A DNA stretch of 64,000 bases from a virus (lineage: Duplodnaviria > Heunggongvirae > Uroviricota > Caudoviricetes). Shown piece after piece: positions 1 to 64,000 of the stretch (positions within the stretch are counted from its first letter, which is position 1; each line of letters begins with the position of its first letter). The notes beneath the pieces were generated by a model. That model was not told the origin of the DNA and searched no databases. It saw only the letters and a program-made list of their open reading frames with translations. Position numbers and translations under genes: made by a program. The stretch is taken from IMG/VR virus record IMGVR_UViG_3300044728_000133; one strand, given 5' to 3'.

Positions 1-325
1 CCGCGAGATCGAAGCTCTTCGCCGCCTGCTCCTCATCCGTGTCGACGTGGGTGCAGTTGCCATTGATGACCACCCCGACCGTCCCCTCGCCCGTCCAGGC
101 AGCTCGCCGGGCAGTGATGACCGTCGTGCCGTAGACGTTGCCGACGGCCTCCAACAGGGCGGGGTGAGGATCGAAGCCGAAGAGGATACCCGGCTTGAAG
201 CGTCTCACCAGTGTCTGAATCGAATCCTCTACGCGGTTCCCCCGCGCATAGCTGCAGCAGCCGAGGTCGACAACGATGTCTGTCTCGAAGGAGCTGATCG
301 AGTGAACGGCGTGAGCGTTACTCAT
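1..325 (-). CDS. 3'-truncated CDS (start at 325, runs off window); possible SAM-dependent methyltransferase (FkbM-like)
   Basis: Hand translation of reverse strand from ATG(comp) at 323-325: MSNAHAVHSISSFETDIVVDLGCCSYARGN...; open to window edge; DLGxxxG-like motif; minus-strand orientation consistent with neighbours. Confidence 0.4.
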   Translation of the reverse strand, partial: MSNAHAVHSISSFETDIVVDLGCCSYARGNRVEDSIQTLVRRFKPGILFGFDPHPALLEAVGNVYGTTVITARRAAWTGEGTVGVVINGNCTHVDTDEEQAAKSFDLA

Positions 326-524
326 AGTTGCCCGCACCTTCGGCACCACGTCTTCCAGGTGAGGGGCGGTCCTGCGAAGTAGTTGTGCCCGTGCTTGGCA
401 CATGCCCGCCGACGGAAGAAACGCTCGAGCGGCCAGAACTTCACTTCAAACCACCTCCGCCTCGCTCCGAAGGGCGCCCGCGTGTAGCAGAACTCCTGCC
501 AAAAGATGCGATCCGTCAGATGTG

Positions 525-1154
525 TCACTTGTGCTTCACCCACGGGTGCTCGTCAAGGATCATGTGACACGGCTTGCAGATCTCGATGTAGTCGTCGAGG
601 TCACGGGAGCGCGCGCGCCCTTGTGCGATGTTCGCCCATTCGGTGTAGCGCTCAGCATGACAGCGAGAGCAGACGCCCGTCTTCGTCTTGTGCTTCGCCA
701 GCCAGATGTGGAGAGCTCGGTAGCCGACGTCTTCACCCTTCCAACGATGATGTCCTGCGCCCTGGGCGGGTTCGTGCTGACGCGCCCGTCCGAAGCAGCC
801 GCAACTGATCGTCTCCCCCGAGCGGAGACGTGTTGCACGGGCGACGATCTCATTCCCACAGTCACAGCGACAGCGCCATGCTGCGTTGCGTCCATCTAGG
901 CCCGCTCGCTCGAGGACGAGGAGGTTCCCGTACCGCTTACCCGTCTCGTCGGGCGTCTTGGCTGCCATGCGTCGGCTCGCCTTATCAGCGCTGTAGCACC
1001 CACAACTGATCTGTCTTCCGCTGAGCAAATTCTCGCGAGTGATGAGCCTGAGGTTGCCACAATCACATCGACAGAGCCACTTGCCTTCGACTCTTGCTAC
1101 GACGATGAGGATGCCGTAGCGATTGCCCGTCTCGTCAATGAACGGTCTCACCAT
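525..1154 (-). CDS. HNH homing endonuclease with duplicated CxCDCGN...SCGC zinc modules
   Basis: ORF track 209 aa; C-terminal CSRCHAE...CKPCHMILDEH HNH motif; two N-terminal Cys4 repeats. Confidence 0.75.
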   Translation of the reverse strand: MVRPFIDETGNRYGILIVVARVEGKWLCRCDCGNLRLITRENLLSGRQISCGCYSADKASRRMAAKTPDETGKRYGNLLVLERAGLDGRNAAWRCRCDCGNEIVARATRLRSGETISCGCFGRARQHEPAQGAGHHRWKGEDVGYRALHIWLAKHKTKTGVCSRCHAERYTEWANIAQGRARSRDLDDYIEICKPCHMILDEHPWVKHK

Positions 1155-1165
1155 GAAAAGACTCC

Positions 1166-1211
1166 TGCCTGTAGACGTTCGTCACCTCCACAGACAGGAG
1201 TCCTATCACAT
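1166..1211 (-). terminator. 13-bp inverted repeat hairpin followed by TTTT immediately 5' of the HNH start (read on minus strand); candidate intrinsic terminator of gene 1233..1625
   Basis: gactcctgcctgt...acagacaggagtc (12/13 complementary); minus-strand RNA has hairpin then UUUUC AUG. Confidence 0.35.
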
Positions 1212-1232
1212 ATCGGAACTTCCTACTGGCTA

Positions 1233-1625
1233 CTAAGAATAAATGTAACCTCCGATAGTTAGCATTACGATGCTACCCGTCGCCGTGTCGCACTTGTAGC
1301 CGAGCCACGACAACGTCGTCGCCGGCACCACCCACCAGCCGTTGAAGATGGCAGGAACGAGTGCCGTCAGGGCGTAGGCATCGAACAGCCTCGTCTGCGC
1401 CGCGTCCGCGGTTGCGGTCGTGACGGTAAACGAGTGCGCCGCCGCCGATGTCTGCGCGTGGATCGTGCGCAGGACGCCCGTGTTCGCCGTCGTCGACGTC
1501 TGGTACGCCGCCGTCGACGTCAGTGACGTCATCGCCGGAACGAGCGCTGCCGGGTTATACGCCGCGTAGTGCATCTGCGGCTTCCCGACCAAGCCCTCAC
1601 CACCGATCATTCCGAATCCCCTCAT
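1233..1625 (-). CDS. hypothetical protein (tail-fiber region); AT-rich C-terminal codons
   Basis: ORF track 130 aa, minus strand, abuts glycosyltransferase gene; last ~12 codons unusually AT-rich for this genome. Confidence 0.5.
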   Translation of the reverse strand: MRGFGMIGGEGLVGKPQMHYAAYNPAALVPAMTSLTSTAAYQTSTTANTGVLRTIHAQTSAAAHSFTVTTATADAAQTRLFDAYALTALVPAIFNGWWVVPATTLSWLGYKCDTATGSIVMLTIGGYIYS

Positions 1626-1627
1626 AG

Positions 1628-2338
1628 CTATTTCACCTCCTCCATCAGTTCGCGGTTCAGTTCCTTCAGCTCGTCATCGAGCTCGACGAGATTGATGTCC
1701 TCGCCGATCGCGTTGCGGATCGACCCGTGCGGGTAGACCACCATCGTCTTGTGGTGGCCCGGGTTGCACTCGGGGACGAGGATGGGCGTGAAGCCAGCCT
1801 CACGCGCTCGCCACGAGAAGGACAGATCCTCCCCCGTGGAGCGCTCCTCGTTGACCGGCCAGAACGCGCCCGGCCCGATTGCCTCGAACACGTCGCGGTG
1901 GACAAGCGTGAAGCCCATGCCGACGACACCGACCTCGATCGGCTTCTCCGGAAGAGAGACGAGGTTGTGGTAGACCATCGGCTCGTCGTCGTTCCAGACA
2001 CCGACCACCTGGAACCCATTCTCGAGGACATACGTTCCGGCATACACGCCGGGCCCGCGCTTCGCAGCTTCGTCGTACAGCGCAAAGACGTCGCCCGGCG
2101 TGAAGACCATGTCGTTGTCGACGGAGAGCAACCACTCGCGCCCCGTTTCCATGAACTGCTCCTGCATCTGGTTGCGGTTCGCGTGGATGTAGGGGCCGAA
2201 GCAGAGGAGCCAGTCGGCGTTGAACCTGTTGTTGACGTCGTTCTTGAAGAGGTTCAGCACCGAGTGCATGAACCAGAAGTTCACGCTCGAGCCCGTGATG
2301 AAGCCGAGGATCGAGTCGGGCTGGGTGGGTTGATTCAT
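1628..2338 (-). CDS. glycosyltransferase (GT-A fold, DxD-type)
   Basis: 236 aa; SVDNDMVF DxD-like motif, nucleotide-sugar transferase-like composition; adjacent to tail fiber genes as in actinophage virion-glycosylation genes. Confidence 0.55.
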   Translation of the reverse strand: MNQPTQPDSILGFITGSSVNFWFMHSVLNLFKNDVNNRFNADWLLCFGPYIHANRNQMQEQFMETGREWLLSVDNDMVFTPGDVFALYDEAAKRGPGVYAGTYVLENGFQVVGVWNDDEPMVYHNLVSLPEKPIEVGVVGMGFTLVHRDVFEAIGPGAFWPVNEERSTGEDLSFSWRAREAGFTPILVPECNPGHHKTMVVYPHGSIRNAIGEDINLVELDDELKELNRELMEEVK

Positions 2339-2366
2339 GGCCGCAGCTTATGAGGGAACTCGGACA

Positions 2367-3086
2367 TCAGGAGACCCAGGACAGGGACTGGAGGCGTCCC
2401 TGCGGTGGCTGGTATGCACTTCCGATCGGCCCCGGATAGCCCGTGTCGTTGATCTCGATGTCGTCCAACCAGAAGTTGAAGCCGTTAGCCGCGAGGTTGT
2501 TTCCGAACTGGGCGTAGGCGAAGTCGGTACTCGTATTCTCAGCGCTGGCAAGGATCGTCTCAGCGGGAGTCGTTGAATCAGCCCCGTTGAACAGTTTGAC
2601 CTCGATGACCCCCACCGTCGGCGATGCGACTGCTCTGAACTCGACACGCACGACTCGATTGAGCGCAACGTCCACAACACCGATGCCCTCGTTCACGACA
2701 TAGGCTGAGTCAATCAACACGATCTTGCCAGGGACAGACGGAGTAAGCCCTACGGCGCAAGCAAGGCCACCGACGTTGCTCAGGAAACGAACAAAGTCGG
2801 TCGCTCCACCTGGATATGCCGTCATATAGAGATAGATGCGCCCGTAAACCGTGGTAACCGGAGACGGAAACCCAGTTCCGCTGTCCCAGCGCATCCAGGT
2901 AGCGTTGGCCGCGCCTGTTGTGAGCTTCCCGCCGAGGACTCCGTGAGCCGGATGGGTATTGTCGTAGGTGAGCGTGCAGGAGGCACCGATAGAGATGCTG
3001 TCCCACTTGGTGGCGGATGCTTCTCCAACTCCAGTCGTGATGGTGTTGCCGTTTACCCCAGCCTCGAAGGTTGCCGTCGCCTGCAC
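2367..3086 (-). CDS. hypothetical structural/minor tail protein
   Basis: 239 aa ORF in tail-fiber gene block; Gly/Thr/Asn-rich. Confidence 0.5.
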   Translation of the reverse strand: MQATATFEAGVNGNTITTGVGEASATKWDSISIGASCTLTYDNTHPAHGVLGGKLTTGAANATWMRWDSGTGFPSPVTTVYGRIYLYMTAYPGGATDFVRFLSNVGGLACAVGLTPSVPGKIVLIDSAYVVNEGIGVVDVALNRVVRVEFRAVASPTVGVIEVKLFNGADSTTPAETILASAENTSTDFAYAQFGNNLAANGFNFWLDDIEINDTGYPGPIGSAYQPPQGRLQSLSWVS

Positions 3087-4606
3087 TACTTCACCAAGAT
3101 GAGGCCGTCGGTGGCAGGAATCGTTACCGAGGTCACAGTCTGCCCGTTGTTCACCGAGGGATCCTGCGTACCAGTGAGACGCCGGAAGGTGCCACCCAGG
3201 CTCACCGTCTGCGAGGACCTAGTGGAGTTGTTGAGCGCGACTCCGTTCGCGAAGTAACGCCGCCAGACGCCGCTTGCGAGCTTGACGGCTGGCCCCGAGG
3301 GCGTCCCGAGGTAGCCACGCTGATTGATCGTTCCACCCCAGAACTCGTCGTACCACTGAGACAGGTTGCTCGGCGCGTAGTACATGCCTGACATGAGCGA
3401 AAGCGTCAGGCTCCAGCGCATGCGAGCTAACGAGCTCCCTCCGTTCCAGTCCCAGAAGGCGTTGTAGCGCGCCATCCCCTTCGGATCTGCGTACTCAAGA
3501 CACGAACGCGTCCATGCAATGAAGGAATCAGCGCTCGCTTGCGAGATCGCTCCCCAATGCCCCTCGAAGCCTTCATGCAGATTGGCGTTTGCCATCTTGA
3601 GATAGCCCTGCGGATCGCTGCCCGAGAAACCAGTTCGGTACCACTGAATCCATGCGCCGTTTCCACCGACGGACTTGGCAGGCAGCGAATCACGTAGGTA
3701 GCTCATCACATGCACGAGGCCGTCCGTCCACGCGGTCGAGCCCTGCGCGTAGGCGTTATCTGACCACACTCCGTCCCACCCGTTCGCGTACACCTTGTCC
3801 ACCTTGGCGGCGTACAACATGAGACGCCCCACGAGGTCGCTGGCGTTCGCGAGGTTGAAGGTGTAGGTGACCTCCTGCGGAGCGCAGGACTGGGTTCCCA
3901 TGTCATCGGAACCACGTACCCAGGCTCGCATCGTGCCCGCGTTGGCAGCTTGGCCGTCACTCAAGTTGTCTGTGCCACCCGGCCAAGCCAGGACCGAATA
4001 CTGCTCCTGTTTGCCAGGAAAGAGAGAGTTCGAGAGTGACTGGAAGGCGTAGCCGATGTTCGAGCACGTCCACGCGTCTGGGCCCGTGCCCGGTGGGTAG
4101 AACTGAGACTGGTTGTAGGCAGGATTGTCGAGCCGCACGTAGGTCATCGCAAAGCCCGTCGGATTCCGCTGGTGGTAGAGCTGGACGTTCTGGAAGGCGA
4201 AGCCAACGACCCAGTCGTACTTCCACAAATCCGAGATATCTACAAGCCGATTGATCTGGTACGTGCGCGGCCAACCCAAACTGGTAGTAGGAGGAGGCGG
4301 CGGCGGGGAAGGATCTTGAGCATCCTCGAGCGCTTGCACTCGAGCAAGCACACCGTTCATGTCTGACAGCAGGCCGTTGATCTTCGCCTCCTGACTCTGA
4401 TTCGCAGAGAGTAGACCTTGAATGGCAGTCTCCTGACTCTGCGTCGCAGCCGCCTGCGCTTGGGCATATGCCTTGATCTTCGCCGAGGAGTTCTGGATTG
4501 CCGCGGCAAGATTGTCGAGGTTCGAGACATCGGTCATTGGCCCTCCTTGCGCGGCAGTTGAAAGAAATAGGACCCCAAAAGCCACGATGACGGCGGCGCG
4601 CTTCAT
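3086..4606 (-). CDS. secreted/membrane-anchored protein: signal peptide, coiled coil, poly-Pro linker, large C-terminal domain (possible glycoside hydrolase/depolymerase)
   Basis: 506 aa; N-terminal MKRAAVIVAFGVLFLSTAAQG signal-like segment; heptad-like Q/A-rich region; PPPPPPP linker; W/Y/G-rich C-terminal domain. Confidence 0.55.
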   Translation of the reverse strand: MKRAAVIVAFGVLFLSTAAQGGPMTDVSNLDNLAAAIQNSSAKIKAYAQAQAAATQSQETAIQGLLSANQSQEAKINGLLSDMNGVLARVQALEDAQDPSPPPPPPTTSLGWPRTYQINRLVDISDLWKYDWVVGFAFQNVQLYHQRNPTGFAMTYVRLDNPAYNQSQFYPPGTGPDAWTCSNIGYAFQSLSNSLFPGKQEQYSVLAWPGGTDNLSDGQAANAGTMRAWVRGSDDMGTQSCAPQEVTYTFNLANASDLVGRLMLYAAKVDKVYANGWDGVWSDNAYAQGSTAWTDGLVHVMSYLRDSLPAKSVGGNGAWIQWYRTGFSGSDPQGYLKMANANLHEGFEGHWGAISQASADSFIAWTRSCLEYADPKGMARYNAFWDWNGGSSLARMRWSLTLSLMSGMYYAPSNLSQWYDEFWGGTINQRGYLGTPSGPAVKLASGVWRRYFANGVALNNSTRSSQTVSLGGTFRRLTGTQDPSVNNGQTVTSVTIPATDGLILVK

Positions 4607-5887
4607 CTACGCCCCGATGACAATTCCGGCGGCTGCGACCTTCGCCAGCCACTCCTGCCACACGGTGTCCTCCATCGCCTTGTTGACCGGGCGGATGATC
4701 TGCGTGTTGCGGATGTCGTTGCCGTTGCCGGGATTGCCGAGCCAGGCGGAAGCATCCGAGCCGTTCTCCTTGAGCGCCCCGATGGAGTTGCCATCGGCGA
4801 CGTTGTTGGTGAACGAGCCGGCGTTGCTCGAGGCGAAAATCTGAATCCCGAGGTTCCCAGAAATCTGCGGAATCCAGACTCCGGCATCCGTGCGTCCGTC
4901 GTTGACGCCCTTGTTGTTGATGATCCTGCTGCCGGAGCCACCGAGAATGCCGAAGCAGTAGTTGAGCGCGCCGACCACGATGTTCCGCTCGACCAGCGTG
5001 TCTCCTCCGCCGTAGTCACCGGCCATGATCCCGCCACCCGAGTAGTTGCCCGTGAAGCCAGGGGTCGGGTATGCGCCGCGGATGCCGTTGTCGTAGACGT
5101 GGCCCTTGCCCGTCTTGTAGAACGAGATCACGTCCTCGCACCATGACTCGCCGTAGCGGTTCTCAAACTGGTTCCAGCCGACCTCGCAGACCGAGTGGCG
5201 GTGAGCTGAGTCCGCGAACTGGATCGCGTGTGTCCAGCCCCATCCGTTGCCGTCAGTCGGTGCGTGGCGCTGCATGTTCAGGAACTTGTTTTGCAGGATG
5301 CGTGCGGTCGCGCCGTCCTGGCAGGAGTTGAGCCGCAAGCCCCAGGTCTTCTCGACCTCGCAGTTCTGGACGTGGAGATAGCGGTAGCCCGAAGCGACGA
5401 TGGCCTGCCCGAAACCTCCGACGAACTTCGTCCTCTCGACCGTGAGGTGAGCGCCGGGATGGATCGCGTCGATGAGATAGGCCGCGCCGCGATTGCCCGA
5501 CACGGGTGTCGTGGTATTCGTGATGGCCGAGTCCCGGATCGTGACCGGCTGATCCGTGCGAATCTGGACGGAGCCCGTGCGCGTGCCCGAGTAGATGCCG
5601 CCTGCGCTGATGATCGCCGGGAGGTCGCCTGCCGGAGGATCGGGTGGATCGGTCGGGGTCGGGTAAATCACCGACTCCAGCGGAGCTACCACGTCCATCT
5701 TCTGGATCCCGTACGAGTGCTGGTTGGCGTCAGCCTTGTGGAACGTCGTCTCACTAGTCGCGGGCTTGAACGTCCGAGCCACTGCCTTGCCGTCGACGTA
5801 GAAACGGTAGCCCTGGCCCGATAGGTCGGGCGTCCACTCCATGAGCAGATCCTCGCCCTTCGGCGTGAGCTTGGGATTGAGACTCAC
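4607..5887 (-). CDS. tailspike/tail fiber protein with right-handed beta-helix (pectate-lyase-like) domain
   Basis: 426 aa; repetitive N/G/I-x-x-N beta-helix-like repeats (IRDSAITNTTT, GAAYLIDAIHPGAHL, IINNKGVNDG). Confidence 0.55.
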   Translation of the reverse strand: MSLNPKLTPKGEDLLMEWTPDLSGQGYRFYVDGKAVARTFKPATSETTFHKADANQHSYGIQKMDVVAPLESVIYPTPTDPPDPPAGDLPAIISAGGIYSGTRTGSVQIRTDQPVTIRDSAITNTTTPVSGNRGAAYLIDAIHPGAHLTVERTKFVGGFGQAIVASGYRYLHVQNCEVEKTWGLRLNSCQDGATARILQNKFLNMQRHAPTDGNGWGWTHAIQFADSAHRHSVCEVGWNQFENRYGESWCEDVISFYKTGKGHVYDNGIRGAYPTPGFTGNYSGGGIMAGDYGGGDTLVERNIVVGALNYCFGILGGSGSRIINNKGVNDGRTDAGVWIPQISGNLGIQIFASSNAGSFTNNVADGNSIGALKENGSDASAWLGNPGNGNDIRNTQIIRPVNKAMEDTVWQEWLAKVAAAGIVIGA

Positions 5888-5936
5888 CTGGCTCCCCCTT
5901 CTTCGGTCATCGGATTCAGGCTATAGCGCCGTTCGG

Positions 5937-7331
5937 TCATGGCCGTGCGAGCATCCGCTTCTTCGATAGCTTGGAGAAGCCAAAGCGCGGCGAGGCGGCC
6001 CCCGCCTGATAGTGAGCGAGGACGCGGACAGGGGAGAGCGCCGATAGGTACACCGCCAGCTCGTCGAGCCGTCCGTCGGGATAGTTCGGTGCGCCGACTC
6101 CAAACCCGGTACGCACGCCCTGAACAATCGCGGCGATATTCCCCGCCGACGCGGTCGGCCCACCGCGCAGGACGCCGTCAACGTAGAGCCGTATGTTCAC
6201 TCCGTCGTAGGTGCCGACAATGTGGTACGTCCTGCCGGTTATCGGGGAGGGCTTATACGCGGCCACCGCCTCGACTCCCGCCGCGTGGCGATAGAATTGG
6301 AAGCCCAAGGTCGTCTCGGCGCTAAGGCTCCACCCGTTCGTGTTGTCGTCGTGATCAAGGATGCGCCGGAAGCCCGTGTCCACCGTGTCGAGATTGACCC
6401 ATGCCTCAATCGAGTAGCTGGCCGTGTTTACCATGTCGAAGTCGGCGTGGTCAGCGGCTTCGTAGTAGTTGTTCTGATCGCCGGGAAAGTCCCGAGACGG
6501 GCTAGGGTCAGTCGGCAGAAGACCGGGAGTCTCGGTAAGCGTCCCCGTTTTTGTGAACTGGTGACCGTTCCCAGAGGAGTCTTCAACGTCATTCCCGCCC
6601 GAACCCAGCCGCCACCACGCAATAGGTGAGTCGGCGATTACCGCGACGGCGTATTGACTCGTTGCGCGAAAGCAGTCAGGACTAGGGACAGGCGATGCGG
6701 CGAAGACAGCCCCGTTCACGGTTGCGTTCGATCCGACCACCGACAACTCTGGCGAGGCCAGGCCGCACACCGGGCAGTAGAACAGGAGGTTGCTGCGGTT
6801 GACGCTCCCGGGCAGAGACCCCGCGTGTAGAAGGGCCAAGTCCCCCGCGGATAGCTCGCCGCTCCAGATCGCGACCTCCGCCATCCTTCCTGCTCCGAAC
6901 AGGGAGGCGTTGTTGCGAGACATGACGTTCAGGGTGGAGTTGTCGAAGTTGTTGCTCAACGTCGCAGTATGAGAGTCAACCGAGAGCGACTGGCTAACTC
7001 CATCCACCCATGCTTTATTCACCTTGGCCGTGCGGTCGAAGACAAACGTGTATAGATGCCAGGCCGCAGCGCTCGGGCGAGTGAAGCTGTCAGTCCAGAA
7101 GGTGCCGCCAGCAGGCCCACCCATTCCGCAGACAAAAACTCCTGTCGCGTTGGGCTGAACACCAAAGCCATTGAAACCAGCACCGAGGTCTGGGGTGAAC
7201 TCCAGAGCCAAATCTCCGTCGCTCGCGTATGCGTCCCAGTACAGACGCATGGTTACGGTCACAATGGCCGTGGAGGAAAGATCAACCGTTGCCTCTAGGG
7301 AATCGTTGATGCCGTCAAAGAGGCGAGCCAT
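5937..7331 (-). CDS. tandem LamG/concanavalin-A-like lectin domain protein (putative receptor-binding protein)
   Basis: 464 aa; two homologous halves each ending with a shared LamG-like motif (MAEVAIWSGELSAGDLALLHAGSLP / LDELAVYLSALSPVRVLAHYQAGAASP). Confidence 0.6.
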   Translation of the reverse strand: MARLFDGINDSLEATVDLSSTAIVTVTMRLYWDAYASDGDLALEFTPDLGAGFNGFGVQPNATGVFVCGMGGPAGGTFWTDSFTRPSAAAWHLYTFVFDRTAKVNKAWVDGVSQSLSVDSHTATLSNNFDNSTLNVMSRNNASLFGAGRMAEVAIWSGELSAGDLALLHAGSLPGSVNRSNLLFYCPVCGLASPELSVVGSNATVNGAVFAASPVPSPDCFRATSQYAVAVIADSPIAWWRLGSGGNDVEDSSGNGHQFTKTGTLTETPGLLPTDPSPSRDFPGDQNNYYEAADHADFDMVNTASYSIEAWVNLDTVDTGFRRILDHDDNTNGWSLSAETTLGFQFYRHAAGVEAVAAYKPSPITGRTYHIVGTYDGVNIRLYVDGVLRGGPTASAGNIAAIVQGVRTGFGVGAPNYPDGRLDELAVYLSALSPVRVLAHYQAGAASPRFGFSKLSKKRMLARP

Positions 7332-7335
7332 CGGC

Positions 7336-9300
7336 TTAGAAAAATGTGGTCACGACCACACAGCCGTGGCCTCCGCGTCCGCCCTGCGTACCCGCGTTGT
7401 TGCCTCCGCCTCCTCCGCCGCCACCGCCTGGGAAACCGCCAGCGCCACCGGGTGCCGTCGTGGAGTCGCCGCCGCAGCCGCCCGAGCCGCCGAAGGGCAG
7501 GAGCGTCGAGTCGACACCCACAGCACCGACCGCGTATGCCGTCGAGGCAGCGCCGCCACCTGCGGGATGCGGTGAGCCTGCGGCCTGGACAGTGCGTCCT
7601 CCTGCTCCGCCGCCAGCCCCGCGTAGCGAGTAGCCGTTGTTGACGTTCGTGATCGCAGCGTCCGTGTCTCCGCCGGACTCGCCGCCGCCGCCACCCCATT
7701 CCCCAGGAGAACCTCCGACCGGAGCCGTGGTTCCCGAGCCGCCGCGACCACCAGTGGCCTGGTTCATCACGGGGATGCTGTTCGCTGCGGGGAGTGCGCT
7801 CAAGTCTGCGCGGGTCGTATTCACTGCTGGTGCGACGACACCACGGCCAGCGCCGCTGCCTCCGTTACCGCCGTCAGCAGATGCTGCAGCCGTGGCGGCT
7901 GCGCCAACGATTCGGTAGGTCGACGTGAGCGGGCCAGAGCCACCCTTGTTGAACTCGGAGAGAACCCCGACGTTACCGGCCTGGTCGACGGCCGCGGTCG
8001 TCGCTGCTCCGCCCTTGCCTGCGTGCAGGGTAATCGTGGCAGCGAGCGCGTCCGGGTCGTACCAAGCCTCGTCGTAGCCGCCTCCGCCGCCGCCGCCGCC
8101 ACCAGCAGCCGTCGTGACCGTGTGGCCCGAGGATCCGGATCCACCGCCGTCGCAAAGCTGAACGAGGACTCTGTTGGCAGCCGCGGGCTTGACCCAGGTG
8201 TCGTCGGTGTCCTGCGGGGATCCGATGAATACCTCGACGCGAGCTGGCCGCGTAGAGAAGCTGTTGTTGTTGATGTCGGCCGGGATCCAGCCGATGCGCG
8301 AGCAGAGATCAACCGTCGTGGATGCCCAGGTGAGGGTCGTCGCAGCAATCGAACCCGCGACGTACTTGATGCCTGTCATCACGACGATGCCGCCACCCGT
8401 ACCGTCCGTCGTCGCGTCGTCGAACTGCTCTGTGAGTGAGGCCAGGTCAGCGTTCACCTGGGCGGAAGCCTGAGCAGTGGCGGAGTCGACCGCGTGCGCG
8501 AAGATGTCCATGATGAGCATGTTGTCCACCGACGTGACGCCCTTCGGAGACGTGCCCGTGGTCGAGGTCGCGAACTTGAAGGTGTTACCGAGGAACTGGA
8601 ACGGGTCACCCACGGTCGGGCAGCCCCGGATCGCGAGCATGACGCCGTAGGTGTGATCCCCGGAGTCGGCGATTGTCGGAGCGACCTCTGCCCCGTTGTC
8701 GCGCTTCCAGAAGATCCCCATGCGCGTCGAGCCAGCGGTGACGGCGGTGCCAATGCCGTTCTGCGGCCCGAGTTGCGTGTACCCAGTCGGAGTCGCAATC
8801 GACTCGTTCGACGACTGGAGCACGAGCACGAGGATGTCGTTGACGACGTGCCCTGTCGGCAGCACCGCTGTCGGAACACCCGTCGAGGTGAACTCCGCGC
8901 TGGCAGCGACGAACACCGGCAGCGTCGGGATACGGTCGCGATCGGTGGTGACGACAAACCAACCGATGCCTTCCTGGTACTCCAGCACTTCGCCCGCGAG
9001 CAGCGTCACCTTGAAGAGTTGGGTGTCGGTGCCGTTCTTGTCGAAGATCACGGTGACGGTGCACGAGAGCGACCCGTCCTTGTTGGCGATGTTGATGTGC
9101 TTGACGACGCGCTGCGTCGAGGCTCCCGGCGTAGCGACGATGTCGGTTGTGGTCGCGGTCGTGATGTTCGTGTTCGTGTTCCCCGGCGTGACCGAGGTGC
9201 CCGGGATGTCGTCGACCCAGGAAGCGTGGACGTCAATCGTGACCGCCTGGTCCGTTGTGAGCTGGAGCTTGTCGGTACCCGAGTTGGTCAGAATCAACAT
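7336..9300 (-). CDS. minor tail protein with glycine-rich C-terminal domain
   Basis: 654 aa; long poly-Gly tracts (GGGGGGGGGY, GGGGGGGGGNNAG) typical of actinophage minor tail proteins. Confidence 0.65.
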   Translation of the reverse strand: MLILTNSGTDKLQLTTDQAVTIDVHASWVDDIPGTSVTPGNTNTNITTATTTDIVATPGASTQRVVKHINIANKDGSLSCTVTVIFDKNGTDTQLFKVTLLAGEVLEYQEGIGWFVVTTDRDRIPTLPVFVAASAEFTSTGVPTAVLPTGHVVNDILVLVLQSSNESIATPTGYTQLGPQNGIGTAVTAGSTRMGIFWKRDNGAEVAPTIADSGDHTYGVMLAIRGCPTVGDPFQFLGNTFKFATSTTGTSPKGVTSVDNMLIMDIFAHAVDSATAQASAQVNADLASLTEQFDDATTDGTGGGIVVMTGIKYVAGSIAATTLTWASTTVDLCSRIGWIPADINNNSFSTRPARVEVFIGSPQDTDDTWVKPAAANRVLVQLCDGGGSGSSGHTVTTAAGGGGGGGGGYDEAWYDPDALAATITLHAGKGGAATTAAVDQAGNVGVLSEFNKGGSGPLTSTYRIVGAAATAAASADGGNGGSGAGRGVVAPAVNTTRADLSALPAANSIPVMNQATGGRGGSGTTAPVGGSPGEWGGGGGESGGDTDAAITNVNNGYSLRGAGGGAGGRTVQAAGSPHPAGGGAASTAYAVGAVGVDSTLLPFGGSGGCGGDSTTAPGGAGGFPGGGGGGGGGNNAGTQGGRGGHGCVVVTTFF

Positions 9301-9334
9301 GTCGCGCCTCGCAGTCTAGGAGAGTTCTCGGCCA

Positions 9335-12352
<3,018 letters not shown>

Positions 12353-12420
12353 GTGGTCCCCCGCGGCTCGGCACCGCCCTCACTCGCGAGGGCAGTGCCG
12401 CGACTACCCCGCAACCTCCA

Positions 12421-13248
12421 TCACAGCGACCAGTCGATTCGGATACCGACCTGCAATGAGGTATCCCACTCGACAAGCACTGCACGCTCTGCCCTGAAGG
12501 AGGCGAGGTTGATAGAACGATCAACAGCCTGGGCGACCTCGATGCGCTCGAGTTCGGCCAGGAACGCCTTGACTGGGCCGGTGGCAAAGACCCAGTCAAC
12601 GGTCGTAGCCGGTGAGGGCTCCGACACGGGGTCCGTACCGATATAGCCGCCCCCCGCGGCTACCGGTGTACCGTTCGCAGTCACTAGCTGGACTGCGTCC
12701 GTCTGTGGATCCCCGAACCATTCGGCGACAACCGCCGGTGTGGCATGAATCAAGCCTTTGCGGCCAGTCGCACCGATCGCGTTCTCCAGATACCTGAGAC
12801 CAACCTTGGGCGCGACAGGGCTCCCTGCCAGCGCTACTAGGTTGCCGTCCCCGAGATACGCGTTCGTCGAAAGCGTGACGCCCTGAGCCAGGGCCATCTC
12901 GACCCCGAACGAGAGCGTGGCCTCCAGAAGTCTGTCCGCTCTGTCTCGGATCCGCTCGGGATTGGCCATCCCGTGCGTTGAGCAAGAGAGCGGGTAGTAG
13001 ACGACGATCGGATCGAAGCGAGGCTTCGGACCTTCGTCTCCATCGTCCTTGACCCTGAAGGTGCCTGTTGCGCAGGGCTCCCAGAGAGAGGGTGCGTGAT
13101 CGGCGTAGCCGTCGACCACGACTCCATTCTCCCAGCGGCCCTCCCCTTCCTCGGCGACCCCCGGAATGGTCAGAAGACCATGCTTGGGAGCGACGGGAAG
13201 GGGGCCATCAACCGATCCTGCGGGTCCTACCCCGGTGAAGGTGGTCAT
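12421..13248 (-). CDS. hypothetical virion structural protein
   Basis: 275 aa ORF between capsid and fiber genes. Confidence 0.5.
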   Translation of the reverse strand: MTTFTGVGPAGSVDGPLPVAPKHGLLTIPGVAEEGEGRWENGVVVDGYADHAPSLWEPCATGTFRVKDDGDEGPKPRFDPIVVYYPLSCSTHGMANPERIRDRADRLLEATLSFGVEMALAQGVTLSTNAYLGDGNLVALAGSPVAPKVGLRYLENAIGATGRKGLIHATPAVVAEWFGDPQTDAVQLVTANGTPVAAGGGYIGTDPVSEPSPATTVDWVFATGPVKAFLAELERIEVAQAVDRSINLASFRAERAVLVEWDTSLQVGIRIDWSL

Positions 13249-13273
13249 GTGGCCCCCTTACCTCGTCCGATGC

Positions 13274-13930
13274 CTACGAGCCTGGCGTAACCGACGCCGT
13301 CGCGCAGTCAGCCGTCGGCGGTGTGTCTGACGTCTTCCAGACAGCACCTTCCGGCCCAACGTCCGAGCCGTCCGGAGGCCCATCCGAGTAGGGGCCGGAG
13401 CCCCAGAGCGGATTGGAGCGCGAGAAGCCGGTGAGGACCGGGTTCATGAAGTCCTCCTCGGCCGTGTTATCACCAAGCTGCCAGACCGATGCTGGCCACA
13501 CCCAGTGGATGTACGGATGGCCTGCGTCCTTGTTCGAGCCGACGATGTGCTGCGTCCAGATCTCGAAGCCCACCTGGCGTCGTACGTCACTGCAGTCCAG
13601 GGCGCTCGGGAAGTGGAAACCGACCGACTCGCCAGCATCAGTGATGGTGGTCGAGCCAACCATGAGAGCCATCATCTCCGGCTCCATGGCACCGTCGGTG
13701 AACGTGAACTCCCACCAGTTGAAGATGTCTTCAGCCTTGAAACGGGCGAGTGAGCAACCGCACCCGTTGCGCTGGCTGAAGGTGTTGCCTGTGTCGATGT
13801 TCGGGGAGAACGCGAGCGAGACGAGTTTGTCCGTCACGTACGAGTTGTCCCCTGCATCGACGTTACCGAACTCGTCGAGCAGCGTCACACGTGCTCCACA
13901 TGCCCCGAAGCTCGGTCCGCAATTGACCAT
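13274..13930 (-). CDS. hypothetical virion structural protein
   Basis: 218 aa ORF immediately downstream of capsid gene. Confidence 0.5.
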   Translation of the reverse strand: MVNCGPSFGACGARVTLLDEFGNVDAGDNSYVTDKLVSLAFSPNIDTGNTFSQRNGCGCSLARFKAEDIFNWWEFTFTDGAMEPEMMALMVGSTTITDAGESVGFHFPSALDCSDVRRQVGFEIWTQHIVGSNKDAGHPYIHWVWPASVWQLGDNTAEEDFMNPVLTGFSRSNPLWGSGPYSDGPPDGSDVGPEGAVWKTSDTPPTADCATASVTPGS

Positions 13931-14025
13931 CTAGAGCACCTCCCGGTCAACGTAGTAGGACGGAAGAGAGGAAGCCCCCCTCGGGTTCAGATTCATGGCT
14001 GGCTTCCTCTCTCCCTCAGCTTCGG

Positions 14026-15777
14026 CTAGCAGGTCGGCGCCGTCCCGAGTGCGGGGAAGACCCCGTTCGGGCAGACAACCTGGGTGACCCAGCGCGTCGC
14101 CTGCAGTGGTGCGAGGCGGGCGACGTTCTCGAACGACTCGCCGAAGAGCTGGAAGTCGTTCGTGCTGTTGAGCGTCGAGTCTCTGACGAGACCGAGCTCG
14201 AGGACACCGGAGTCGACGTGGATGAATGCACCCTCGGGGAACAGGGCGTACTCGACGTGATCCGGGAAGTCGTCGACCGTTGTTGAGTCGACCTCGGCAG
14301 AGAACTTGTCCGAACCGGTCGGAGCATCCAAGTAGTACGCGATCGAGATCCCGTACTGCTGGAGCTTCGACGTCAGTGCAGCTGCGGCCTGCTGACCATC
14401 GAACTGCGTCAGCGCGGAGTCGGCGGCCAAAAGGTCACCGATCCAGGCAGGCATCAGAACGCGATAGCGAGCGTTCTGATCCGAGCGCAGGTTGTACTGA
14501 ATGCTCGCCCGCGTCTTGAGGATCGCATTCGCCAGTCCGGCGAAGGCGTTCATCGTGGCACCAAGAGCAGCCTGCGTCACGTTCAGCGACTGCGCCTTGA
14601 TGCGGTCGAGCAGGTACGTCTCTGCCGTCCGCGCGTGCGCGGCCATCGTGAGATCGTTCTCGTGCGCGATCTTCTCCGGCCATGCCCGAGCGTTCAGGTT
14701 GCCGTACTCACGGCAGTGCGAGATCACCGTAACGGCCGTCTCGTTATAGTCGGCGCAGTCGAGGTCCTGACACGACTTCGTCGCGAAAGTGCCTCCCAGC
14801 GCGTCCTCGTCGACCGTGATGAGCGAGATCGCCGACGTGATGTCTGCGATGTAGCTCGACTCCGGCACGTTGACTCCACCGCGCTCGGCCTGGAAGGACG
14901 GAAGCGCATCGCGCACCGGCCGTGCCGAGGAAGCGAAGTTGACGAGCGAGTAGACATTCTCGAGCGGAGCACAGAGCCCACCCGAGGCGACCATCCCGAA
15001 GATACCGGGGATACCGGCGGGGATGACCTGACGGATCTTCTTGGCATTGGCGTCCGTCTCGCCCGGAGCGAGGATCCGCTCGGCCGGGAACTTGAACGCT
15101 GCGGAAGCGACGAGGAACTTCTGCTCCACGCCGTTCGCGCTCTTGGCAGGTGCACCGACCGAGCCGGCGACCTTGCGGTACGTGTCCGCGAGGGCCATGC
15201 GGTCGAGTGTCGAGCCGCCCCTGATGCCGACCTGTCCTGCGGCGGCAGTGAGAACGGCTCCCCCCTCCTTGCCCTTGCGCTCGCCTGTCGCGGCGGGCGG
15301 GCGACGAAGCGCGACGGCGGAGGCAGTGACCTTCTTGCTGTCCTCGACCTCTTCGACCTCTTCCTCTTCAGCTGCTGGCTCTTCGTCCACTGCTGGCTCC
15401 TCATCCGCAAGATCCTCGGACTCGGCAGAAGCCACCTCGGGCTCGGGCTCAGGCTCTGGCTCAGGATCGGGCTCGGGGGTGGGCTCTTCGTCCTCGGCAG
15501 GCTCGCCCTTGCGACGTGCAGCCAACTCGGACACTCGCGCCTGATAAGCCTCTTCGGCCTCGACGCGGCGCTGCTGCTCGGCCTTGATGGCCTCGATCTG
15601 CTCGATGCCAACCTCGAGCCCTGCGATCAGCTCGTCGGCCGAGAGGTCCTTCGTGTACTCCGGATCGCCAGCCTCTAGCTTCTCGGCTGCGACCTCGTGC
15701 TCCTTGAGCAGATCGGCGAGCGCCTCATCGGTCGCATCCTCGATCTTCTCCGGAAGCTCTGGGAAAAGCGGGTCCAT
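14026..15777 (-). CDS. major capsid protein (HK97-fold-like) fused to N-terminal acidic coiled-coil scaffold/delta domain
   Basis: 583 aa; N-terminal ~200 aa E/A-rich heptads then PEPDPEPEPEPEPE linker then capsid-like domain; SD gaaggag before ATG. Confidence 0.6.
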   Translation of the reverse strand: MDPLFPELPEKIEDATDEALADLLKEHEVAAEKLEAGDPEYTKDLSADELIAGLEVGIEQIEAIKAEQQRRVEAEEAYQARVSELAARRKGEPAEDEEPTPEPDPEPEPEPEPEVASAESEDLADEEPAVDEEPAAEEEEVEEVEDSKKVTASAVALRRPPAATGERKGKEGGAVLTAAAGQVGIRGGSTLDRMALADTYRKVAGSVGAPAKSANGVEQKFLVASAAFKFPAERILAPGETDANAKKIRQVIPAGIPGIFGMVASGGLCAPLENVYSLVNFASSARPVRDALPSFQAERGGVNVPESSYIADITSAISLITVDEDALGGTFATKSCQDLDCADYNETAVTVISHCREYGNLNARAWPEKIAHENDLTMAAHARTAETYLLDRIKAQSLNVTQAALGATMNAFAGLANAILKTRASIQYNLRSDQNARYRVLMPAWIGDLLAADSALTQFDGQQAAAALTSKLQQYGISIAYYLDAPTGSDKFSAEVDSTTVDDFPDHVEYALFPEGAFIHVDSGVLELGLVRDSTLNSTNDFQLFGESFENVARLAPLQATRWVTQVVCPNGVFPALGTAPTC

Positions 15778-15802
15778 GTCTGGTCTCCTTCGACTCGTAA
15801 AA

Positions 15803-15840
15803 CACTGAGGCGTGGAGTCCTATGGACTTCCGCTAGTCCA
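15803..15840 (-). promoter_or_regulatory. candidate promoter upstream of capsid gene (TTGACG-18-TAAGCT on minus strand)
   Basis: -35/-10-like hexamers by eye in the intergenic 15778..15897. Confidence 0.25.
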
Positions 15841-15897
15841 AGCGCGCTATGCGCTTCTCGAACTGCGTGGCAGCTTACGGTTACCGCCGGACGGACG

Positions 15898-16518
15898 TCA
15901 AGTACCGCCGGACCAGTCGATGTCGCGCTCACCGATGAAGTTGGCGACGGTACGCCCCTTGTCAGCCCCCCAGACCTCTTGCCTTCGACCGATCACAGAC
16001 TCCACCCGATCGGGGTGATCGACGATCGAAGGGCAGGCAACGAAGACGGTCTCCTGCTGGTTACGGATCCATTCGCCCATGATCGCGTCGTCGCTCGCGG
16101 GGTCCGGGCGGCCGGGGAGCTTGGCAGTTTCCGACCAGTCGAGGAATCGCTTGGCAGCTTCTCGCGGCCAGAGAACAGCGACCACCGGGCAGAACTTGGC
16201 GATAGGCATGACCATGTACCGAGACCCAGCCTTGTCGCACTTGAGAGCGTTCACCGTGACGTGCCGGGGAAGCCAAGCGAGGAAGAGCACCACTGGGTGA
16301 TCGGGCTTGGCGGTAGCCATCTGGGTTACCGCTAGCGGGAACTCTCGACAGACCTCTACATCCTCTTGGAGGAGAGCGCAGTGTGTTCCATTAGATCCAG
16401 TAGATCTAATGAAAGTAGTCAGCGCCTGGCGGTACCCGAACCAGGGATTGGGGGGCTCGGAGGCATGCGTCGAGACTGTGACCGGGAGCGGGTCAAGAGA
16501 CGCCAGAAGCGCGGGCAA
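15898..16518 (-). CDS. hypothetical protein (partly low-GC segment)
   Basis: 206 aa minus-strand ORF between protease-like and capsid genes; contains local AT-rich stretch 16380..16430. Confidence 0.4.
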   Translation of the reverse strand: MPALLASLDPLPVTVSTHASEPPNPWFGYRQALTTFIRSTGSNGTHCALLQEDVEVCREFPLAVTQMATAKPDHPVVLFLAWLPRHVTVNALKCDKAGSRYMVMPIAKFCPVVAVLWPREAAKRFLDWSETAKLPGRPDPASDDAIMGEWIRNQQETVFVACPSIVDHPDRVESVIGRRQEVWGADKGRTVANFIGERDIDWSGGT

Positions 16519-16561
16519 TAGGAAGTCCCGCGAGGGGTGCGCCTGGATGTACGCGTGTACT

Positions 16562-18184
16562 TCAGGCAGCGTCGTCGTCAGTCACAGCCATCGCCTCACG
16601 CCGCATGCGTGCGCGGGTAGAAGGCCGATAGCCAAGCGAAGCAGCCAGACGATCGGAGAGCATCTTGCGCTTGCGCAGACGCTTGCGATAGCCCATGTCC
16701 TCGGTGATCTCCAGCGGTGCGGAGATGATGGCGGAGATCTCACCGTTCGCGGAGGCCACAAGCGCGCGCCGGGCAATCGGGAACCCACCGACCGGAACGG
16801 AGAACGCAGCGATCAGTTCGCCGACGCCCTTGATCGGACGCCAGTCACCCGACGGCGGGTGAGTGCGCAGATGCTGGATCTCGAGATCGTTGAGGTCTGA
16901 GCGAAGAGCGCCCACTAGGTAGGTGCCGTAACGATCGGCGCCAGCTCGGACGAATGCACCCACGCAGGTCGCGTCGTCGTAGTGATCCATGACGTCCTGG
17001 ATGGTCATCTCCTCGTCGTCGACGTCAGCATGCCCGACACCATCTCGTGAGAACATGAGCTTTCCGCACGGGATGAGATCGCCCTCAGCCGTCTCGATCT
17101 CGCCCGTGTTGAAGTATGCGTAGTCGGTCGCGGAGCGGAAGGGCGGAACGCAGATGCCCTGGAAACCGATGTGACATCCGTCCCAGTCGGCGAGGTGTCC
17201 GAAGACCTGCCCCTCCTTGGTGATCGTGAGAGGAGTCAGCTCCGAGAAATATGGATCCGCGAACCACTCGGCCGGAGGCTTCACGGGACCGGCAGCCGCG
17301 GTGAGCGCCCTCGGCCGGAGAACGCGGATCCGTCCAGCACTTGCGACCATGACCTTGTCCTCGACGATTCGGATCGAAGCCTCTTCGAAGGCGGGGACGT
17401 CGACGATGGTCGCACCACCGATCTTCCCGCCGTAACCTTCGAGGTAGCCGCCCATGAGGATGTCCTCCAGGGACATGTCTGTGGCGTCGACCTCTTCGAG
17501 CGTCTCAGGGTCGACAAGGGCAAAACGGTCAGCCGGGAGGTCGACCGAGATACCGGAGCCGTTCTTCAGCATCCGCATTCCCTCGTCTGCCCACTCGGAC
17601 GTATCGAAGGAGCCCTGGCCGTAGATGATCACGGCGCCGTCGGGCATCTCATCGAGATTCAGGTCGAACTCCGCAGCGAGCTCGATGTCAAACTCGGCCT
17701 TGGGAATGTGCTGGATCGAGTCGATCCGTCCAGCGTTCCCGGCCTCCGAGTGCCCCTCCGCGCGCGTGACCTGCGCAGCGATGGGCAGCGGAAGCGAGCG
17801 CTCGTCGATCTCGCCTGCGAGCAGGATGCGCCGGTCGGACGTGGGCTTCCCTTCGATCGCAAGCACGCCGTCCCACTCTGGGCCGCGAACTTCCTCCTCG
17901 GCTACTGGGGCGACTTCACCTGCCTGGGCTTCCTCGACCGCCGCCGCGACAGCAGCCTTGAACCACTCTTCGAGCTGTGGCCCCGACCCAGTCACTTCCG
18001 TCGCCATGGGTGGGAGAGTAACTTCGTTATCGGTCGTCATTGCCGACTCCTCCTCCGGCGGTGCGTTCTCGTACAGGGCGCGCTGCTGTCTCTGAGCTTT
18101 CGCCTTGCTGTCGTGACAACCATGTGTCTTCGTCGGGCTGACCACACACCACTTCTTGCCACGTTTGATGACCTCGTACGGCAT
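16562..18184 (-). CDS. putative prohead protease / head morphogenesis protein
   Basis: 540 aa, positioned between portal and capsid genes; acidic N-terminal region; function inferred from synteny. Confidence 0.45.
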   Translation of the reverse strand: MPYEVIKRGKKWCVVSPTKTHGCHDSKAKAQRQQRALYENAPPEEESAMTTDNEVTLPPMATEVTGSGPQLEEWFKAAVAAAVEEAQAGEVAPVAEEEVRGPEWDGVLAIEGKPTSDRRILLAGEIDERSLPLPIAAQVTRAEGHSEAGNAGRIDSIQHIPKAEFDIELAAEFDLNLDEMPDGAVIIYGQGSFDTSEWADEGMRMLKNGSGISVDLPADRFALVDPETLEEVDATDMSLEDILMGGYLEGYGGKIGGATIVDVPAFEEASIRIVEDKVMVASAGRIRVLRPRALTAAAGPVKPPAEWFADPYFSELTPLTITKEGQVFGHLADWDGCHIGFQGICVPPFRSATDYAYFNTGEIETAEGDLIPCGKLMFSRDGVGHADVDDEEMTIQDVMDHYDDATCVGAFVRAGADRYGTYLVGALRSDLNDLEIQHLRTHPPSGDWRPIKGVGELIAAFSVPVGGFPIARRALVASANGEISAIISAPLEITEDMGYRKRLRKRKMLSDRLAASLGYRPSTRARMRREAMAVTDDDAA

Positions 18185-20082
18185 CAGACCCCCAGGGCTG
18201 CAGCTCCCACAATCTCGTGGAGTTCCCGAAGTGCCTCATTGTTGCGATCGACGATCTCCTGCTCCATCGCCTCCGACACTTCCACTGCGCGTGTGACCTG
18301 CGCAGCAAACCCGGAGGGTAGATCAGGGAGGCGGTGCTCGAAGAGCGACTTGGCAGTCAAGACTTCCACCACCTGAGCCAGGGCCTTCGCCTGAGAGTCC
18401 TCGATGTGTATGTCCTTGCAGAATGCGAGGAAGTCATCGGCGCTTCCCTGGACGAGGTCCAGCGGATCTTCATCCGGAATTCTCTCGCGACCAACGATCG
18501 CGGCGAACAGATGGTTCGGATGATTGCCCGTGATGGCAGCGATGTCCGGACGGACCTTGCCATTGACCCTGAACTTGGTGCGGAGCTTGGCGCCGGCTGA
18601 GCCACGGCAGCGAATCATCGCGAGCTTGGCGGCACCCTGGATCGCCATCGAGCGCTCCTTGCGAGAGACATCGCGGCCATCGGTTGGCTCGGGCGGACCG
18701 TCTTCGGCAGGCGTCTGATCGTTCGGACCAGCAACTGGGCCTCGGGGGCGCTGGGATGGCGGGGTGTATCCAGCAGGGAGATACTTGGGCGGCAGGAGAC
18801 CCGGGTCGCGCATCCGCAGCGCGATCTGCAGTTGCGTCTCTTCCTCGTCGGGCTTCATGTCGTCAGGGATGCCGGAGAGCGTCCGGTAGCCCTTGCGGTT
18901 GATGATCCCGGGGCGATCGATCGCCTGCTTGGCGTCCTCCCCGCGATCGGGGCTGATGACGACTTCGGAGTCGTCGAACCCGACCACGATCGAATCCCAG
19001 CCCTCGTACTTCTCCTTGATCAAAGCTGGGCGCAGATACGAGTCCGAGAGATCGTCACAGAACTGCTCGGCCACGCCTGCTCCGTGCGAGCGCCACATGT
19101 CGTGCATGACCTGCTTGGCCGTCCAGTGGTTCGAGTCAGTCATGCCTTTCAGCGCCTCGGGCGGCATGTCGAGTCCGTATGAGAGACGCGTGATGGCCTC
19201 CGTGCGCAGCGCCTGCTCCATGTAGTCGGTCGCGGGGTCGTGGATCTTCATCCAGTCGAGCCCGGCCAGGAACTCCATCGCGCCCTCGGTCATGAGCGGC
19301 ATCGCTGCTTCAGCCGAGCCCGCTGTCTCGATGACGCCTGTTATGTGGTCGAGCATCTCGCGCAGATACGGGTTCGCCTCAGGGTCTGCGTCTGCTCCGG
19401 GAACCTCGCTGCCGAAGGAAAGCTCTGCCGGGATCTTGAGGATGCCCTGCAGCATGCGGCTGACAGCGGTCGCGCGGACAGCCCGACCGAGGAGAACAAG
19501 CTCTTCGGCGATCTCCAGGGCACCGCGCATTGGAGACTCAGCTGCACCTGATTCGTCAGGAGCTGGCATCCAGAAGCGATAAGCCTCCGCCCTGGAGGAT
19601 GAGTACTCCTTCGGAACAGCGTTCGACTTTCGCTTCCAGGTGATTTGGCCGCTGTCTCCGAAGGTCAGCTCGTTGTTCCAGACGAACTGCCAGCGCTCCC
19701 TCGGAGTCCCGAAGTCGACACCCAGGAGGTAGCCCTCGCCGGTGATGAACATGAGACGACCGTAAGAACCGAGGATCGAAGAAAGCCCACCGCCTGGATC
19801 CTGGATGCGATTCAGGATGTCGACCGGGGGACCTTCAGTGATCCTCGTGGTCACTCCCGCGTCATCGAGTATCGCCGGGAAGATCTTGACCTTCTTCAGC
19901 ATGCGCGAGTAGAAGCGCGAGCCGAAGTTCAGCTCCGGGACGAGGTAGATGTAGGAGAGCGCTCGGGTCTGCCAGTCTTCTGTTTGGCGCTTGCGGGTCT
20001 CAGAGTCGCGTTTCTCGACCTTGGTCGCGGAAGCGACAATGGCCTTCGGGCGAGACGTCGGAAGCGCGAGGGGTACTGCCAC
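18184..20082 (-). CDS. portal protein
   Basis: 632 aa; size, composition and position upstream of protease/capsid; GTG start with AGGAGG SD. Confidence 0.65.
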   Translation of the reverse strand: MAVPLALPTSRPKAIVASATKVEKRDSETRKRQTEDWQTRALSYIYLVPELNFGSRFYSRMLKKVKIFPAILDDAGVTTRITEGPPVDILNRIQDPGGGLSSILGSYGRLMFITGEGYLLGVDFGTPRERWQFVWNNELTFGDSGQITWKRKSNAVPKEYSSSRAEAYRFWMPAPDESGAAESPMRGALEIAEELVLLGRAVRATAVSRMLQGILKIPAELSFGSEVPGADADPEANPYLREMLDHITGVIETAGSAEAAMPLMTEGAMEFLAGLDWMKIHDPATDYMEQALRTEAITRLSYGLDMPPEALKGMTDSNHWTAKQVMHDMWRSHGAGVAEQFCDDLSDSYLRPALIKEKYEGWDSIVVGFDDSEVVISPDRGEDAKQAIDRPGIINRKGYRTLSGIPDDMKPDEEETQLQIALRMRDPGLLPPKYLPAGYTPPSQRPRGPVAGPNDQTPAEDGPPEPTDGRDVSRKERSMAIQGAAKLAMIRCRGSAGAKLRTKFRVNGKVRPDIAAITGNHPNHLFAAIVGRERIPDEDPLDLVQGSADDFLAFCKDIHIEDSQAKALAQVVEVLTAKSLFEHRLPDLPSGFAAQVTRAVEVSEAMEQEIVDRNNEALRELHEIVGAAALGV

Positions 20083-20282
20083 TCCTACCTCCTACTGCCG
20101 GTGCGGGCAGCCCGAGTGGCGGCGTAGCGCTCGCGGCGTTCCTCTTGCGCGCGCATGCGCTCCTGCCGCTTTTCCTCAATCGCGGCAGCCTCCTCAGCGG
20201 AGCGAGCAGTGGGCACGCTTGCGCCCTTGTCCTTGCAGCCACACGCCATGGCCGAGCAGCATAGGGACTCCGGATGACGGAG

Positions 20283-20642
20283 TTACTTGTCTTCGTCTTT
20301 AGCGAGCGTCTTGTGACCAGCGACTGCAAACGTTCCGAGGACGAAGAGAATGGCCGCTAGTTCCGTCCACTTCTGTGTGACTTCCCAGGCAGCCAGCCAG
20401 CCGACGCCGATCCAGAACCCCGCGCAGTACGGGCAGGTGAGCCAGAGAGCGAGGTCGAGACGGTAGAGCTCGCCGACCTCAGCCTCAGGTGTTCCTGCCT
20501 TCGCGCCTGCTCTCCACTCCTTGTTCAGACGAAGCAACCAGCGCCGCGGGCGATTCAGGATCGTGTCGAAAGCGATCAGCTGGAAAGCTCGCCAAGTGGC
20601 GACGCCGAGGATCGCAAGCGAGTACCAGTCGGGGACTTTCAC
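20283..20642 (-). CDS. membrane protein (3 predicted TM segments)
   Basis: 119 aa hydrophobic ORF. Confidence 0.5.
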   Translation of the reverse strand: MKVPDWYSLAILGVATWRAFQLIAFDTILNRPRRWLLRLNKEWRAGAKAGTPEAEVGELYRLDLALWLTCPYCAGFWIGVGWLAAWEVTQKWTELAAILFVLGTFAVAGHKTLAKDEDK

Positions 20643-20989
20643 GGGCGCCCCTCACAGTACAACTCGACTGGGATGTCGTGCTTCTCAGCGAGGTCGACCA
20701 TCATCGCGGTTCCGCTCGAGCGACCATCCCAGAAGGCAAGACAGAGATCAGCGCCAATCTCGGCCATTCTCCGGTTCCGGAGAAAACCAGCTCGCTTGCC
20801 GTAATACTCCCAGTCTGCCGGGTGCTCTTCGACAAGGAGTCCGAGCTTCTGCGCTTCTTGTCCGGCGATCCGATCTGCACCCCTCGCTGCTCCGTGAACG
20901 ATGACGGTGCCCGTCGGCAGGTCGAAGAGGCGATTGGCGATCGCATCACGGTCAGTCCACTCCCGAGATCCGCATACGATGACCCTCAC
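20639..20989 (-). CDS. DUF2493/SLOG-like Rossmann-fold protein
   Basis: C-terminal 116 aa of ORF 20639..21421: VRVIVCGSREWTD...TVIVHGAARGAD...; GTG start forms GTGA overlap with stop of upstream GT2 gene. Confidence 0.5.
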   Translation of the reverse strand: MRVIVCGSREWTDRDAIANRLFDLPTGTVIVHGAARGADRIAGQEAQKLGLLVEEHPADWEYYGKRAGFLRNRRMAEIGADLCLAFWDGRSSGTAMMVDLAEKHDIPVELYCEGRP

Positions 20990-21726
20990 TGCGCTCGTGC
21001 AGCGAGTTCGGCCCGCCACGGTTCGATCCCTGTGGGCCATGGCACCGAGGTGACGACCACCTGCTCGTCCGTGAAGAGGATCGACTGCAGATGCCTGTCC
21101 TGGTGGAACTTGCCCTGGTCGTGGACGAAGTAGCGCTCGGCGCGCGCGACACGCTCGGCCGTTCGCGTCCACCCAAAGTGAAAGACACTCGAGCCCGAGA
21201 TCTGGGACTTCGCCCGCCTTACCGCCAGCGGTTCTCGCCCACAGGCGAGCTTGCGATCGGGGATCATCCAGTTGCCCCCGAGACGTGCCGGAGCCTTCCA
21301 AAGGATCGGGCACTTCCTCGGCCCCCAGAGGCCGTCGACGCGCAAACACAGCTCTCGCTCCGAGCACATCCAGACCTCGTCCATCTGCAACGTGTAGACC
21401 GCCTCGCCCTTGGCCATGCACTCGCGCACGATCTCAGGGCTCCCCACGAACTCGTCTGCATCGATGGAGAGAACGTAGGTCGGGCTGGCCTCCATCGTCC
21501 ACATCAGAAGTCGGTTGCGTAGTTCTGACTCATGTTCCATGAAGGGCTTCCCGGCGTTCCCCCCCACGCTCACCCGATCCTGTCTGAGCAGATATTCGAA
21601 GGTGCCGTCTGTCGAACCGTCGTCGATGACGCGGATCTCGTCGCAGAAGCTGAGGAGGTGCGGAATGACGATGTCGAGGTAGCGCCCCATTTCGTTTTTG
21701 CAGACCATCGAAGCGACGAGTGTCAT
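20986..21726 (-). CDS. glycosyltransferase family 2
   Basis: internal start M107 of ORF 20986..22044 (SD ggaggga); MTLVASMVCKNEMGRYLDIVIPHLLSFCDEIRVIDDGSTDGT = GT2 N-terminal signature. Confidence 0.7.
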   Translation of the reverse strand: MTLVASMVCKNEMGRYLDIVIPHLLSFCDEIRVIDDGSTDGTFEYLLRQDRVSVGGNAGKPFMEHESELRNRLLMWTMEASPTYVLSIDADEFVGSPEIVRECMAKGEAVYTLQMDEVWMCSERELCLRVDGLWGPRKCPILWKAPARLGGNWMIPDRKLACGREPLAVRRAKSQISGSSVFHFGWTRTAERVARAERYFVHDQGKFHQDRHLQSILFTDEQVVVTSVPWPTGIEPWRAELAARAQ

Positions 21727-22481
21727 GCGATTCCCTCCCGGACGGGGCCGACCAGCTCGATGATGTCGTGAGGGATCCAACTCCAGTAAGGAGCAGAGAT
21801 CTTTTCGTACGGTGGCCAGTCCCGGTTCCAGCCGCGCTGCTTGTAGTAGGCGGTGAGGCTCAGCCATGGTTCCTCGGGGATCCTGTCGAGCTGTGGGCAG
21901 GGAATGTCTGGGGTGATCCAACCGCGGATCCAGCGGTACAGCTGCTGGTGCTCCGTCCACCCGAAGTAGCCGCGCACGGGAATCGGAGGAAGTTGCCTGA
22001 AGCGCTCGGCGTTCATGAGACCAACCCCGCCGATGTGCGTGCACTCCTCGAAGCCGAAGGCGCCGTCTAGGAGCACACCGTCACGTCCGGCCATCTTCGT
22101 CTGCCCCGCCTCCATTCCGAGCAGCTCAATCTCCTGAGAAGTCCAGACTGAGAGCATGTTCTCCAACCAGAACGGCGGCAAGGCGATGTCGTTGTCGATC
22201 TTCGCGAAGACGTCGCAGGCAGTGCGTTCGATGAAGTGGTTCATGAGGGCCGGCGGCGAGTGCAGCTTGGTATGCCACATCTCGATCTCGGGGTAGTTGC
22301 CGGAGCGGTTGAGCTCGACCACCTTCTCCGAGAGCCAGAACTTCGACTCCTTCCCCGACTCATCGTCGATGACCACCATCCTGGTGACGGCGTTCCAGTT
22401 CGTGTTCCGGATAAGCAGTTCGAAAGTGGCCTTGGTAAACGCGAGCCGCTCGCGTGCAGTGAAGAGGATCTCGAGGTTCAT
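21723..22481 (-). CDS. glycosyltransferase (GT-A like)
   Basis: 252 aa; VIDDESGKES and DNDIALPP DxD-type motifs; ATGA overlap with downstream GT2. Confidence 0.6.
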   Translation of the reverse strand: MNLEILFTARERLAFTKATFELLIRNTNWNAVTRMVVIDDESGKESKFWLSEKVVELNRSGNYPEIEMWHTKLHSPPALMNHFIERTACDVFAKIDNDIALPPFWLENMLSVWTSQEIELLGMEAGQTKMAGRDGVLLDGAFGFEECTHIGGVGLMNAERFRQLPPIPVRGYFGWTEHQQLYRWIRGWITPDIPCPQLDRIPEEPWLSLTAYYKQRGWNRDWPPYEKISAPYWSWIPHDIIELVGPVREGIA

Positions 22482-22642
22482 GGTTTCGTGTCTTGACTGC
22501 GTTCGTCTCGCTGTTCAGCCTCAAGCTGATCGAAGAACGCGTTCATCGCGCCCACCATCAGGCGCACCGTCTTCGTCAGTTCCTCGCGGAAGTTGGTAAC
22601 CAGCACGCGAGCGAGGTAATCAACCTGTGGGTTCTCGCTCAT
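22478..22642 (-). CDS. small hypothetical protein
   Basis: internal ATG (MSENPQVDY...) of ORF 22478..22816; ATGA overlaps. Confidence 0.4.
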   Translation of the reverse strand: MSENPQVDYLARVLVTNFREELTKTVRLMVGAMNAFFDQLEAEQRDERSQDTKP

Positions 22643-22836
22643 GCGTCCGGCTCTCGCTCTTGGCTTTGTGCTTTGCGCCGCCGAGATCCGAGGAGCATGT
22701 TCCCATCCTCGGAACCTGACGACCCACCCCAGCCGTGAACCTTCGCGCCCTTCTTGCTTGCTTCCATAGCGAACTCCGAGACAGCCCATGACGGGCCGTA
22801 GATCAGAAGTCGCCATTCACCGTCGCGGCGGTACAT
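22639..22836 (-). CDS. small hypothetical protein
   Basis: internal start of ORF 22639..23043; stop overlaps next start. Confidence 0.3.
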   Translation of the reverse strand: MYRRDGEWRLLIYGPSWAVSEFAMEASKKGAKVHGWGGSSGSEDGNMLLGSRRRKAQSQEREPDA

Positions 22837-22874
22837 CTTTCCGCGCACCGCAATTCCTGTCGGATCTTCAAGGC

Positions 22875-23135
22875 TCACGGCCTGTCCTCTTGGTTCGAGA
22901 CCGTGGTGACGGTCGCCCCGGTACAGCGAACGCAACACGGCATCGATGGAGCCATGACCGCGCCGCACTTCGGACAGACCCAGCCGCTCGGAGCGACGAC
23001 GGGTGGTGCCATAGGATTCGGATACGGCGTGAGCGGATTCCACGGCGCAGGGAATGTCCGAGGATGACGCCAGCAGCTACCGCTCGTTGACTGACGGCAC
23101 GCCTCGCACGTTCCGCCGTAGTAGGGAACGCTCAT
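22875..23135 (-). CDS. small Cys-rich (zinc-ribbon-like) protein
   Basis: internal start MSVPYYGGTCEAC... ; CPKCG, CCVRC motifs; ATGA overlap with 23132..23740. Confidence 0.4.
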   Translation of the reverse strand: MSVPYYGGTCEACRQSTSGSCWRHPRTFPAPWNPLTPYPNPMAPPVVAPSGWVCPKCGAVMAPSMPCCVRCTGATVTTVSNQEDRP

Positions 23136-23740
23136 GGCTCCTGCCTCGAAGCTGGAGCGTCCTCTTGGTATGAGGCGTTCGAGTTGGGAGGCAGGGCCAC
23201 CGTCTCGATGCCACACGTCATGCAGCGATACACACCAGCGTTTACCGGCAGACTCCATTCGTGCTCGTGCGGTTCAGAAGCTGGATCTCGTTCGCCGTAG
23301 AGCAGCCACAGCGTCCCGCTCACCTGAGTCTCGAACAGCGTCCCGTCGAACGAGCCCCCGTCGATGGCTTCCTTCACGGTGAGGGCGAGACGCTCTAGGA
23401 GTTGCTCCCGGGTCTGCTCACCGTTCGGGCTGTCCGCTGGAGAAGAGACACCTTCCAGCGCAGCGCGAGCGGTAGCAGCGATGCGCGTGGAAGTTGTCTG
23501 AACGAGGATTGATCGCAGCGCCCCCTGTGCCGTCTCCAACTGCTCTTCGATGCTCCGCAGTCGCTCCAGTTCCTTGACCGTCTCGTCAATGGCTGCGTCG
23601 AACCCGGCCTCAGCTTCTGCCAGTCCACGCACGACCTTACGAGCGATCACGTTTTCGAGGCACGCGACGTACCAGTTGACGCGATCCACCCACTCCTCTG
23701 CGTCTGTGCGGGGAACCGAATGTGGTGAAGAGGCGCTCAT
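23132..23740 (-). CDS. hypothetical protein
   Basis: 202 aa ORF; coiled-coil middle; C-terminal CMTCG. Confidence 0.55.
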   Translation of the reverse strand: MSASSPHSVPRTDAEEWVDRVNWYVACLENVIARKVVRGLAEAEAGFDAAIDETVKELERLRSIEEQLETAQGALRSILVQTTSTRIAATARAALEGVSSPADSPNGEQTREQLLERLALTVKEAIDGGSFDGTLFETQVSGTLWLLYGERDPASEPHEHEWSLPVNAGVYRCMTCGIETVALPPNSNASYQEDAPASRQEP

Positions 23741-23940
23741 GCGACCCTCTCCGGATTCTTCGGGTGATCCAGCAGCGTGATTCCGTCCATCGCCATGCGT
23801 CTGCGAGAGCAGCTAATTCCGTCCCGACACAACATGAGCCGCCGACCGTCGCGCTGCTTGCAGACCACGAGATCGTCAACCCGTCCGCAGCGAACGCAGA
23901 TGCGGTAGAGCGGACCGGAAGTCGGTGAAGAGGTGCTCAT
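23737..23940 (-). CDS. small zinc-finger protein
   Basis: 67 aa; CVRCG...C...C; ATGA overlaps both sides. Confidence 0.5.
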   Translation of the reverse strand: MSTSSPTSGPLYRICVRCGRVDDLVVCKQRDGRRLMLCRDGISCSRRRMAMDGITLLDHPKNPERVA

Positions 23941-24212
23941 CGCAGCGACCTCTTGAGGATGTCGGTAAACGAAGATCCGTCGAGCGCCTCCTCCCAGTAC
24001 GCACGCTCTGCTTCAAGTTTGGCGACATAGGCATCGTCGCTCCGGTCACCACGCTCCATGTCGTGTTCGACCTTGCGAACTGTGAGCGGGCACGGGTTGC
24101 CTTCCCCATGCGGTGGCACGCCCCAGGCAGCCGCCCCGCAGTGTCCGCACCAGACCCAAGTGTCGAGATCGTGCGGAGCCGAAGTCGGTTTGTGTTCCGT
24201 GGTCATCGCCAT
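23937..24212 (-). CDS. small Cys-containing protein (N-terminus MAMTTEHKPT)
   Basis: internal start of ORF 23937..24296; ATGA overlap; first 8 codons identical at DNA level to gene 38908..39165. Confidence 0.5.
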   Translation of the reverse strand: MAMTTEHKPTSAPHDLDTWVWCGHCGAAAWGVPPHGEGNPCPLTVRKVEHDMERGDRSDDAYVAKLEAERAYWEEALDGSSFTDILKRSLR

Positions 24213-24526
24213 GTCTTGACCACCGCCTCGGGGTGTGTCTCGCAGGCCGCGAGGTATTCCTCGGTGAATCGCACCAGGCCGTCGTAATCGCCCCATCCAT
24301 TCTCTGGGTTGAACTCTTGGAGCCTGTCCCTCTCAGTGATGAGGCGACCCAGACCGCGACGAAGCAGCGGGACAAGCTCAACTGCCTTCTCGACTGGGAT
24401 CTCCTCAGGTCGCCAAAGCGGCTTGTAGAGATCGACTTCGTCAGCCATGCGGCCCATGTTGTGCGTGATGTTCGCGGTGAACACCGTAGTTGGCCGGACT
24501 TCCTCCAGGTAGACGTCGAGGCTCAT
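24203..24526 (-). CDS. hypothetical protein
   Basis: 107 aa ORF. Confidence 0.55.
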   Translation of the reverse strand: MSLDVYLEEVRPTTVFTANITHNMGRMADEVDLYKPLWRPEEIPVEKAVELVPLLRRGLGRLITERDRLQEFNPENGWGDYDGLVRFTEEYLAACETHPEAVVKTWR

Positions 24527-24753
24527 CGATCATCCCTCGCTGGGATCTCGAACAACTTCTCCTCCTGAAGCGGAGCGGCGCGTTTGCGCGGGACCACCTC
24601 CGTTGCCTTCTCGGGGTAGTCGTGGATGTACGTGCACCTCGCGCAGTGCCAGAGACTGTTGATCACCGACTTCGAACCTGAGCCGAGGGACACGCCGCAG
24701 CCTGCGCAGTAAGGCTTGACCGGCTTCTTCGGGTTGCCACCTTGCATGCTCAT
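24523..24753 (-). CDS. zinc-ribbon protein
   Basis: 76 aa; CAGCG...CARC. Confidence 0.5.
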   Translation of the reverse strand: MSMQGGNPKKPVKPYCAGCGVSLGSGSKSVINSLWHCARCTYIHDYPEKATEVVPRKRAAPLQEEKLFEIPARDDR

Positions 24754-25097
24754 GAGTGAAGCCTCCTCGTCTCGAAGATGCCCACGAGATCGGGCTCGCG
24801 GAGCATCACAAGACGCGCGTAGTAGGAGTGGTAGTTGTTGTTCAGCTTGAAGTGGTCGCCGCCCGTGGCGAGGGTGTGCCGCCAGCGCAGAACCTCGAAG
24901 AGCATCTTCATGCCGATCTTGGTGGCGCCTCTGCGCTTCGCTCGCCGCGCGAGCATGACGATCTCCTGATAGACGTGGGGGTTCTCGCCATGGAAGCGGA
25001 GGAAAGCTTTCTCGATCGTCGGCTCCGGTTCCGGGCCGATGTGGCCCACCGGGTACTCGACGACGGGATAGGAGTCGAAGTCAAGCTGTTCGTTCAT
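24750..25097 (-). CDS. hypothetical protein
   Basis: 115 aa ORF. Confidence 0.55.
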   Translation of the reverse strand: MNEQLDFDSYPVVEYPVGHIGPEPEPTIEKAFLRFHGENPHVYQEIVMLARRAKRRGATKIGMKMLFEVLRWRHTLATGGDHFKLNNNYHSYYARLVMLREPDLVGIFETRRLHS

Positions 25098-25537
25098 ACG
25101 TGGGTCACCACCGTGAAGCGATCATCGAGGATGAGTGAAAGGGCAGGTCCGACGTCCTCCCACTTGAGCCCTCCCAGTCCGCATCCAGGACGCGGCATGA
25201 CCACCCGCTTCCAGCCGTAGTCTTCGGCGTACTCCACAAGTTCCCTGGTGGAGCGCTCGATGAGGTTGAGGTTGGAGGGATTGCTGACATCGTTCTTGGT
25301 CGGCATCGTCACGATCGCCTGCCGGGAGTCATAGTGGAAGACGTGGACGTGGTTGCCCTTGCTCTGCAGCCGGGCGCCCAGACAGCCCGGGAGCAAGGGG
25401 TAACGCTGAGCTGCTTCCCAGGCACAACCGCCGCCCATGATGTTCTCGCCGTTTCGCTTCACCGTCGAGTTCGTCGTGATCACGATCGCGTCGGCCGTCC
25501 TGCCGATCTTCCAGAGGTCACCTTTCGCTTCGATCAC
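25094..25537 (-). CDS. macro domain protein (ADP-ribose binding / ADP-ribosyl-hydrolase-like)
   Basis: 147 aa; DAIVITTNSTVKRNGENIMGGGCAWEAAQ and MPRPGCGLGGLKWEDV resemble macro-domain motifs (N-x-A-N...GGG..A; G-x-G phosphate loop). Confidence 0.55.
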   Translation of the reverse strand: MIEAKGDLWKIGRTADAIVITTNSTVKRNGENIMGGGCAWEAAQRYPLLPGCLGARLQSKGNHVHVFHYDSRQAIVTMPTKNDVSNPSNLNLIERSTRELVEYAEDYGWKRVVMPRPGCGLGGLKWEDVGPALSLILDDRFTVVTHV

Positions 25538-25627
25538 GCTCGTGCCATTCCCAGAGCATGAGCTTTGTCCAGCCCAAGCCGCCGAAGATGATGATCAAGA
25601 GCACGCTGAGGACGATCAGGTCACGGA

Positions 25628-26332
25628 TCATCGGGCGACCTGCTTCACCAGTTCGAGCATTCGTGTTCTCTCCTTTGTGTGATCTGCCTGCTTCCACATT
25701 CTGTTCGGATCGGAGTCCCAGGGCAAACGCTCATAGGACACGTCGACGAGTACGCGGGGGGTGAGAGCAGTGAAGACAATGTCGCAGGTGCGGAGCAACG
25801 AGGGCTGATCGTCAGGTAGGCCAGTGGGCTGCACACCGAACGCACGCGCGAACTTCCCGTGCGCTTTCTTCGGCGCATCCCGGTGGAAGCACGCCCCGAA
25901 ACCGACGAGCGCGTGCTCCTCGTAGAAGTCGTGCCGGAACTCGGGCGGCATGTTGCAGACAACGCCCTCAAACCAAAGCTGCTTCGGCGGCATATCGTCC
26001 AGCGCCCACCCGCATTTCGCCGTGTAGGCATTGACGATCGCCTGCGGATCACTCACGATCACGTCGTCGTCCTGAACGTAAATCAGATCGTGGGTTGCAT
26101 ACTCGATGGCGGCGTAGCGGCCGTAAACAGAGAGATCTCGCACGCGCTGTCCATCCCAGAACTCCTCAATCACCGTGTCGAGGTGGACTGGGAGAGGATA
26201 GTCCCGCTTTCGGATCGAGATTCTCCTCGCACCATTGTCCCAGATAACAACCTCCCACTTATCCGGGAGCGAATCGAGGATCTCGCCGAGATCATGGTCG
26301 CCACGGGTGACGATGATGGCGGTGACGTTCAC
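25628..26332 (-). CDS. putative glycosyltransferase-like protein (paralog A)
   Basis: 234 aa; IVTRGD...VWDNG...GRYAAIEYATHDLIYVQDDD...NRMWKQ; paralogous to 27483..28091. Confidence 0.5.
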   Translation of the reverse strand: MNVTAIIVTRGDHDLGEILDSLPDKWEVVIWDNGARRISIRKRDYPLPVHLDTVIEEFWDGQRVRDLSVYGRYAAIEYATHDLIYVQDDDVIVSDPQAIVNAYTAKCGWALDDMPPKQLWFEGVVCNMPPEFRHDFYEEHALVGFGACFHRDAPKKAHGKFARAFGVQPTGLPDDQPSLLRTCDIVFTALTPRVLVDVSYERLPWDSDPNRMWKQADHTKERTRMLELVKQVAR

Positions 26333-26658
26333 GCGGGCCTGCGGAACCAGATGATGTGGTTGCCGAATGAGTCCGACACGCCGAACGGCTCCCAGCCCTC
26401 GGTGAGGTGGAGCAGCACCTGATGCCCGCCCCAGCCCGCCGACTGGAACCTGATCTCGTAGACCTTGTGATGGCGCTGGTCAGCGCGCCGCCGCGTCCAC
26501 ACGCGGATCTGATTCAGGTCAGTCGTGTTGGGAACCGCGGAGACGCCGAACAGCTCGTAGCCGTCGTGAACGATGAACGACGCCTCGGAGCCGTTCCAGT
26601 GAATGTCGAAGGGCTGGATCTCCCAGTCGTGGCGCTTGCGGTGCCAAGGCCAGTTCAC
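26329..26658 (-). CDS. hypothetical protein
   Basis: 109 aa ORF, ATGA overlap. Confidence 0.5.
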   Translation of the reverse strand: MNWPWHRKRHDWEIQPFDIHWNGSEASFIVHDGYELFGVSAVPNTTDLNQIRVWTRRRADQRHHKVYEIRFQSAGWGGHQVLLHLTEGWEPFGVSDSFGNHIIWFRRPA

Positions 26659-26846
26659 GACGGCTCAGTCTCATCAGGGTCAAAGATGCGGAAGTCCATA
26701 CGCATCTCGTCTGTGATCGTTGCGCGAATAGCGTCGAGGTCGCTCTCGCCGCCGTCGATCCCCCATCCACCGTTTCGATGACTGATCCGGTTGAACACCT
26801 TGCGACCACGGAGGCGGTCAGCGAGCCACCACCGTATGCGACACAT
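26655..26846 (-). CDS. small hypothetical protein
   Basis: internal start of ORF 26655..27005. Confidence 0.3.
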   Translation of the reverse strand: MCRIRWWLADRLRGRKVFNRISHRNGGWGIDGGESDLDAIRATITDEMRMDFRIFDPDETEPS

Positions 26847-26884
26847 ACGCCAGCCCTCGTCGTCGCGGCAAGGCCGACGGTCAC

Positions 26885-27079
26885 TCACTTCGGCGCATCC
26901 TCGATTGGAGCATACGAGAGTGCGTCGGAGAGCACAGCATCGGGCAGCATCAGGTCGGAGTAGTCGTGCGTCTGGTCGAACCAGATCGCCTGGTGCACAG
27001 GCCACGCCGCCTTGACCACGTTCGAGTACGCCTTCGCGGTCGACGAGCGCATGATGGTTATCGGACCGAGACGAATCAT
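26885..27079 (-). CDS. small hypothetical protein
   Basis: 64 aa; ATGA overlap with 27076.. Confidence 0.45.
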   Translation of the reverse strand: MIRLGPITIMRSSTAKAYSNVVKAAWPVHQAIWFDQTHDYSDLMLPDAVLSDALSYAPIEDAPK

Positions 27080-27486
27080 TGAGGGCTAATCACTCCATTC
27101 ACCAAGTGGAACCCTCGGCCGGTGCGCTCCGAGAGCCAGTAGAGGGCGTCATTGCATGCCTGCCATTCGGAGGGTGTGGCGTGGAGCAGGTGCTGTTCCT
27201 CGTTGGGCTCGGCGCAGCGCACGCAGCCCTCGCGGTACATGCCCTGGACGATGAGCTTGACGCCGCAGTTCGTCATGAACTCGGCCTCGAGGGCTCGCCA
27301 CTTCGACTCTGACTCGATGGTGCCCTCCTGAGAGCGCGGCGGCGTCTGGTAGACCTGGCCGCAGCTGAGGCAGAGCCACTGCCACTCGCGCATGTACAGC
27401 TGGAAGATCAGGAGGGATCCGCAGTTGCAGATGCCAACTTGACCCAGCCTCCCGGAGTCGATCTGAAGCGCTTTGATGTCAATCAC
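27076..27486 (-). CDS. Cys-rich hypothetical protein
   Basis: GTG internal start with agga SD and GTGA overlap with upstream gene; CNCG, CLSCG, CVRC motifs. Confidence 0.5.
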   Translation of the reverse strand: MIDIKALQIDSGRLGQVGICNCGSLLIFQLYMREWQWLCLSCGQVYQTPPRSQEGTIESESKWRALEAEFMTNCGVKLIVQGMYREGCVRCAEPNEEQHLLHATPSEWQACNDALYWLSERTGRGFHLVNGVISPQ

Positions 27487-28091
27487 AGTCCTAGCTCCTT
27501 CCTCATGCGACGGCCGCGTGCCAGCCAAAACTCCGTCGCCTCGTAAAAGCCTGGTTGCTTCCACATTCTGTTCTCGCGCTCCAGCACCGGACCTTCCTGG
27601 TCGAGCCACTGGATGCCGTGCGTGATCGTCTTGTTGCGCGAGAGCACCGGGAAAATGATCTCTGCTCCCAGCCCGCGGTGCGGATTGCCGTTCTCTTCCC
27701 ATAGCTCGTGGACGGGGAAGTGAAGCCCGTACTTGAGAAACGCGGAGAGTGGCATTTCGCGATCGAAAATCGACCCCCAGCCGAGAAGCGTTGTGCCCTC
27801 ATAGCGGTGCAAACGGCCGGGATCATCGAAGGCGTTGCCGGTGACCACACCGGGTTCATACGCCGCCAGTAGTTCCTCGTGGCAGGTCACCAGGCAGTCA
27901 TCGTCTTGGAAGTAGATGACCGACTTGGTCGCCTCGAAGATCGCCATGTAGCGACCGAACACGCCGTAGTTCACGGGGCGCGTCGAGTTGTCCCAAACAA
28001 CGGTCTCTCCATAAGGCAGGCTGTCGATGATCGCCTGCATGTCGACGTCACCTCTCGTCACCAGGACGGCACTTACGTCATCGAAGGTCAT
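27483..28091 (-). CDS. putative glycosyltransferase-like protein (paralog B)
   Basis: 202 aa; LVTRGD...VWDNS...GRYMAIFEATKSVIYFQDDD...NRMWKQ. Confidence 0.5.
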   Translation of the reverse strand: MTFDDVSAVLVTRGDVDMQAIIDSLPYGETVVWDNSTRPVNYGVFGRYMAIFEATKSVIYFQDDDCLVTCHEELLAAYEPGVVTGNAFDDPGRLHRYEGTTLLGWGSIFDREMPLSAFLKYGLHFPVHELWEENGNPHRGLGAEIIFPVLSRNKTITHGIQWLDQEGPVLERENRMWKQPGFYEATEFWLARGRRMRKELGL

Positions 28092-28327
28092 TCGACCTCA
28101 TCCCAGGTCTCAAAAGAACCAGCATGGGGACGCCATTCGTGACCGATGTGTCCCTGGCAACGATTCCCGCCCGGAGAGACGGATGAACAACGAGCAGGGC
28201 AATCGTGACCCTTCAGACGAAAGCCGTCGCACTCAGTGCAGTATTCAGTCTCCCCCGGCTCGCCTCGGAGCACATCTCGTAGACCATCCGGCAAATCTTC
28301 CTCAGAAGCAGGTCCAAGGACTCTCAC
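28088..28327 (-). CDS. small Cys-rich protein
   Basis: 79 aa; CTECDG...C...C. Confidence 0.5.
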   Translation of the reverse strand: MRVLGPASEEDLPDGLRDVLRGEPGETEYCTECDGFRLKGHDCPARCSSVSPGGNRCQGHIGHEWRPHAGSFETWDEVE

Positions 28328-28896
28328 GCCCGCGCGACCAAGCCGTAACCGAGCGCGAAGTCGTAGCCAAGGTACTCGCCATCAGCAGATCCATGAACAA
28401 CTGCGCGGCGGTCGTGGCGAAGGATCGAGAACCCAGCCTCGATGAGCAGGCGCTCCATCCCGGCCTTCGTGAAGCGATGGAGATCGGCCTCTTGAACCTC
28501 AGGCCAGTTCGTCGGATACGTCATCACGAGCACGCCCACGCGGTCTGTTCTCCATGCACCCAACGTGTAGCCGAGACGCCGGATGAAGCCCTCGTAGTTC
28601 GGGACGTACTGGAGGACCTGGGTGCAGAGGATGGTGTCCCAGAGGTTGCCGTATGCCCAGAAGTCGTACCGAGCCAACTCAGGATTCACGTCCCCGCCCT
28701 GGTTGACCGGGTTGCTCTCCAGGTCGAACCCGGTGTACTCACCCCCGTGCTCCTCGACGATCCGGCGATAGGGGCTTGTTCCGCAGCCATAGTCGAGGAC
28801 ACGTCCCTTGAAGTAGCCCTCGTCGGCCACGCTGTTCAGGAACTTGCGGATGGAATCGTTCTCGAGTTCGGTGAGCAAGTCGGTCACTTGAACCAC
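28324..28896 (-). CDS. class I SAM-dependent methyltransferase
   Basis: 190 aa; VLDYGCGTSPY motif I. Confidence 0.7.
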   Translation of the reverse strand: MVQVTDLLTELENDSIRKFLNSVADEGYFKGRVLDYGCGTSPYRRIVEEHGGEYTGFDLESNPVNQGGDVNPELARYDFWAYGNLWDTILCTQVLQYVPNYEGFIRRLGYTLGAWRTDRVGVLVMTYPTNWPEVQEADLHRFTKAGMERLLIEAGFSILRHDRRAVVHGSADGEYLGYDFALGYGLVARA

Positions 28897-29159
28897 TCCT
28901 CGGGAGCACGCTCGCCCTTGTAGTAGTCGACGACCCCTGCCAGCGGAGTGGGGACGGTCTTGCGCAGACCGATGAAGCGAATCGGCGGCGGTCCCCCCAT
29001 CGGACTGGGTCCCTGGCTCGACCAGTCTCCGACAACGATGAATCCTGCGGCGAGCGCTCGCTTCAGCGTTTCGTCATGCCCTGTGATAATGACCGCTGCA
29101 TTGTGCTGGACGGCTGTCTCCCTCGTGGCTGCCTGGGCACGCAATTCGTAATCGCTCAT
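28884..29159 (-). CDS. hypothetical protein
   Basis: internal start MSDYELRAQ... of ORF 28884..29465; ATGA overlap with PIG-L gene. Confidence 0.45.
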   Translation of the reverse strand: MSDYELRAQAATRETAVQHNAAVIITGHDETLKRALAAGFIVVGDWSSQGPSPMGGPPPIRFIGLRKTVPTPLAGVVDYYKGERAPEEWFK

Positions 29160-29707
29160 GCCAAGTACTCCTTCATGTTCTCGGCGAAGTGCCGATACGA
29201 GGGTGTCCGCGCCTGCGAGCCATAACAGGCCAGGGCGGCGTGCTTCTGGAAGAGCCAGGCCGGTTCGTACTCGATCTCGGTTCCGTCCGTCGAACGGACG
29301 AGTGGCGGATTCGTGTACGTGAGGTAGTGCTCGACTTGCACGTCTGCGAACACGGTGTCGGCCAGGCTGGCGATCAGGTTGTGCTGAACGTTCCCGTTCG
29401 GCTCGAAGGCGGGAGCGAAGATGGCATCCCAGTCGTCCTCCCCAGCCGGATCGCGCAGGCCCCACATGAACGCCTCGACCTCATCGTCGGAGGCGTAGCG
29501 ATCGCCGAGAGGCCACTGTCGCCATGCGCAGCCGAGGATGGACATGGCCCGTTCGGTCTCGGCCTCGCGCACCCCAGCCGGGACACCGAAATCGTCCTGT
29601 TGTTCGGAGCGGAAGCAGATGACGACGAGCGGCCTGTAACGCAGACAGAGGAAGCTCGCGAAGAGCGCTTCGTCGTCGGAGTGTGGAGCGAACAGGAGCG
29701 CCCTCAT
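29156..29707 (-). CDS. PIG-L/LmbE family N-acetylglucosaminyl deacetylase
   Basis: internal start MRALLFAPHSDDEALF (HPDDE-type motif); ATGA overlap. Confidence 0.65.
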   Translation of the reverse strand: MRALLFAPHSDDEALFASFLCLRYRPLVVICFRSEQQDDFGVPAGVREAETERAMSILGCAWRQWPLGDRYASDDEVEAFMWGLRDPAGEDDWDAIFAPAFEPNGNVQHNLIASLADTVFADVQVEHYLTYTNPPLVRSTDGTEIEYEPAWLFQKHAALACYGSQARTPSYRHFAENMKEYLA

Positions 29708-30204
29708 GAGTGCACCAAGCGGATGGCGACCTCTGGCACGTACACCTCGGGGCCGCGCAACTCTGACTTCACGACGTAGAGGGCCACCTGGCCGAATGCC
29801 TCGAAGTAGCCCGGGGTCCAATCGCCCTCGCCGTACATGTTCGAGCCACCGCTGCCCGCCTGAGTGATGCCGTATTGCTTGCGTACCTGACCGACCACGA
29901 CACCACTGCCTTCGTGCTCCCACTGGAAGATTGTCTTGTTGCGCTTCTCCCAGCGCTCCTCACTCACGGGATATCGACGGCGCTTGTTCGTGTCGAGTTC
30001 AACGAGTTCCTCAAGAGTGGCGAAGACGAACGGCGTTACGCATGTCATCACAACCAGGCCGTCGCCTCTGATGGTCGCGTTCATCTTCTTGGGCTCAGTA
30101 AGCTCCCACTGGCCCCACTTCCGTGCCTCGCCTATGCCGTGTGGACTCCGACGAGCGACGCCGGCTCGATGGGTGAAGGTGACGTGTGAGCCCAGGGCGA
30201 TCAT
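29704..30204 (-). CDS. hypothetical protein
   Basis: 166 aa ORF. Confidence 0.55.
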   Translation of the reverse strand: MIALGSHVTFTHRAGVARRSPHGIGEARKWGQWELTEPKKMNATIRGDGLVVMTCVTPFVFATLEELVELDTNKRRRYPVSEERWEKRNKTIFQWEHEGSGVVVGQVRKQYGITQAGSGGSNMYGEGDWTPGYFEAFGQVALYVVKSELRGPEVYVPEVAIRLVHS

Positions 30205-30530
30205 GAGACCTTCTTCCGGACGCCCACCCGCGTGAGCATGGTCAGAACGATGTCGTCGCCCAGTGGATCGCGCTTCACGATGAAGCCATAGTCGTCATCG
30301 CACTGGACGAAACGTTGCCCGCCGGGCAGCTGGCGATTTTTCCTCCCGTAGAGCACGAAGCCCTCGGGCCTGTGGTTGAAGACGCGTCCCTCGGCGATCG
30401 CCTTCTCAACGCAATCATGGATCTCCTGCTCGACTACTCGGAACGGACGCTTGTCGACTGCCCGGACGTGCTGGCGATTGCGGAGCGCCTCAGTCGCGTG
30501 ATGCGAAACGAGGATTGATCTGCTGGCCAT
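30201..30530 (-). CDS. hypothetical protein
   Basis: start at second ATG (MASRSILV) 6 nt after aaaggag SD. Confidence 0.5.
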   Translation of the reverse strand: MASRSILVSHHATEALRNRQHVRAVDKRPFRVVEQEIHDCVEKAIAEGRVFNHRPEGFVLYGRKNRQLPGGQRFVQCDDDYGFIVKRDPLGDDIVLTMLTRVGVRKKVS

Positions 30531-30595
30531 GGACATCTCCTTTCTACTGGTCTCCCTCCGCATCCCGCCAGAGAGATGCGGAGGGACAACCAGCT

Positions 30596-30862
30596 CTAGA
30601 CGGTCGGACGACCAAGCGGCCCGTCGGGACCGTCGAGATCTTCCTCTTCAGGCGGTGTAGCCGTGAACGTGACCTTCGAGATAACGAAAACGCGCTGCAG
30701 GCTGGACGCAAGAGTCACCCAGATCGACCCCAAGGACCATGTTGGGTTCTTCTCGATGGCCTTGCTTGCAGCGTCCTCGACGTCTTCGGCATCGACTCGC
30801 ATGTGCGCTTTCGTGTAGCCACCGTTCGATTCATAGAGAACGACGTACTCGTTCATGCTCAT
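30596..30862 (-). CDS. hypothetical protein
   Basis: 88 aa ORF. Confidence 0.5.
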   Translation of the reverse strand: MSMNEYVVLYESNGGYTKAHMRVDAEDVEDAASKAIEKNPTWSLGSIWVTLASSLQRVFVISKVTFTATPPEEEDLDGPDGPLGRPTV

Positions 30863-31080
30863 GAGTCTTTACGGTACGCCGTCGTCGACTGGTAGTCAGG
30901 ATCAGCTGGGGTGCGCCCGGCCCAGTCGCGTGGTTCCAGAGGGGGAGCTTCCCCCTTCTGGATGCTGTCGCCCCAGCGGCGCTTCGCCTTCGTGCTGCGA
31001 GCGAAGACCCAGGGCACGATGGCAAAGGCCACGATGATCACGATCAGGGCGATGAAGGAGAGCTCGAGTGCCCGTCCCAT
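30859..31080 (-). CDS. small membrane protein
   Basis: start MGRALELSFIALIVIIVAFAIV with aaaggagg SD; single TM. Confidence 0.5.
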   Translation of the reverse strand: MGRALELSFIALIVIIVAFAIVPWVFARSTKAKRRWGDSIQKGEAPPLEPRDWAGRTPADPDYQSTTAYRKDS

Positions 31081-31229
31081 CACGCCTCCTTTCCGAAGAG
31101 AGCTTCCCAGACCGGCATGCAACCCTCGCCCTTCGGCTCCCAGGGGCCGACCGGCGGGAGCGGGATCTCGGGCATCCAGTCACGCGGGCTGAAGAACAGC
31201 TTGAGTTCCTTCAGGAACTGCCTAGCCAT
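31080..31229 (-). CDS. small hypothetical protein
   Basis: internal start MARQFLKELK with gaaggag SD. Confidence 0.3.
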   Translation of the reverse strand: MARQFLKELKLFFSPRDWMPEIPLPPVGPWEPKGEGCMPVWEALFGKEA

Positions 31230-31542
31230 AGGTGTCTCCTTCTGTGATGCCAAGCCACTCACTCTTGTCCAGGCGCTTACTGCAGAACGTCCCATCGCCG
31301 CGTTCGACGGCAATGTAGTACCGCGTGCTCCCCGAAGGGAAGGTGACGCCTCCACTGACGACGCCCACACCAGGCTTGTACTCCGTGTATGTCTTGGTGA
31401 CCTTGCCGATGCAGCCACTCCCGGCAACGCCCTCCTCCCCGCCGCAACCAACGAGGAGGAGAACGATGGCAATGACGGCCATGACGACAGCCGCGACGAC
31501 TAGACCGACGGTCAGCCGATCACGTATCTGAACGAAGATCAC
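31222..31542 (-). CDS. putative lipoprotein/membrane protein
   Basis: 106 aa; hydrophobic N-terminus ending LLLVGCGG lipobox-like. Confidence 0.5.
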   Translation of the reverse strand: MIFVQIRDRLTVGLVVAAVVMAVIAIVLLLVGCGGEEGVAGSGCIGKVTKTYTEYKPGVGVVSGGVTFPSGSTRYYIAVERGDGTFCSKRLDKSEWLGITEGDTYG

Positions 31543-32447
31543 TTGCCCTGTCCGAGGAGCGACGAAGGAAGGAGGAAGTTCGAGCCTGCCGGAAGCAGCA
31601 CGACCTGCACGTTCGGGTTCAGCTTGTCGATCGCGTACTTCTGAATCAAGAGCGGGGTCAACGTCTGGCGCTGGAGCCGCTGTGCCTTCGCCTGGCCGCG
31701 AGCAAGCGCGATGGCCTGCTTCGCCTCAGCGTTGGCTGTCCGCACTCGGTTCTGAGCTGCCTTCGCCTCCTGTGTGGCGATCTGCTTGTCCTCGATCGCC
31801 TTCGTGAACTCCGGCGAGAACTTGATGTTGTCGACGAGGAGGTCATCGATCTGGATCGAGAACGGAGCCAGTTCCGCCTTCAGCGCCTTGAGCACGTTCT
31901 TGCGGATCCTCTCGCGGTTGGGGGCGATCTGGATGGCGGTGTACTTCACCGTCTCATCCTTGAAGATCTGGTTCAGTCGCGTCGGCACCAGCTTGTCGAA
32001 GTAGCCCGGTCCGACGTTGCGGTACAGATCCTGGATGTCGGAGGGCGATACCTCATAGTTGATGGTGGCCTTGATGAACACGTCCTGCGTCTCCGAGGTG
32101 AAGGAATCCAGCTCGTCGAAGGACGCACGCTGCACCTGGGTGTTGGCCTCGACCAGCTTCTGCCAGGGCAGCGTGGTGACGAGCCCCGCGTCAGTCTGGC
32201 CGACGATGTTCCCGAACTGGTAGACGACTCCAACGTGGCCGGCGGCGACGGAGTGGAAGCTCCGCTGGATCGACCACAGTCCAAAGATCACAACGAATAC
32301 GAGGACGCTCCCCCACTTGAGGGCGGCACCGAGGTCATGGCGTTCCTTGTCGCCATCAACCTCTGCTTGCTTCTTCATCTGCCGCCCGACAGAGAACACC
32401 GACAGGCAGACGACGAGAAGAATGACCGAGCACAATACGTAGAACAC
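31539..32447 (-). CDS. SPFH/band-7 (prohibitin/HflKC-like) domain membrane protein
   Basis: 302 aa; GHVGVVYQFGNIVGQTDAGLVTTLPW core, N-terminal TM, C-terminal coiled coil; GTG start with ggaggt SD. Confidence 0.7.
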   Translation of the reverse strand: MFYVLCSVILLVVCLSVFSVGRQMKKQAEVDGDKERHDLGAALKWGSVLVFVVIFGLWSIQRSFHSVAAGHVGVVYQFGNIVGQTDAGLVTTLPWQKLVEANTQVQRASFDELDSFTSETQDVFIKATINYEVSPSDIQDLYRNVGPGYFDKLVPTRLNQIFKDETVKYTAIQIAPNRERIRKNVLKALKAELAPFSIQIDDLLVDNIKFSPEFTKAIEDKQIATQEAKAAQNRVRTANAEAKQAIALARGQAKAQRLQRQTLTPLLIQKYAIDKLNPNVQVVLLPAGSNFLLPSSLLGQGK

Positions 32448-32721
32448 GGTTACCTCCGGTTAGCGGAACGAGACGCTGGTAACTCTACCACCGTTCCCGC
32501 TAGGATTGGCAAGCGGGCGCTGGCGCCAACTGCGGGCGAGACAACACCTTCGGGTGCCTTCCATGGTTGCGTCAGTGCCCGCTCTTGTGTACTCTCCCGC
32601 AGTCGAACGCATGCTGCGTCTCAGCCAGAGACTCTGACCTCGACCGTGGCGGTCGAGAGGGATGGAAAGCAAGTCGGGGAAGCGCACCCGACAAGTGACC
32701 AGGAGGCGGTTCGGCAACTTT

Positions 32722-32752
32722 GAGGGGCTCTTCGGGGCCCCTCTCTGTTTTC
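32722..32752 (+). terminator. intrinsic terminator-like hairpin (gaggggc...gcccctc) followed by tctgttttct
   Basis: GC stem about 7 bp plus U-rich tract on plus strand in noncoding 32448..32843. Confidence 0.45.
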
Positions 32753-32768
32753 TCCGTTTCCGGAGAAT
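32747..32768. repeat. copy of 22-bp palindrome family (TTTTCTCCGTTTCCGGAGAATC), only copy inside minus-arm island
   Basis: matches consensus GATTCTCCGG-N3/4-CGGAGAATC. Confidence 0.7.
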
Positions 32769-32843
32769 CAAGCCGAAGCGTAACTTTGGATATGGACGAA
32801 ACTACCCAAAGATCCATCCGAACAACAACTATAAGATCTACTC

Positions 32844-33338
32844 GTGGCGCTCAAAGAACGATTCTGGGCCAAGGTTGAAAAAACCAACGGAGACGAATGT
32901 TGGAAGTTCACCGGCTACTGCGCCCGCTCCGGCTACGGCTACATCTGGTCAGGCGAGTATTACCCGAGTGGAGCACCACGAATTCTCCGCGCCCATCGAG
33001 TCTCCTGGCTCTTCGCGTTCGGCCCCATCCCTGACGGGACCCAGGTTCTTCATCGCTGCGACAACCCGCCATGCGTACGTCCTGATCATCTCTTCCTGGG
33101 AACACCCGCGACGAATGCCGCAGACAAGATCCAGAAACAGCGTGCCTCACAACTGCAAGGAGAAAGAAACCCAGCAGCTCGACTCACCATCGACCAGGTC
33201 ACCGCCATCCGCGCAGATCACAAGGGACGCTATGGAGATACCAAGCGGCTAGCCGAGCAGTACGGAGTGGCTCCCTCGACGATCAGCGCCGTAGTGCATG
33301 GAGTGAACTGGTCTTCCACAATGGTCGCCGACGCTTGA
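32844..33338 (+). CDS. HNH homing endonuclease (HNH_3/AP2-type with C-terminal HTH), antisense to neighbours
   Basis: 164 aa; HRVSWLFAFGPIPDGTQVLHRCDNPPCVRPDHLFLGTPATN; overlaps 3' end of GT gene 33283..34023. Confidence 0.75.
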   Translation: MALKERFWAKVEKTNGDECWKFTGYCARSGYGYIWSGEYYPSGAPRILRAHRVSWLFAFGPIPDGTQVLHRCDNPPCVRPDHLFLGTPATNAADKIQKQRASQLQGERNPAARLTIDQVTAIRADHKGRYGDTKRLAEQYGVAPSTISAVVHGVNWSSTMVADA

Positions 33339-34023
33339 AGATTGCGTTGTCCTCAAAGGGAGTGCTCAGGGCCTTCTCGTAAGTTTTGTCCATCGGGCTC
33401 TTTGGGATCCCGTTTCTGTCTCTCCAGAACGGATGCAGGTGCTCGACGTGTGAGTCCATCGCGAACGTCCACTGGCCACGAGCCTTCGCCGTCTCGCACA
33501 GCTCGGTGTCGACCCATTGATGCTGGTAGCCCTCGTGCAGAACCTTGCCCTCTTCGTCGATCGTTCCGTACTCGTCGATGTAGGAGCGGCGAACGAGGGG
33601 ATGCGTCGAGTGGAGCCCGCGCATGACGGTCGCGTTGCCGAGGTCGTTGGTGCCGATCACTCCGGCGCCGGTCTGCCGGGCGACCTCTAGCGCAGCGATA
33701 TGCCATCCGCCGTGGAACTCAAGGTCGGTGGCGCCGAGGAGCATGAAGTCTTCGGTCGTCTCGCGGTAGCCGAGGTTGATCTTCTTCGCCCAGTCACCAG
33801 GACCGGCCTCCCAGGGAACCTCGATCACTCGGATTCGCTCATCGAGCGCGTACTCAGCCATGACCCGGGCAACTGCGGTTCGGCCCTCGTCGTCGCCAGG
33901 AGAACAGAGAAAGAGGAGAGACCAGGGGACCTGATGCTCTTGAGTTCGACGGATGCTGCGAGTGAGACGAGTGACGGACTCACCGCGCGCGAGCACCGGA
34001 ACGAGGATGGCGATCGAGTTCAT
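33283..34023 (-). CDS. putative glycosyltransferase (nucleotide-diphospho-sugar transferase fold)
   Basis: 246 aa; AILVPVLARGESVTRL...LFLCSPGDDEG... Confidence 0.5.
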   Translation of the reverse strand: MNSIAILVPVLARGESVTRLTRSIRRTQEHQVPWSLLFLCSPGDDEGRTAVARVMAEYALDERIRVIEVPWEAGPGDWAKKINLGYRETTEDFMLLGATDLEFHGGWHIAALEVARQTGAGVIGTNDLGNATVMRGLHSTHPLVRRSYIDEYGTIDEEGKVLHEGYQHQWVDTELCETAKARGQWTFAMDSHVEHLHPFWRDRNGIPKSPMDKTYEKALSTPFEDNAIFKRRRPLWKTSSLHALRR

Positions 34024-34412
34024 GCCGGGATGGGGTAGACGCTGAGCGGCAAGGGAAGCTCCTTCACATGAGGAGGCAGTTCAACCCATTCGATCGTCGA
34101 TACAGGAAGAAGCAGAACCTCGTCTGTGGTGCCCTCCATCCAATCCTCCTCCGTGAATGCAGCCCGGATCTGTTTGATCGAATCCGTCCAGTACTTGTTG
34201 TTCATCTTCCAGTGCCGAGTATCGATCGGCTTGGGCATGGCGACTTCGAACATGAGGAATGTGTCCGCCACCAACTTCCCGAGCGACTCACCGACGAACA
34301 TGCCATTGAGTTCGTAGCCGCAGATAACGACGATCCCGGACTTGTCTCTCGGCACCTGGCTGCAGCCAGCCCAGTGCCGAAACTCGACCTTGAGATGAAT
34401 CTTCCTCACCAA
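34020..34412 (-). CDS. hypothetical protein
   Basis: 130 aa ORF, ATGA overlap. Confidence 0.55.
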   Translation of the reverse strand: MVRKIHLKVEFRHWAGCSQVPRDKSGIVVICGYELNGMFVGESLGKLVADTFLMFEVAMPKPIDTRHWKMNNKYWTDSIKQIRAAFTEEDWMEGTTDEVLLLPVSTIEWVELPPHVKELPLPLSVYPIPA

Positions 34413-34639
34413 CGTCTGCGCTTCTTCAACCAGGGGAACCTCGACTCCTCTAGCGTCTCCTTGTCTCCGTAGTGGACTTCGAGGTTGGGGTGCTCCCCGC
34501 GTAGCTGCTCGACGGTCGCGTCCTGCTTCTCGATCATGCGCTCGAGCTCGATGAACGCCTGCTTGGAGATCCCGAAGCGCCGACGACTCGCCCCGCGGAA
34601 GAACGGGGACATGTTCCGGGCCTTCTGCGGAAGACTCAT
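34406..34639 (-). CDS. small hypothetical protein
   Basis: 77 aa ORF following TerL. Confidence 0.45.
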   Translation of the reverse strand: MSLPQKARNMSPFFRGASRRRFGISKQAFIELERMIEKQDATVEQLRGEHPNLEVHYGDKETLEESRFPWLKKRRRW

Positions 34640-36294
34640 CCGTTGGTCATCACTCTCGCGTGGTCAGGACGCTGCAGCGGTCGCTCGCGGTTCGTGCGCG
34701 AAAACGGCGAGAACGTTCTGCCCTTGGAGAGGGTGCGCGAGCGCAGCCAGTTCATGCACTGGGACCAGGCATCGACGTCATCGTCGTGCAGACCGTTCGG
34801 GAAGACCGCACAACTGGAGATGAAGTCGACGATCTCCGCCGAGCACTGCTGTTCGTCCGGCATCGACATCTCGTCCTCGCCCTTGCGTCCACCGGGCAGG
34901 AAGCAGGACCCCGACTCCAGGTCGGAGGAAGCGGCCTCGGCGCGCATGATCTTGTCGCCCTCCTGGCCGGGAGAGATCTTGGTGATGCCGGTCAGCTCCT
35001 TCTTGAGATCGACGATCAGCTCGACCCCGTAGCCCGCGTTCTCGATGAGGATGTGGTGAGCGATCTTCGGGTACAGGTCACGCACGTAGCGGGCCTGCTC
35101 GATGATCGCACGTCGCGCTTGGGAGTAGTTCATGTGCCCCTTGCGCAGATCGAGGAGATAGCGCCGGCCGCCTATCGCTCCCCACGCCTGGATGGCGACA
35201 AAGTCGTTCGACTCCTTGTCCTTGAGCGGCGTGTCCACGCTCTGGACAACCGCGTTGAACCTCGGGCGGCGCTCGGCCATCTTCGGGTCGGTGAAGAGCT
35301 TGGGGTTATAGAAGCGCCAGAAATAGCGCTTGAGCAGTTCGCCCTCGCGAGCGGCAGGACGCTGCTGGAGCTGGGCGATCGCACGGTGACCACCAAGGGC
35401 CTTCTCCAGTGCCTTCGACATCTCCGGGGTGCGGTAGTCGGGCCACAGAAGCTGGCCATCCTTCTTACGCGGATCCCCGGGACCGATCTTCGAACCGGAT
35501 GCCTGCCTGCCCTTGTAGTGCTCGCCGCGCCAGGCGTAGGGATGGTCGACTTCATAGCGCTCGGGTAGGGCGAGGATCGTCCAGTCCTCGAGTCCTTGCG
35601 AATAGGCGGCGAGGTCGTTCTCGTTCAGGCGCTGCATGATGATGATGCGCGCGTGGTCGGGCCCGATGCCTCGCGTCGAGACGGTGCCGGAGTACCAGGT
35701 GTCGTTCACGTACTCAAGAGCGGTCTTCGAGAGCGCGTCGGCCTCCTTCGCATTGATCGGGTCGTCGATCAGGATCCTGTGCCCGTGCTCGCCGGTACCG
35801 GTCGATTCCGGGGAGGTCGCCAGCCGCGTGCCCCCGATCGTGTTGGCGAAGTAGTGCTCAGCGTCGCGCGTGAAGTTCACCGGCCAACGCGCCTGATACC
35901 AGTCGCCCATCATCAGGTCTCGGCTCATGGCGGCGAGGCGACCGGCGAGGCGCGTCTCGTAGGAGGCCCCCCAGTAGCGAAGCCAGGGCATGAACGTCCA
36001 CTCCCAGGCTGGCCAGAGAACGGAGACGGCCATCGACTTCATGGACTGGGGTGGGACCCAAACCTGCAGGCGCTTCAGCTCGGCGCAGGTGACGGCTTCG
36101 AGGTGATAGGCGTATGCCTCGATGTGCCAGTTGTGCCGGTAGCGCTCTTCCCTTTTGATCTGCGGCCAAGCCGCCTGCATGAACTCCAGGAAGGTGCCGC
36201 AACCGGAAAGGCGCTCGGCATCCTCGGCGATCCTGCGGCGCTCGATCGACTGAGCAAGGGTGGCCTTGACCTGGTCGGGGTTCAGCTCACTCAT
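34636..36294 (-). CDS. terminase large subunit
   Basis: PPQSMKS Walker-A-like, RILIDDP Walker B, C-terminal nuclease LHDDDVDAWSQ; start at MSELNPDQV overlapping TerS-like gene stop. Confidence 0.8.
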   Translation of the reverse strand: MSELNPDQVKATLAQSIERRRIAEDAERLSGCGTFLEFMQAAWPQIKREERYRHNWHIEAYAYHLEAVTCAELKRLQVWVPPQSMKSMAVSVLWPAWEWTFMPWLRYWGASYETRLAGRLAAMSRDLMMGDWYQARWPVNFTRDAEHYFANTIGGTRLATSPESTGTGEHGHRILIDDPINAKEADALSKTALEYVNDTWYSGTVSTRGIGPDHARIIIMQRLNENDLAAYSQGLEDWTILALPERYEVDHPYAWRGEHYKGRQASGSKIGPGDPRKKDGQLLWPDYRTPEMSKALEKALGGHRAIAQLQQRPAAREGELLKRYFWRFYNPKLFTDPKMAERRPRFNAVVQSVDTPLKDKESNDFVAIQAWGAIGGRRYLLDLRKGHMNYSQARRAIIEQARYVRDLYPKIAHHILIENAGYGVELIVDLKKELTGITKISPGQEGDKIMRAEAASSDLESGSCFLPGGRKGEDEMSMPDEQQCSAEIVDFISSCAVFPNGLHDDDVDAWSQCMNWLRSRTLSKGRTFSPFSRTNRERPLQRPDHARVMTNG

Positions 36295-36871
36295 CGGTAC
36301 CGCCAGCGGGAAGACCCAGTTCGATGAAGTCGGCATCCTCGATCGAGTGGCCGTCATCGAGCCAGCGCTGCAGCTGCTCCAGCTGCTCGGTGGAGAGCTT
36401 GTCGAAGACGCGCTCGATGAGAACGTTCACGTTGACGTTCACGTCCTTCTGGCGCAGCTTCTCCCAGTCGGGATCGTAGACCTCCAAGAGCTTGATCAAA
36501 ATCCGGTCGGAGTCGAGCATCGCCCGACGGAAACCTTCCGCACGAAGGCGCTCCAGACGCCCCTCCGCAAACTCCAGGGAGCCGATCGCCTCGGCATACG
36601 AACGCGCGAAGTCCTCGTCGTAGTGGTTCGACTGCGGTGAGCAGATGGCGCGGAAGTGACGGCCCTTGAAGTCGAGCGAGTTCGCGGCCTCTTGCCGGTT
36701 GAGCCCCTGCCGGATCATCTGTAAAAACTGGTACTTGTCAGTCTCCGTGATCTCGGTGACTGTTCTCTCCGCGGCAACGTCCTCGAGCTCGTTGCGATAC
36801 TCAGGATGTTTCGAGGGAAAGTCGACTTCGGCTGCGCTCACGCCGCGCAGTGTAAGCCGTCCCGAAGACAA
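36287..36871 (-). CDS. putative terminase small subunit / DNA-binding protein
   Basis: 194 aa directly upstream and overlapping TerL; TTG start uncertain. Confidence 0.4.
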   Translation of the reverse strand: MSSGRLTLRGVSAAEVDFPSKHPEYRNELEDVAAERTVTEITETDKYQFLQMIRQGLNRQEAANSLDFKGRHFRAICSPQSNHYDEDFARSYAEAIGSLEFAEGRLERLRAEGFRRAMLDSDRILIKLLEVYDPDWEKLRQKDVNVNVNVLIERVFDKLSTEQLEQLQRWLDDGHSIEDADFIELGLPAGGTDE

Positions 36872-36892
36872 CAGCGATCACGCCACTCCGCC

Positions 36893-37501
36893 TTATACGA
36901 TTCGCTGGCGATAGCAGAGGGATGCCAGTTCGACGCGGGTCTTCACCCCGAAGGATTCAAGCAGCGCCCTGACACGCGTCTTCACGGTCTCCTCCGCCAC
37001 GCCCATGCTCTCAGCGATCTCCAGATTCGTTAATCCGCGGGCGACGTACTTCAGCGTCTCGTAGCGCTCGGCCGTCAGCGCCATGGGCCTCCAGATGCGC
37101 TTGCCCTCGGGGAGCGGGATGATCCCCCTCGCTGCAGCGACGAGTACTGCGCGTTCGCACGTCTTCGATTGGTCGAGGCGGAAACGCGCGAGCGCGGTCA
37201 GCTTCCCGTACGAGCGGTAGTCGATGCCCATGTGGTGGGCTGCCTCTTTGTGAGTCATGCCCTGGGCCAGTAACCCAATCGCCTGCCGCTCACGCGGGGA
37301 CAGCCTCTGCGACGGCCATCCCACAGTCGGTCTCGGATCGGGCATGCGTACATGCGGCATCGGATTCGAGATCACACCGCCGCAACGCACCCACATGTCG
37401 ATGTAGTCGGGGCGCAAGAGCGGGGCTACCTTCAGGGACTGAATCAGGCGCTCGGGGATCGGACGCGAGAGCACGAGGCGACGGGTGTCCTCGTCGGTCA
37501 T
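36893..37501 (-). CDS. DNA-binding protein with two LuxR/sigma-70 region-4-type HTH domains
   Basis: internal start MTDEDTRRLV (ATGA overlap with 37498..); LSPRERQAIGLLAQGMTHKEAA and LTAERYETLKYVARGLTNLEIAESMGVAEETVKTRV. Confidence 0.55.
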   Translation of the reverse strand: MTDEDTRRLVLSRPIPERLIQSLKVAPLLRPDYIDMWVRCGGVISNPMPHVRMPDPRPTVGWPSQRLSPRERQAIGLLAQGMTHKEAAHHMGIDYRSYGKLTALARFRLDQSKTCERAVLVAAARGIIPLPEGKRIWRPMALTAERYETLKYVARGLTNLEIAESMGVAEETVKTRVRALLESFGVKTRVELASLCYRQRIV

Positions 37502-38109
37502 CCCCCAATCGTGACGGTGGCGTCCGTCTGTCCCGGAGTCACACCCTGGATCGAGGGTGCCGCGAGCACCTTCCCAGTGCAGGCGTTCTGAGAGGTGTTC
37601 GGTTGGATACCTGCGACTGTTCCGCCTGGAGTCTGGTAGCTCATCGTAGGCGCGCCCGTGGCGAAGTACGCCTCGATCTCGTTGCGAATCGAAGCACCGA
37701 ACCAGGTCACGATGTTCTGGGGAAGAGTTGCAGACGCCGCGTAGGAGTTCAGCCGAGACCACTCGCCCGGATTCGCTCCGCGCCACTTGCAGAACTGTGC
37801 AGATCCCTGGAGGTTGTAGAGCGCGACGTAGCGAATGACGCCTGCGGCTTGGCACTCGCCCTGCGTCATGGTGACCCCCCAGTCGCCGCAGTTCTGTGTG
37901 GTAGGAGCGACGACGAGCGCTGTGGTGCTGTTGTCTGTCAGCATGGTCGCGCCGCCGATTGCTATGCCTGCAGCAGCTACGACAGCAACAGCCGAGCCAG
38001 CGAGGAGAGCGCGGTTCACACAAGGGACACTAGAGAAGGTGCAGGACGATCCACACCACGAATCCCCAAAACGCCAGGCAAGCGAGGCATGACCAGGCGC
38101 AACTGGCAT
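37498..38109 (-). CDS. membrane-anchored/secreted Thr/Gly-rich protein
   Basis: 203 aa; LLAGSAVAVVAAAGIAIGGA hydrophobic anchor. Confidence 0.5.
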   Translation of the reverse strand: MPVAPGHASLAWRFGDSWCGSSCTFSSVPCVNRALLAGSAVAVVAAAGIAIGGATMLTDNSTTALVVAPTTQNCGDWGVTMTQGECQAAGVIRYVALYNLQGSAQFCKWRGANPGEWSRLNSYAASATLPQNIVTWFGASIRNEIEAYFATGAPTMSYQTPGGTVAGIQPNTSQNACTGKVLAAPSIQGVTPGQTDATVTIGG

Positions 38110-38132
38110 CTTCCGGATACTTGCGGTAGCTC

Positions 38133-38543
38133 TTAGGCGGTGTATCCCTCATGGGTCACGCACACCTGTGATCCGCAGCCCGTGTCATCCCATCCAGAGC
38201 ATAGGTAGACATCGAGGTCTTCCTGGTCGAAGTCATCAGCCGTGAGGTAGGGCTGCTCGAGCCCACAACGCTCGCAGATAACACGAGCCCGGAGTCGGGT
38301 ATCTCCGACCTCGATGAGGAAGGCGAGCAAGCACGCCTGATCGTAGATCGCCCGCGCGTTTTCCAGGAGCTGGCCAAGCTCGCGATCCGCACGTCTTCGT
38401 CCTTGGCGAGCAGTGCGAGCAGCATGTCGCGCCTGGCGCTCAGAGCGAGGGAGCTTCTTGCGCGCCACCCGAGCGGAGCAATCTGTGGGCCTTCTGATGA
38501 AAGGCGAAGTCCTTACCAGCCTCCTCCGCCTCATTGACCCCAT
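38133..38543 (-). CDS. hypothetical protein (basic N-terminus, Cys pairs)
   Basis: 136 aa ORF. Confidence 0.45.
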   Translation of the reverse strand: MGSMRRRRLVRTSPFIRRPTDCSARVARKKLPRSERQARHAARTARQGRRRADRELGQLLENARAIYDQACLLAFLIEVGDTRLRARVICERCGLEQPYLTADDFDQEDLDVYLCSGWDDTGCGSQVCVTHEGYTA

Positions 38544-38615
38544 CCACGACCCGCTCAGAGGCGAGGCTGATGTTGCCGTCCTTGTTCAGGCGAATGTTGT
38601 GCGTGAACTTGAGGA

Positions 38616-38918
38616 TCATTGACTGTCCTCTTGGCTTTGGACTTCTCGGACCGTCAGTTCGGCTATGCCGCCCTCAGACGAGGCTGTGAGTTGGACGAGC
38701 GGCGACCAGTTGTCGCGCAGTTCGTCGACGATGGCCCGAGAGACGAGGACGATGTAGCAGCCGTTCTCGCGCAGTTCGTCCTCGGCGCGAGCGACCCAGC
38801 GAGCTGTTAGCTCCTCGGCCTCCGAGAACTTGCCCTGGTTGCAGAGCAGCAGGACGAGTTCAAGCGGAAACTCGCGGTGTTCCTCGACGGGCGGGCTATA
38901 GGTCGGTCTAGAAACCAC
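38616..38918 (-). CDS. hypothetical protein
   Basis: 100 aa ORF. Confidence 0.5.
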   Translation of the reverse strand: MVSRPTYSPPVEEHREFPLELVLLLCNQGKFSEAEELTARWVARAEDELRENGCYIVLVSRAIVDELRDNWSPLVQLTASSEGGIAELTVREVQSQEDSQ

Positions 38919-39165
38919 GTTGAGGCTCCTCGTATGCTCCGAACACGTAGCCCAGCCAGACGATGACTCCCAGCACCCCGCCGATTCCGCAGAGGATCGC
39001 GTTGCCCATCCACCACCAGTCCGTCGTGAGCGGCCACCAGAACCAGTCGGGACGTTCTCCCTGCAACAGCGCGATTGACGCGACCAGCAACAGCAGTTCG
39101 GCGAACGCGAGTTGAATCCGCAGCCGCCCCTCTTGGCTCTTTGTTGGTTTGTGTTCCGTGGTCAT
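38908..39165 (-). CDS. small membrane protein (N-terminus MTTEHKPT)
   Basis: 85 aa; two TM; W-rich. Confidence 0.5.
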   Translation of the reverse strand: MTTEHKPTKSQEGRLRIQLAFAELLLLVASIALLQGERPDWFWWPLTTDWWWMGNAILCGIGGVLGVIVWLGYVFGAYEEPQRGF

Positions 39166-39350
39166 GCCGCCTCCTCACGGTCCTGGACGAAGCACTCAGG
39201 CTTCAAGTAGTGCTTGCCGCACGTCACCTTGAGGAACCCCGCGTTCATGCGATGAATGCGACAGAGCGGGCAGGCATCCTGAGCGTCACCGGGCTTGACG
39301 GACAACACGCGGCGCTTCTTTGACACGCTTGTCGGTTTCGAGTCCGTCAT
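39162..39350 (-). CDS. small zinc-finger protein
   Basis: 62 aa; CPLC...C..C. Confidence 0.45.
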   Translation of the reverse strand: MTDSKPTSVSKKRRVLSVKPGDAQDACPLCRIHRMNAGFLKVTCGKHYLKPECFVQDREEAA

Positions 39351-39613
39351 CGTCTGCTCACCGTGGCCGCATCGAGTGCGTCCCGAACGTGGTTAGCCAT
39401 AACGGTGTACCGCTTGCCGTCAACCTCGATGACGACCGCGTCACGATCGTTCCAGTGAGACTCCACGATGATCCGTCGTGACGAGTCGCCCCAGGTTTCG
39501 GACTTGTCGTCCTCATAGACCTGAACTTGGACTTGAACGTCGACGCTCACGGGAGCCTCGAAGACACGGATCGTTCGCTCACGAGAGCGCCGCCCATAGG
39601 ACGCCAAGCCCAT
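39347..39613 (-). CDS. hypothetical protein
   Basis: 88 aa ORF. Confidence 0.5.
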   Translation of the reverse strand: MGLASYGRRSRERTIRVFEAPVSVDVQVQVQVYEDDKSETWGDSSRRIIVESHWNDRDAVVIEVDGKRYTVMANHVRDALDAATVSRR

Positions 39614-39791
39614 TCAGGAGGACAGCGAAGTAAGCAACACCGACGATCCAGCGCGGCTCCCCGCTCGGACCAGTGAGCCATGCCCAAAGCCTCAAAGACA
39701 CGCGAGATTCACCCACGGCGTTCTTGATCTGCCCACTCCTGGAACAGCCGCGCCCGAGCGACGACATCGAGCGCGGCGGCGATCCCTGGGT

Positions 39792-39926
39792 CTAGAGAGC
39801 CTTCGCAAAGCCTCCCGACGGCTGGTGCTGCGGTGCCTTGTGACCCTTCACCCACTGCGCTGACGCCGCCTGCGCTGCGATCACCGTGATCACGATCACG
39901 ATCCCGAGCGTTGCGATCTTCCTCAT
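39792..39926 (-). CDS. small secreted/membrane peptide (44 aa) with signal-peptide-like N-terminus
   Basis: hand translation MRKIATLGIVIVITVIAAQAASAQWVKGHKAPQHQPSGGFAKAL; GGGAGG SD 5 nt upstream; below ORF-track length cutoff. Confidence 0.35.
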   Translation of the reverse strand: MRKIATLGIVIVITVIAAQAASAQWVKGHKAPQHQPSGGFAKAL

Positions 39927-39953
39927 GGTCGCCTCCCTGTAGTGACGGGTGCA

Positions 39954-40451
39954 TCATGCCACGCCTCTCGGCTTCTTGAAATCGCTGCGCACCAGTTTCT
40001 GCATGGTCTCAGCCGCATACCCAGATGAGACAGACGGCAGCACGATTTCGCCGCGGGGATGAACCTTCCCGCACAGCTTGCAGGTCGTCCCCGCCGGCGC
40101 ATACGCCGTGCAACTCCGGGCGGCAGAGCCAGCCTGAGGCGCGGTCAAAGCGTTGGCCTCACTTCTCGTGCGCTTCGACTCGCGAGAGTGACCAGCCCGC
40201 CGCCCAGATTTACCGGGCCCCGCTGAGGGGGGACGGGGCCCGATCTTGGCAGAGTTCTCGGAGGGGGAGGCAGAAAGGACTACCGAAGTGCTCGTGCCGC
40301 GGTCTTGAGGTACCTCCTCGACTCCGGCGTTCTCAATCCCGCCTTGGTCCCCCTCCGACAACCCTTCCGTGATCGGCACGCCGTCGACTTTCGGCATACG
40401 CGTCTCACGGCTCTCCTCGAGCTCATCGATGAGGTCGTCGAACTCAGTCAT
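39954..40451 (-). CDS. hypothetical basic protein with C-terminal CxxC
   Basis: internal start MTEFDDLIDELEE with gaggaag SD. Confidence 0.5.
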   Translation of the reverse strand: MTEFDDLIDELEESRETRMPKVDGVPITEGLSEGDQGGIENAGVEEVPQDRGTSTSVVLSASPSENSAKIGPRPPSAGPGKSGRRAGHSRESKRTRSEANALTAPQAGSAARSCTAYAPAGTTCKLCGKVHPRGEIVLPSVSSGYAAETMQKLVRSDFKKPRGVA

Positions 40452-40468
40452 TGCGCTTCTTCCTCTCA

Positions 40469-40705
40469 TCACCAAGCAACGAAAACATCGCTGCTGGAGA
40501 CCACGCTCACACCCTCAGCATCGAAGTCTCTGGGAACAAGGCGCTTGAGCTTGAAACCACAGATCGCCAGGTAGTCGAGCACCACAGCCACATTGATGTC
40601 CCACTCGTCGCTCGACAGTTCTTCCGCCAGCTCGCGAGCAAGGTCGACCTGCTCCCGAATCGGTCGGGCGTCCTGTCGTTCCTCCCAGATCGACCCGTCA
40701 GGCAC
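40469..40705 (-). CDS. hypothetical protein
   Basis: 78 aa ORF. Confidence 0.45.
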   Translation of the reverse strand: MPDGSIWEERQDARPIREQVDLARELAEELSSDEWDINVAVVLDYLAICGFKLKRLVPRDFDAEGVSVVSSSDVFVAW

Positions 40706-40934
40706 GAGGCATCACGAATCGATCGACAACAGCAAGGTAGTCCTCGTGCTGCCCCTTCTTGTGAGCGGAGTCATCTTCATCACGCTCCAAGAGGACGTAC
40801 ACCCAGCGCACCCAGTCTCCTTCTCCTTCGCGCTTGGGCGCCTCCCCGAGAGTTCTGACCACGAACCAGGTCTCGGTGTACTCGTCCAGCTCGCGAATAA
40901 CCTCACCCTCGCGTACGCGAACGATCTTCTGCAT
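40698..40934 (-). CDS. hypothetical protein downstream of RHH gene
   Basis: internal start MQKIVRVREGEV; ATGA overlap with RHH gene stop. Confidence 0.45.
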   Translation of the reverse strand: MQKIVRVREGEVIRELDEYTETWFVVRTLGEAPKREGEGDWVRWVYVLLERDEDDSAHKKGQHEDYLAVVDRFVMPRA

Positions 40935-41077
40935 CACGAGCGCTCGCGCTCCTGCTTTGCTACCCAAGCGTCGATCATCGCGTTCAGAACTTCGTCCATT
41001 GAGCGACCGTCGTGCGCAAGCACAACCTTCAACCGACGATGCAAGGAAAGAGGGAGCCGGAAGCTCGTGTGTACCAA
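40934..41077 (-). CDS. ribbon-helix-helix (CopG/Arc/MetJ-like) DNA-binding protein; first gene of leftward arm
   Basis: SFRLPLSLHRRLKVVLAHDGRSMDEVLNAMIDAWVAKQ = RHH beta-alpha-alpha; start TTG 5 nt after AGGAGGA; longer alternatives (ATG 41122, TTG 41149) would overlap the predicted promoter. Confidence 0.45.
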   Translation of the reverse strand: MVHTSFRLPLSLHRRLKVVLAHDGRSMDEVLNAMIDAWVAKQERERS

Positions 41078-41120
41078 GGCTTCCTCCTGTTTTGGTGCCT
41101 CGGTGCCATCCATCCATGGC

Positions 41121-41149
41121 ATCGTAGCACCGTGGTGCCGAGATACCAA
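41121..41149 (-). promoter_or_regulatory. candidate leftward promoter (TTGGTA-17-TACGAT)
   Basis: hexamers read on minus strand just upstream of RHH SD. Confidence 0.3.
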
Positions 41150-41242
41150 GGTGCCAACCTCGTTTCCGTGAAATTGGTGTGTGTACAGCGTTGGGGGTCG
41201 CGCCCCCCTCTCGGGTCGGGGGGGTGTCCAGTAGCACCGACG

Positions 41243-41262
41243 TTTCTCCGGATCCGGAGAAT
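41243..41262. repeat. 22-bp palindrome family copy (TTTCTCCGGATCCGGAGAAT) in divergent control region
   Basis: perfect inverted repeat TTCTCCGG/CCGGAGAA. Confidence 0.7.
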
Positions 41263-41303
41263 GCGCCCGGGGCTAGCCCTGGACAGGGATCGCAGGTAGC
41301 TAC

Positions 41304-41337
41304 TTGACATGCGCCGAATAGCTGATATCGTCCGTCT
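41304..41337 (+). promoter_or_regulatory. candidate rightward early promoter (TTGACA-16-TATCGT)
   Basis: consensus -35 and TAnnnT -10 about 40 bp downstream of palindrome copy; about 200-nt structured leader before 41542. Confidence 0.35.
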
Positions 41338-41541
41338 TGCATTCGATACGCGTCGGCTCAGTACCGGCGGGCCAGTCAACGGGCGCATGATCCGAGTACG
41401 CATCAAGGATCGAGCGAGTCGCCTAATCGTGGCCCGAGCATAGGAACCGATTCGGCATAGGTTCGGAAGTCGCCCGGGCGAAGCTTGCGCGGGCATCGGC
41501 CGAACCTGAGACGTGGCCCAACCGAAAGGTAGGGCTACACA

Positions 41542-42303
41542 ATGGCTACACAGACACACAAGGCGCCTACCAAGGCGCAGGCGATCCGAACCGCGAAGTC
41601 TCGCCTTGGCGAGCTAGCGGACGGTATCTCCACCATCGTGGCGGGCATCGGACGCGAGCGCGTCCGGTTGGGTGTCCTCGTGTCAGAGGGTGCCGACCTT
41701 CACGAATCGTTCGAGCTTGGCGATTGGCGCGATTGGGCCAAGTCGCTGATTCCGGGCGAAGCTAACCCGACGTTGTACGCACTCCGGAATACTGGCGCAG
41801 TCGCGCGCGTGCTCGGAGATGCGGTCGGCGATGCATCCCCTCGCAGTCTGACCCCGTTGTATCGATTCATTGCGGCGGCGAAGGATGATGAGGGAAGAAC
41901 GGCCGCGGCCGACGTCATACGCTCTTTGTGGGCGCAGGCGCAGGACAAGGCTAGGGACGGACGTCCCCCGACGGAGGACGTTGTGACATCCCTCGTAGAC
42001 AAAGCGACCCCTAAGGGGACGCGCGGGTCCGCGAAGGGGAAGGCAACGTCAAAGGGTGCCAAGGGTAAGGCGACCGCGAAGGCGACCGCTGATCCCTCGG
42101 TTCTGTACGAGGTCGGTTCTTCGGATCGTGAAGCATGCGGGCAGGCAATCGGTCGCATTCTCGGTCGGTTCACTGACCGCGAGTCCTACCTCGCCGCTTG
42201 CGCGGTCATGCTCGCAACAGTCAAGGTCCGTGAGACGTTCGCATCAACTACGGTTGAGGCAATCGTCAAGCAGGCGAAGGCGACCGCACCGAAAGCAGCG
42301 TAG
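41542..42303 (+). CDS. first rightward gene: hypothetical protein with Lys/Ala-rich histone-like tract
   Basis: 253 aa; KGKATSKGAKGKATAKATA low-complexity basic region. Confidence 0.6.
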   Translation: MATQTHKAPTKAQAIRTAKSRLGELADGISTIVAGIGRERVRLGVLVSEGADLHESFELGDWRDWAKSLIPGEANPTLYALRNTGAVARVLGDAVGDASPRSLTPLYRFIAAAKDDEGRTAAADVIRSLWAQAQDKARDGRPPTEDVVTSLVDKATPKGTRGSAKGKATSKGAKGKATAKATADPSVLYEVGSSDREACGQAIGRILGRFTDRESYLAACAVMLATVKVRETFASTTVEAIVKQAKATAPKAA

Positions 42304-42421
42304 AACCGATGCGGACTGACATTCGTATCGCGCAGTACCTCGCAATACTCGCCGCATGCGCGGCGATTCTGTACTTGGCAACTAGCTAGGTTCATTCGGT
42401 CACGTCTCAGGTATCGGCTAG

Positions 42422-42455
42422 GGCCACCCTTTCGGGGGTGGCCCTTTTTTTGTGC
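42422..42455 (+). terminator. rho-independent terminator
   Basis: gggccaccctttcgggggtggccc followed by ttttttt. Confidence 0.75.
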
Positions 42456-42578
42456 CTTCGGCCGGGCCGGTGGTCGAGCTCGAGCGGCGGCCCACCTCGC
42501 GCGCGCGGATAGGGAGGTATACGCCCGTTCCCGCGTTCCCGTAGCCATAGGCCCACTGATCCCGCGTTCCCGGCGCCG

Positions 42579-42600
42579 CAGGCCCACTGATTCTCCGCTT
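42579..42600. repeat. 22-bp palindrome family copy (GATTCTCCGCTTCCGGAGAATG)
   Basis: consensus match; preceded by two direct repeats of CCCGCGTTCCCG..AGGCCCACTGAT. Confidence 0.7.
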
Positions 42601-42621
42601 CCGGAGAATGCAAAGCCGCTG

Positions 42622-42654
42622 CTTGACAAGCCTGGCAGGGCGTCTGCGACAATG
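42622..42654 (+). promoter_or_regulatory. candidate promoter (TTGACA-19-GACAAT) bracketed by two palindrome copies
   Basis: perfect -35 hexamer; weak -10; between copies at 42579 and 42699. Confidence 0.3.
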
Positions 42655-42698
42655 TGTTTGGTGGTGCGGTCTGCCTTCCGGCGCCGCATAGCCACAGG

Positions 42699-42721
42699 TC
42701 GATTCTCCGGTTTCGGAGAAT
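42699..42721. repeat. 22-bp palindrome family copy (CGATTCTCCGGTTTCGGAGAATC)
   Basis: consensus match, 20 bp upstream of SD gaaagga. Confidence 0.75.
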
Positions 42722-42747
42722 CCCCCACCGCAGCGAAAGGAGTCGCC

Positions 42748-43023
42748 ATGAGCGACCAGACACTAACTGCGGAGGAAGTGCAGAGGCTCGTCGGTGAGAT
42801 TCGCGACGGCGGCTGGCTGAACTTCACGAACCTGGCGAATAAGCGGGCGGTTGCCGCCGAGCTTCGTCGCATGAAGGTTCCGATGTACAGCCGAACGGCT
42901 CACGGCTCGTTGCTCGATCCCCGCTACACGGTCGAGGGGCGCATGCTCCCCGATCTCGGGCTCGCCAACGACTACCGGCACTTCACTCCAAAGCTGTACG
43001 TGCTCGAGGTACCTCGGTACTGA
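42748..43023 (+). CDS. hypothetical protein
   Basis: internal ATG (MSDQTLTAEEVQRL) of ORF 42652..43023 after SD gaaaggag; upstream part of ORF reads through palindrome (FSGFGES artefact). Confidence 0.55.
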   Translation: MSDQTLTAEEVQRLVGEIRDGGWLNFTNLANKRAVAAELRRMKVPMYSRTAHGSLLDPRYTVEGRMLPDLGLANDYRHFTPKLYVLEVPRY

Positions 43024-43084
43024 CTGCCTGCCCCGTCGACTCAGTGCGGCGGGGAGGGGAGTCAATCCCCGAAAGGAGAACTCC

Positions 43085-43195
43085 ATGGCGTATGTCCTCG
43101 CCTTCGGTATCCCTGGGCTCATGGTCGTGTTCTCGACCGCTCTCGGGATTGCCAAGGACGGGTCTCCGCTCCGCCGCTCCTGGTGGACGTGAACC
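43085..43195 (+). CDS. small membrane peptide (36 aa)
   Basis: hand translation MAYVLAFGIPGLMVVFSTALGIAKDGSPLRRSWWT; SD gaaaggag. Confidence 0.4.
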
Positions 43196-43370
43196 CGGCC
43201 ATGGCCGCGTGCCTTCGGGCACAGGCCGCATGGGAACGGGCCGGCGCTCCAGGGCCGGACTCCCAGCTCCCGCTGTTTCCGAGGTATCGGTACTCCCGCC
43301 CGGAAGTAGTGAGAGCAGCACTCAGTGACAGGCCGCGCAAGCGTCGGCCAGCCCGGTAGTTGCCCGTCCC

Positions 43371-43393
43371 GATTCTCCACAACCGGAGAATCC
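43371..43393. repeat. 22-bp palindrome family copy, imperfect (GATTCTCCACAACCGGAGAATCC)
   Basis: 7/8 half-site match. Confidence 0.6.
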
Positions 43394-43435
43394 GGGCGGG
43401 GAGCCCATTCGGGTTTCAGCAGCGAAAGGAGCCAC

Positions 43436-43630
43436 ATGTCCCGTTTGCTCGGGATGGCGCTCCTGATCTCCCTGGTCGTTCTGATCTTCGTCGCCCTGGT
43501 AGGGCGCGCGATCGACACCGAGGTCCAGGATCACATCCTCATCACGCGAGGCGGCGCCACGCTCGACTGTGAACGCATCACCGACGTCGTCGGCAATGTG
43601 TTTTACGACAGCTGCGTGCGCGTCCCGTAG
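43436..43630 (+). CDS. small membrane protein
   Basis: internal ATG MSRLLGMALLISLVVLIFVALVG after SD gcgaaaggag. Confidence 0.5.
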   Translation: MSRLLGMALLISLVVLIFVALVGRAIDTEVQDHILITRGGATLDCERITDVVGNVFYDSCVRVP

Positions 43631-43721
43631 CCCTGTCACCCCGTCCGTCCCGGGACTCCATAATCCCGCGAGCGGTAGGGGTGAGAGTGCTAACCGGCAC
43701 TCGGTCCGAAAGGAGAGACCC

Positions 43722-43988
43722 ATGGTCATTCCCATTTCGGAGGCCGACAAGGTGGACCTGTGGAAGATGGACAGGTTCCTCGAGCTCGGCTTCGATGGTG
43801 ATGAGGTGGTCGCCCTCCTGTATTGGAACGCGGACTGGCGCGAAGCCAAGGGACTCATCGACGGCGGATGCCCGCCCGAGCTGGCTCTCGAGATCCTCAA
43901 GCCCCTGGATCTGCCGCTGTCCAAGCAGAAGTTGGTCTCGGAGATCGTCGATGAGGCCATTCAGGCGAACGCATCCATCCGCATCTAG
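43722..43988 (+). CDS. hypothetical protein
   Basis: internal ATG MVIPISEADKVD after SD gaaaggag. Confidence 0.55.
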   Translation: MVIPISEADKVDLWKMDRFLELGFDGDEVVALLYWNADWREAKGLIDGGCPPELALEILKPLDLPLSKQKLVSEIVDEAIQANASIRI

Positions 43989-44061
43989 GTTCCCCCGCAA
44001 GGGGGCGCTGCCCGGTTCCCGTTAGTTACCGCGAGCGGGAATCGGGGAGCGGAAGCTCCCG

Positions 44062-44083
44062 TATTCTCCACTTCCGGAGAATG
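44062..44083. repeat. 22-bp palindrome family copy, imperfect (TATTCTCCACTTCCGGAGAATG)
   Basis: half-site match. Confidence 0.6.
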
Positions 44084-44111
44084 CGACCTTGCAGCGAAAG
44101 GAGTCTCCCTC

Positions 44112-44306
44112 ATGACTATGGAGGAGATTCGCGAGCACGTGGCGGTCAGGGAAAACGATCCGCTCTCCCTGCGCCCCGACCACATCGACGAGACGTGGGC
44201 TGTCCCCTCGGACACGCCTAAGGTTCTTCCGTCGACAACGGCGCTCGCGTTCATCAAGGCCACGCACCCCAAGCGGTGCATGTGCCTGTATTGCGCCTGG
44301 AGGTAG
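44112..44306 (+). CDS. hypothetical protein (C-terminal CMCLYC)
   Basis: 64 aa ORF; SD gcgaaaggag. Confidence 0.5.
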   Translation: MTMEEIREHVAVRENDPLSLRPDHIDETWAVPSDTPKVLPSTTALAFIKATHPKRCMCLYCAWR

Positions 44307-44388
44307 AGGCGCTGCCCGTCCCGCTTACCCCCTGGAGCGGGGCGGGGAGCATCCATACCGGGTGTTCCGTTCCCGAAAGGAGCTGTCC

Positions 44389-44529
44389 ATGGACATTTCC
44401 GGGCTCACTGTCGCTGCCATCGCAGCGTTGGTACTGAGCGGAGAGGTCACGAAGGCAGCAGCGCAGAAGGCTCTGGCCGCTCGCCAGAACGCGAAGCTCG
44501 ATCGCGAGCTCGCCAAAGCCGCAGCGTAG
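44389..44529 (+). CDS. small Ala-rich peptide (46 aa)
   Basis: hand translation MDISGLTVAAIAALVLSGEVTKAAAQKALAARQNAKLDRELAKAAA; SD cgaaaggag. Confidence 0.35.
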   Translation: MDISGLTVAAIAALVLSGEVTKAAAQKALAARQNAKLDRELAKAAA

Positions 44530-44542
44530 CCCTGCCGTCCCT

Positions 44543-44564
44543 TTTCTCCGGTTTCGGAGAATCG
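44543..44564. repeat. 22-bp palindrome family copy (TTTTCTCCGGTTTCGGAGAATC) with extended flanking complementarity
   Basis: flanked by CCGTCCC / GGGACGG. Confidence 0.7.
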
Positions 44565-44601
44565 GGACGGGAGTGCTAGGCCACTCCGGAAAGGAGAACC
44601 C

Positions 44602-44880
44602 ATGAGAATCCTCATTGAGGATGATCGTGGTGTCGTTCTTGAGGCTGTCTCGGATGAGCAAGCCCGGTACAAGATCACCGGCAGGGCTCTCCGTGACAAC
44701 GTGAAGGAGTACGAGACGGACGATGATCTGCATGTCGTCGGACTCTTCACGCATCAGCTGAACGCTTACAACTCGATGGAGTATCTGCGCCGTCGGCTTG
44801 CCGAGCATGACGCTGAGGTCATCGGCGATGGTTCTTCCATCGAAGCCGACCCCAAGAACGCCCAGCGTAAGGGGCTGTAA
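44602..44880 (+). CDS. hypothetical protein
   Basis: 92 aa; SD ggaaaggag. Confidence 0.55.
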   Translation: MRILIEDDRGVVLEAVSDEQARYKITGRALRDNVKEYETDDDLHVVGLFTHQLNAYNSMEYLRRRLAEHDAEVIGDGSSIEADPKNAQRKGL

Positions 44881-45125
44881 TGCCCAGCCACCACAGCGTC
44901 TACGTTGCCCGTGGCATGTACCAGGGGCGGCGCCGGGTGCTGTACGTGGGCTCGACCTCGAGAGGCATGACGCGGTTGCATGAACACGCCTGCACGCAGG
45001 GGTGGTGGCCGCTCATGTCCTCGACTTCGTGGTTCCACAGACAGACACGCAGCGCTGCTCTCGAAACGGAGCGCCGGCTGATCGACCAGCTCGCTCCGGT
45101 GTTCAACATGAAGTCGCTGCCGTAA
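44880..45125 (+). CDS. small GIY-YIG nuclease-like protein
   Basis: 81 aa; VYVARGMYQGRRRVLYVGSTSRGMTRLHEH resembles GIY...YIG...R..EH core. Confidence 0.5.
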   Translation: MPSHHSVYVARGMYQGRRRVLYVGSTSRGMTRLHEHACTQGWWPLMSSTSWFHRQTRSAALETERRLIDQLAPVFNMKSLP

Positions 45126-45185
45126 GGCTGCGGTCCCTCTCGCTTGACATCATCAGGCAGGGGGCCCGGAACCTTTCGGGGTTCC

Positions 45186-45208
45186 GATTCTCCGGAACAG
45201 GAGAATCC
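45186..45208. repeat. 22-bp palindrome family copy, imperfect (GATTCTCCGGAACAGGAGAATCC)
   Basis: half-sites ATTCTCC/GGAGAAT; preceded by TTGACA and a 7-bp hairpin. Confidence 0.6.
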
Positions 45209-45226
45209 ACAGAAAGGAGGGACTCG

Positions 45227-45469
45227 ATGCCCGAGTCCACCGAGAGCGAGCGGCTGCGGATGCTGCTCGCCGAAGCCGTAAACGCTGGCGGCATCCACGA
45301 GAGCTACCGCGGCCCCGTCTGGGACACCGCCGGTATGCAGGATGAGTTCGCCGTCCAGGGGTTTGCGGCGCCGTTCGTCGTCGTCACACGGAAGGCCGAC
45401 GGCGTGAGGGGCACCCTCACGTTCGTTCATAGCCCCCGTGTCTACTTCGACTTCACGCCTGTCTCATGA
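45227..45469 (+). CDS. hypothetical protein
   Basis: internal ATG MPESTESERLRMLL after SD agaaaggaggg. Confidence 0.5.
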   Translation: MPESTESERLRMLLAEAVNAGGIHESYRGPVWDTAGMQDEFAVQGFAAPFVVVTRKADGVRGTLTFVHSPRVYFDFTPVS

Positions 45470-45702
45470 GCATGTACGACCGCTCGCTCTACGAGGAAGG
45501 TGAGTGGGAGGACATGTACGGAGAGGGCGAGCCGCGGTTTGCGAACCCGGGCTCGGCCCTACGTGCTTCCTCGGCGTCGAACCCGAGGAACCTCCCCTGC
45601 CCCACCTGCGGCGTCCCGAATCGTCTGACCCCTGCCGATCAGGCACGTGGGTACTGTTGTGACCGATGCGCAGAGACAGCAGAGGGACTCTGGCCCGGTT
45701 AG
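45466..45702 (+). CDS. zinc-ribbon protein
   Basis: 78 aa; CPTCG...CCDRC; ATGA overlap. Confidence 0.5.
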   Translation: MSMYDRSLYEEGEWEDMYGEGEPRFANPGSALRASSASNPRNLPCPTCGVPNRLTPADQARGYCCDRCAETAEGLWPG

Positions 45703-46076
45703 AACGCCGCAAACGGGCACAGGCATACATCGCCCGTGTCCGAGGATTGCTGGTCTGCCGAGACTGTGGCAGACAGCCCATCGAATGGCACCGCGAAGAA
45801 CACGCCGAGGAGCACGGCCACAAGTACCGGGTCGCGCAACTCGGCGTACGCGGTTCCCCAATCTCGCGCATCAAGGAGGAGATGCGAGCAAGCATTCCGC
45901 TCTGCCGTTCGTGCCACATGGCCATGGATGGTCGAACAGCCGCACTCACGGCAGCTCGCCCGTTCAAGAAAGGGCACAGGCTTCCACCGAAGCCATGCGA
46001 TGAATGCGGCGCGCTCAGCAGTCCCCTGCGGCGAGGAATGTGCCGTCGCTGCTACGACGCTGCGCGAAGAAAATAG
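45666..46076 (+). CDS. small HNH endonuclease-like protein
   Basis: 136 aa; CRDCG...H...H...CRSCH...CDECG...CRRC. Confidence 0.55.
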   Translation: MRRDSRGTLARLERRKRAQAYIARVRGLLVCRDCGRQPIEWHREEHAEEHGHKYRVAQLGVRGSPISRIKEEMRASIPLCRSCHMAMDGRTAALTAARPFKKGHRLPPKPCDECGALSSPLRRGMCRRCYDAARRK

Positions 46077-46171
46077 TTCCCGCCAGCGGGAACCCACTGA
46101 TCCATTTGCCACGTCCTGACCCCGAGTGGGATACTTCGGGGTGCCCAGAACGACCCATTGAAGGAGGAACG

Positions 46172-46345
46172 ATGACCATCGAACTCGTGCTTGTGTTCGA
46201 TACCAAAGACGTCGACGAGGACGAAGAACTGACCCTGGACGACGTCCAGCTGTACGCCTCGAACCTGAACATCGACACCGCTCTCTGCATGAATGGGTAC
46301 CAGGGCTGGCGCGTCCTAGTCCTGGAGCCCGAGGACGAGCGATGA
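46172..46345 (+). CDS. small acidic hypothetical protein
   Basis: internal ATG MTIELVLVFDTKD after SD gaaggagg. Confidence 0.45.
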   Translation: MTIELVLVFDTKDVDEDEELTLDDVQLYASNLNIDTALCMNGYQGWRVLVLEPEDER

Positions 46346-46548
46346 TGCTCCCGTTCACGATTACCCACAGCCCGACGGGTGATGAGGCCGAGGCTCTCGA
46401 CGCCGAGGCTGCCCTTCGTGCTGCCCGTGAGTTGATCGCAGACAACGGCCACAACGGTCATTGCATGATCTTCCACGGAGCTGGATGGGTGGACATGGTG
46501 TGGGCTGACGATCCCACGTCCTACACCCACGTCGGAGCCCGGGCATGA
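46342..46548 (+). CDS. hypothetical protein
   Basis: 68 aa; ATGA overlap. Confidence 0.5.
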   Translation: MMLPFTITHSPTGDEAEALDAEAALRAARELIADNGHNGHCMIFHGAGWVDMVWADDPTSYTHVGARA

Positions 46549-46568
46549 GCCTGGAGAAGGAGGTACCC

Positions 46569-46787
46569 ATGAGCAAGCTGAGGAAGCGCTCCCTGTTCCG
46601 CGTCGTCTACCACACACGCAAGGGCGACCCGAGCAGCTTCAACGTCGGCAGTCGCAAGACAGTTGTTGCTGACAAGCTGCAACAAGCGATCGACGCCGTA
46701 AAGGCGCACGAAGCGAAGGTGTGTCCTGACATCGACGTTGTCATCACGGAAGTCGTTCGTGAAGGAATCGAGGTGTGGTCGCATTGA
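46569..46787 (+). CDS. hypothetical protein (alternative start 46545)
   Basis: MSKLRKRSLF after GGAGG SD; ORF-track start 46545 overlaps previous stop. Confidence 0.45.
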   Translation: MSKLRKRSLFRVVYHTRKGDPSSFNVGSRKTVVADKLQQAIDAVKAHEAKVCPDIDVVITEVVREGIEVWSH

Positions 46788-47008
46788 CCACGATCGCCTA
46801 CGACTGCACCCTGCGTCGTCCGGGATGCGCCCTGCTGCAAGCGGCATATGGGGCGACTGTGTCCTCGTTCGACCTGTCCCGCATGGACAGGTGGCTACTT
46901 GCACCCACCGACGACCTCGAGCTGTACGTGGTGACCGACGAGCAGCTTGAGCATCTGATCTTGGTCACAAACGATTCTCCGGAAACGGAGAAAGGAGAAC
47001 AGTCATGA
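46775..47008 (+). CDS. hypothetical protein; 3' end reads through palindrome copy (…NDSPETEKGEQS)
   Basis: 77 aa, GTG start, GC3-rich codons. Confidence 0.4.
   Translation: MVALTTIAYDCTLRRPGCALLQAAYGATVSSFDLSRMDRWLLAPTDDLELYVVTDEQLEHLILVTNDSPETEKGEQS
46973..46992. repeat. 22-bp palindrome family copy merged with SD (GATTCTCCGGAAACGGAGAAAGGAG)
   Basis: consensus match; overlaps CDS 3' end and next RBS. Confidence 0.7.
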
Positions 47009-47364
47009 CCAGTTTCATGGAACGGTACGAAACCGATCCTCAGGTCTACGTTCGTCAGTGCATCGATGAGCTGACCAAGCTCGGAGCTGTCCGCCTGGAG
47101 GCCACGTACTCCGGCGGCAACGACGAGGGCGGCGTCGATGAGATCCAGATCTTCAACGCCGCTGATGAGGCTCTAGCATTCGAGGGCAACTGGGAGCACC
47201 CGCTGCAGGAAGCAGCCAACGACCTGCTCTCGACCGAGTTCTACACCTGGGCGGGGGAGTTCTACGCCTACGGGACGCTCCACGTCGACGTCGTCACGGG
47301 CAAAGCTCGCCGCGAGGGCACATACGAGACACCCCAGGGACGTGAGGACTCCCAGGAGTACTAA
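47005..47364 (+). CDS. hypothetical protein
   Basis: 119 aa; ATGA overlap. Confidence 0.55.
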   Translation: MTSFMERYETDPQVYVRQCIDELTKLGAVRLEATYSGGNDEGGVDEIQIFNAADEALAFEGNWEHPLQEAANDLLSTEFYTWAGEFYAYGTLHVDVVTGKARREGTYETPQGREDSQEY

Positions 47365-47367
47365 GCC

Positions 47368-47811
47368 ATGGCTCACCCACATCACCACGCGGTGTCCTCC
47401 TCACGCAAGTGGGGAGGCACCCCCGAGGACTACATCGAGATCCATTCGTGGTTCGATGAGACAAAGGCGTTTCTGCCTGACTTCCGGCACCGCGCCCTTC
47501 GGCATCACGCCGAGGGCATCTTCCTGTGCGAGCGCATCTTCGGGTACACGATCACGCTGTCGACGTGCGCAAAGTGCGGAGAGACGAAGGATGAGCACTG
47601 GGAGTACGGCGACGAAAACCTACACGTGTTCATACCGAAGCTGATCCCCGTCCGCTGGATCGGGGAGCAGCATGTTCGAGAGGATCTCGGATTCATTCCA
47701 CCCGCATCCCAGTGGCTCGAGCGCATTGCCGTGGAGCCCTGGATGAACCGCTCTCGCAAGCTGAGCCGAGAGCTCGATTCTCCGGTTTCGGAGAAAGGAG
47801 AGACACCATGA
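47368..47811 (+). CDS. hypothetical protein (His-rich N-terminus MAHPHHHAVSSSRKWGG); 3' end reads through palindrome copy
   Basis: 147 aa ORF. Confidence 0.55.
   Translation: MAHPHHHAVSSSRKWGGTPEDYIEIHSWFDETKAFLPDFRHRALRHHAEGIFLCERIFGYTITLSTCAKCGETKDEHWEYGDENLHVFIPKLIPVRWIGEQHVREDLGFIPPASQWLERIAVEPWMNRSRKLSRELDSPVSEKGETP
47776..47795. repeat. 22-bp palindrome family copy merged with SD (GATTCTCCGGTTTCGGAGAAAGGAG)
   Basis: consensus match. Confidence 0.7.
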
Positions 47812-48164
47812 CAACGCTCACCCTCGAGCGACGCACTCAGAAGGACAAGTCCCCCGTATTCGCCGATGCCTCGGGCAAGAACGTAGGCATGATGACGCCT
47901 CCGATCGACGAGGACTACTGGTCGTACCGAGTGATGCTCTCGGACACTCAGGCGATTGTGGGGTTCCCGAAGTTCGGGACGATCGGCATCGGCTTTGCGG
48001 TCGAGGACGACGATTGGAACGTAAACCTCCCCTATTCCAGTGAGACCGAACAGATCTTCCAGCACATCCTCGACAACAAGGGTGACGACAGCATCTCGGA
48101 CAAGGACGTGCGTGAGGCCATCAAGCTCGTGCAGCAGGCCGCACGTGAGGATCGGGACTCATGA
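47808..48164 (+). CDS. hypothetical protein
   Basis: internal ATG MTTLTLERRTQ; ATGA overlap. Confidence 0.55.
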   Translation: MTTLTLERRTQKDKSPVFADASGKNVGMMTPPIDEDYWSYRVMLSDTQAIVGFPKFGTIGIGFAVEDDDWNVNLPYSSETEQIFQHILDNKGDDSISDKDVREAIKLVQQAAREDRDS

Positions 48165-48481
48165 GGTTCTTCAACTCCGCCAACAACCACATCTTCGAAG
48201 GCACCACGGACGAAGCCATTCAGGAGGCCAAGCAGATCCTCAGAGAGGACCCCGAGCTGGGCCACGTCGAGGTCTACCAAGAGGGCACGTACATCGGGCA
48301 GGCTACGCACGTACCCGACCTCGACTGGCAGTCAGTCGTCGGCTGGCTCTGGGCCGGGGAGCAGGTCGTACCGCCAGCGGGATTCCCCTCGATCCACGAC
48401 GGAGAGGGCTACGCCCTCGATGATCCAAAGCATCCGACCTACCACGAAAGGATGTCTGACCTGGCTGACCTTCGTGATTGA
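48161..48481 (+). CDS. hypothetical protein
   Basis: 106 aa. Confidence 0.55.
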   Translation: MRFFNSANNHIFEGTTDEAIQEAKQILREDPELGHVEVYQEGTYIGQATHVPDLDWQSVVGWLWAGEQVVPPAGFPSIHDGEGYALDDPKHPTYHERMSDLADLRD

Positions 48482-48509
48482 CGACTTGCGTAAAGGCACC
48501 GATATAATG
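48476..48509 (+). promoter_or_regulatory. candidate promoter with perfect TATAAT upstream of LAGLIDADG gene
   Basis: TTGACG-19-TATAAT then gaaggag SD; locally AT-rich. Confidence 0.3.
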
Positions 48510-48520
48510 GAAGGAGTTGG

Positions 48521-48907
48521 ATGATTGACGAGGTCTCATGGCTCGCCGGACTCCTCGAAGGCGAGGGACATTTCGGCGCTGATTGTCGCAAGAGACGTGG
48601 CCATGACTACTGCTACCCGACCGTCCAGCTGAGCATGACCGACAAGGATGTAGTTGAACGTGCCGGAGAGATCATGCGTCGACTGACCGGGAGCACCGCT
48701 GTCGTTATGGCGAAGAAGGTGTATTCAAACCAGCAGACCAAGCAGTGGCGGATCGCCTTGTACGGAGCACCCGCCGAGCTTCTCATGCAGATCGTGCTGC
48801 CCTACATGGGCGAACGACGTACTACTCGAATCAACGAGATCCTCCACAAGAGGATGGAAAGGAGAAACTCCAATGACGAGGTCAGACGTGTATCAGGAGG
48901 TCACTGA
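48521..48907 (+). CDS. LAGLIDADG homing endonuclease (single-motif type)
   Basis: 128 aa; WLAGLLEGEGHF motif; lower GC than neighbours; overlaps ArdC-like gene start by 35 nt. Confidence 0.65.
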   Translation: MIDEVSWLAGLLEGEGHFGADCRKRRGHDYCYPTVQLSMTDKDVVERAGEIMRRLTGSTAVVMAKKVYSNQQTKQWRIALYGAPAELLMQIVLPYMGERRTTRINEILHKRMERRNSNDEVRRVSGGH

Positions 48908-49709
48908 CCGAATCCTCGCTGCACTACGAGCGGGAGTGACGCCCTGGAAGAAGCCCTGGACCGGGGGTGGCCCCGTCTCGATCAAGGGGCGCCCGTACAG
49001 GGGGATCAACACGTTCCTCCTGGGTCTCATGCCATACGGCGATCCCCGCTGGGGAACGTTCAAGGCAATGAAGGAGGCCGGCGGCTCCGTCCGCAAGGGC
49101 GAGAAGGCCACGCACGTGATCCTCTGGAAGCCGGTCAAGCGCCACGACGAGGAGGAGTCGAGCTACATGCTCCTCAAGACCTACCCCGTGTTCAATGCGG
49201 AGCAGTGCGACGACCTGCCCGAGCTTGAGCGCGAGCACGTCCCGCTCGAGGCCGCAGAGCACATCCTCAACGGGTTCGTGGGACCCACTCTGTCCAGCGG
49301 ACAGATGGCCGCGTACTCGGAGACCCTCGACCTGGTCGTCATGCCCAAGGCGGAGACGTTCCTGTCCAGCGAGGGCTACTACTCCACGTTCTTCCATGAG
49401 CTAGTCCACTCGACCGGGCACAAGGACAGGCTAGACCGCCTGGAGTCTGGCGGCTATGGCACCGGCCCGTACGCCAAGGAGGAGCTGGTCGCCGAGATGG
49501 GCGCGGCCATGCTCTGCGGCTTCGCCGGGATCGAGAACTTGGATCAGTCGGCGTCGTACATCGACGGCTGGCTGGCTGCGCTCACGCGTGACCCGAAGCT
49601 CGTGGTCCAGGCGGCAGCGCAAGCACAAAGAGGAGCCGACCTCATTCTCGGCACCACATTCGAAGATTCTCCGGATTCGGAGAATCGGAAGGAGGCACTA
49701 GTCTCATGA
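48873..49709 (+). CDS. ArdC-like antirestriction protein (N-terminal DUF1738 ssDNA-binding + C-terminal zincin-like HExxH)
   Basis: 278 aa; YQEVTDRILAALRAGVTPW...RGINTFLL; FHELVHSTGH; 3' end reads through palindrome copy (EDSPDSENRKEALVS). Confidence 0.65.
   Translation: MTRSDVYQEVTDRILAALRAGVTPWKKPWTGGGPVSIKGRPYRGINTFLLGLMPYGDPRWGTFKAMKEAGGSVRKGEKATHVILWKPVKRHDEEESSYMLLKTYPVFNAEQCDDLPELEREHVPLEAAEHILNGFVGPTLSSGQMAAYSETLDLVVMPKAETFLSSEGYYSTFFHELVHSTGHKDRLDRLESGGYGTGPYAKEELVAEMGAAMLCGFAGIENLDQSASYIDGWLAALTRDPKLVVQAAAQAQRGADLILGTTFEDSPDSENRKEALVS
49665..49686. repeat. 22-bp palindrome family copy (GATTCTCCGGATTCGGAGAATC)
   Basis: perfect 9-bp arms. Confidence 0.75.
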
Positions 49710-50467
49710 CCGACGTAACCCTTCTCAGCTCCATCGTCGAGACACCTCTCGACAGGGGCGTGCCAGGCATCACGACGATCTCCCTCAGCGGAGAGCCCTA
49801 CGCCACAGCGATCGTGAATGCCGTGGTCAACAACTACCACCGCATCACCGGCAGGCAGAAGCCGGATGAGGAAAACCTGCAGGCGCTCGTCGGCGAGAAG
49901 GTCACCGTCATTCTCGGTGGAGAGAACTTGCTAGGAAGCGGGATGCTCATCGCCCGTGAGGGCAAGATCTTCGAGGGTCAGCGAGGGCTGGCCATCCTGC
50001 CCAAGGGCAAGCGCACGAAGGGCTACAGCCTGGATCCATCACGTGTGCTCGACGTGTTCCCTGGCTGGGTCTCCAACGTGGCCGAGGCGAACGTGACCGC
50101 GGTGCGCCACTGCTATCCCGAGCTGGTCAACCTCACCCAGGAGCGGCTCGAGCGGCTGCCCCGTGACTCGGACGAGTGCTCCATGGCGCTGCTCGGCACG
50201 AACCCCGTGTTCGGGGGACCCGACTGCATCTGGCTGATCGGGGAGTACTGGCCCGAGGATGACATCTGTGACACGAACGTCCTGCTCATCCGCCCTGAGT
50301 TCGGGACGAGCGAGCACGGATCGTGTTACGGGAAGGAGCTTCTGCGTAACCGCTCCCTTGGAGAGATCGTCGGCTTCGAGCCCATCTCGTTTGCCGAGGC
50401 CATTCACCTGTGCGAGATCGACTTCGATGACGCCTGCTCCCAGGTGTTCGGGTTGGTGACGGCATGA
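49706..50467 (+). CDS. hypothetical protein
   Basis: 253 aa. Confidence 0.55.
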   Translation: MTDVTLLSSIVETPLDRGVPGITTISLSGEPYATAIVNAVVNNYHRITGRQKPDEENLQALVGEKVTVILGGENLLGSGMLIAREGKIFEGQRGLAILPKGKRTKGYSLDPSRVLDVFPGWVSNVAEANVTAVRHCYPELVNLTQERLERLPRDSDECSMALLGTNPVFGGPDCIWLIGEYWPEDDICDTNVLLIRPEFGTSEHGSCYGKELLRNRSLGEIVGFEPISFAEAIHLCEIDFDDACSQVFGLVTA

Positions 50468-50646
50468 CTACGAAAGTGATCCGCGAACGCCTGGAGGAAC
50501 TGCGCACCGAGATACGCGCAGAGCGCATCAGCTACGGCGAGATTGCCGAGCTTCAGGGTCTCGCTGAACACATCGATCCCAGCGATGTCGAGCTGCTCGA
50601 ATGGGCGGGCGTGCCTGAGTTCCCTGAGGACGAGGAGGAGGAATGA
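50464..50646 (+). CDS. small acidic protein
   Basis: 60 aa; ATGA overlap. Confidence 0.45.
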   Translation: MTTKVIRERLEELRTEIRAERISYGEIAELQGLAEHIDPSDVELLEWAGVPEFPEDEEEE

Positions 50647-50861
50647 AGCTCTTCGACGTCACCGTCAAGCTCGACGAGGAGGACGAGCGCACGTACCTCG
50701 TCTGGGCGCCGGACGAGCAGGCCGCAGTTGACACCGCTGCAGAGCAGGTCAGATCCTTAGTGGTGGCTGAGGCGCTCCTCGTCCGGTACCCGGACAAGGT
50801 GGACACAATCGACTACGACGGCGTCCTCGGTCAGGAACCCTCTAGGGAAGGAGACGTATGA
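50643..50861 (+). CDS. hypothetical protein
   Basis: 72 aa. Confidence 0.5.
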   Translation: MKLFDVTVKLDEEDERTYLVWAPDEQAAVDTAAEQVRSLVVAEALLVRYPDKVDTIDYDGVLGQEPSREGDV

Positions 50862-51526
50862 CAAGTGTCAGTGTCAACCTCTGGACGACGAAAGCTCTGG
50901 ACGAGTACGTCGGGGGTCTGAGCAGCCCCTCCAAGATGCCATCGTGGTCGTTCAACATCCCTGCCGCTGAGTGCGGCATCGGCGCGCGACTACGAGAGGT
51001 CGAGGGATCGGTTTGCTGGAAGTGCTACGCCCTCAAGGGGCGCTACAACTTCCCCCAGACCCTGACTGCCATGTACCGCCGCTTCCATCGACTGGGGCAG
51101 AAACGCTGGGCTGAGGTCATGGCCGAGCTAATCCGCCGCCGCTGCTCAGTCCCGTACTTCAGGTGGCATGACTCGGGTGACCTCCAATCGGTCGAGCATC
51201 TGGCAGCGATCGTCGACGTCGCTCGAGGGACACCCGAGACAGCTCACTGGCTCCCCACTCGGGAGTACGGCATCGTCTCGGAGTACGTCGAGGCCGGCGG
51301 CGAGCTACCCCCGAATCTGAATGTGCGGCTCTCAGCGCACATGATCGGGGGCCACGTCCCCACCTTCCCTCGCCTGCGGGGGTTGGTGACCGTGTCGACG
51401 GTGTCGAGCGATGGCATCCCTGCCCCTCACGTCATCAGGGGAATCAGTGCGGCGAGTGCCGAGCGTGCTGGTCACGCGACGTTCCCGCCGTCGACTACCA
51501 CCTCCACTAAAAGGAGAGACCAATGA
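50858..51526 (+). CDS. Cys-cluster protein, possibly phage Gp37/Gp68 (DUF5131)-like
   Basis: 222 aa; CGIGARLREVEGSVCWKCYALKGRYNF resembles C..x..C..CYA signature. Confidence 0.45.
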   Translation: MTSVSVNLWTTKALDEYVGGLSSPSKMPSWSFNIPAAECGIGARLREVEGSVCWKCYALKGRYNFPQTLTAMYRRFHRLGQKRWAEVMAELIRRRCSVPYFRWHDSGDLQSVEHLAAIVDVARGTPETAHWLPTREYGIVSEYVEAGGELPPNLNVRLSAHMIGGHVPTFPRLRGLVTVSTVSSDGIPAPHVIRGISAASAERAGHATFPPSTTTSTKRRDQ

Positions 51527-51738
51527 CCAATCAGGAAGCACTTGATCTCCTGTCGGAGTTCACCGAGACGACCAGCTCCGCTGTGCAGATAGCGGTGTGG
51601 GCTGGTGCGTTCTTGCAGGAGGGAGGCGAGCCCACATGGGACGCCGTCAAGAGCGTCTCGGATATTGCGTCCACGCTCATGGCTCAGAGCGCGAAGATCG
51701 CAAACCTGCGTGAGATCTACGACGAGATCACGCCATGA
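51523..51738 (+). CDS. hypothetical protein
   Basis: 71 aa; SD aaaaggagag. Confidence 0.5.
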   Translation: MTNQEALDLLSEFTETTSSAVQIAVWAGAFLQEGGEPTWDAVKSVSDIASTLMAQSAKIANLREIYDEITP

Positions 51739-51757
51739 TTCTCCGAATCCGGAGAAT
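51736..51757. repeat. 22-bp palindrome family copy (GATTCTCCGAATCCGGAGAATC)
   Basis: perfect arms, followed by gaaaggag SD. Confidence 0.75.
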
Positions 51758-51772
51758 CGAAAGGAGAGGACG

Positions 51773-52144
51773 ATGACCATTGACGTGCTCGACACGCTGT
51801 CGCATGCCAGGACAGCACTCGATGACCCGCTCGCACTGGGCGGTGAGGAGATCGGCGTCGACGGACCCCGGGCATACGCCATCGACAAGATCGACCTAGT
51901 CATGGATGCGCTCGGGAGCAACGCGCTCGAAGATGCGGAGACACCCGCCGAGAAGGAGACGTACCTCAGGCGCTATGCCGGTCTCGTCTGGAACATCGGC
52001 ACCATCCTGTGCGACCGGCGTGGGGATGATCCCCGTATCTGGGACTTCATGTACGAGTCCATCGATGAGGTCTACGAAGTCGTGGGCAGAAGGCTCATCG
52101 ACGGATACGAGGACACGATCTTCGGAGGGGAGACGACGTCATGA
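51773..52144 (+). CDS. hypothetical protein
   Basis: internal ATG MTIDVLDTLSHA after SD. Confidence 0.55.
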   Translation: MTIDVLDTLSHARTALDDPLALGGEEIGVDGPRAYAIDKIDLVMDALGSNALEDAETPAEKETYLRRYAGLVWNIGTILCDRRGDDPRIWDFMYESIDEVYEVVGRRLIDGYEDTIFGGETTS

Positions 52145-52180
52145 GCCGGTCAGTACAGGACAAGTTCTTCGAGGTCGACG

Positions 52181-52444
52181 ATGCCTAGCCGAGCCCACCT
52201 CAAGGGAGCAGAGATCGTCGAGGAGGAACACCAAGCGCAACTCCAGAACGAGGCCGTCGATCGAGCCATGCGTCGATACGAGATCGCACGCCAGCTCGCA
52301 CGTGAGGCATTCAAGGGAAACGACGACGTCGACGTTGGATACACAGGCGATGCCGACTCCACGGTCGAGTATGTGGACGCTGGCTATTGGGTGAATGCGA
52401 GGGTGTTCATCTATGCCGAGGATGTCGAGGAGAGGATGCGATGA
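52181..52444 (+). CDS. hypothetical protein
   Basis: 87 aa. Confidence 0.45.
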   Translation: MPSRAHLKGAEIVEEEHQAQLQNEAVDRAMRRYEIARQLAREAFKGNDDVDVGYTGDADSTVEYVDAGYWVNARVFIYAEDVEERMR

Positions 52445-52788
52445 TCACACCTGCCCAAACGAAGGTGCTCAACCGAGCGAGGGACGTGCTGGAGTCCCTA
52501 CAGGAGAAAGCCACTGACGCTGATGGCTTCAGGGACGGCCGGGTGGCTGAAGCTGCAGCCGCGGCCGAGCTCGCGCTGTTCAACGTGCTCAACCTCACCA
52601 ACGTGCCGGACATGGACCTGTTCAACAGACGTGTCTCGGACATCGAGCGGATACGGGCTGCACATGCCGCAGAGGTCGAGTACGACTACCGCGGAAGCTA
52701 CCTCACCGACAACGAGGCCAGGGTCGGCAGGCACCTGTATTACGTGTCAATCCTCAACCAACGCCATGGGGCGGTGATGCACCGATGA
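52441..52788 (+). CDS. hypothetical protein
   Basis: internal ATG MITPAQTKVLN; ATGA overlap. Confidence 0.5.
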   Translation: MITPAQTKVLNRARDVLESLQEKATDADGFRDGRVAEAAAAAELALFNVLNLTNVPDMDLFNRRVSDIERIRAAHAAEVEYDYRGSYLTDNEARVGRHLYYVSILNQRHGAVMHR

Positions 52789-53189
52789 GCGAGCCCTGGG
52801 TCCCCGACTACCTACCCGAGAGCGACGATTACCACGACCCCATGCCCGGGCGCTGCCCCGAATGTCGGACAATCCTCGACGTGCTCCCGAGCGGAGGGGC
52901 GATCTGCCCCGAGCATGGAGCGTGCCGTCCGGTGTACGGGAGCAAACCGGACGATTCTCCGGAAGCGGAGAATCCGAACGAGAGCCTCGACACCAAGGAG
53001 CTACGCAAGCTCGGCGAGCTGGTCTCGTGGGCGCTCGACCAGAACCACGACACCGCTGACGGGAACTACTTCTGGTTCCTAGCCGACGAAGAGGACGGCG
53101 AGACGAGCGATGACGTGAAGGAGATCTTCAACCGCGTACTCGACAAGCTCGCCCGCGGGAAGGAAGAAGACGATGGCGACCAAGACTAA
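52785..53189 (+). CDS. acidic hypothetical protein with N-terminal zinc-ribbon; contains an internal palindrome copy (DDSPEAENP)
   Basis: 134 aa; CPECR...CPEHGAC. Confidence 0.5.
   Translation: MSEPWVPDYLPESDDYHDPMPGRCPECRTILDVLPSGGAICPEHGACRPVYGSKPDDSPEAENPNESLDTKELRKLGELVSWALDQNHDTADGNYFWFLADEEDGETSDDVKEIFNRVLDKLARGKEEDDGDQD
52953..52974. repeat. 22-bp palindrome family copy inside a CDS (GATTCTCCGGAAGCGGAGAATC)
   Basis: perfect arms. Confidence 0.75.
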
Positions 53190-53304
53190 GACCAAGGAGT
53201 ACCGCTGCGAGACGTGCAAGCGGCGACTCAGGAACGGACGGTGGGTGTACAGCACGCACACCGGCCACCGCTTCTGCCTACCTGGAAAGGGGTGTCAGAA
53301 ATGA
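53173..53304 (+). CDS. small zinc-ribbon peptide (43 aa)
   Basis: hand translation MATKTKTKEYRCETCKRRLRNGRWVYSTHTGHRFCLPGKGCQK; overlaps previous 3' end out of frame. Confidence 0.3.
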   Translation: MATKTKTKEYRCETCKRRLRNGRWVYSTHTGHRFCLPGKGCQK

Positions 53305-53492
53305 CAGAGATCAAGAAGATCGGACGAGAGGAGGATCGAACGCGAGAGCAGTTCACGGCCGAGATCATCCGGCACCCGCCGGGAGAACCTGGCCATGTCT
53401 ACCTCGCTCAGGCGATTGCCCAGGTGAGAGGAAACACGCTCGGCGACCTGCAAGCGTTCGTCGCTGACTTCGTCTGGGAGAGTACGCCATGA
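53301..53492 (+). CDS. hypothetical protein
   Basis: internal ATG MTEIKKIGREED; ATGA overlap. Confidence 0.45.
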   Translation: MTEIKKIGREEDRTREQFTAEIIRHPPGEPGHVYLAQAIAQVRGNTLGDLQAFVADFVWESTP

Positions 53493-53677
53493 GCACTCGC
53501 GAGGACACCTGGACACGGGAGTACATGGTCGTACTCAAGATCAAGGTGGACGTACCTGTCGGAACACATCCGAACTGGTGGGGCCTGCTCGGGATGCCCG
53601 AGCCATGGAAATGGGATGAACACTTCCCGGAAAACATTCATGTTGAAGAAGTCACCGCAGTGGAGTTGATGTCATGA
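53489..53677 (+). CDS. hypothetical protein
   Basis: 62 aa. Confidence 0.45.
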   Translation: MSTREDTWTREYMVVLKIKVDVPVGTHPNWWGLLGMPEPWKWDEHFPENIHVEEVTAVELMS

Positions 53678-54090
53678 AAACCGTCGAATGCCCAGACTGC
53701 GGACGCCGGGTGCGTCCCTGCAATCTCGAACGTCACATGCGGACGCACCTGCCGGTGGCTACCGCTCGTCCATACGGCACCAAGTGGATGCGCGCGCGCC
53801 GGCCCATCCGCAATGGGCGCCTGACCGACAGGCGCTATGACGAACACGTGCCCCGTGGCATGGGACCGCATCGCTTCCGGATCTACCGGCTGCGCGCGGG
53901 CGAGCTCGAGCTGGTCGCCAGCACCGGAACACCGGAAGACATGGGCTACGCCCTCTTCCACTTGAGCGGAGAGAACGAGTACGTCGACGACGACAGCTGC
54001 GGCGTGCTCGATACCGCAGACGATCCTGGGCACTGGATCGTGCATCCATTCACACTCGGTCGAATCGCCCCCAAGGAGGTGGCGGCATGA
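53674..54090 (+). CDS. protein with N-terminal C2H2-type zinc finger
   Basis: 138 aa; CPDCGRRVRPCNLERHMRTH. Confidence 0.55.
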   Translation: MKTVECPDCGRRVRPCNLERHMRTHLPVATARPYGTKWMRARRPIRNGRLTDRRYDEHVPRGMGPHRFRIYRLRAGELELVASTGTPEDMGYALFHLSGENEYVDDDSCGVLDTADDPGHWIVHPFTLGRIAPKEVAA

Positions 54091-54245
54091 AGACGATCAT
54101 CATCCAGTTGACCGAGGAGGAAGCTGAGTCTCTACGTATGGCTGGCGAGACTCGGCTGGAGACACTCGATGCCGCCGGGATGGATGACCCCGTCCTAGTC
54201 AGGGTCATGAAGCGGATCATCCAGCGTGCGGAGAGTGTGTTCTGA
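54087..54245 (+). CDS. small hypothetical protein (52 aa)
   Basis: hand translation MKTIIIQLTEEEAESLRMAGETRLETLDAAGMDDPVLVRVMKRIIQRAESVF; ATGA overlaps both ends. Confidence 0.4.
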   Translation: MKTIIIQLTEEEAESLRMAGETRLETLDAAGMDDPVLVRVMKRIIQRAESVF

Positions 54246-54787
54246 TGGATGACACCACGCAAACGATGTCCCGAATGCTGATCGAGCAGAACATGACCTA
54301 CCAGGAGATCGGTGACGCATTTGGGATCACCAGACAGGCTGTGTACTGGCGGTTGAAGAAAGCCGGTCTCAAGCCAGGTAGCCAGGCCAAGCACAGGAAG
54401 GCCAGCCTGATCGCTCGGCTTTCAGAAGCTCACGCACGCATCATGAGCCGGGAAGCCACCGTGGCTGAGGAGGCTGAACGCCTCGGGTACACGCAGAGCG
54501 GCATGCGTAGCGTGATGCTTCGTAACGGCATGCCAATCCGGGTACCCCAGCCCGAGCCCGAGCATGGAACACGTGCCCGGTACCAGAAGGGCTGCAAGTG
54601 CGATGAGTGCAAGCGATCGCACGCCGACCACCAGGCCAGCTTGCGTGGACTCGAACCACCGAATCATGGGACGGAGTCCGGGTACATCAACTACGCCTGC
54701 CGGTGTCAACCCTGCAAGGAGGCAGCGAGAGCAGCTGTCAGGGCTCGTCTGGCGGCGCTGAGACAGAGAAGGGAGATCGCAGCATGA
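54245..54787 (+). CDS. HTH DNA-binding protein with C-terminal Cys-rich repeats
   Basis: 180 aa; MTYQEIGDAFGITRQAVYWRLKKAG HTH; repeats HGTRARYQKGCKCDECK / GTESGYINYACRCQPCK. Confidence 0.6.
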   Translation: MDDTTQTMSRMLIEQNMTYQEIGDAFGITRQAVYWRLKKAGLKPGSQAKHRKASLIARLSEAHARIMSREATVAEEAERLGYTQSGMRSVMLRNGMPIRVPQPEPEHGTRARYQKGCKCDECKRSHADHQASLRGLEPPNHGTESGYINYACRCQPCKEAARAAVRARLAALRQRREIAA

Positions 54788-55023
54788 GCATGCGCCAACA
54801 GGCGTCAGAGCTGATCGAGCGGCTGCACGCCGAGCACATCGAGGAGATGGAGGAAGCCGCCATCGGGTACGTCCTCGTTTCACGCGATGAAGTGGTCGGG
54901 AGCCTGTACGTCATGGGCGTGTTCGACACCCCAGAGGCAGCCACGGCCCACAAGGAGAAACTCGACGTCGAGGACGGCGAGGGATGGGCGATGAGCGTTC
55001 ACCGTCTCATGCCGGTCGACTGA
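54784..55023 (+). CDS. hypothetical protein
   Basis: internal ATG MSMRQQASELIERL; ATGA overlap. Confidence 0.5.
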   Translation: MSMRQQASELIERLHAEHIEEMEEAAIGYVLVSRDEVVGSLYVMGVFDTPEAATAHKEKLDVEDGEGWAMSVHRLMPVD

Positions 55024-55039
55024 CCGCATGTAGATACTC

Positions 55040-55061
55040 GATTCTCCGGATTCGGAGAATC
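55040..55061. repeat. 22-bp palindrome family copy (GATTCTCCGGATTCGGAGAATC)
   Basis: perfect arms, 20 bp upstream of HNH gene SD. Confidence 0.75.
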
Positions 55062-55084
55062 CTTACCGAGAGGAGCTTCACCTA

Positions 55085-55576
55085 ATGGAGACCTGGCGAC
55101 CCGTAGCTGAACTAGAGGATCGCTATGAAGTGAGCGACTCAGGCTACGTACGTCGCCGCAGAGACGGACACGTACTGGCCCATCACCTGATCGGTCCCTA
55201 CCACAGGGTCTGTCTGTGGTCGGGCACAAAGTCACGGAGGTTCATGGTCCACCGACTGGTTGCTGCTGCTTTCATCGGGCCGCGCCCAGCCGGATATGAG
55301 GTGAACCACAAAGACGGCAATCCCTCGCACAACGCCGTCTCGAACCTGGAGTACACAACACCCTCCGAGAACGTAAGGCATTCGTTCCGAGAACTGGATC
55401 GAGTGCCTGCTCACGGAGAGAAGCACGGCTCATCCGTTCTGACCGATGAGCTTGTCCTTGCCCTCCGCGCTGAACGCGCGCAGGGCACCACCTCGGCAGC
55501 ACTGGCACGAAAGATTGGGGTTGACCCCTCGACCGTGCAGCGTGCTGTCAACGGAACAACATGGAGGCACCTATGA
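55085..55576 (+). CDS. HNH homing endonuclease (NUMOD4 + HNH_3 + C-terminal HTH)
   Basis: 163 aa; WRPV...YEVSDSGYVRR; HRLVAAAFIGPRPAGYEVNHKDGNPSHNAVSNLEYTTPSEN. Confidence 0.75.
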   Translation: METWRPVAELEDRYEVSDSGYVRRRRDGHVLAHHLIGPYHRVCLWSGTKSRRFMVHRLVAAAFIGPRPAGYEVNHKDGNPSHNAVSNLEYTTPSENVRHSFRELDRVPAHGEKHGSSVLTDELVLALRAERAQGTTSAALARKIGVDPSTVQRAVNGTTWRHL

Positions 55577-57381
55577 CTGTTGGAACACAACCTCTCCCCG
55601 GGATGGTCTATACGGGCGAGAGCTGCCCGACATGTGTGGGCATGGGCATCCTGGAGGCGACTGATCTCTTCTGCGGAGCAGGGGGATCAAGCCTTGGCCT
55701 GGAGCATGTGCGCTGCCACGATTGTGGTCGGCAGCTCATCCAGGTAACTCAATGCCTCAATCACTGGGATCTCGCGGTCCAAGCACATAACGCCAACTTC
55801 CCAGAGGCCGACCACGACCTGCACGACGTCGAGGTCGTACCGGCCAACCGCTTCCGGAGAACACCGCTGCTGTGGGCATCCCCGGAGTGCGTGCATCACG
55901 CGTACTGCCGAGGCAAGAAGTCTGATGATGCCTCAGCCGAGCGTTCCCGCATGACCATGTGGGACGTCCACCGCTTCGCCGAGTTCCACCGCTACGACGC
56001 GGTCATCGTCGAGAACGTGATCGAGGCCCGACTATGGGAGCCGTTTGACGAGTGGCGAGCCGGGATCGAGAAGCTCGGGTACACGAGCAAGATCGTGTTC
56101 TTCAACTCGCAGTTCGCACTGCCCACCCCACAGTCACGTGACCGCATGTACGTGGTGTTCTGGCGCAACGGGATTCCTGCTCCCCAGCTCGACTTCGAGC
56201 CCATGTCCTGGTGCTCGGAGTGTGAGATCGTCGTGAAGGGGATGCAGTGGTGGAAGAAGCCGAGTCCTGGGTCACTGCGCACGCAGCCCGGGAAGTTCGA
56301 GTGGGGACGCTACGGCGCGCAGTACACGTACGTGTGCCCCCATTGCTTCCAGAACGTCGCTCCGGCAGTGATCGGAGCAAAGTCGATCATCGACTGGTCT
56401 ATGCCCATGACACGCATCGGCGACCGAGTGAAGGATCTAGCGCCGAAGACACGGGCTCGGATCAAAACCGGCATCGAGCGTCTCTCCACCCAGGAACCGG
56501 TGACCGTCCAGGTCGGCGGAAACCTGTACGAGCGGCCCGGGTACGCGCGCGTGTGGAGCGTGAATGATCCGCTGCGCACCGTGACAGGCACTCCGTACAT
56601 GGGTGTCGTCGTGCCGAAGGCAGCCATCCTGCGGACAGGCGGACAGAGCGCAGCCCCGAAGAGCGTCGAGAGCCCAATGGGAACGATCACTGCTCACGAC
56701 CGGCAGTTGTCGCTCTTGGTCCCAGAGTCGAATGGCAACGGCAATGGCAATGGCCACGTTGAAGTTGCTGCGCAGGCGACCGAGATGCTGGTGCGGGTGA
56801 ACCGCGGCGGCGATCGCCGACCGCTCACGATCAATGAGCCAGTACCCACAGTGGCCGGTCACGGGGAGATGGCGCTCGTGAGCTTCCGCAACCACGGAGA
56901 CGCTGCCCCGATCGACAAGCCAGCGCACACGATTACCGCCGGCGGGTATCACCACGGCCTGCTCGTCTACAACGGCAACCCCGGGTTCGTTCGGGATCTC
57001 GAGGACGCTGCCGGAACAGTCACCGGGCGTGACAAGCAGTCGCTTCTAGTGCCCTACTACGGCCAATCAAACGGACGCCCGACGGCGGTACCGCTCGGAG
57101 CTGTGACGACCAAGGACCGCGAAGCCCTGGTCGTGACTGAGGCCGACATCGACGACTGCCTCTTCCGGATGCTCCAGTGGCCCGAGCTACTCGCCGCTCA
57201 GCAGATGCACCTGATGCCGAATGGTGAGTCGTACCGCCTGACGGCGAAGCGCAAGAACAAGCGCGGTCAGTTCGTCGAGCTCTCGAACGAACTGCGCACG
57301 AAGATGATCGGCAACGCGGTCTCCGCCCCAGTGGCGACCATGCTCGGGGAGGCAGTGGTGCAGTCACTGATGGCGGCATGA
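55573..57381 (+). CDS. DNA (cytosine-5)-methyltransferase with large variable region
   Basis: motif I DLFCGAGG, motif IV ASPEC, ENV (IVENVIE), motif X MIGNAVSAPVATMLGEAV; GGAGG SD, ATGA overlap with HNH stop; internal (AATGGC)4 repeat encoding NGNGNGNG. Confidence 0.8.
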   Translation: MTVGTQPLPGMVYTGESCPTCVGMGILEATDLFCGAGGSSLGLEHVRCHDCGRQLIQVTQCLNHWDLAVQAHNANFPEADHDLHDVEVVPANRFRRTPLLWASPECVHHAYCRGKKSDDASAERSRMTMWDVHRFAEFHRYDAVIVENVIEARLWEPFDEWRAGIEKLGYTSKIVFFNSQFALPTPQSRDRMYVVFWRNGIPAPQLDFEPMSWCSECEIVVKGMQWWKKPSPGSLRTQPGKFEWGRYGAQYTYVCPHCFQNVAPAVIGAKSIIDWSMPMTRIGDRVKDLAPKTRARIKTGIERLSTQEPVTVQVGGNLYERPGYARVWSVNDPLRTVTGTPYMGVVVPKAAILRTGGQSAAPKSVESPMGTITAHDRQLSLLVPESNGNGNGNGHVEVAAQATEMLVRVNRGGDRRPLTINEPVPTVAGHGEMALVSFRNHGDAAPIDKPAHTITAGGYHHGLLVYNGNPGFVRDLEDAAGTVTGRDKQSLLVPYYGQSNGRPTAVPLGAVTTKDREALVVTEADIDDCLFRMLQWPELLAAQQMHLMPNGESYRLTAKRKNKRGQFVELSNELRTKMIGNAVSAPVATMLGEAVVQSLMAA

Positions 57382-57569
57382 CGAGAGAAGCTTCTAATCG
57401 GGGTGTTGTCTACAACGCCGCGGATCTCGGGAAGATGGATCCTGCGCGACTCTGGGAGATTCGCCATTGCGAGACGTGCCTGGAGCCGTGGGCGAAGTGT
57501 CAGTGCAAGCAAGGGCGCTGGGATCGTGCTGAGCGTGAGGCTGCGCTTGCTGGGGGGGCGAAGTCGTGA
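57378..57569 (+). CDS. small Cys-containing protein
   Basis: 63 aa; ATGA overlap. Confidence 0.45.
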   Translation: MTREASNRGVVYNAADLGKMDPARLWEIRHCETCLEPWAKCQCKQGRWDRAEREAALAGGAKS

Positions 57570-57693
57570 GCGTGGGCTCGAGGCCGGGTTCTATGCTTTC
57601 CCAGCAGCGGGCGCACGTAGCCGCTGGGACAACCCTCCGTAGCTCTTTTGAGTTGTCGTGGGCTGCGGATGTGGTGTCGAACGGAGCGCCCGC

Positions 57694-58422
57694 ATGAAGC
57701 CGCGCCTGCTCGACCTCTTTTGCGGCGCTGGCGGCGCTGCCATGGGCTACCACCGCGCAGGCTTCGAGGTCGTGGGCGTGGACATCAAGCCGCAGCCGAG
57801 GTATCCGTTCGAGTTTGTTCAGGCTGACGCGATCAACGGTCTTGGGGCGATGGTCGAAGGTTGGCGACTCGCTGCTAGCGAGTGGCGACTCGAGGACTTC
57901 GACGCGATCCACGCGAGCCCGCCGTGTCAACGCTGGTCGACGGCCACCAAGCGCAACGGGACGCAGGGCGAGCATCCCGACCTGATTGCACAGACGCGAG
58001 AGTTGCTAAAGGAGACGGGGCTGCCGTATGTCATCGAGAACGTGGTTGGAGCTCCGCTGGATCACCCGATGATGCTGTGCGGCTCGAAGTTCAACCTGAG
58101 CGCTGACGGCTACCGGCTGAAGCGCCATCGCCTCTTTGAGCTGAGTTGGGACAGATACCTCTTCCAGTACGTAAGAGACGGATGCCGCTGCTCTCGAGAC
58201 TCTAGGCCGGTCATGGACGTCACGGGTGGCGGCCCCACCCGTAAAGCACGCACAGACGGAGGCGGAGGCCGACCCTACAAGGGCACGGCAGACCAGGCCC
58301 GCCGCATCATGGGCATCGACTGGATGACAAAGGCCGAGCTGAACGAGGCCGTCCCGCCGGCGTACACCGAATTCGTGGGTACTCAATTGCTCGCGCACCT
58401 GACGGCGACGGTCGCAGCGTGA
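57694..58422 (+). CDS. DNA (cytosine-5)-methyltransferase (compact)
   Basis: start MKPRLLDLFCGAGG; motif IV ASPPCQ, ENV YVIENVVG; ORF-track upstream extension begins with GTG. Confidence 0.75.
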   Translation: MKPRLLDLFCGAGGAAMGYHRAGFEVVGVDIKPQPRYPFEFVQADAINGLGAMVEGWRLAASEWRLEDFDAIHASPPCQRWSTATKRNGTQGEHPDLIAQTRELLKETGLPYVIENVVGAPLDHPMMLCGSKFNLSADGYRLKRHRLFELSWDRYLFQYVRDGCRCSRDSRPVMDVTGGGPTRKARTDGGGGRPYKGTADQARRIMGIDWMTKAELNEAVPPAYTEFVGTQLLAHLTATVAA

Positions 58423-58456
58423 GCGAAGCCTCGAATACGCCTATCAGACTGCACTC

Positions 58457-58762
58457 ATGAGCAGCATCTTCACGAACGATCCACACATGGGGGTGTGCTC
58501 GAACTGCGGACACGCCCCCGAAGCACGTTGTTCGAAGTGTCTGCGCTCATTCTCCTGCGGAGACATGGGCGGGCGCTGCCCGGACCCCGAGTGCAACGAA
58601 GGGATCCTCAATCACTCCGTCGACGCTGAGTACGCGGAGTGGTTGACGGAGAGCTACAAGCAGTTTCCCGAGTGGAGACAAGCGGCCAAACACCTCGAGG
58701 ATCCCCGCCCAGACGCCGACTACCCACTACGAAGTGAGGTGCATCTCGATGGATCTTCCTGA
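58457..58762 (+). CDS. Cys-rich hypothetical protein
   Basis: 101 aa; CSNCGH...CSKC...CG...C..C. Confidence 0.5.
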   Translation: MSSIFTNDPHMGVCSNCGHAPEARCSKCLRSFSCGDMGGRCPDPECNEGILNHSVDAEYAEWLTESYKQFPEWRQAAKHLEDPRPDADYPLRSEVHLDGSS

Positions 58763-58973
58763 GTTCGAACTGAGGCGCGGTGAGATCTACGCCATCCTCC
58801 CCGACAACAGCACCGTGCACGTCGCTGGGAAGTATCTGGGTACGGTCGATATCTCTCCAGTAAGCGGAGGCCCGTGGTTCGCTTTCAACATGGCGAGCGA
58901 GGAAGACCCCCGGATCCGGTTCTTCAACCCTGCTCATATCCGGTCGCTCCTACCTGAGACCAAGCCCGAGTAG
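58749..58973 (+). CDS. hypothetical protein
   Basis: start MDLPEFELRRGE after gaggtg. Confidence 0.45.
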   Translation: MDLPEFELRRGEIYAILPDNSTVHVAGKYLGTVDISPVSGGPWFAFNMASEEDPRIRFFNPAHIRSLLPETKPE

Positions 58974-59003
58974 GCGTCCGAACACCATGGTAAATTTACC
59001 CCC

Positions 59004-59300
59004 GTGACCGAACAGATTCTCTCGGATGAGGCGCTGGCCGAGTGGAGCCAATCGATGCAGCTCGCCGACGAACTGGGGCTCCCCGCCGAGTGGCGGGTTT
59101 GCACTCATTGCGGCGAGCAGTCGTGGCGACTCGCTCCGCACATGTTCGATCCCTGCCCGTTCGTGGTCGAGATGGCGAACTCCGCCGGCTTGAAGTTCGA
59201 TGCCGAGCGCATGACCGCCATCCGAGCCGGAGCACACATGGAGGAGATGACCAGGATCTACCGCGCGCTTTCCGAAGAAGAAGACGAGCAGGATGGCTGA
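59004..59300 (+). CDS. hypothetical protein (CTHCG...C)
   Basis: 98 aa; GTG start. Confidence 0.45.
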   Translation: MTEQILSDEALAEWSQSMQLADELGLPAEWRVCTHCGEQSWRLAPHMFDPCPFVVEMANSAGLKFDAERMTAIRAGAHMEEMTRIYRALSEEEDEQDG

Positions 59301-59544
59301 CTTCACCGACCTCTGGAAGGGCACATCGTTCGGGAATCCCGACGACTACCCCGAGGTCGGCCGATACAGCGTCAGCCTGTTCGGGCCCTCTGAGTACCAG
59401 TACCGTCTCCTCCCGCCGCACATTGAGGAGGCGATCAAGGAGACGGAAGAGAACCTCTCCGCGATGCTCAACTCGATGGGCTACAAGGGCGTGCGGGTGG
59501 AGTTCAACAGAGAGCCATTGAAGCTGAGGCGAGATGCTTCCTGA
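59293..59544 (+). CDS. hypothetical protein
   Basis: 83 aa. Confidence 0.5.
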   Translation: MADFTDLWKGTSFGNPDDYPEVGRYSVSLFGPSEYQYRLLPPHIEEAIKETEENLSAMLNSMGYKGVRVEFNREPLKLRRDAS

Positions 59545-59866
59545 GTCGATGGCGCCACCGCTCGCAAACTACGACCAGTTCAAGACATTCATGGCCGATC
59601 GCGGAATCAGAGCGCATCGCGAATACGTGCCTGAGTGGGAAGACCCGGAGACTAAAGAGGTCTACGAGGGTCATTGGACGGTAGTCATCGGCAAGGAAAA
59701 ACCACTCCCCGACGGGAAGATCTACATGCAGTTCATCGACCTTGGTGAGCGCATGGTTCTGACCGACTGGCCGGAAGCGTGGTCGATGGAAGCGGACTTG
59801 CTGGAGATGGCGCTCAAGAGAGGCGTCGAGGAACACCTGAATGCCCAGACGAAGGAGGAGAAGTGA
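59534..59866 (+). CDS. hypothetical protein
   Basis: 110 aa. Confidence 0.5.
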   Translation: MLPESMAPPLANYDQFKTFMADRGIRAHREYVPEWEDPETKEVYEGHWTVVIGKEKPLPDGKIYMQFIDLGERMVLTDWPEAWSMEADLLEMALKRGVEEHLNAQTKEEK

Positions 59867-60387
59867 GCGACGAAAGAAAGAACCTGGAGACCGTCACCTA
59901 TGTGGGGACGGTCGCTTCCATGGAGGAGAAGAAGGGCGGCTGGTATCGGATCCACGTCGCCATTCCCGGCAAGCAGTGGCCGGTCAAGCCGGAGACCAAG
60001 CTCGAGAACCTGATCGCGAAAGCACGTGAGATCCGGGACTCAGGTGTGGTCGCCACCTGGACGATCGAGGAGTGGGACTCCGACAACATCAATCCGAACA
60101 CGTCGAAGCCCTACACCGAGCGGCGACTGGCCGCGGTGGAGGAGGGAGTCTCGGCGTCCGCTCCGTCTGAAGCCGCAGCCCCCCATCAGGCCGAGGCCCA
60201 TCATGACCCCATCCACTTCGCCGACAAGGACAGGGCGATCACGCGCATGGCCTGCCTGAAATCTGCAAGCGTGGTTTTCCAAGGTGCCTTTCTCAGGGAA
60301 GGGGACGTCGGTCTCGAGGTCATGAAGCTCGCACAGCGCTTTGAGAGCTGGATCTACCGAGACATCGATCCCGCCCCTTTTCAGTAG
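59863..60387 (+). CDS. hypothetical protein
   Basis: GTG start after AAGGAGG SD (GTGA overlap); VSDERKNLETVTYVGTV... Confidence 0.5.
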   Translation: MSDERKNLETVTYVGTVASMEEKKGGWYRIHVAIPGKQWPVKPETKLENLIAKAREIRDSGVVATWTIEEWDSDNINPNTSKPYTERRLAAVEEGVSASAPSEAAAPHQAEAHHDPIHFADKDRAITRMACLKSASVVFQGAFLREGDVGLEVMKLAQRFESWIYRDIDPAPFQ

Positions 60388-60410
60388 GCGGCGCAGACGC
60401 CGCAGCTACC

Positions 60411-60432
60411 GATTCTCCGGAAGCGGAGAATC
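60411..60432. repeat. 22-bp palindrome family copy (GATTCTCCGGAAGCGGAGAATC)
   Basis: perfect arms, in 147-bp intergenic region before HNH gene. Confidence 0.75.
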
Positions 60433-60534
60433 CCACTGAGCAAGATCCCGAGGAGTACCCCGCTGACTGGCGGGATGCATATGAACCCCCCATCCCCGTC
60501 GATGACATACCTTTTGACTGAGGGACGGTAGATC

Positions 60535-60903
60535 ATGGCCAAGCGCAAATGTGACTGCGGAGAATGCAAGAGGTGCAAGCACCGCGAGTATATGAACGCT
60601 TGGTACCGCCGTCCCGGTAACGCCGAGAGAGTGAGGGGATGGGCGTCTCGCTACCGAGGAGAGAACATCGAGCAAGTCAGGGGATACGACCGAGCAAGAG
60701 GATTCAGAGAAACGGACTCCATGAAGATCACAGCGCGCAGGGCGGTGAGACTCGCTATTGAACGCGGGGACATGAAGAGAGAACCCTGTGAGGTCTGCGA
60801 AGCAGAGCCAGCGGACGCTCACCACGACGACTACAACAAGCCGCTAGAGGTGCGCTGGCTGTGCGAGAAACATCACGGCAAAGAGCATCGACTGGTTGCG
60901 TAG
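60535..60903 (+). CDS. HNH endonuclease
   Basis: 122 aa; CEVCEAEPADAHHDDYNKPLEVRWLCEKHH; N-terminal CDCGECKRCKH. Confidence 0.65.
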   Translation: MAKRKCDCGECKRCKHREYMNAWYRRPGNAERVRGWASRYRGENIEQVRGYDRARGFRETDSMKITARRAVRLAIERGDMKREPCEVCEAEPADAHHDDYNKPLEVRWLCEKHHGKEHRLVA

Positions 60904-60912
60904 GGAGAAGAA

Positions 60913-61458
60913 ATGGACATCGCCAATGAGAAGCAGTCACTGATGCAGCGAGGCGTTGAGAAGCTCGCCACAGACATCGTCAACGAGAAGCTCAACCGAC
61001 TCATCAGTCAGTACGCCGACGAAGGAAATGAAGAACATGAGAAGCTCGTCCCATACATCGGTTGGTACTGGCGATGGGTCGACTTCGCTGGGGATGATCC
61101 CTACATCCCGATCGGGCACTGTGGTGAGTTCGTCGGATTCATGGAGAACAACAAGTGGGACTATCCCGAGCGCGGCCTGACACAAGAAGAAGTGGACCAG
61201 GTACGGGAGATCGTGTGCACAGCGTACGACCTGAGCGCAGAAGGCGGAGCCCTGTCAGACATCATCCAAAACACGAAAGACAAGCTCGCAGAACTGTGGC
61301 CGCTCATGCAGACGTTCGAGATCCAGAAGAGCGGCTACTGGATCTATGGACCGCAGGGACAGGTCGGCCATGCGGATACGCGCGAGACTGCCGACTTCAT
61401 GATCGTTTCCCTCCAGGAGGCAGCTCCTGGGCTTCGCTATTGGAAGGAGGAAGTGTGA
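60913..61458 (+). CDS. hypothetical protein (lower GC, A-rich codons)
   Basis: 181 aa. Confidence 0.55.
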   Translation: MDIANEKQSLMQRGVEKLATDIVNEKLNRLISQYADEGNEEHEKLVPYIGWYWRWVDFAGDDPYIPIGHCGEFVGFMENNKWDYPERGLTQEEVDQVREIVCTAYDLSAEGGALSDIIQNTKDKLAELWPLMQTFEIQKSGYWIYGPQGQVGHADTRETADFMIVSLQEAAPGLRYWKEEV

Positions 61459-61703
61459 TGGAAGGAATGTCAGCTCCAGACCTGAACGCAACTGAGGCAG
61501 CTCGCGCTGAGGCGCTGGAAGCCCGAGTACACGAAATCGTTCGAGAGGAGATTGCTTCCCTCGCCGGCCTCGCCCTACGGCGGCTGCAGGACGAGAACTT
61601 CACGCGCTCGATCCAAGGAAACATGGCCGCTATGAAGGCAAAGGAAGTAATCGGCCACTTCTGGGGTGAGGTGCTGTCTGAGTACGGGAGTGAAGAGGCA
61701 TGA
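61458..61703 (+). CDS. hypothetical protein
   Basis: internal ATG MEGMSAPDLNATEAARAEALE. Confidence 0.5.
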   Translation: MEGMSAPDLNATEAARAEALEARVHEIVREEIASLAGLALRRLQDENFTRSIQGNMAAMKAKEVIGHFWGEVLSEYGSEEA

Positions 61704-62068
61704 CCATCACCGAGAACGACACCGTCACCGAACGGATCGCGAAGATCCGCAAGACGTTCCTCGGGTACGAGGACCACGGCATCTTCACCGGGATTCTCGA
61801 TCTCGACTACGGAGGCTCGGGGCAGGGAGCAGGGACGCTTTGCCTGGACTACAACGATCGCGAACTCGGCCGTCACGTCGAGTCCACTCCCGGCAGCGTC
61901 CACCGCTGGATCATCGGCTGCCTGCGCGCCTGTGGTGTCGACCAGTGGGAGAAGGTCGCAGGGCGAACCGTCATTGCGATCTGCGAGGACGGTTGGGTCA
62001 TCGGGCTGAAACCACTGCCAACCGAACGCGGAAAGGTGTTCATGTTCTCTGAGGTCGGCGATGGGTAA
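61700..62068 (+). CDS. hypothetical protein
   Basis: 122 aa; ATGA overlap. Confidence 0.55.
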   Translation: MTITENDTVTERIAKIRKTFLGYEDHGIFTGILDLDYGGSGQGAGTLCLDYNDRELGRHVESTPGSVHRWIIGCLRACGVDQWEKVAGRTVIAICEDGWVIGLKPLPTERGKVFMFSEVGDG

Positions 62069-62202
62069 GGCCGCACGCAACCGCCACATCCGTCGACAGG
62101 CGTACATCCTCGACCCAGTAGGGACGAAGGTGCGCTCCATCGCTCGAGCTCTCTGGCGACACGGCCGCATGCCACTGCCGAAGAGGGAGGGTCAGTTGTG
62201 AG
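62065..62202 (+). CDS. small basic peptide (45 aa)
   Basis: hand translation MGKAARNRHIRRQAYILDPVGTKVRSIARALWRHGRMPLPKREGQL; ATGA overlap. Confidence 0.35.
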
Positions 62203-62383
62203 CACACCACCACTGTGTCCTCGCTGTGGCGAGAAGAACTTCCAAACGCAGTACGTGCCCGGAGCGGAGGAAGACGAGATCGAGCCGATCAAGGTATGTC
62301 AGTCCTGCGGCCTCTTCTTCGACGGTGAGCGCTGGTGGGCCGAGCTAGGGAACGAATGGACGATGGCGGAGTCGGGCGAGTGA
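62198..62383 (+). CDS. zinc-ribbon protein
   Basis: 61 aa; CPRCG...CQSCG; GTG start with GTGA overlap. Confidence 0.45.
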   Translation: MSTPPLCPRCGEKNFQTQYVPGAEEDEIEPIKVCQSCGLFFDGERWWAELGNEWTMAESGE

Positions 62384-62577
62384 TCCAGGTCGAGATCGTC
62401 AGGCGCCAGAAGAACAAGCCAGCGATCGCGGACTACGACGTCTATCTCTACATGCCCGAATCTCCCGACGGCGGGAGGATCATCCAGCACCACACCGTCG
62501 TCGAGCACTTCGAGAGAACCCGAGGAGCAAGTGAACTCCTGAGAGAAGCCGTCGAGGCACTCGGGAGGAAGTTGTGA
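62380..62577 (+). CDS. hypothetical protein
   Basis: GTG start with GTGA overlap inside ORF 62335..62577. Confidence 0.4.
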   Translation: MIQVEIVRRQKNKPAIADYDVYLYMPESPDGGRIIQHHTVVEHFERTRGASELLREAVEALGRKL

Positions 62578-62822
62578 CCCAGGAAGAGATCAATGCGGCC
62601 CTCAGCCGGATGGGACCCGAAGAGCGTGCGTTCCTGAAGGGGATCGTCCATTCAGATTCGCCGACCGCGGAGAACGAAGCCCGAACCTTCGTCGAGCTGT
62701 TTCACTACTTCCCCGAATCGGCTTTTGAGGAAGGGATACGCGTGGTCCAGGATCTACCTCCCTTCGTCCTTCCCTCGTTTGTGAGAGCAGAGGCGCAGAG
62801 AGCGTGGGAGGCGTGGGTATGA
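62574..62822 (+). CDS. hypothetical protein containing degenerate palindrome copy (HSDSPTAENE)
   Basis: 82 aa; GTG start with GTGA overlap. Confidence 0.45.
   Translation: MTQEEINAALSRMGPEERAFLKGIVHSDSPTAENEARTFVELFHYFPESAFEEGIRVVQDLPPFVLPSFVRAEAQRAWEAWV
62655..62675. repeat. degenerate copy of palindrome family (GATTCGCCGACCGCGGAGAAC)
   Basis: half-site-level similarity, in-frame DSPTAEN. Confidence 0.4.
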
Positions 62823-63160
62823 AAGAGGAAGGGGCCCCACATGAGTGAGACCCCTTCACAAACCGGCGCGAGTGCGCTACGGTGTTCGCATCGCCTACGA
62901 ACAAAGAGAATCCTAGCGCATCGGGCTGTCGGACATGGCAGTAAGAGCCATGCAATCGCGAGAGCGCGCCCGACTCACCCTCGGGGATATCACCGTCAGA
63001 TGGGATGGTCGCTCCCGTGGTGACGGCTCGGTAACTGGTTCGTGAAGGGAAGAACGAGCGACGACGGCTCGGGTCGGCAGACAAGAACCGGTCGGGACGG
63101 GAATCTGAAGACCCGGGGTGCGGAGCCTATGAGGCTCCGCCCACACACAGGAAGGAAGCA

Positions 63161-63397
63161 GTGACGGAAGCCTCAAGAACTGAAGTCAGAGACGGGAAGA
63201 TCTTCCGGGTCACGGTTCTCCCGGAGCAAGGACCACCCAGCGTGAGGTCCAAGAAGACGAAACTCGGACGTAACGCGAAGAGAAGGATCCGCAGGAGATC
63301 TGCCCGCATTCAGCCTTCGGCCAAGTTCCCCTTCGTTGCTGTCATCAACGGCCGGGAAGCCACCGTCTATGGGATCGGAGACATCCGTTATGAGTGA
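63161..63397 (+). CDS. basic hypothetical protein
   Basis: 78 aa; GTG start 4 nt after aggaaggaag. Confidence 0.45.
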   Translation: MTEASRTEVRDGKIFRVTVLPEQGPPSVRSKKTKLGRNAKRRIRRRSARIQPSAKFPFVAVINGREATVYGIGDIRYE

Positions 63398-63698
63398 ACT
63401 TGCGCTACCGCAGAAGACCGGCGCTGACGTCGTCGGAGCCGTGATGGATCTCTTCACCGAGAAGGGCATCCCGGTGAGCTCTCGGGCGAGAGGCATGATC
63501 GGGCGCCAGGCGAAAGAACTCCTGAGCGATGGCTTCGACTACGAGACACTCGTTATCAGCGCAGTCATGGCGTTGCGCCGTGGTGAGCCTCACCGTATGC
63601 ACTGGATCGCCTCCGACTTGGTGATGGCCAGAGCAGGTGAGAAGATGGACAGACGCGCCTACGAACGTGCCCTCCAAGACGAAATGGAGATCCGATGA
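63390..63698 (+). CDS. hypothetical protein
   Basis: internal ATG MSELALPQKTGADVV; 8-nt overlap with previous. Confidence 0.5.
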   Translation: MSELALPQKTGADVVGAVMDLFTEKGIPVSSRARGMIGRQAKELLSDGFDYETLVISAVMALRRGEPHRMHWIASDLVMARAGEKMDRRAYERALQDEMEIR

Positions 63699-64000
63699 GA
63701 AACGTCACCACAAGTCCGGGTGCAACCTTCGCCGGGTACACGACTCTCTACGCGCAGACGTGCTGCAACTGCGGCGTTCTGTTCGCCATCCCCGAGCTGA
63801 TGGACGATCAGCGACGTCGGGATCACCAAAACTTCTGGTGCCCGAACGGTCATTCGCAGCACTACACGGGCGAAACCGACGAGCAGAAACTGAGGAAGGT
63901 CAGAGACCAGCTCGCGCGCGAGCAGGCGTCTCACGATCAGACGCTGGCCAGCCTGAGCGCTACGAAGGGCGTCGTGACGAAGCAGCGCAAGAAGCTCGAG
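63695..64000 (+). CDS. 5' part of Cys-containing protein with coiled-coil (runs off window)
   Basis: hand translation MRNVTTSPGATFAGYTTLYAQTCCNCGVLF...; ATGA overlap; no stop before window end. Confidence 0.5.
   Translation, partial: MRNVTTSPGATFAGYTTLYAQTCCNCGVLFAIPELMDDQRRRDHQNFWCPNGHSQHYTGETDEQKLRKVRDQLAREQASHDQTLASLSATKGVVTKQRKKLE

Follow-up and report, generated by a model that had tools for sequence, protein, structure and literature searches.

A glycosyltransferase, deacetylase and methyltransferase cassette conserved between the terminase and portal genes of an uncultured actinophage-like siphovirus and its relatives

Introduction

Some mycobacteriophages encode glycosyltransferases (GTs) that add glycans to their capsid and tail-tube subunits (Freeman et al., 2023, Cell Host Microbe; cited through PMC12363180). 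The phages Che8, Corndog and Myrna (cited through PMC12363180 and PMC13313380) encode soluble GTs, some accompanied by methyltransferases, for which decoration of the capsid or tail has been proposed or shown. Here we analyse a 64,000-nt stretch (the window) from an uncultured, high-GC, actinophage-like siphovirus whose host phylum is probably the same as theirs, and in which seven soluble glycan enzymes are encoded between the genes for the large terminase subunit (TerL) and the portal protein. The set is larger than that of Che8 (five GT-A-fold GTs, a PIG-L deacetylase and a methyltransferase, against three annotated GTs), in keeping with a first-pass annotation of this DNA that had put it above the two to four GTs of mycobacteriophages. 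It lies inside the TerL-portal interval rather than at the right end of the genome, and has no sequence homology to Che8 gp108-110.

Mimivirus gene clusters, known through the work of Piacente, Notaro, Abergel and De Castro, glycosylate the fibrils of the virion. Here too there is a multi-gene viral glycan pathway of lineage-variable content, probably directed at the particle surface, and the best structural match in BFVD of one enzyme of the present locus (GTt, below) is a GT2 of the Mimivirus lineage (TM 0.78). However, the giant viruses of eukaryotes bring genes for making NDP-sugars with them whereas the window holds no sugar-nucleotide genes, and the two systems share neither synteny nor detectable sequence homology.

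Results

We inspected about 80 of the approximately 90 kb of this genome. TerL (34636-36357, minus strand) was identified by tblastn against annotated TerL genes (29-33% identity over >80% of the length), with a weak Terminase_6C match, and the portal gene (18184-20082, minus strand) by phrog_776 (4e-79) and tblastn matches to actinophage portals. The two are set apart by a gene-rich stretch, as first noted: 14,553 nt with about 34 minus-strand genes, in which 20 of 30 gene junctions are 4-nt overlaps and the glycan enzymes share the strand of TerL and portal. GC content is flat (0.60-0.63), so base composition gives no hint that the island is foreign. The seven enzymes are the largest functional group of the interval but occupy 32% of its length, and the numerical dominance first attributed to them does not hold; small proteins with CxxC motifs number about seven, not the more than ten Cys-rich or zinc-ribbon proteins first listed.

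Five GT-A-fold GTs are encoded in the interval, all on the minus strand and all devoid of transmembrane segments. The most conserved cassette gene, GTt (33283-34023), has 737 homologues and is the first recognisable cassette gene past TerL, with two small ORFs between them in the window; it is found past TerL in type A and type B relatives alike. It scores below the Pfam cutoff (Glycos_transf_2, 19.9 against 23.3 bits) and matches the GT family phrog_14945 at 8e-7, and its AF2 model (pLDDT 94.2) has Foldseek matches to SpsA (1.8e-8), TarP, TarS, RmlT and ppGalNAc-Ts. The GT2-like GTm (21723-22481; DND at residues 96-98) is also below the cutoff (17.1 against 23.3 bits), yet its family profile A3 matches the chondroitin synthase K4CP (6.8e-9), heparosan synthase, DPMS and SpsA, so that fold in the former case and profile in the latter uphold the initial GT calls. 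A third enzyme, GT2_4 (20986-21726), carries a DDGS nucleotide-sugar motif and DAD at residues 89-91 and was confirmed by a Glyco_tranf_2_4 match of 36.7 bits (cutoff 27.5). The remaining two are paralogues, as had been proposed (BLASTP 3e-22, 30% identity): pair-GT A (25628-26332; DDD at residues 88-90), with an orthologue of 52% identity in the related locus L016, and the small pair-GT B (27483-28091; DDD at residues 63-65), of an unannotated family with 464 homologues. Pair-GT B has no match in Pfam or PHROG, and its AF2 model (pLDDT 95.9) has a GT-A fold with Foldseek matches to the GT-A enzymes ppGalNAc-T2 (2e-4), EXTL2 (TMq 0.63), GtrB and TarP.

The PIG-L/LmbE-family GlcNAc-conjugate deacetylase (29156-29707, minus strand) lies just above the Pfam cutoff (29.0 against 28.2 bits), and its family profile A4, with invariant H9, D11, D12 and H109, matches the solved LmbE-related protein BC1534 (3e-8), BshB and chitobiose deacetylase. 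To our knowledge, the characterised members of this family (PIG-L, MshB, BshB, and the teicoplanin and chitobiose deacetylases) all act on acceptor-linked GlcNAc. The class-I SAM methyltransferase (28324-28896, minus strand; Methyltransf_23, 41.2 bits) adjoins PIG-L or pair-GT in the loci of relatives. Catalytic residues are invariant within each cassette enzyme family, with the DxD and zinc-site residues conserved. These findings support a multi-enzyme set suited to oligosaccharide assembly and tailoring. Four cassette genes, the deacetylase and three of the GTs, served as queries against 50,697 GenBank phages: none has a full-length BLAST homologue there, and GTt, pair-GT and PIG-L gave no tblastn match. 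Profile comparison linked none of the four to the Che8 GTs.

Other genes of the interval include an HNH homing endonuclease on the plus strand (32844-33338; HNH_3, 50.3 bits; zf-His_Me_endon, 27 bits) that breaks the gene chain; it takes the place of minus-strand ORFs predicted at 32460-33150, which show no coding signal and are spurious. The following all lie on the minus strand. A membrane protein of the SPFH/Band-7 family, which is not itself a glycan enzyme (31539-32447; Band_7, 104 bits; hydrophobic N-terminal segments), and a putative lipoprotein, judged from sequence and hydropathy (31222-31542; lipobox LLVGC), have relatives in two loci (L075 and L078, with a 78% identical lipoprotein segment). 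A macro-domain protein (25094-25537; 28.4 bits, cutoff 22) is cargo, found near the cassette in 0 of 81 loci searched. A YAcAr/DUF2493 SLOG-family protein (20639-20989; PF10686, 50.5 bits) is assigned to the same Pfam family by an independent gene call. The DUF1360 membrane protein (20283-20642; 38.2 bits) forms the downstream anchor, separated from the portal gene by a 54-aa ORF (20085-20249) in the window; it is kept ahead of the portal in relatives, and cultured relatives have a 'membrane protein' at this position. Outside the interval, a possible sixth GT-A-like gene beside the fibre genes (1628-2338, minus strand) gave a sub-threshold Glycos_transf_2 match (16.5 bits), DND and GEDLSF motifs by eye and no sequence match in the PDB, and a GT4 gene lies just outside the window. 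Pfam and PDB do not support an FkbM-like methyltransferase at 1-325. The first enzyme calls thus held for the five GTs, the deacetylase, the methyltransferase and the macro, SLOG and SPFH proteins, while the tail-fibre GT is weak and the FkbM assignment is unsupported.

For a synteny census we selected 81 viral loci solely by the pair-GT gene and recorded neighbours within 10 kb. GTm co-occurs in 44/81, PIG-L in 34/81, the methyltransferase and GT2_4 in 29/81 each, and GTt in 19/81; the cassette genes are all co-oriented and mostly keep their order. About 25 IMG/VR loci read TerL, GTt, PIG-L, methyltransferase, pair-GT, GTm, GT2_4, DUF1360, portal, MuF and major capsid protein (MCP), an order also seen in L016 and L103, while L105 reads TerL, formyltransferase, pair-GT, GT2, DUF1360, portal. 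Co-occurrence, orientation and order of the seven enzyme genes persist at portal identities down to about 30% and in two structural lineages; in the second, an HK97-like siphophage lineage, the cassette lies between a capsid-side gene and head-tail connector genes, or in other members between the tail chaperone and a probable tape measure protein. Recurring in dozens of related environmental phages, the glycan cassette is therefore an inherited, conserved locus of this phage clade and not a one-off insertion.

The interval itself is an old, variable bay in this lineage, and not a normally contiguous TerL-portal pair split by an accessory island, as had been supposed. In distant cultured actinophage relatives the TerL-portal gap ranges from 0.4 to 15 kb, and cultured relatives fill the bay with DNA-metabolism genes unrelated to the cassette; type B relatives have a PG-binding/M23 peptidase there, and in a nested subclade two to three GT2 genes and an NDP-sugar epimerase, with or without methyltransferases, take the place of the cassette. 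Sugar-nucleotide-type genes (epimerase, aminotransferase, formyltransferase) occur in some relatives only, and most of the approximately 34 interval genes are small ORFs of unknown function not found in relatives. Bacterial O-antigen and capsule loci are similar in that conserved flanks (here TerL with GTt, and DUF1360 with portal) bracket alternative GT and sugar-tailoring sets. However, the present locus is viral, lacks Wzx, Wzy, Wzz and an initiating phosphoglycosyltransferase, and the portal tree shows just a single replacement of the cassette.

Discussion

We propose that the cassette is expressed late and serves to glycosylate proteins of the virion, and give this reading, with its inferred acceptor, a probability of about 0.5. 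The first-pass annotation had proposed an enzyme set for a multi-sugar glycan; the assembly and tailoring set stands, and its target, virion or host envelope, is read from context. On genomic context, virion O-glycosylation is most likely: the cassette is linked to virion modules in independent lineages (the TerL-portal bay, and the head-neck and tail genes of the HK97-like phages), further GT genes lie among fibre and tail genes, the cassette GTs have no transmembrane segments, and scans gave no flippase-family (Wzx/GtrA-type) Pfam match among ORFs of the interval and no integrase among the window ORFs scanned. Against it, the cassette GTs are not homologous to those of Che8, the MCP lacks a Ser/Thr-rich extension at its C terminus, and the S/T/P-rich tail of a 218-aa protein is found equally in type B relatives and thus does not co-vary with the cassette. 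Moreover, DNA-metabolism genes occupy the bay of cultured relatives, so bay position alone does not imply a virion role.

BclA, a collagen-like exosporium glycoprotein of Bacillus anthracis, carries on long G-X-Thr repeats multi-site O-glycans with a HexNAc as first sugar and methylated sugars among the rest. The collagen-like fibre protein of the window (9335-12352, minus strand; 1005 aa, 21% Thr) resembles it in having Thr at Y in 135 of its 268 G-X-Y triplets (and at X in 50). However, BclA is a bacterial spore protein, while the fibre is a speculative candidate carrier only, and relatives that have the other type of cassette likewise encode collagen-like proteins.

Alternatively, though we consider this unlikely, the cassette might act during infection to remodel a glycopolymer of the host envelope, be it a wall polysaccharide, a lipoglycan or a teichoic-acid-like polymer, blocking superinfection or keeping progeny virions off cell debris. 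A pair-GT homologue, P0093, lies in a bacterial Wzx-type cell-wall polysaccharide cluster that also holds a Wzx-like flippase, an FkbM methyltransferase, a GT2 and three GT4 genes, and enzymes of wall teichoic acid (TarP, TarS and RmlT) are among the best structural matches of GTt; both observations fit a cell-envelope acceptor, as do the membrane-associated proteins of the interval (SPFH, lipoprotein, small TM proteins and DUF1360) and the peptidase in the bay of type B relatives. The SPFH and lipoprotein genes, however, are in 2/81 loci and outside the conserved core. Such remodelling would resemble that by prophage TarP of S. aureus and the Gtr systems of O-antigen glucosylation, likewise phage-borne GT-A enzymes. 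Those systems consist of one GT, or of a GtrABC trio that includes membrane components, and in the temperate phages that carry them they lie apart from the structural operon. Here, by contrast, seven soluble enzymes sit in the late operon, the scanned part of the genome yielded no integrase or repressor, and the interval has no GtrA/GtrC or flippase. In two unrelated virion-gene lineages the cassette is embedded in the late structural operons and closely tied to them, which would be poor timing for altering a wall already in place when the cycle is lytic.

Less probable still is that the GTs add sugars to phage DNA as a hypermodification, for instance to 5hmC made from phage C5-methylcytosine, with the deacetylase and methyltransferase tailoring a DNA-linked glycan. 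There is precedent in the metavirome GT-A and GT-B enzymes of Pyle et al.: phage GT-A enzymes akin to the GTs of LPS and teichoic acid glycosylate 5hmC, are often paired or found with epimerases (GT-epimerase pairs being one pathway class), and in some cases adjoin terminase or structural genes (bioRxiv 10.1101/2023.12.21.572611). Two genes for C5 cytosine methyltransferases lie in the window (55561-57381 and 57658-58422), and the cultured relative Tonitrus has Tet-like and aGPT-Pplase2 genes a few kb upstream of its terminase. However, those pathways are usually clustered, and are defined by a neighbouring C5-methyltransferase with 5mYOX/TET, or by ThyS (bioRxiv 10.1101/2023.12.21.572611); none is adjacent in the window or about 100 related loci. 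The C5-methyltransferases sit on the opposite arm and strand, at a distance of >21 kb, and homologues beside the cassette are absent from other loci, bar one short match. Pfam and PHROG scans of the window ORFs found no 5mYOX/TET or thymidylate-synthase-like hydroxymethylase, precomputed Pfam annotation about 15 kb past the window edges and the 20-kb contexts of L016, L104 and L105 held no hydroxymethylating enzyme, and tblastn with the Tonitrus Tet-like protein was empty in the window and about 100 loci.

That the bay is a mosaic of unrelated morons, with independent or decaying GT, deacetylase and methyltransferase genes, we regard as very improbable and largely refuted by the synteny census: unrelated genes do fill it in cultured relatives, small ORFs make up most of its genes and a homing endonuclease has invaded it, but the seven enzymes keep company, orientation and order to about 30% portal identity in two structural lineages, with invariant catalytic residues.

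For glycosylation of virion proteins we infer the order of reactions, the sugars and the acceptor as follows. The cassette genes, interspersed with small unrelated cargo genes, would be co-transcribed with the late morphogenesis operon, and their products would use nucleotide sugars of the host, since genes for NDP-sugar synthesis are missing from the window. One GT may link a GlcNAc-type sugar to the acceptor, the PIG-L enzyme would de-N-acetylate this acceptor-linked sugar, the remaining GTs would lengthen the chain, and the methyltransferase would cap or decorate it. The likeliest acceptors would be virion proteins, such as the Thr-rich collagen-like fibre or capsid and tail subunits, and the outcome would be a glycosylated particle, analogous to those of the glycosylated mycobacteriophages.

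Gene content of the TerL-portal interval

The window is a fragment of a 62% GC phage genome of uniform composition, in which no tRNAs were found; its minus-strand genes span about 48 kb down to position 1 and plus-strand early genes begin near 48.8 kb. From the start of the portal gene (18184-20082, minus strand) to the stop of TerL (34636-36357, minus strand; at most 33% identical to known terminases) there are 14,553 nt holding about 34 co-oriented genes, with 4-nt overlaps at 20 of 30 junctions, which fits the expectation for one translationally coupled late operon. Seven enzymes account for 32% of this interval.

Five of these are glycosyltransferases (GTs). Glyco_tranf_2_4 matched the product of 20986-21726 (GT2_4) above its Pfam cutoff (36.7 against 27.5 bits), and the GT2-type matches to 21723-22481 (GTm) and 33283-34023 (GTt) fell under theirs (17.1 and 19.9 against 23.3 bits). 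Pfam and PHROG scans gave no hit to the other two, 25628-26332 (pair-A) and 27483-28091 (pair-B), which are true paralogues (3e-22), as the first-pass annotation had proposed. Their family counts at least 464 members, in which T-x-G-D ... DDD (D63-65) is an invariant signature, and its profile found no match among PDB sequences. The AlphaFold model of pair-B (pLDDT 95.9) has a GT-A fold that matches ppGalNAc-T2, EXTL2, GtrB and TarP, and the GTt model (pLDDT 94.2) was matched by Foldseek to SpsA, TarP, RmlT, TarS, K4CP and ppGalNAc-Ts (1.8e-8 and weaker) as well as to viral GT2s. The top PDB matches of both models were GT-A enzymes, bar a few lower-probability nucleotidyltransferases such as RmlA. 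A GTm profile built on 24 homologs matched the chondroitin synthase K4CP at 6.8e-9, together with heparosan synthase, DPMS and SpsA. A single Rossmann-like alpha/beta/alpha GT-A fold was thus seen in the AF2 models and, by profile, in GTm. An acidic DxD-type motif is present as invariant D96/D98 in GTm, DAD in GT2_4 and DDD in the pair family; GTt keeps an invariant D100 and reads T-D at the family-consensus D-D. The GTs have no TM segments and are soluble. Tandem copies of pair-family genes occur on other viral contigs, three in L029 and L032 and two in L018, L023 and L031, which suggests that this small GT-A family has duplicated more than once.

The remaining two enzymes are a deacetylase and a methyltransferase. 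PIG-L (PF02585) matched 29156-29707 at 29.0 bits, borderline above its cutoff of 28.2, and a profile of the family (A4) matched solved LmbE-fold proteins (2ixd, 3e-8; BshB, 9e-6; TT1542, 2e-5). The His/Asp/His zinc site (PHxDD ... H) is represented by H9, D11, D12 and H109, invariant in 21 phage homologs. The product of 28324-28896 matched Methyltransf_23 (41.2 against 27 bits) and carries the glycine-rich SAM motif VLDYGCGTS of a class-I SAM methyltransferase. Taken together, the Pfam, profile and fold results give the interval a complement of five GT-A glycosyltransferases, a deacetylase and a methyltransferase, which supports the earlier reading of an enzyme set for a multi-sugar glycan.

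Other interval proteins scored above curated Pfam cutoffs: a Macro protein (25094-25537), a YAcAr/SLOG protein (about 20639-20989), a Band_7 (SPFH) protein (31539-32447) and a DUF1360 protein (20283-20642), all on the minus strand, the last separated from portal by one 54-aa ORF. An NCBIfam scan of ten key proteins gave no match. 'Serglycin' matches in a scan of concatenated ORFs were an artefact of the GS linker, and the real hits there were to HNH, NUMOD4 and zf models only.

The enzyme inventory of the first-pass annotation was largely right on HMM, profile and fold checks, with some exceptions. Its minus-strand ORFs at 32460-33150 have no coding signal; an HNH_3 homing endonuclease gene lies there instead on the plus strand (32844-33338), antisense in the late operon, flanked by GTt and the SPFH gene and adjoining a strong hairpin (32722-32743). 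A second HNH_3 gene, with a NUMOD4 motif too, is at 55085-55576 (plus strand), directly upstream of a C5 DNA methyltransferase gene. Instead of more than ten small Cys-rich proteins, we count about seven small proteins with CxxC motifs. The flanking GT proposed at 1628-2338 matches GT2 only weakly (16.5 bits), although DND and GEDLSF motifs can be seen in it by eye. For the FkbM-like call at 1-325 we see a motif resemblance by eye only: the fragment gave no Pfam match at E<0.01, its 187-aa full-length product has no recorded Pfam family, and there was no PDB hit.

Conservation of the cassette in related loci

The same enzymes are found in the same order in L016, a 136.6-kb JGI contig, where a 48%-identical TerL is followed by GTt (54%), PIG-L (47%), pair-B (59%), the methyltransferase (48%), an NDP-sugar epimerase that is an addition relative to the window, pair-A (52%), GTm (40%), GT2_4 (47%) and DUF1360. 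We searched all window proteins against 80 IMG/VR loci picked only for a pair-family gene, plus L016. Within 10 kb of that gene, the 81 loci held GTm in 44 cases, PIG-L in 34, the methyltransferase and GT2_4 in 29 each, portal in 22, GTt in 19 and TerL in 16, with genes co-oriented. About 25 loci are colinear, in the order TerL, GTt, PIG-L, methyltransferase, pair-GT, GTm, GT2_4, (DUF1360), portal, MuF, a 140-aa gene and major capsid protein (MCP). Their implied TerL-portal gaps are about 7-11 kb, which makes the 14.5 kb of the window the largest. The small ORFs and the Macro, SLOG and SPFH/lipoprotein genes are mostly unshared, the SPFH and lipoprotein genes being common to L075/L078 only, and all these genes are cargo round a conserved enzymatic core. 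When four cassette proteins were compared by tblastn with 50,697 GenBank phage records, three had no hit and the fourth one partial hit; the cassette is thus known from metagenomes only.

The TerL and portal genes had been described as normally contiguous in phages, a premise that does not apply to this lineage. In cultured phages whose portal and capsid module is related, the gap measures 0.37 kb in Odyssey395 (one membrane protein), 0.8 kb in Sunfish (three small genes), 1.6 kb in Cooper (four small genes), 6 kb in Tonitrus (twelve genes) and 15 kb in Clawz (38 genes, including RusA, DnaE-like and ParB-like), so that the junction is a long-standing cargo bay. A small membrane protein ahead of portal recurs in these cultured relatives, its window counterpart being the DUF1360 protein. 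Since the gap is a lineage trait and the cassette is conserved and colinear in relatives, the 'accessory island' framing is unsupported: the interval is a glycan locus that is old and conserved in an uncultured phage clade and is widened in the window by a second pair-GT paralog and cargo genes.

The closest IMG/VR relatives by portal (L009, L011, L013 and L014; 43-47% identity) seemed by tblastn to have GTt and DUF1360 only, but Pfam showed a different cassette there (type B), consisting of two or three Glycos_transf_2 genes, an NAD-dependent NDP-sugar epimerase/dehydratase and a PG-binding/M23 protein, with an Asn-synthase-like gene and two class-I methyltransferases in addition in L009. The protein with PG_binding_1 and/or Peptidase_M23 domains, upstream of DUF1360 and portal (L009 8112-9593, L014 4953-6527, L013 8917-9507), may be a lysin or virion-associated peptidoglycan hydrolase; the window's interval has no counterpart of it. 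On a neighbour-joining portal tree the type B loci group in a single clade inside the diversity of the window's type, indicating that the latter is ancestral and was replaced once, with flanking genes retained. Frequent cassette swapping is unsupported by this tree.

Related sets occur in other settings. A structurally unrelated HK97-like siphophage lineage (L104, L017, L034, L039, L041, L044, L048, L060, L062, L069, L070, L084 and L091) carries a set made up of GT2a, two unknown genes, PIG-L, the methyltransferase, a pair-GT, GT2b and, in some members, GT2_4. It has a capsid-side gene on one side and head-tail connector, head-closure and gp10-like genes on the other; in L104 and L017 the set instead lies between the tail chaperone and a probable tape measure protein, and L104 has a DegT sugar aminotransferase. 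In L105 the order is TerL, sugar formyltransferase, DUF6625, pair-GT, GT2, DUF1360 and portal.

Genome context and probable host

The window has no DNA-level match to GenBank phages, and megablast of the interval against them also gave none. Exact window proteins were found only in metagenome assemblies (Logan SRR35357606/7 and a 90,168-bp JGI contig). The host is probably a member of Actinomycetota, as suggested by the high GC content, a GP88-family protein and the portal relatives, which among cultured phages are actinophages only (Curtobacterium, Rhodococcus, Gordonia, Arthrobacter, Microbacterium and Mycobacterium cluster B, at 23-28% identity), as well as by two MAG results: one phage contig with the cassette was binned into an Actinomycetes MAG, and a 363-kb contig of an Actinomycetes MAG holds a pair-family gene. 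A profile search of genome contigs with alignment A6 gave seven loci, mostly phage contigs binned into MAGs.

Upstream of TerL on the minus strand are genes for a 376-aa protein with sigma-factor/HTH-like PHROG matches (36893-38023) and a 194-aa protein (36287-36871) kept beside TerL in four relatives (L051, L075/L078 and L096), either of which may encode the small terminase subunit. Portal is followed by a MuF/protease-like protein (16562-18184), a 140-aa gene (15898-16320) and MCP (14026-15777), all on the minus strand. The 140-aa gene is kept in most related loci at 29-58% identity and has no match in Pfam, NCBIfam or by hhalign; a hidden GT was considered and rejected, the hhalign comparison with the pair family being negative. 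The N-terminal ~170 residues of MCP form a long acidic, (E-P)n-containing segment (EPTPEPDPEPEPEPEPE...) that probably acts as a scaffold-like delta domain. On the right arm (plus strand) are an anti-restriction-like protein with ArdC-N and zincin domains (48873-49709) and the mycobacteriophage GP88-family protein (50858-51526).

A proposed scheme for glycan assembly and its possible acceptor

To our knowledge, the characterised PIG-L/LmbE enzymes all remove the acetyl group from a GlcNAc already in glycosidic linkage, as in GlcNAc-PI, GlcNAc-inositol, GlcNAc-malate, teicoplanin GlcNAc and chitobiose. According to the simplest scheme, whose order is inferred, a GT would place GlcNAc on the acceptor, the deacetylase would turn this acceptor-linked GlcNAc into GlcN, the remaining GTs would lengthen the chain and the methyltransferase would decorate the glycan. 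No nucleotide-sugar synthesis enzyme is encoded in the window, so host pools, such as those of UDP-GlcNAc and UDP-hexoses, are the likely donors.

We put the probability that virion proteins are the acceptor at about one half. The cassette lies in late structural operons, at three positions and in two unrelated virion-gene lineages, and further GTs are found among fibre and tail genes, both of which argue for a virion target. Past the left edge of the window the late operon, as seen in L109, goes on with a GT4 glycosyltransferase and then tail genes that include a 1288-aa tape measure protein (L109 10242-14108). The GT4 gene (Glycos_transf_1, GT-B fold; 403 aa; L109 5630-6841) is on the late-gene strand, between fibre and tail genes. 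The solubility of the cassette GTs, with no flippase and no integrase among the scanned ORFs, points the same way. Downstream of MCP the minus strand encodes fibre-like proteins, among them a collagen-like fibre of 1005 aa (9335-12352, minus strand) whose 268 G-X-Y triplets include 135 with Thr at Y and whose overall Thr content is 21%, which recalls BclA, whose GPT repeats are O-glycosylated. This protein had also been considered as the tape measure, a role that belongs to the L109 protein. The neighbouring 654-aa protein (7336-9300, minus strand) is extremely Gly-rich in its C-terminal third, with up to 11 consecutive Gly; after it come Laminin_G_3, beta-helix and GHL15-like proteins (5937-7331, 4607-5887 and 3086-4606), a set that suggests glycan-binding or glycan-degrading tail appendages. 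Counting against a virion acceptor, no virion-protein feature co-varies with the cassette: an S/T-rich C-terminal tail was looked for in MCP, the 218-aa and the 275-aa protein, and that of the 218-aa protein is kept in both cassette types. Actinophage virion glycosylation has a precedent (Freeman et al. 2023, as summarised in PMC12363180). However, the window GTs are unrelated to those of the Che8-type system (hhalign probabilities 0.1-9%), which likewise counts against a virion acceptor, and tblastn of GTt and pair-GT against 50,697 phage records for Che8/Corndog-type homology gave no match.

It is unlikely, though worth weighing, that the glycan is instead built on a host wall glycopolymer. 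TarP, TarS and RmlT are among the top structural matches of GTt, and the fold of the window GTs is compatible with TarP-like soluble enzymes; membrane proteins share the interval, with an M23 peptidase too in type B, and one bacterial member of the pair family belongs to a polysaccharide cluster (GT4/GT2/Wzx/FkbM) on a probable actinobacterial contig. Unlike lysogenic-conversion modifiers of the Gtr/TarP type, the scanned window ORFs include no integrase, GtrA, GtrC or Wzx. Glycosylation of phage DNA is less probable still. Pyle et al. (bioRxiv 10.1101/2023.12.21.572611) showed that GT-A enzymes from metaviromes, some of them encoded near terminase genes, add sugars to the 5hmC that C5-MT and TET-like enzymes produce, and the window encodes two C5 cytosine DNA methyltransferases (55561-57381 and 57658-58422, plus strand; one of 606 aa), but these are more than 21 kb off on the other arm, and no TET/5mYOX/Tet_JBP or ThyS was found in the window ORFs, in about 15 kb past its edges (together about 80 of the ~90-kb genome) or in the cassette loci. 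We also weighed a small-molecule pathway of the mycothiol or bacillithiol kind (GT plus LmbE) but did not adopt it, as the GTs are GT-A rather than GT4 and five in number and there is no cysteine ligase.

Implications

Tentatively, a large and entirely uncultured actinophage-like clade (contigs mostly ~86-107 kb, one 137 kb) may maintain a particle-glycan locus between TerL and portal, its particles, perhaps on Thr-rich collagen-like fibres, bearing complex, lineage-specific oligosaccharides with glucosamine and methylated sugars. The flanks of the locus, TerL with GTt and DUF1360 with portal, are kept, and the inner cassette is either PIG-L/methyltransferase/pair-GT or GT2/epimerase, with aminotransferase or formyltransferase variants in other lineages. 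If the particle-glycan reading is true, this architecture would be a viral counterpart to bacterial O-antigen serotype loci.

The first demonstration of phage virion glycosylation reportedly dates from 2023 and concerns a few mycobacteriophages that have two to four GTs. Phage-encoded glycosylation is thus already known, and the novelty lies in GT families not recovered from cultured phages by BLAST and in the deacetylase/methyltransferase tailoring pair. These several unannotated GT-A families and the tailoring pair now have a defined genomic context and are open to heterologous co-expression. Even with a DNA or host-wall target, the locus would represent a conserved multi-enzyme system that is new and belongs to a lineage without cultured members. 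If virions are what the cassette decorates, soil actinophages would have in complex glycan coats a trait that is widespread, ancient and diversifying. Such coats would bear on adsorption and environmental stability, on how host defences and antibodies are evaded, and on engineering actinophages for therapy.

Follow-up and report, generated by a model that had tools for sequence, protein, structure and literature searches.

A sequence of 22 bp with two-fold symmetry recurs in the genome of an uncultured, actinobacteriophage-like virus, with 17 copies in the window (the whole stretch of 64,000 nucleotides analysed here). Are these copies protein-binding sites on DNA, elements of the early mRNA, or passengers?

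A dispersed family of palindromes

A preliminary description had listed 16 copies of a perfect palindrome with a spacer of 3 or 4 nt. The existence of a dispersed palindrome family is confirmed, with corrections. A search for ATTCTCC-N6-GGAGAAT allowing up to two mismatches recovers 17 copies with identical spacing, including one at 20765 that had been overlooked, and the copies placed at 42579 and 42699 actually start at 42589 and 42701. Only six are perfect 9+9 palindromes; the part that never varies is TTCTCC/GGAGAA, and the gap between the 9-nt arms is 4 nt in every copy. The number of copies is far beyond chance, as had been claimed: GATTCTCCG-N4-CGGAGAATC with up to two mismatches is matched 14 times, whereas 100 shuffles predict 0.00, the same motif with a 5-nt spacer has no match in the window, and isolated half-sites occur there at about chance frequency. 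GC content is about 62% rather than the 65% given earlier. The rightward early arm carries 15 of the 17 copies, and 10 of these 15 are intergenic although non-coding DNA makes up only 17% of the arm (P=2.7e-5); ten sites in the window end 9–42 nt upstream of a start codon. The described placement ahead of gene starts therefore stands, as do the two copies fused to a Shine-Dalgarno (SD) sequence and the pair bracketing a TTGACA promoter, an arrangement kept in two relatives. The copies are listed below, with orthologs given as contig and position in relatives; H hairpins (GGAG..CUCC) are taken up further on.

20765..20786: inside the leftward SLOG/DUF2493-like gene 20639-20989; perfect TTCTCCGG-TT-CCGGAGAA dyad, coding for the conserved peptide GFLRNRRM, with an AGA codon
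32748..32769: in an 835-bp gap of the leftward arm, directly after a GC-rich hairpin; counterpart by position L167 2496, which adjoins a homolog of gene 33283-34023
41242..41263: in the gap separating divergent promoters P_L and P1, 40 bp ahead of the P1 -35; both arms complete
42589..42610: 12 bp upstream of the P2 -35; orthologs L159:1236 and L160:2283
42701..42722: in the P2 leader, 25 nt before start codon 42748; orthologs L159:1517 and L160:2398
43371..43392: long form, capping hairpin 43353-43433; ortholog L159:1845
44062..44083: preceded by H hairpin 44046-44059
44542..44563: long form, capping hairpin 44524-44600; H hairpin 44570-44587 then follows
45186..45207: preceded by H-type hairpin 45168-45185
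46973..46994: within the final 11 codons of gene 46775-47008 and fused with the SD of gene 47005
47776..47797: in the C-terminal tail of DUF6915 gene 47368-47811, fused to the SD of gene 47808
49665..49686: in the tail of ArdC-like gene 48873-49709, 19 nt before start codon 49706
51737..51758: over the stop codon of gene 51523-51738; start codon 51773 follows after 14 nt
52953..52974: inside gene 52785-53189, coding for the inter-domain linker DDSPEAEN
55040..55061: 23 nt before the start of HNH endonuclease gene 55085-55576
60411..60432: in the intergenic gap 60388-60534
62655..62676: degenerate, inside ORF 62574-62822

The reading frame that hosts copy 52953 is a real gene, judging by its comparison with relative L074, in which 22 of 29 differences fall at third codon positions.

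Sites and promoters in the early region

The neighbourhood of the sites contains the following features.

40934..41128, - strand: Arc-like RHH gene of ~64 aa, probably leaderless, with GGCACC repeats over its promoter P_L (~41120-41160)
41304..41331, + strand: promoter P1, TTGACA-16-TATCGT with TG before it, driving the 253-aa gene; homologs in L160, L166, L167 and L171
41542..42303, + strand: gene of an orphan 253-aa protein, a candidate binder, under its own promoter P1
42420..42445, + strand: strong intrinsic terminator, an 11-bp stem then T7, closing the 253-aa transcription unit; equivalents in L166 and L167
42529..42590, + strand: two copies of a 31-bp tandem repeat, containing AGCCAYAGG motifs and abutting copy 42589
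42623..42653, + strand: promoter P2, TTGACA-19-GACAAT preceded by TG, which heads the early operon; kept in L159, L160 and L167

P2 is a predicted promoter whose spacer exceeds the reach of the consensus promoter scan. As to the tandem repeat abutting copy 42589, L013 and L021 have arrays of a twelve-bp unit several kb upstream of TerL, and L080 has one too.

The reading that we tentatively prefer, at somewhat short of an even chance, is that the 22-bp elements are putative operators for a dimeric phage regulator, forming a palindromic network of the stoperator or KorB kind. In all eight lineages seen, a site precedes the promoter of the 253-aa gene: one copy, which lacks an outer stem and is not part of the P1 transcript, lies 27–75 bp upstream of the P1 -35 (besides the window, in L160, L166, L167, L168, L170, L171 and L172). 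In three lineages a further copy lies 1–15 bp upstream of the P2 -35, and the sites flanking P2 are 112–115 bp apart (112 bp centre to centre for copies 42589 and 42701). Because the copies upstream of P1 and P2 fall outside the predicted transcripts, they argue for operators and against an element of the mRNA; a copy kept inside a conserved late gene also favours operators. What counts against operators is that site and promoter are variably spaced.

Conservation of the sites in relatives

The preliminary description had called for comparison with related phages, and the motif proves to be present and conserved in them. Over seven orthologous pairs, none of 84 positions in the TTCTCC/GGAGAA cores has changed, compared with 12 of 42 in the central 6 nt, and all seven sites occur in both compared genomes, with no presence/absence polymorphism. 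More distant relatives (L166, L167, L170, L171 and L172) carry 12–14 copies per long contig in equivalent places, 14 of them in L167, and display the symmetric variants TTCTCAG..CTGAGAA, TTATCAG..CTGATAA and WWCTCCG..CGGAGWW, each common to most or all copies in its genome. Such genome-wide, lineage-specific variants imply a co-evolving trans-acting factor with two-fold symmetry, although symmetric changes would also be expected from compensatory evolution of an RNA stem, which counts against operators. All 55 sites, from 9 contigs, share one spacing, including those that have lost the innermost pair; at the centre, 50 of them have an A/T dinucleotide, which persists through A<->T changes. Dimer operators typically show such fixed spacing and an A/T centre, whereas a hairpin loop has no need of them. 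By these comparisons the palindromes are a lineage-wide system in which selection acts strongly on the spacing and on the sequence of each half-site, with symmetric change between lineages. The sites are also linked to the 253-aa gene, a co-occurrence that is partly by construction since the relatives were recovered from metagenomes via that protein.

The same data bear on the idea that the family is an evolutionary device or passenger, either a selfish mini-repeat or short conserved boundary sequences of mobile hairpin-plus-SD cassettes that, as PeSL cassettes do in T4-type phages, would promote shuffling of early genes by recombination. In relative A, gene 42748-43023 is missing, with the indel junction 5 nt past palindrome 42701; the long-form cassettes at window 44542 and L167 12441 are ~85% alike with different neighbouring genes, as read from their flanks; and a homing-type HNH gene lies directly behind copy 55040. 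However, identity is limited to the 6–7-bp arms while loops and flanks differ, unlike the outcome of gene conversion or transposition, and the absence of core changes indicates that the sequence as such is under selection. Each element spans 22 bp, no transposase or RAYT-type gene was seen, and elsewhere in IMG/VR and GTDB the motif gives single chance matches only, the sole non-chance matches in JGI metagenomes being two short contigs of relative A. The MITE-like scenario, which the preliminary description had tied to a motif absent or non-conserved in relatives, is contradicted by the conserved orthologous positions and invariant arms, and we regard this explanation as very improbable.

DNA site or RNA stem

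A more serious alternative, possible if on balance unlikely, is that the palindrome is the apical stem-loop of an intercistronic hairpin in the early mRNA, controlling processing, stability or translation of the downstream cistron. Its recogniser would be a sequence-specific phage RNA-binding protein or endoribonuclease, or a host RNase; the long-form stem, ~25 bp, would be an RNase III-type substrate, and the adjoining H hairpin could be an anti-anti-SD switch. In the window, L167 and L172, 33 of the 37 early-arm sites downstream of P1 lie 7–48 nt before a start codon, a distance that fits a function in mRNA at least as well as operators, and in L167 nearly all early intergenic gaps longer than ~57 nt have a site. 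Across three genomes, nine long-form copies coincide exactly with the apex of a ~18-bp hairpin whose outer stems covary (90% of cells paired versus 79% in shuffles, with 0/500 shuffles as high), 8 pairs having changed on both sides; on the transcribed plus strand there are 18 G.U against 4 A.C cells. The H hairpin, also covarying, adjoins 17/40 sites. These hairpin data weigh against operators. Between lineages the core stem likewise survives two-sided changes, positions 8/15 and 5/18 going from C:G to A:U.

Within the palindrome itself, pairing at variable positions is no better than in shuffled data (419/500 shuffles as high). Among 22 distinct sites (24 window-clade sites), pairs 1-22, 2-21 and 9-14 are unpaired in 10, 9 and 5, respectively; positions 8/15 in L167 include A:C, T:T and G:T; and L172 freely mixes AACTCCG and TTCTCCG half-sites, giving hybrids with three A:A mismatches. 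That variable positions break pairing indicates selection on half-site sequence rather than on pairing. Recognition of RNA hairpins is usually loop-centred, and conserved arms around a free centre of constant length are the opposite pattern, which favours operators. Most copies have only 6–9 bp, and RNase III needs a longer stem. The palindromes match no Rfam family, and the proteins scanned include none with an RNase or RNA-binding domain. The right arm had also been considered as an SD-like GGAG; this is refuted by the relatives' arms, which read CTGAGAA or CTGATAA. Thus the preliminary proposal of an operator network or an RNA hairpin is supported in part: both alternatives survive, and the comparative data strengthen the case for a functional system that a trans-acting factor would read.

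Ordinary terminators or attenuators between early genes would account for GC-rich, intergenic stem-loops, some directly after stop codons. We consider them extremely improbable: no T-run follows the sites, the plus-strand scan flags only the true terminator at 42420, fourteen terminators within one operon would be self-defeating, and a generic terminator has no need of one shared arm sequence.

A candidate binder

The preliminary description had nominated three binders. Neither the RHH protein (40934-41077) nor the LuxR-type HTH protein (36893-37501) has a homolog in 19.8 kb of L167, despite 14 sites there, and the RHH gene has its own GGCACC array over its promoter. The HTH protein (54245-54787) has no homolog in those parts of the L167 and L172 contigs that the analysis covered. 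The 253-aa protein is a better candidate. Its N- and C-terminal domains are both helical, the former DNA-binding-like, and are joined by a flexible, basic, disordered linker rich in Lys, Ala and Gly, a layout recalling ParB/KorB-type proteins. A structural model weakly resembles the DNA-binding domains of ParB/SopB/KorB, Foldseek against PDB gave no match, and neither a Pfam HTH nor a ParB N-terminal domain was found; the weakness of the fold similarity counts against operators, and the basic disordered stretch could equally bind RNA. Within the family, Arg at residue 80 occurs only in genomes with TCAG-type sites and Thr at residue 104 only in those with TCCG-type sites, a pattern that is at most a lead in favour of operators.

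In another reading, the palindromes would be centromere-like or nucleation sites (of parS, sopC or NBS type) at which a ParB-like protein organises, partitions or compacts the phage genome instead of regulating transcription; the plasmid-prophage N15 likewise has dispersed centromere sites. The many palindromic sites, densest across a few kb, and the linker and C-terminal domain of the 253-aa protein would suit this. Yet the window has no ParA-type ATPase, nor does it contain an integrase that would support a prophage lifestyle, and the 253-aa protein is without the ParB N-terminal (CTPase) domain. Known parS-type sites are 13–16 bp with a conserved centre, whereas here the centre is free, and the tight association with gene starts is left unexplained; we judge such a role very improbable.

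Proposed mechanism

For putative operators, the most likely binder would be the 253-aa protein, probably immediate-early, which has a strong promoter P1 and a terminator of its own. We infer that the target is double-stranded DNA rather than RNA and that the effect is repression. Each monomer of the sequence-specific dimer would read one half-site, (GA)TTCTCC(G), the two half-sites lying at a fixed 12-bp centre-to-centre distance across the A/T centre. Binding upstream of P1 would autoregulate the 253-aa gene, binding on both sides of P2 would repress it through occlusion or looping, and binding at about a dozen early-operon sites and two in the leftward arm would block or silence transcription, so that early gene expression would be timed or shut off.

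The palindromes may thus be a symmetric counterpart of stoperators and KorB operators. A palindromic stoperator analogue had been thought unusual, but actinophages already offer examples of dispersed dyad repeats: in Cluster O mycobacteriophages, TGTTCGG-N3-CCGAACA is present in 34 copies (PMC4351075). With this precedent, the present repeats are a variant within a known kind of element.

A dispersed dyad element concentrated in the rightward early arm

A motif scan of the window recovered 14 matches to GATTCTCCG-N4-CGGAGAATC with no more than two mismatches, against 0.00 expected from shuffles, and none with the same arms around a 5-nt spacer. The relaxed pattern ATTCTCC-N6-GGAGAAT finds 17 copies, with identical spacing in all of them. 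This comparison with shuffles confirms the dispersed palindrome family reported in the preliminary description, with amendments: the 16 copies counted there had missed 20765, two coordinates are corrected to 42589 and 42701, and the arms described as perfect are perfectly paired (9+9) in only six copies. Its interpretation of the family, as operators for a dimeric regulator or as RNA elements next to the ribosome-binding site, is partly supported. An alignment of 24 sites has TTC.CC and GGAGAA as its invariant columns, and isolated half-sites are no commoner in the window than expected by chance. The sites have dyad symmetry, and their central asymmetry, as read from aligned sites in the rightward arm, has no consistent orientation (nine copies one way, four the other). 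At least one CCGG lies within every good copy, and the early arm also encodes two C5-cytosine methyltransferases (55573-57381 and 57694-58422). Rfam and tRNA scans gave no match, and a literature search with the motif string yielded nothing but primer sequences unrelated to it.

The window is a ~62% GC tailed-phage genome, for which we built our own gene map from codon usage. The leftward arm, which runs from ~41.1 to 0.5 kb, contains TerL (34636-36336), the portal gene (18184-20082) and the gene for a collagen-repeat protein; the rightward arm of small early genes begins at 41.5 kb. Fifteen copies of the palindrome lie in the rightward arm, at a density of 0.66/kb as against 0.05/kb in the leftward arm, and 10 of these 15 are intergenic even though the non-coding fraction of the arm is only 17% (P=2.7e-5). 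Ten copies end 9-42 nt 5' of a start codon and upstream of a strong AAAGGAG Shine-Dalgarno sequence (SD), which sits 5-35 nt downstream of the site. Three copies overlap the end of the preceding gene, taking up its last codons, and three more lie inside genes. Among the coding copies, 52953 encodes a linker in a real gene, as judged by third-position substitutions relative to a related genome, and 20765 encodes GFLRNRRM, a conserved peptide in a SLOG-like protein, with use of an AGA codon. Intrinsic terminators are a very unlikely explanation: on the plus strand, a terminator scan (GC-rich hairpin and T-run) picked out none of the sites. A role as activator sites for promoters of the genes that follow was rejected, because a promoter would not fit into the 9-20 nt before the start codon and because the two early promoters, P1 and P2, lie at varying distances from the sites.

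Several further features of the gene map were recorded. All five rightward-arm copies in coding sequence (46973, 47776, 49665, 52953 and 62655) share one frame, GAT-TCT-CCG, giving Asp-Ser-Pro..Glu-Asn in C-terminal tails or a linker; the chance of a shared frame is ~1 in 81. TerL and portal are separated by ~14 kb of small genes (20283-34023), including SLOG/DUF2493-like and Band_7 genes, and the two leftward-arm palindromes sit at the two ends of this insert; TerL relatives are split likewise. The collagen-repeat protein (9335-12352, 1005 aa) has long collagen triple-helix repeats (Pfam E=2e-101) and is presumably a tail fibre. The early arm also holds an ArdC-like anti-restriction/metallopeptidase gene (48873-49709) and two free-standing HNH endonuclease genes, 45666-46076 and 55085-55576, the latter with NUMOD4, HNH_3 and HTH domains and placed directly behind a palindrome copy.

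Sites are conserved in relatives and change symmetrically between lineages

With 48 kb of the window as query, megablast and blastn recovered no described relative from INPHARED, just short pieces of methylase or ArdC sequence, and TerL identity does not exceed 33%. When IMG/VR, GTDB genomes and JGI metagenomes were scanned directly for the motif, they gave only single chance matches, apart from two short contigs of a genome referred to here as relative A. Among TerL relatives in IMG/VR (L011-L021, 49-59% identical) the TerL-insert-portal layout is common, and the palindrome family was not found in the parts examined. Eighty loci around homologs of the methylase at 57694-58422 proved to be unrelated phages. 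One of them (L137; IMGVR_UViG_3300044502_000026, 2066-13652) has at least eight copies of a different hairpin of its own, TCCCCGC-(GCAG/GAAG)-GCGGGGA, some of them apparently within coding sequence.

A search with the 253-aa protein encoded at 41542-42303, by comparison, recovered the window's own 90-kb contig, relative A (L159 and L074, 81-92% nucleotide identity to the window) and relative B (L160, 71-77%). All seven orthologous sites are present in both genomes compared, with no presence/absence polymorphism, and no transposase was seen; this speaks against a selfish REP- or MITE-like element, which the preliminary description had raised as the alternative to conservation in related phages. 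Substitutions at these sites spare the core, and the A/T centre dinucleotide is kept through four A<->T changes.

Changes at the seven orthologous sites
Twelve core positions: 0/84
Central six positions: 12/42
Outer four positions: 4/28

A profile search with the 253-aa family then yielded ~50 remote homologs, and contigs were fetched for six of them. In each of the six, a palindrome built in the same way precedes a P1-like promoter of the 253-aa homolog gene by 27-75 bp. The two long contigs show the complete pattern again: L167 carries 14 copies in 19.8 kb, all intergenic, with 11 of the 14 lying 10-48 nt before a start codon and one at the position equivalent to window 32748; L172 carries 12 copies in 11.1 kb, again all intergenic. 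Over all lineages the spacing is constant in 55/55 sites and the centre is A/T in 50/55. The half-site itself differs between lineages, always symmetrically.

Half-sites by lineage
Window, relatives A and B: TTCTCCG..CGGAGAA
L166, L167 and L170: TTCTCAG..CTGAGAA
L171: TTATCAG..CTGATAA
L172: WWCTCCG..CGGAGWW

The right arm was also considered as an SD or anti-SD mimic, and rejected because variants without GGAG exist.

Sites flank the promoters of the switch region

The divergent region between the two arms has the following order.

Features of the switch region
Leftward strand: Arc-like RHH gene, first of the leftward arm, with its promoter P_L overlaid by GGCACC repeats
41085-41165: four to five GGCACC/GGTGCC repeats, covering the RHH promoter (TTGGTA-17-TACGAT) and gene start
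41242: palindrome copy, after P_L and 40 bp before P1
41304-41331 (+): P1, a near-consensus promoter, followed by a long leader and the orphan 253-aa gene
42420-42445: strong terminator closing the 253-aa unit
42529-42590: 31-bp tandem repeat (two copies) with AGCCAYAGG motifs, adjoining P2
42589: palindrome copy
42623-42653 (+): P2, at the head of the early operon
42701: palindrome copy, before the first early gene

P2 and both of its flanking sites are conserved in the three genomes compared, where the upstream site lies 12, 1 and 15 bp from the -35 element. The distance from site to P1 is 40 bp in one genome and 75 bp in another. The RHH gene is probably leaderless, its product apparently ~64 aa and not 47 aa, and the GGCACC/GGTGCC repeats are probably its own operator array. 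Relative A has a ~170-bp duplication of the P2 region with a small terminator of its own. It lacks gene 42748-43023, and the indel junction falls 5 nt after palindrome 42701 (window 42728-43084). In the TerL relatives L013 (3-230) and L021 (2574-2730), a 12-bp unit (CCCTGGCAGCGT, CCCTAGCCGCAG) is repeated 15-20 times in arrays several kb upstream of TerL, and the methylase-linked contig L080 (3908-4160) has a similar array with unit GGGCCGCAGCCT. The 31-bp and 12-bp arrays could be origin iterons or sites for another regulator.

Covarying hairpins flank a palindrome that does not covary within a clade

Two types of hairpin accompany the sites. In the long form, the palindrome stands at the apex of a larger hairpin, and the complete cassette runs TAG stop, outer stem, palindrome, outer stem, H hairpin, SD. 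The H hairpin is a small module of the form GGAG(N2-3)-loop-(N2-3)CUCC, in which the middle pairs covary and plus-strand G.U pairs occur. It is placed 1-3 nt before the palindrome or directly after the long-form stem, and adjoins 4/15 sites in the window, 10/13 in L167 and 3/12 in L172; its CUCC arm could pair with the downstream SD instead. Long-form cassettes are far better conserved between distant genomes than the neighbouring genes (~85% between window 44542 and L167 12441, flanks read by eye), and their occurrence at non-orthologous loci suggests cassette-like reuse.

Hairpins associated with the sites
Long-form cassettes, window: 43353-43433, 44524-44600
Long-form cassettes, L167: 11429, 11867, 12441, 13633, 16576
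Long-form cassettes, L172: 2645, 3553
H hairpins, window: 44046-44059, 45168-45185, 43400-43417, 44570-44587, with many more in L167 and L172

These structures bear on whether the palindrome is read in DNA or acts at the level of the mRNA, the main alternative reading, which we consider somewhat less likely. Nine long-form copies in three genomes cap an outer stem of ~18 bp that starts at the upstream stop codon, and this stem covaries: 90% of cells are paired compared with 79% in shuffles, eight pairs are changed on both sides, and a score as high is attained by 0/500 shuffles. In slid controls the paired fraction is 36-54%. On the transcribed strand the outer stem has 18 G.U cells and only 4 A.C cells. 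The second covarying hairpin, GGAG..CUCC, adjoins 17/40 sites, and the placement of sites just 5' of the SD is strikingly regular in the window, L167 and L172. The inner palindrome behaves differently. Its variable positions break pairing, and within a clade pairing is no better than in shuffles and there is no covariation; between clades, both sides do change together. L167 sites contain A:C and T:T cells, and L172 joins AA-type to TT-type half-sites to give unpaired hybrids. Spacing stays rigid even where the closing pair is lost, and it is the arms that are conserved while the loop is free and the centre A/T. The only universally conserved copy lies upstream of a promoter and has no outer stem, and other copies abut the P2 -35 element. 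A stem of about two helical turns, of the type cut by RNase III, is present only in the long forms (2/17 copies in the window, 5/14 in L167 and 2/12 in L172); the remaining copies offer 6-9 bp.

The RNA features are properties of the flanks and not of the palindrome itself. If a DNA operator were needed in a short intercistronic region that also required an RNA hairpin, the apex of that hairpin would be the only possible place for it, and a palindromic operator there would merely extend the stem. For this reason we tentatively favour, though not strongly, the reading of the palindromes as operators for a dimeric phage regulator. A further, quite improbable possibility is that the palindrome has a dual use and is recognised in the DNA duplex as well as at the tip of an mRNA hairpin. 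In one version, a single phage protein would act at both levels, regulating the promoters and gating the processing or translation of ~12 early cistrons. In the other, a new RNA-binding regulator or endoribonuclease would recognise the sequence of the perfect stem rather than the loop.

A candidate reader of the sites

A plain structural hairpin would have no need of a shared arm sequence, and gene conversion would not spare loops and flanks; judged from these sequence patterns, there must therefore be a sequence-specific trans-acting reader with two-fold symmetry that co-evolves with the sites. The preliminary description had put forward the RHH protein (40934-41077) and a LuxR-type protein (36893-37501) as candidate binders. 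Neither has a homolog in 19.8 kb of L167, which keeps 14 sites. The RHH protein, absent from this examined part of L167 and supplied with GGCACC repeats of its own, was rejected; the LuxR/GerE protein, which has an HTH of the NarL/DosR type, was set aside without being dismissed. The palindrome motif was not found in contigs with LuxR/GerE homologs (L163-L165).

Of the proteins encoded in the early arm of the window, three recur as homologs in the examined parts of L167 and also of L172. They are the 253-aa protein, a protein of 119 aa (47005-47364) and one of the DUF6915 family. The 253-aa gene makes up a separate immediate-early unit bordered by sites at either end, and its product is our candidate reader. 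A structure prediction from three sequences was too poor for use (pLDDT 51); the confident model from a 44-sequence alignment (pLDDT 88) places a disordered linker rich in Lys, Ala and Gly between one helical domain and another at the C-terminus, a predicted fold that we regard as a lead. The protein had no match by Foldseek against the PDB or in Pfam. The family has no N-terminal ParB/Srx (CTPase) domain, and the scanned window proteins include no ParA. Arg occupies residue 80 in 5/5 proteins from genomes with TCAG-type sites and in 0/4 from TCCG-type genomes, and residue 104 splits likewise, with Thr in TCCG-type and Val or Phe in TCAG-type genomes. As these are two of only seven clade-discriminating columns, their apparent tracking of site type provides a further lead.

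Comparison with known repeat systems

Dispersed palindromic operators are known from plasmids and phages. KorB operators (OB) of RK2 and the sites of ParB-family proteins (parS, sopC, Noc NBS) are palindromes of 13-16 bp with a conserved centre. Their number, ~12 per replicon, and their placement, some abutting a -35 element, some 80-190 bp from the start site and some far from promoters, recall the present family. They are bound by dimers of an HTH protein whose flexible linker leads to a dimerisation domain at the C-terminus; these proteins also have a ParB/CTPase domain at the N-terminus and act with ParA or KorA, and neither the CTPase domain nor such a partner was detected in the window. 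The conserved inverted repeats (CIRs) of the temperate Streptomyces phage phiC31 are 17-bp palindromes bound by its repressor at more than 12 loci, many of them in the early region. They share with the present family the arrangement of palindromes at many early loci of an actinophage, and are unrelated in sequence. By analogy, RK2 KorB operators and phiC31 CIRs appear to be the best functional parallels. At the RNA level, the RNase III sites of T7 early mRNA and the PeSL cassettes of T4-type phages resemble the present sites in that stem-loops precede many early genes between cistrons and are reused like cassettes; the stems of T7 sites are longer and irregular, and PeSLs include a promoter. 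Those elements share structure, whereas the window family shares one arm sequence.

The closest described system is the 17-bp dyad repeat of Cluster O mycobacteriophages, TGTTCGG-N3-CCGAACA, with 34 copies, invariant arms and a TTT/AAA centre (PMC4351075). The window sites have the same design, with invariant dyad-symmetric arms, a variable A/T-rich centre and many dispersed copies, mostly intergenic and denser in one arm. Further common points are the lack of orientation bias, phages that are not obviously temperate and a displaced terminase gene (PMC4351075). The sequence is unrelated (GATTCTCCG-N4-CGGAGAATC here), and Cluster O has 7-bp arms and a 3-bp centre. The authors describe Cluster O repeats as not closely tied to translation starts (PMC4351075), whereas most copies here are placed 7-48 nt 5' of a start codon. 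Neither a position inside covarying hairpins nor an associated protein was described for the Cluster O repeats.

Cluster A stoperators, as summarised in the papers cited here, are asymmetric 13-14 bp sites oriented with transcription and bound by the monomeric immunity repressor of a temperate phage (L5 gp71), with a proposed block to transcription elongation (PMC4351075, PMC3203893). On that description, the two systems have in common many copies of a short site in short operon gaps plus an operator at an early promoter; the window sites, in contrast, are palindromic and have no consistent orientation. No integrase or gp71-like immunity repressor was seen among the window proteins scanned, with 26 kb of the source contig lying beyond the window. 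Cluster K start-associated repeats also resemble the present sites in their association with gene starts. SAS is an asymmetric 13-bp sequence, GGGATAGGAGCCC, that overlaps the SD and is tied to many gene starts, and ESAS are imperfect 17-bp inverted repeats just 5' of the SD with a variable 4-13 bp spacer; the authors propose a role in translation, possibly via a phage or host factor (PMC3203893). The SAS 13-mer is absent from the window sites, which have a constant spacing and do not include the SD.

Implications

Several clusters of actinobacteriophages are known to carry short dispersed repeats (stoperators, SAS/ESAS, Cluster O), most of them without a known function or binder. What is added here is conservation across a lineage, symmetric changes of specificity, the placement of sites within RNA hairpins and a candidate protein linked to the sites. 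Together these form a testable set: at least six diverged lineages with both orthologous and paralogous sites, fixed geometry, natural specificity variants (TCCG, TCAG, TATCAG and WWCTCCG) and a candidate protein with two variant-tracking residues. Whether the element is a DNA operator or an RNA element, and which protein reads it, could be answered by a few binding and reporter experiments. Should either version of the improbable dual use hold, a genome-wide, co-evolving code between protein and site would govern the entire early programme of an uncultured actinophage lineage. If the 253-aa family is the reader, it would represent a new family of global phage regulators and a source of orthogonal operator/regulator pairs for high-GC hosts.
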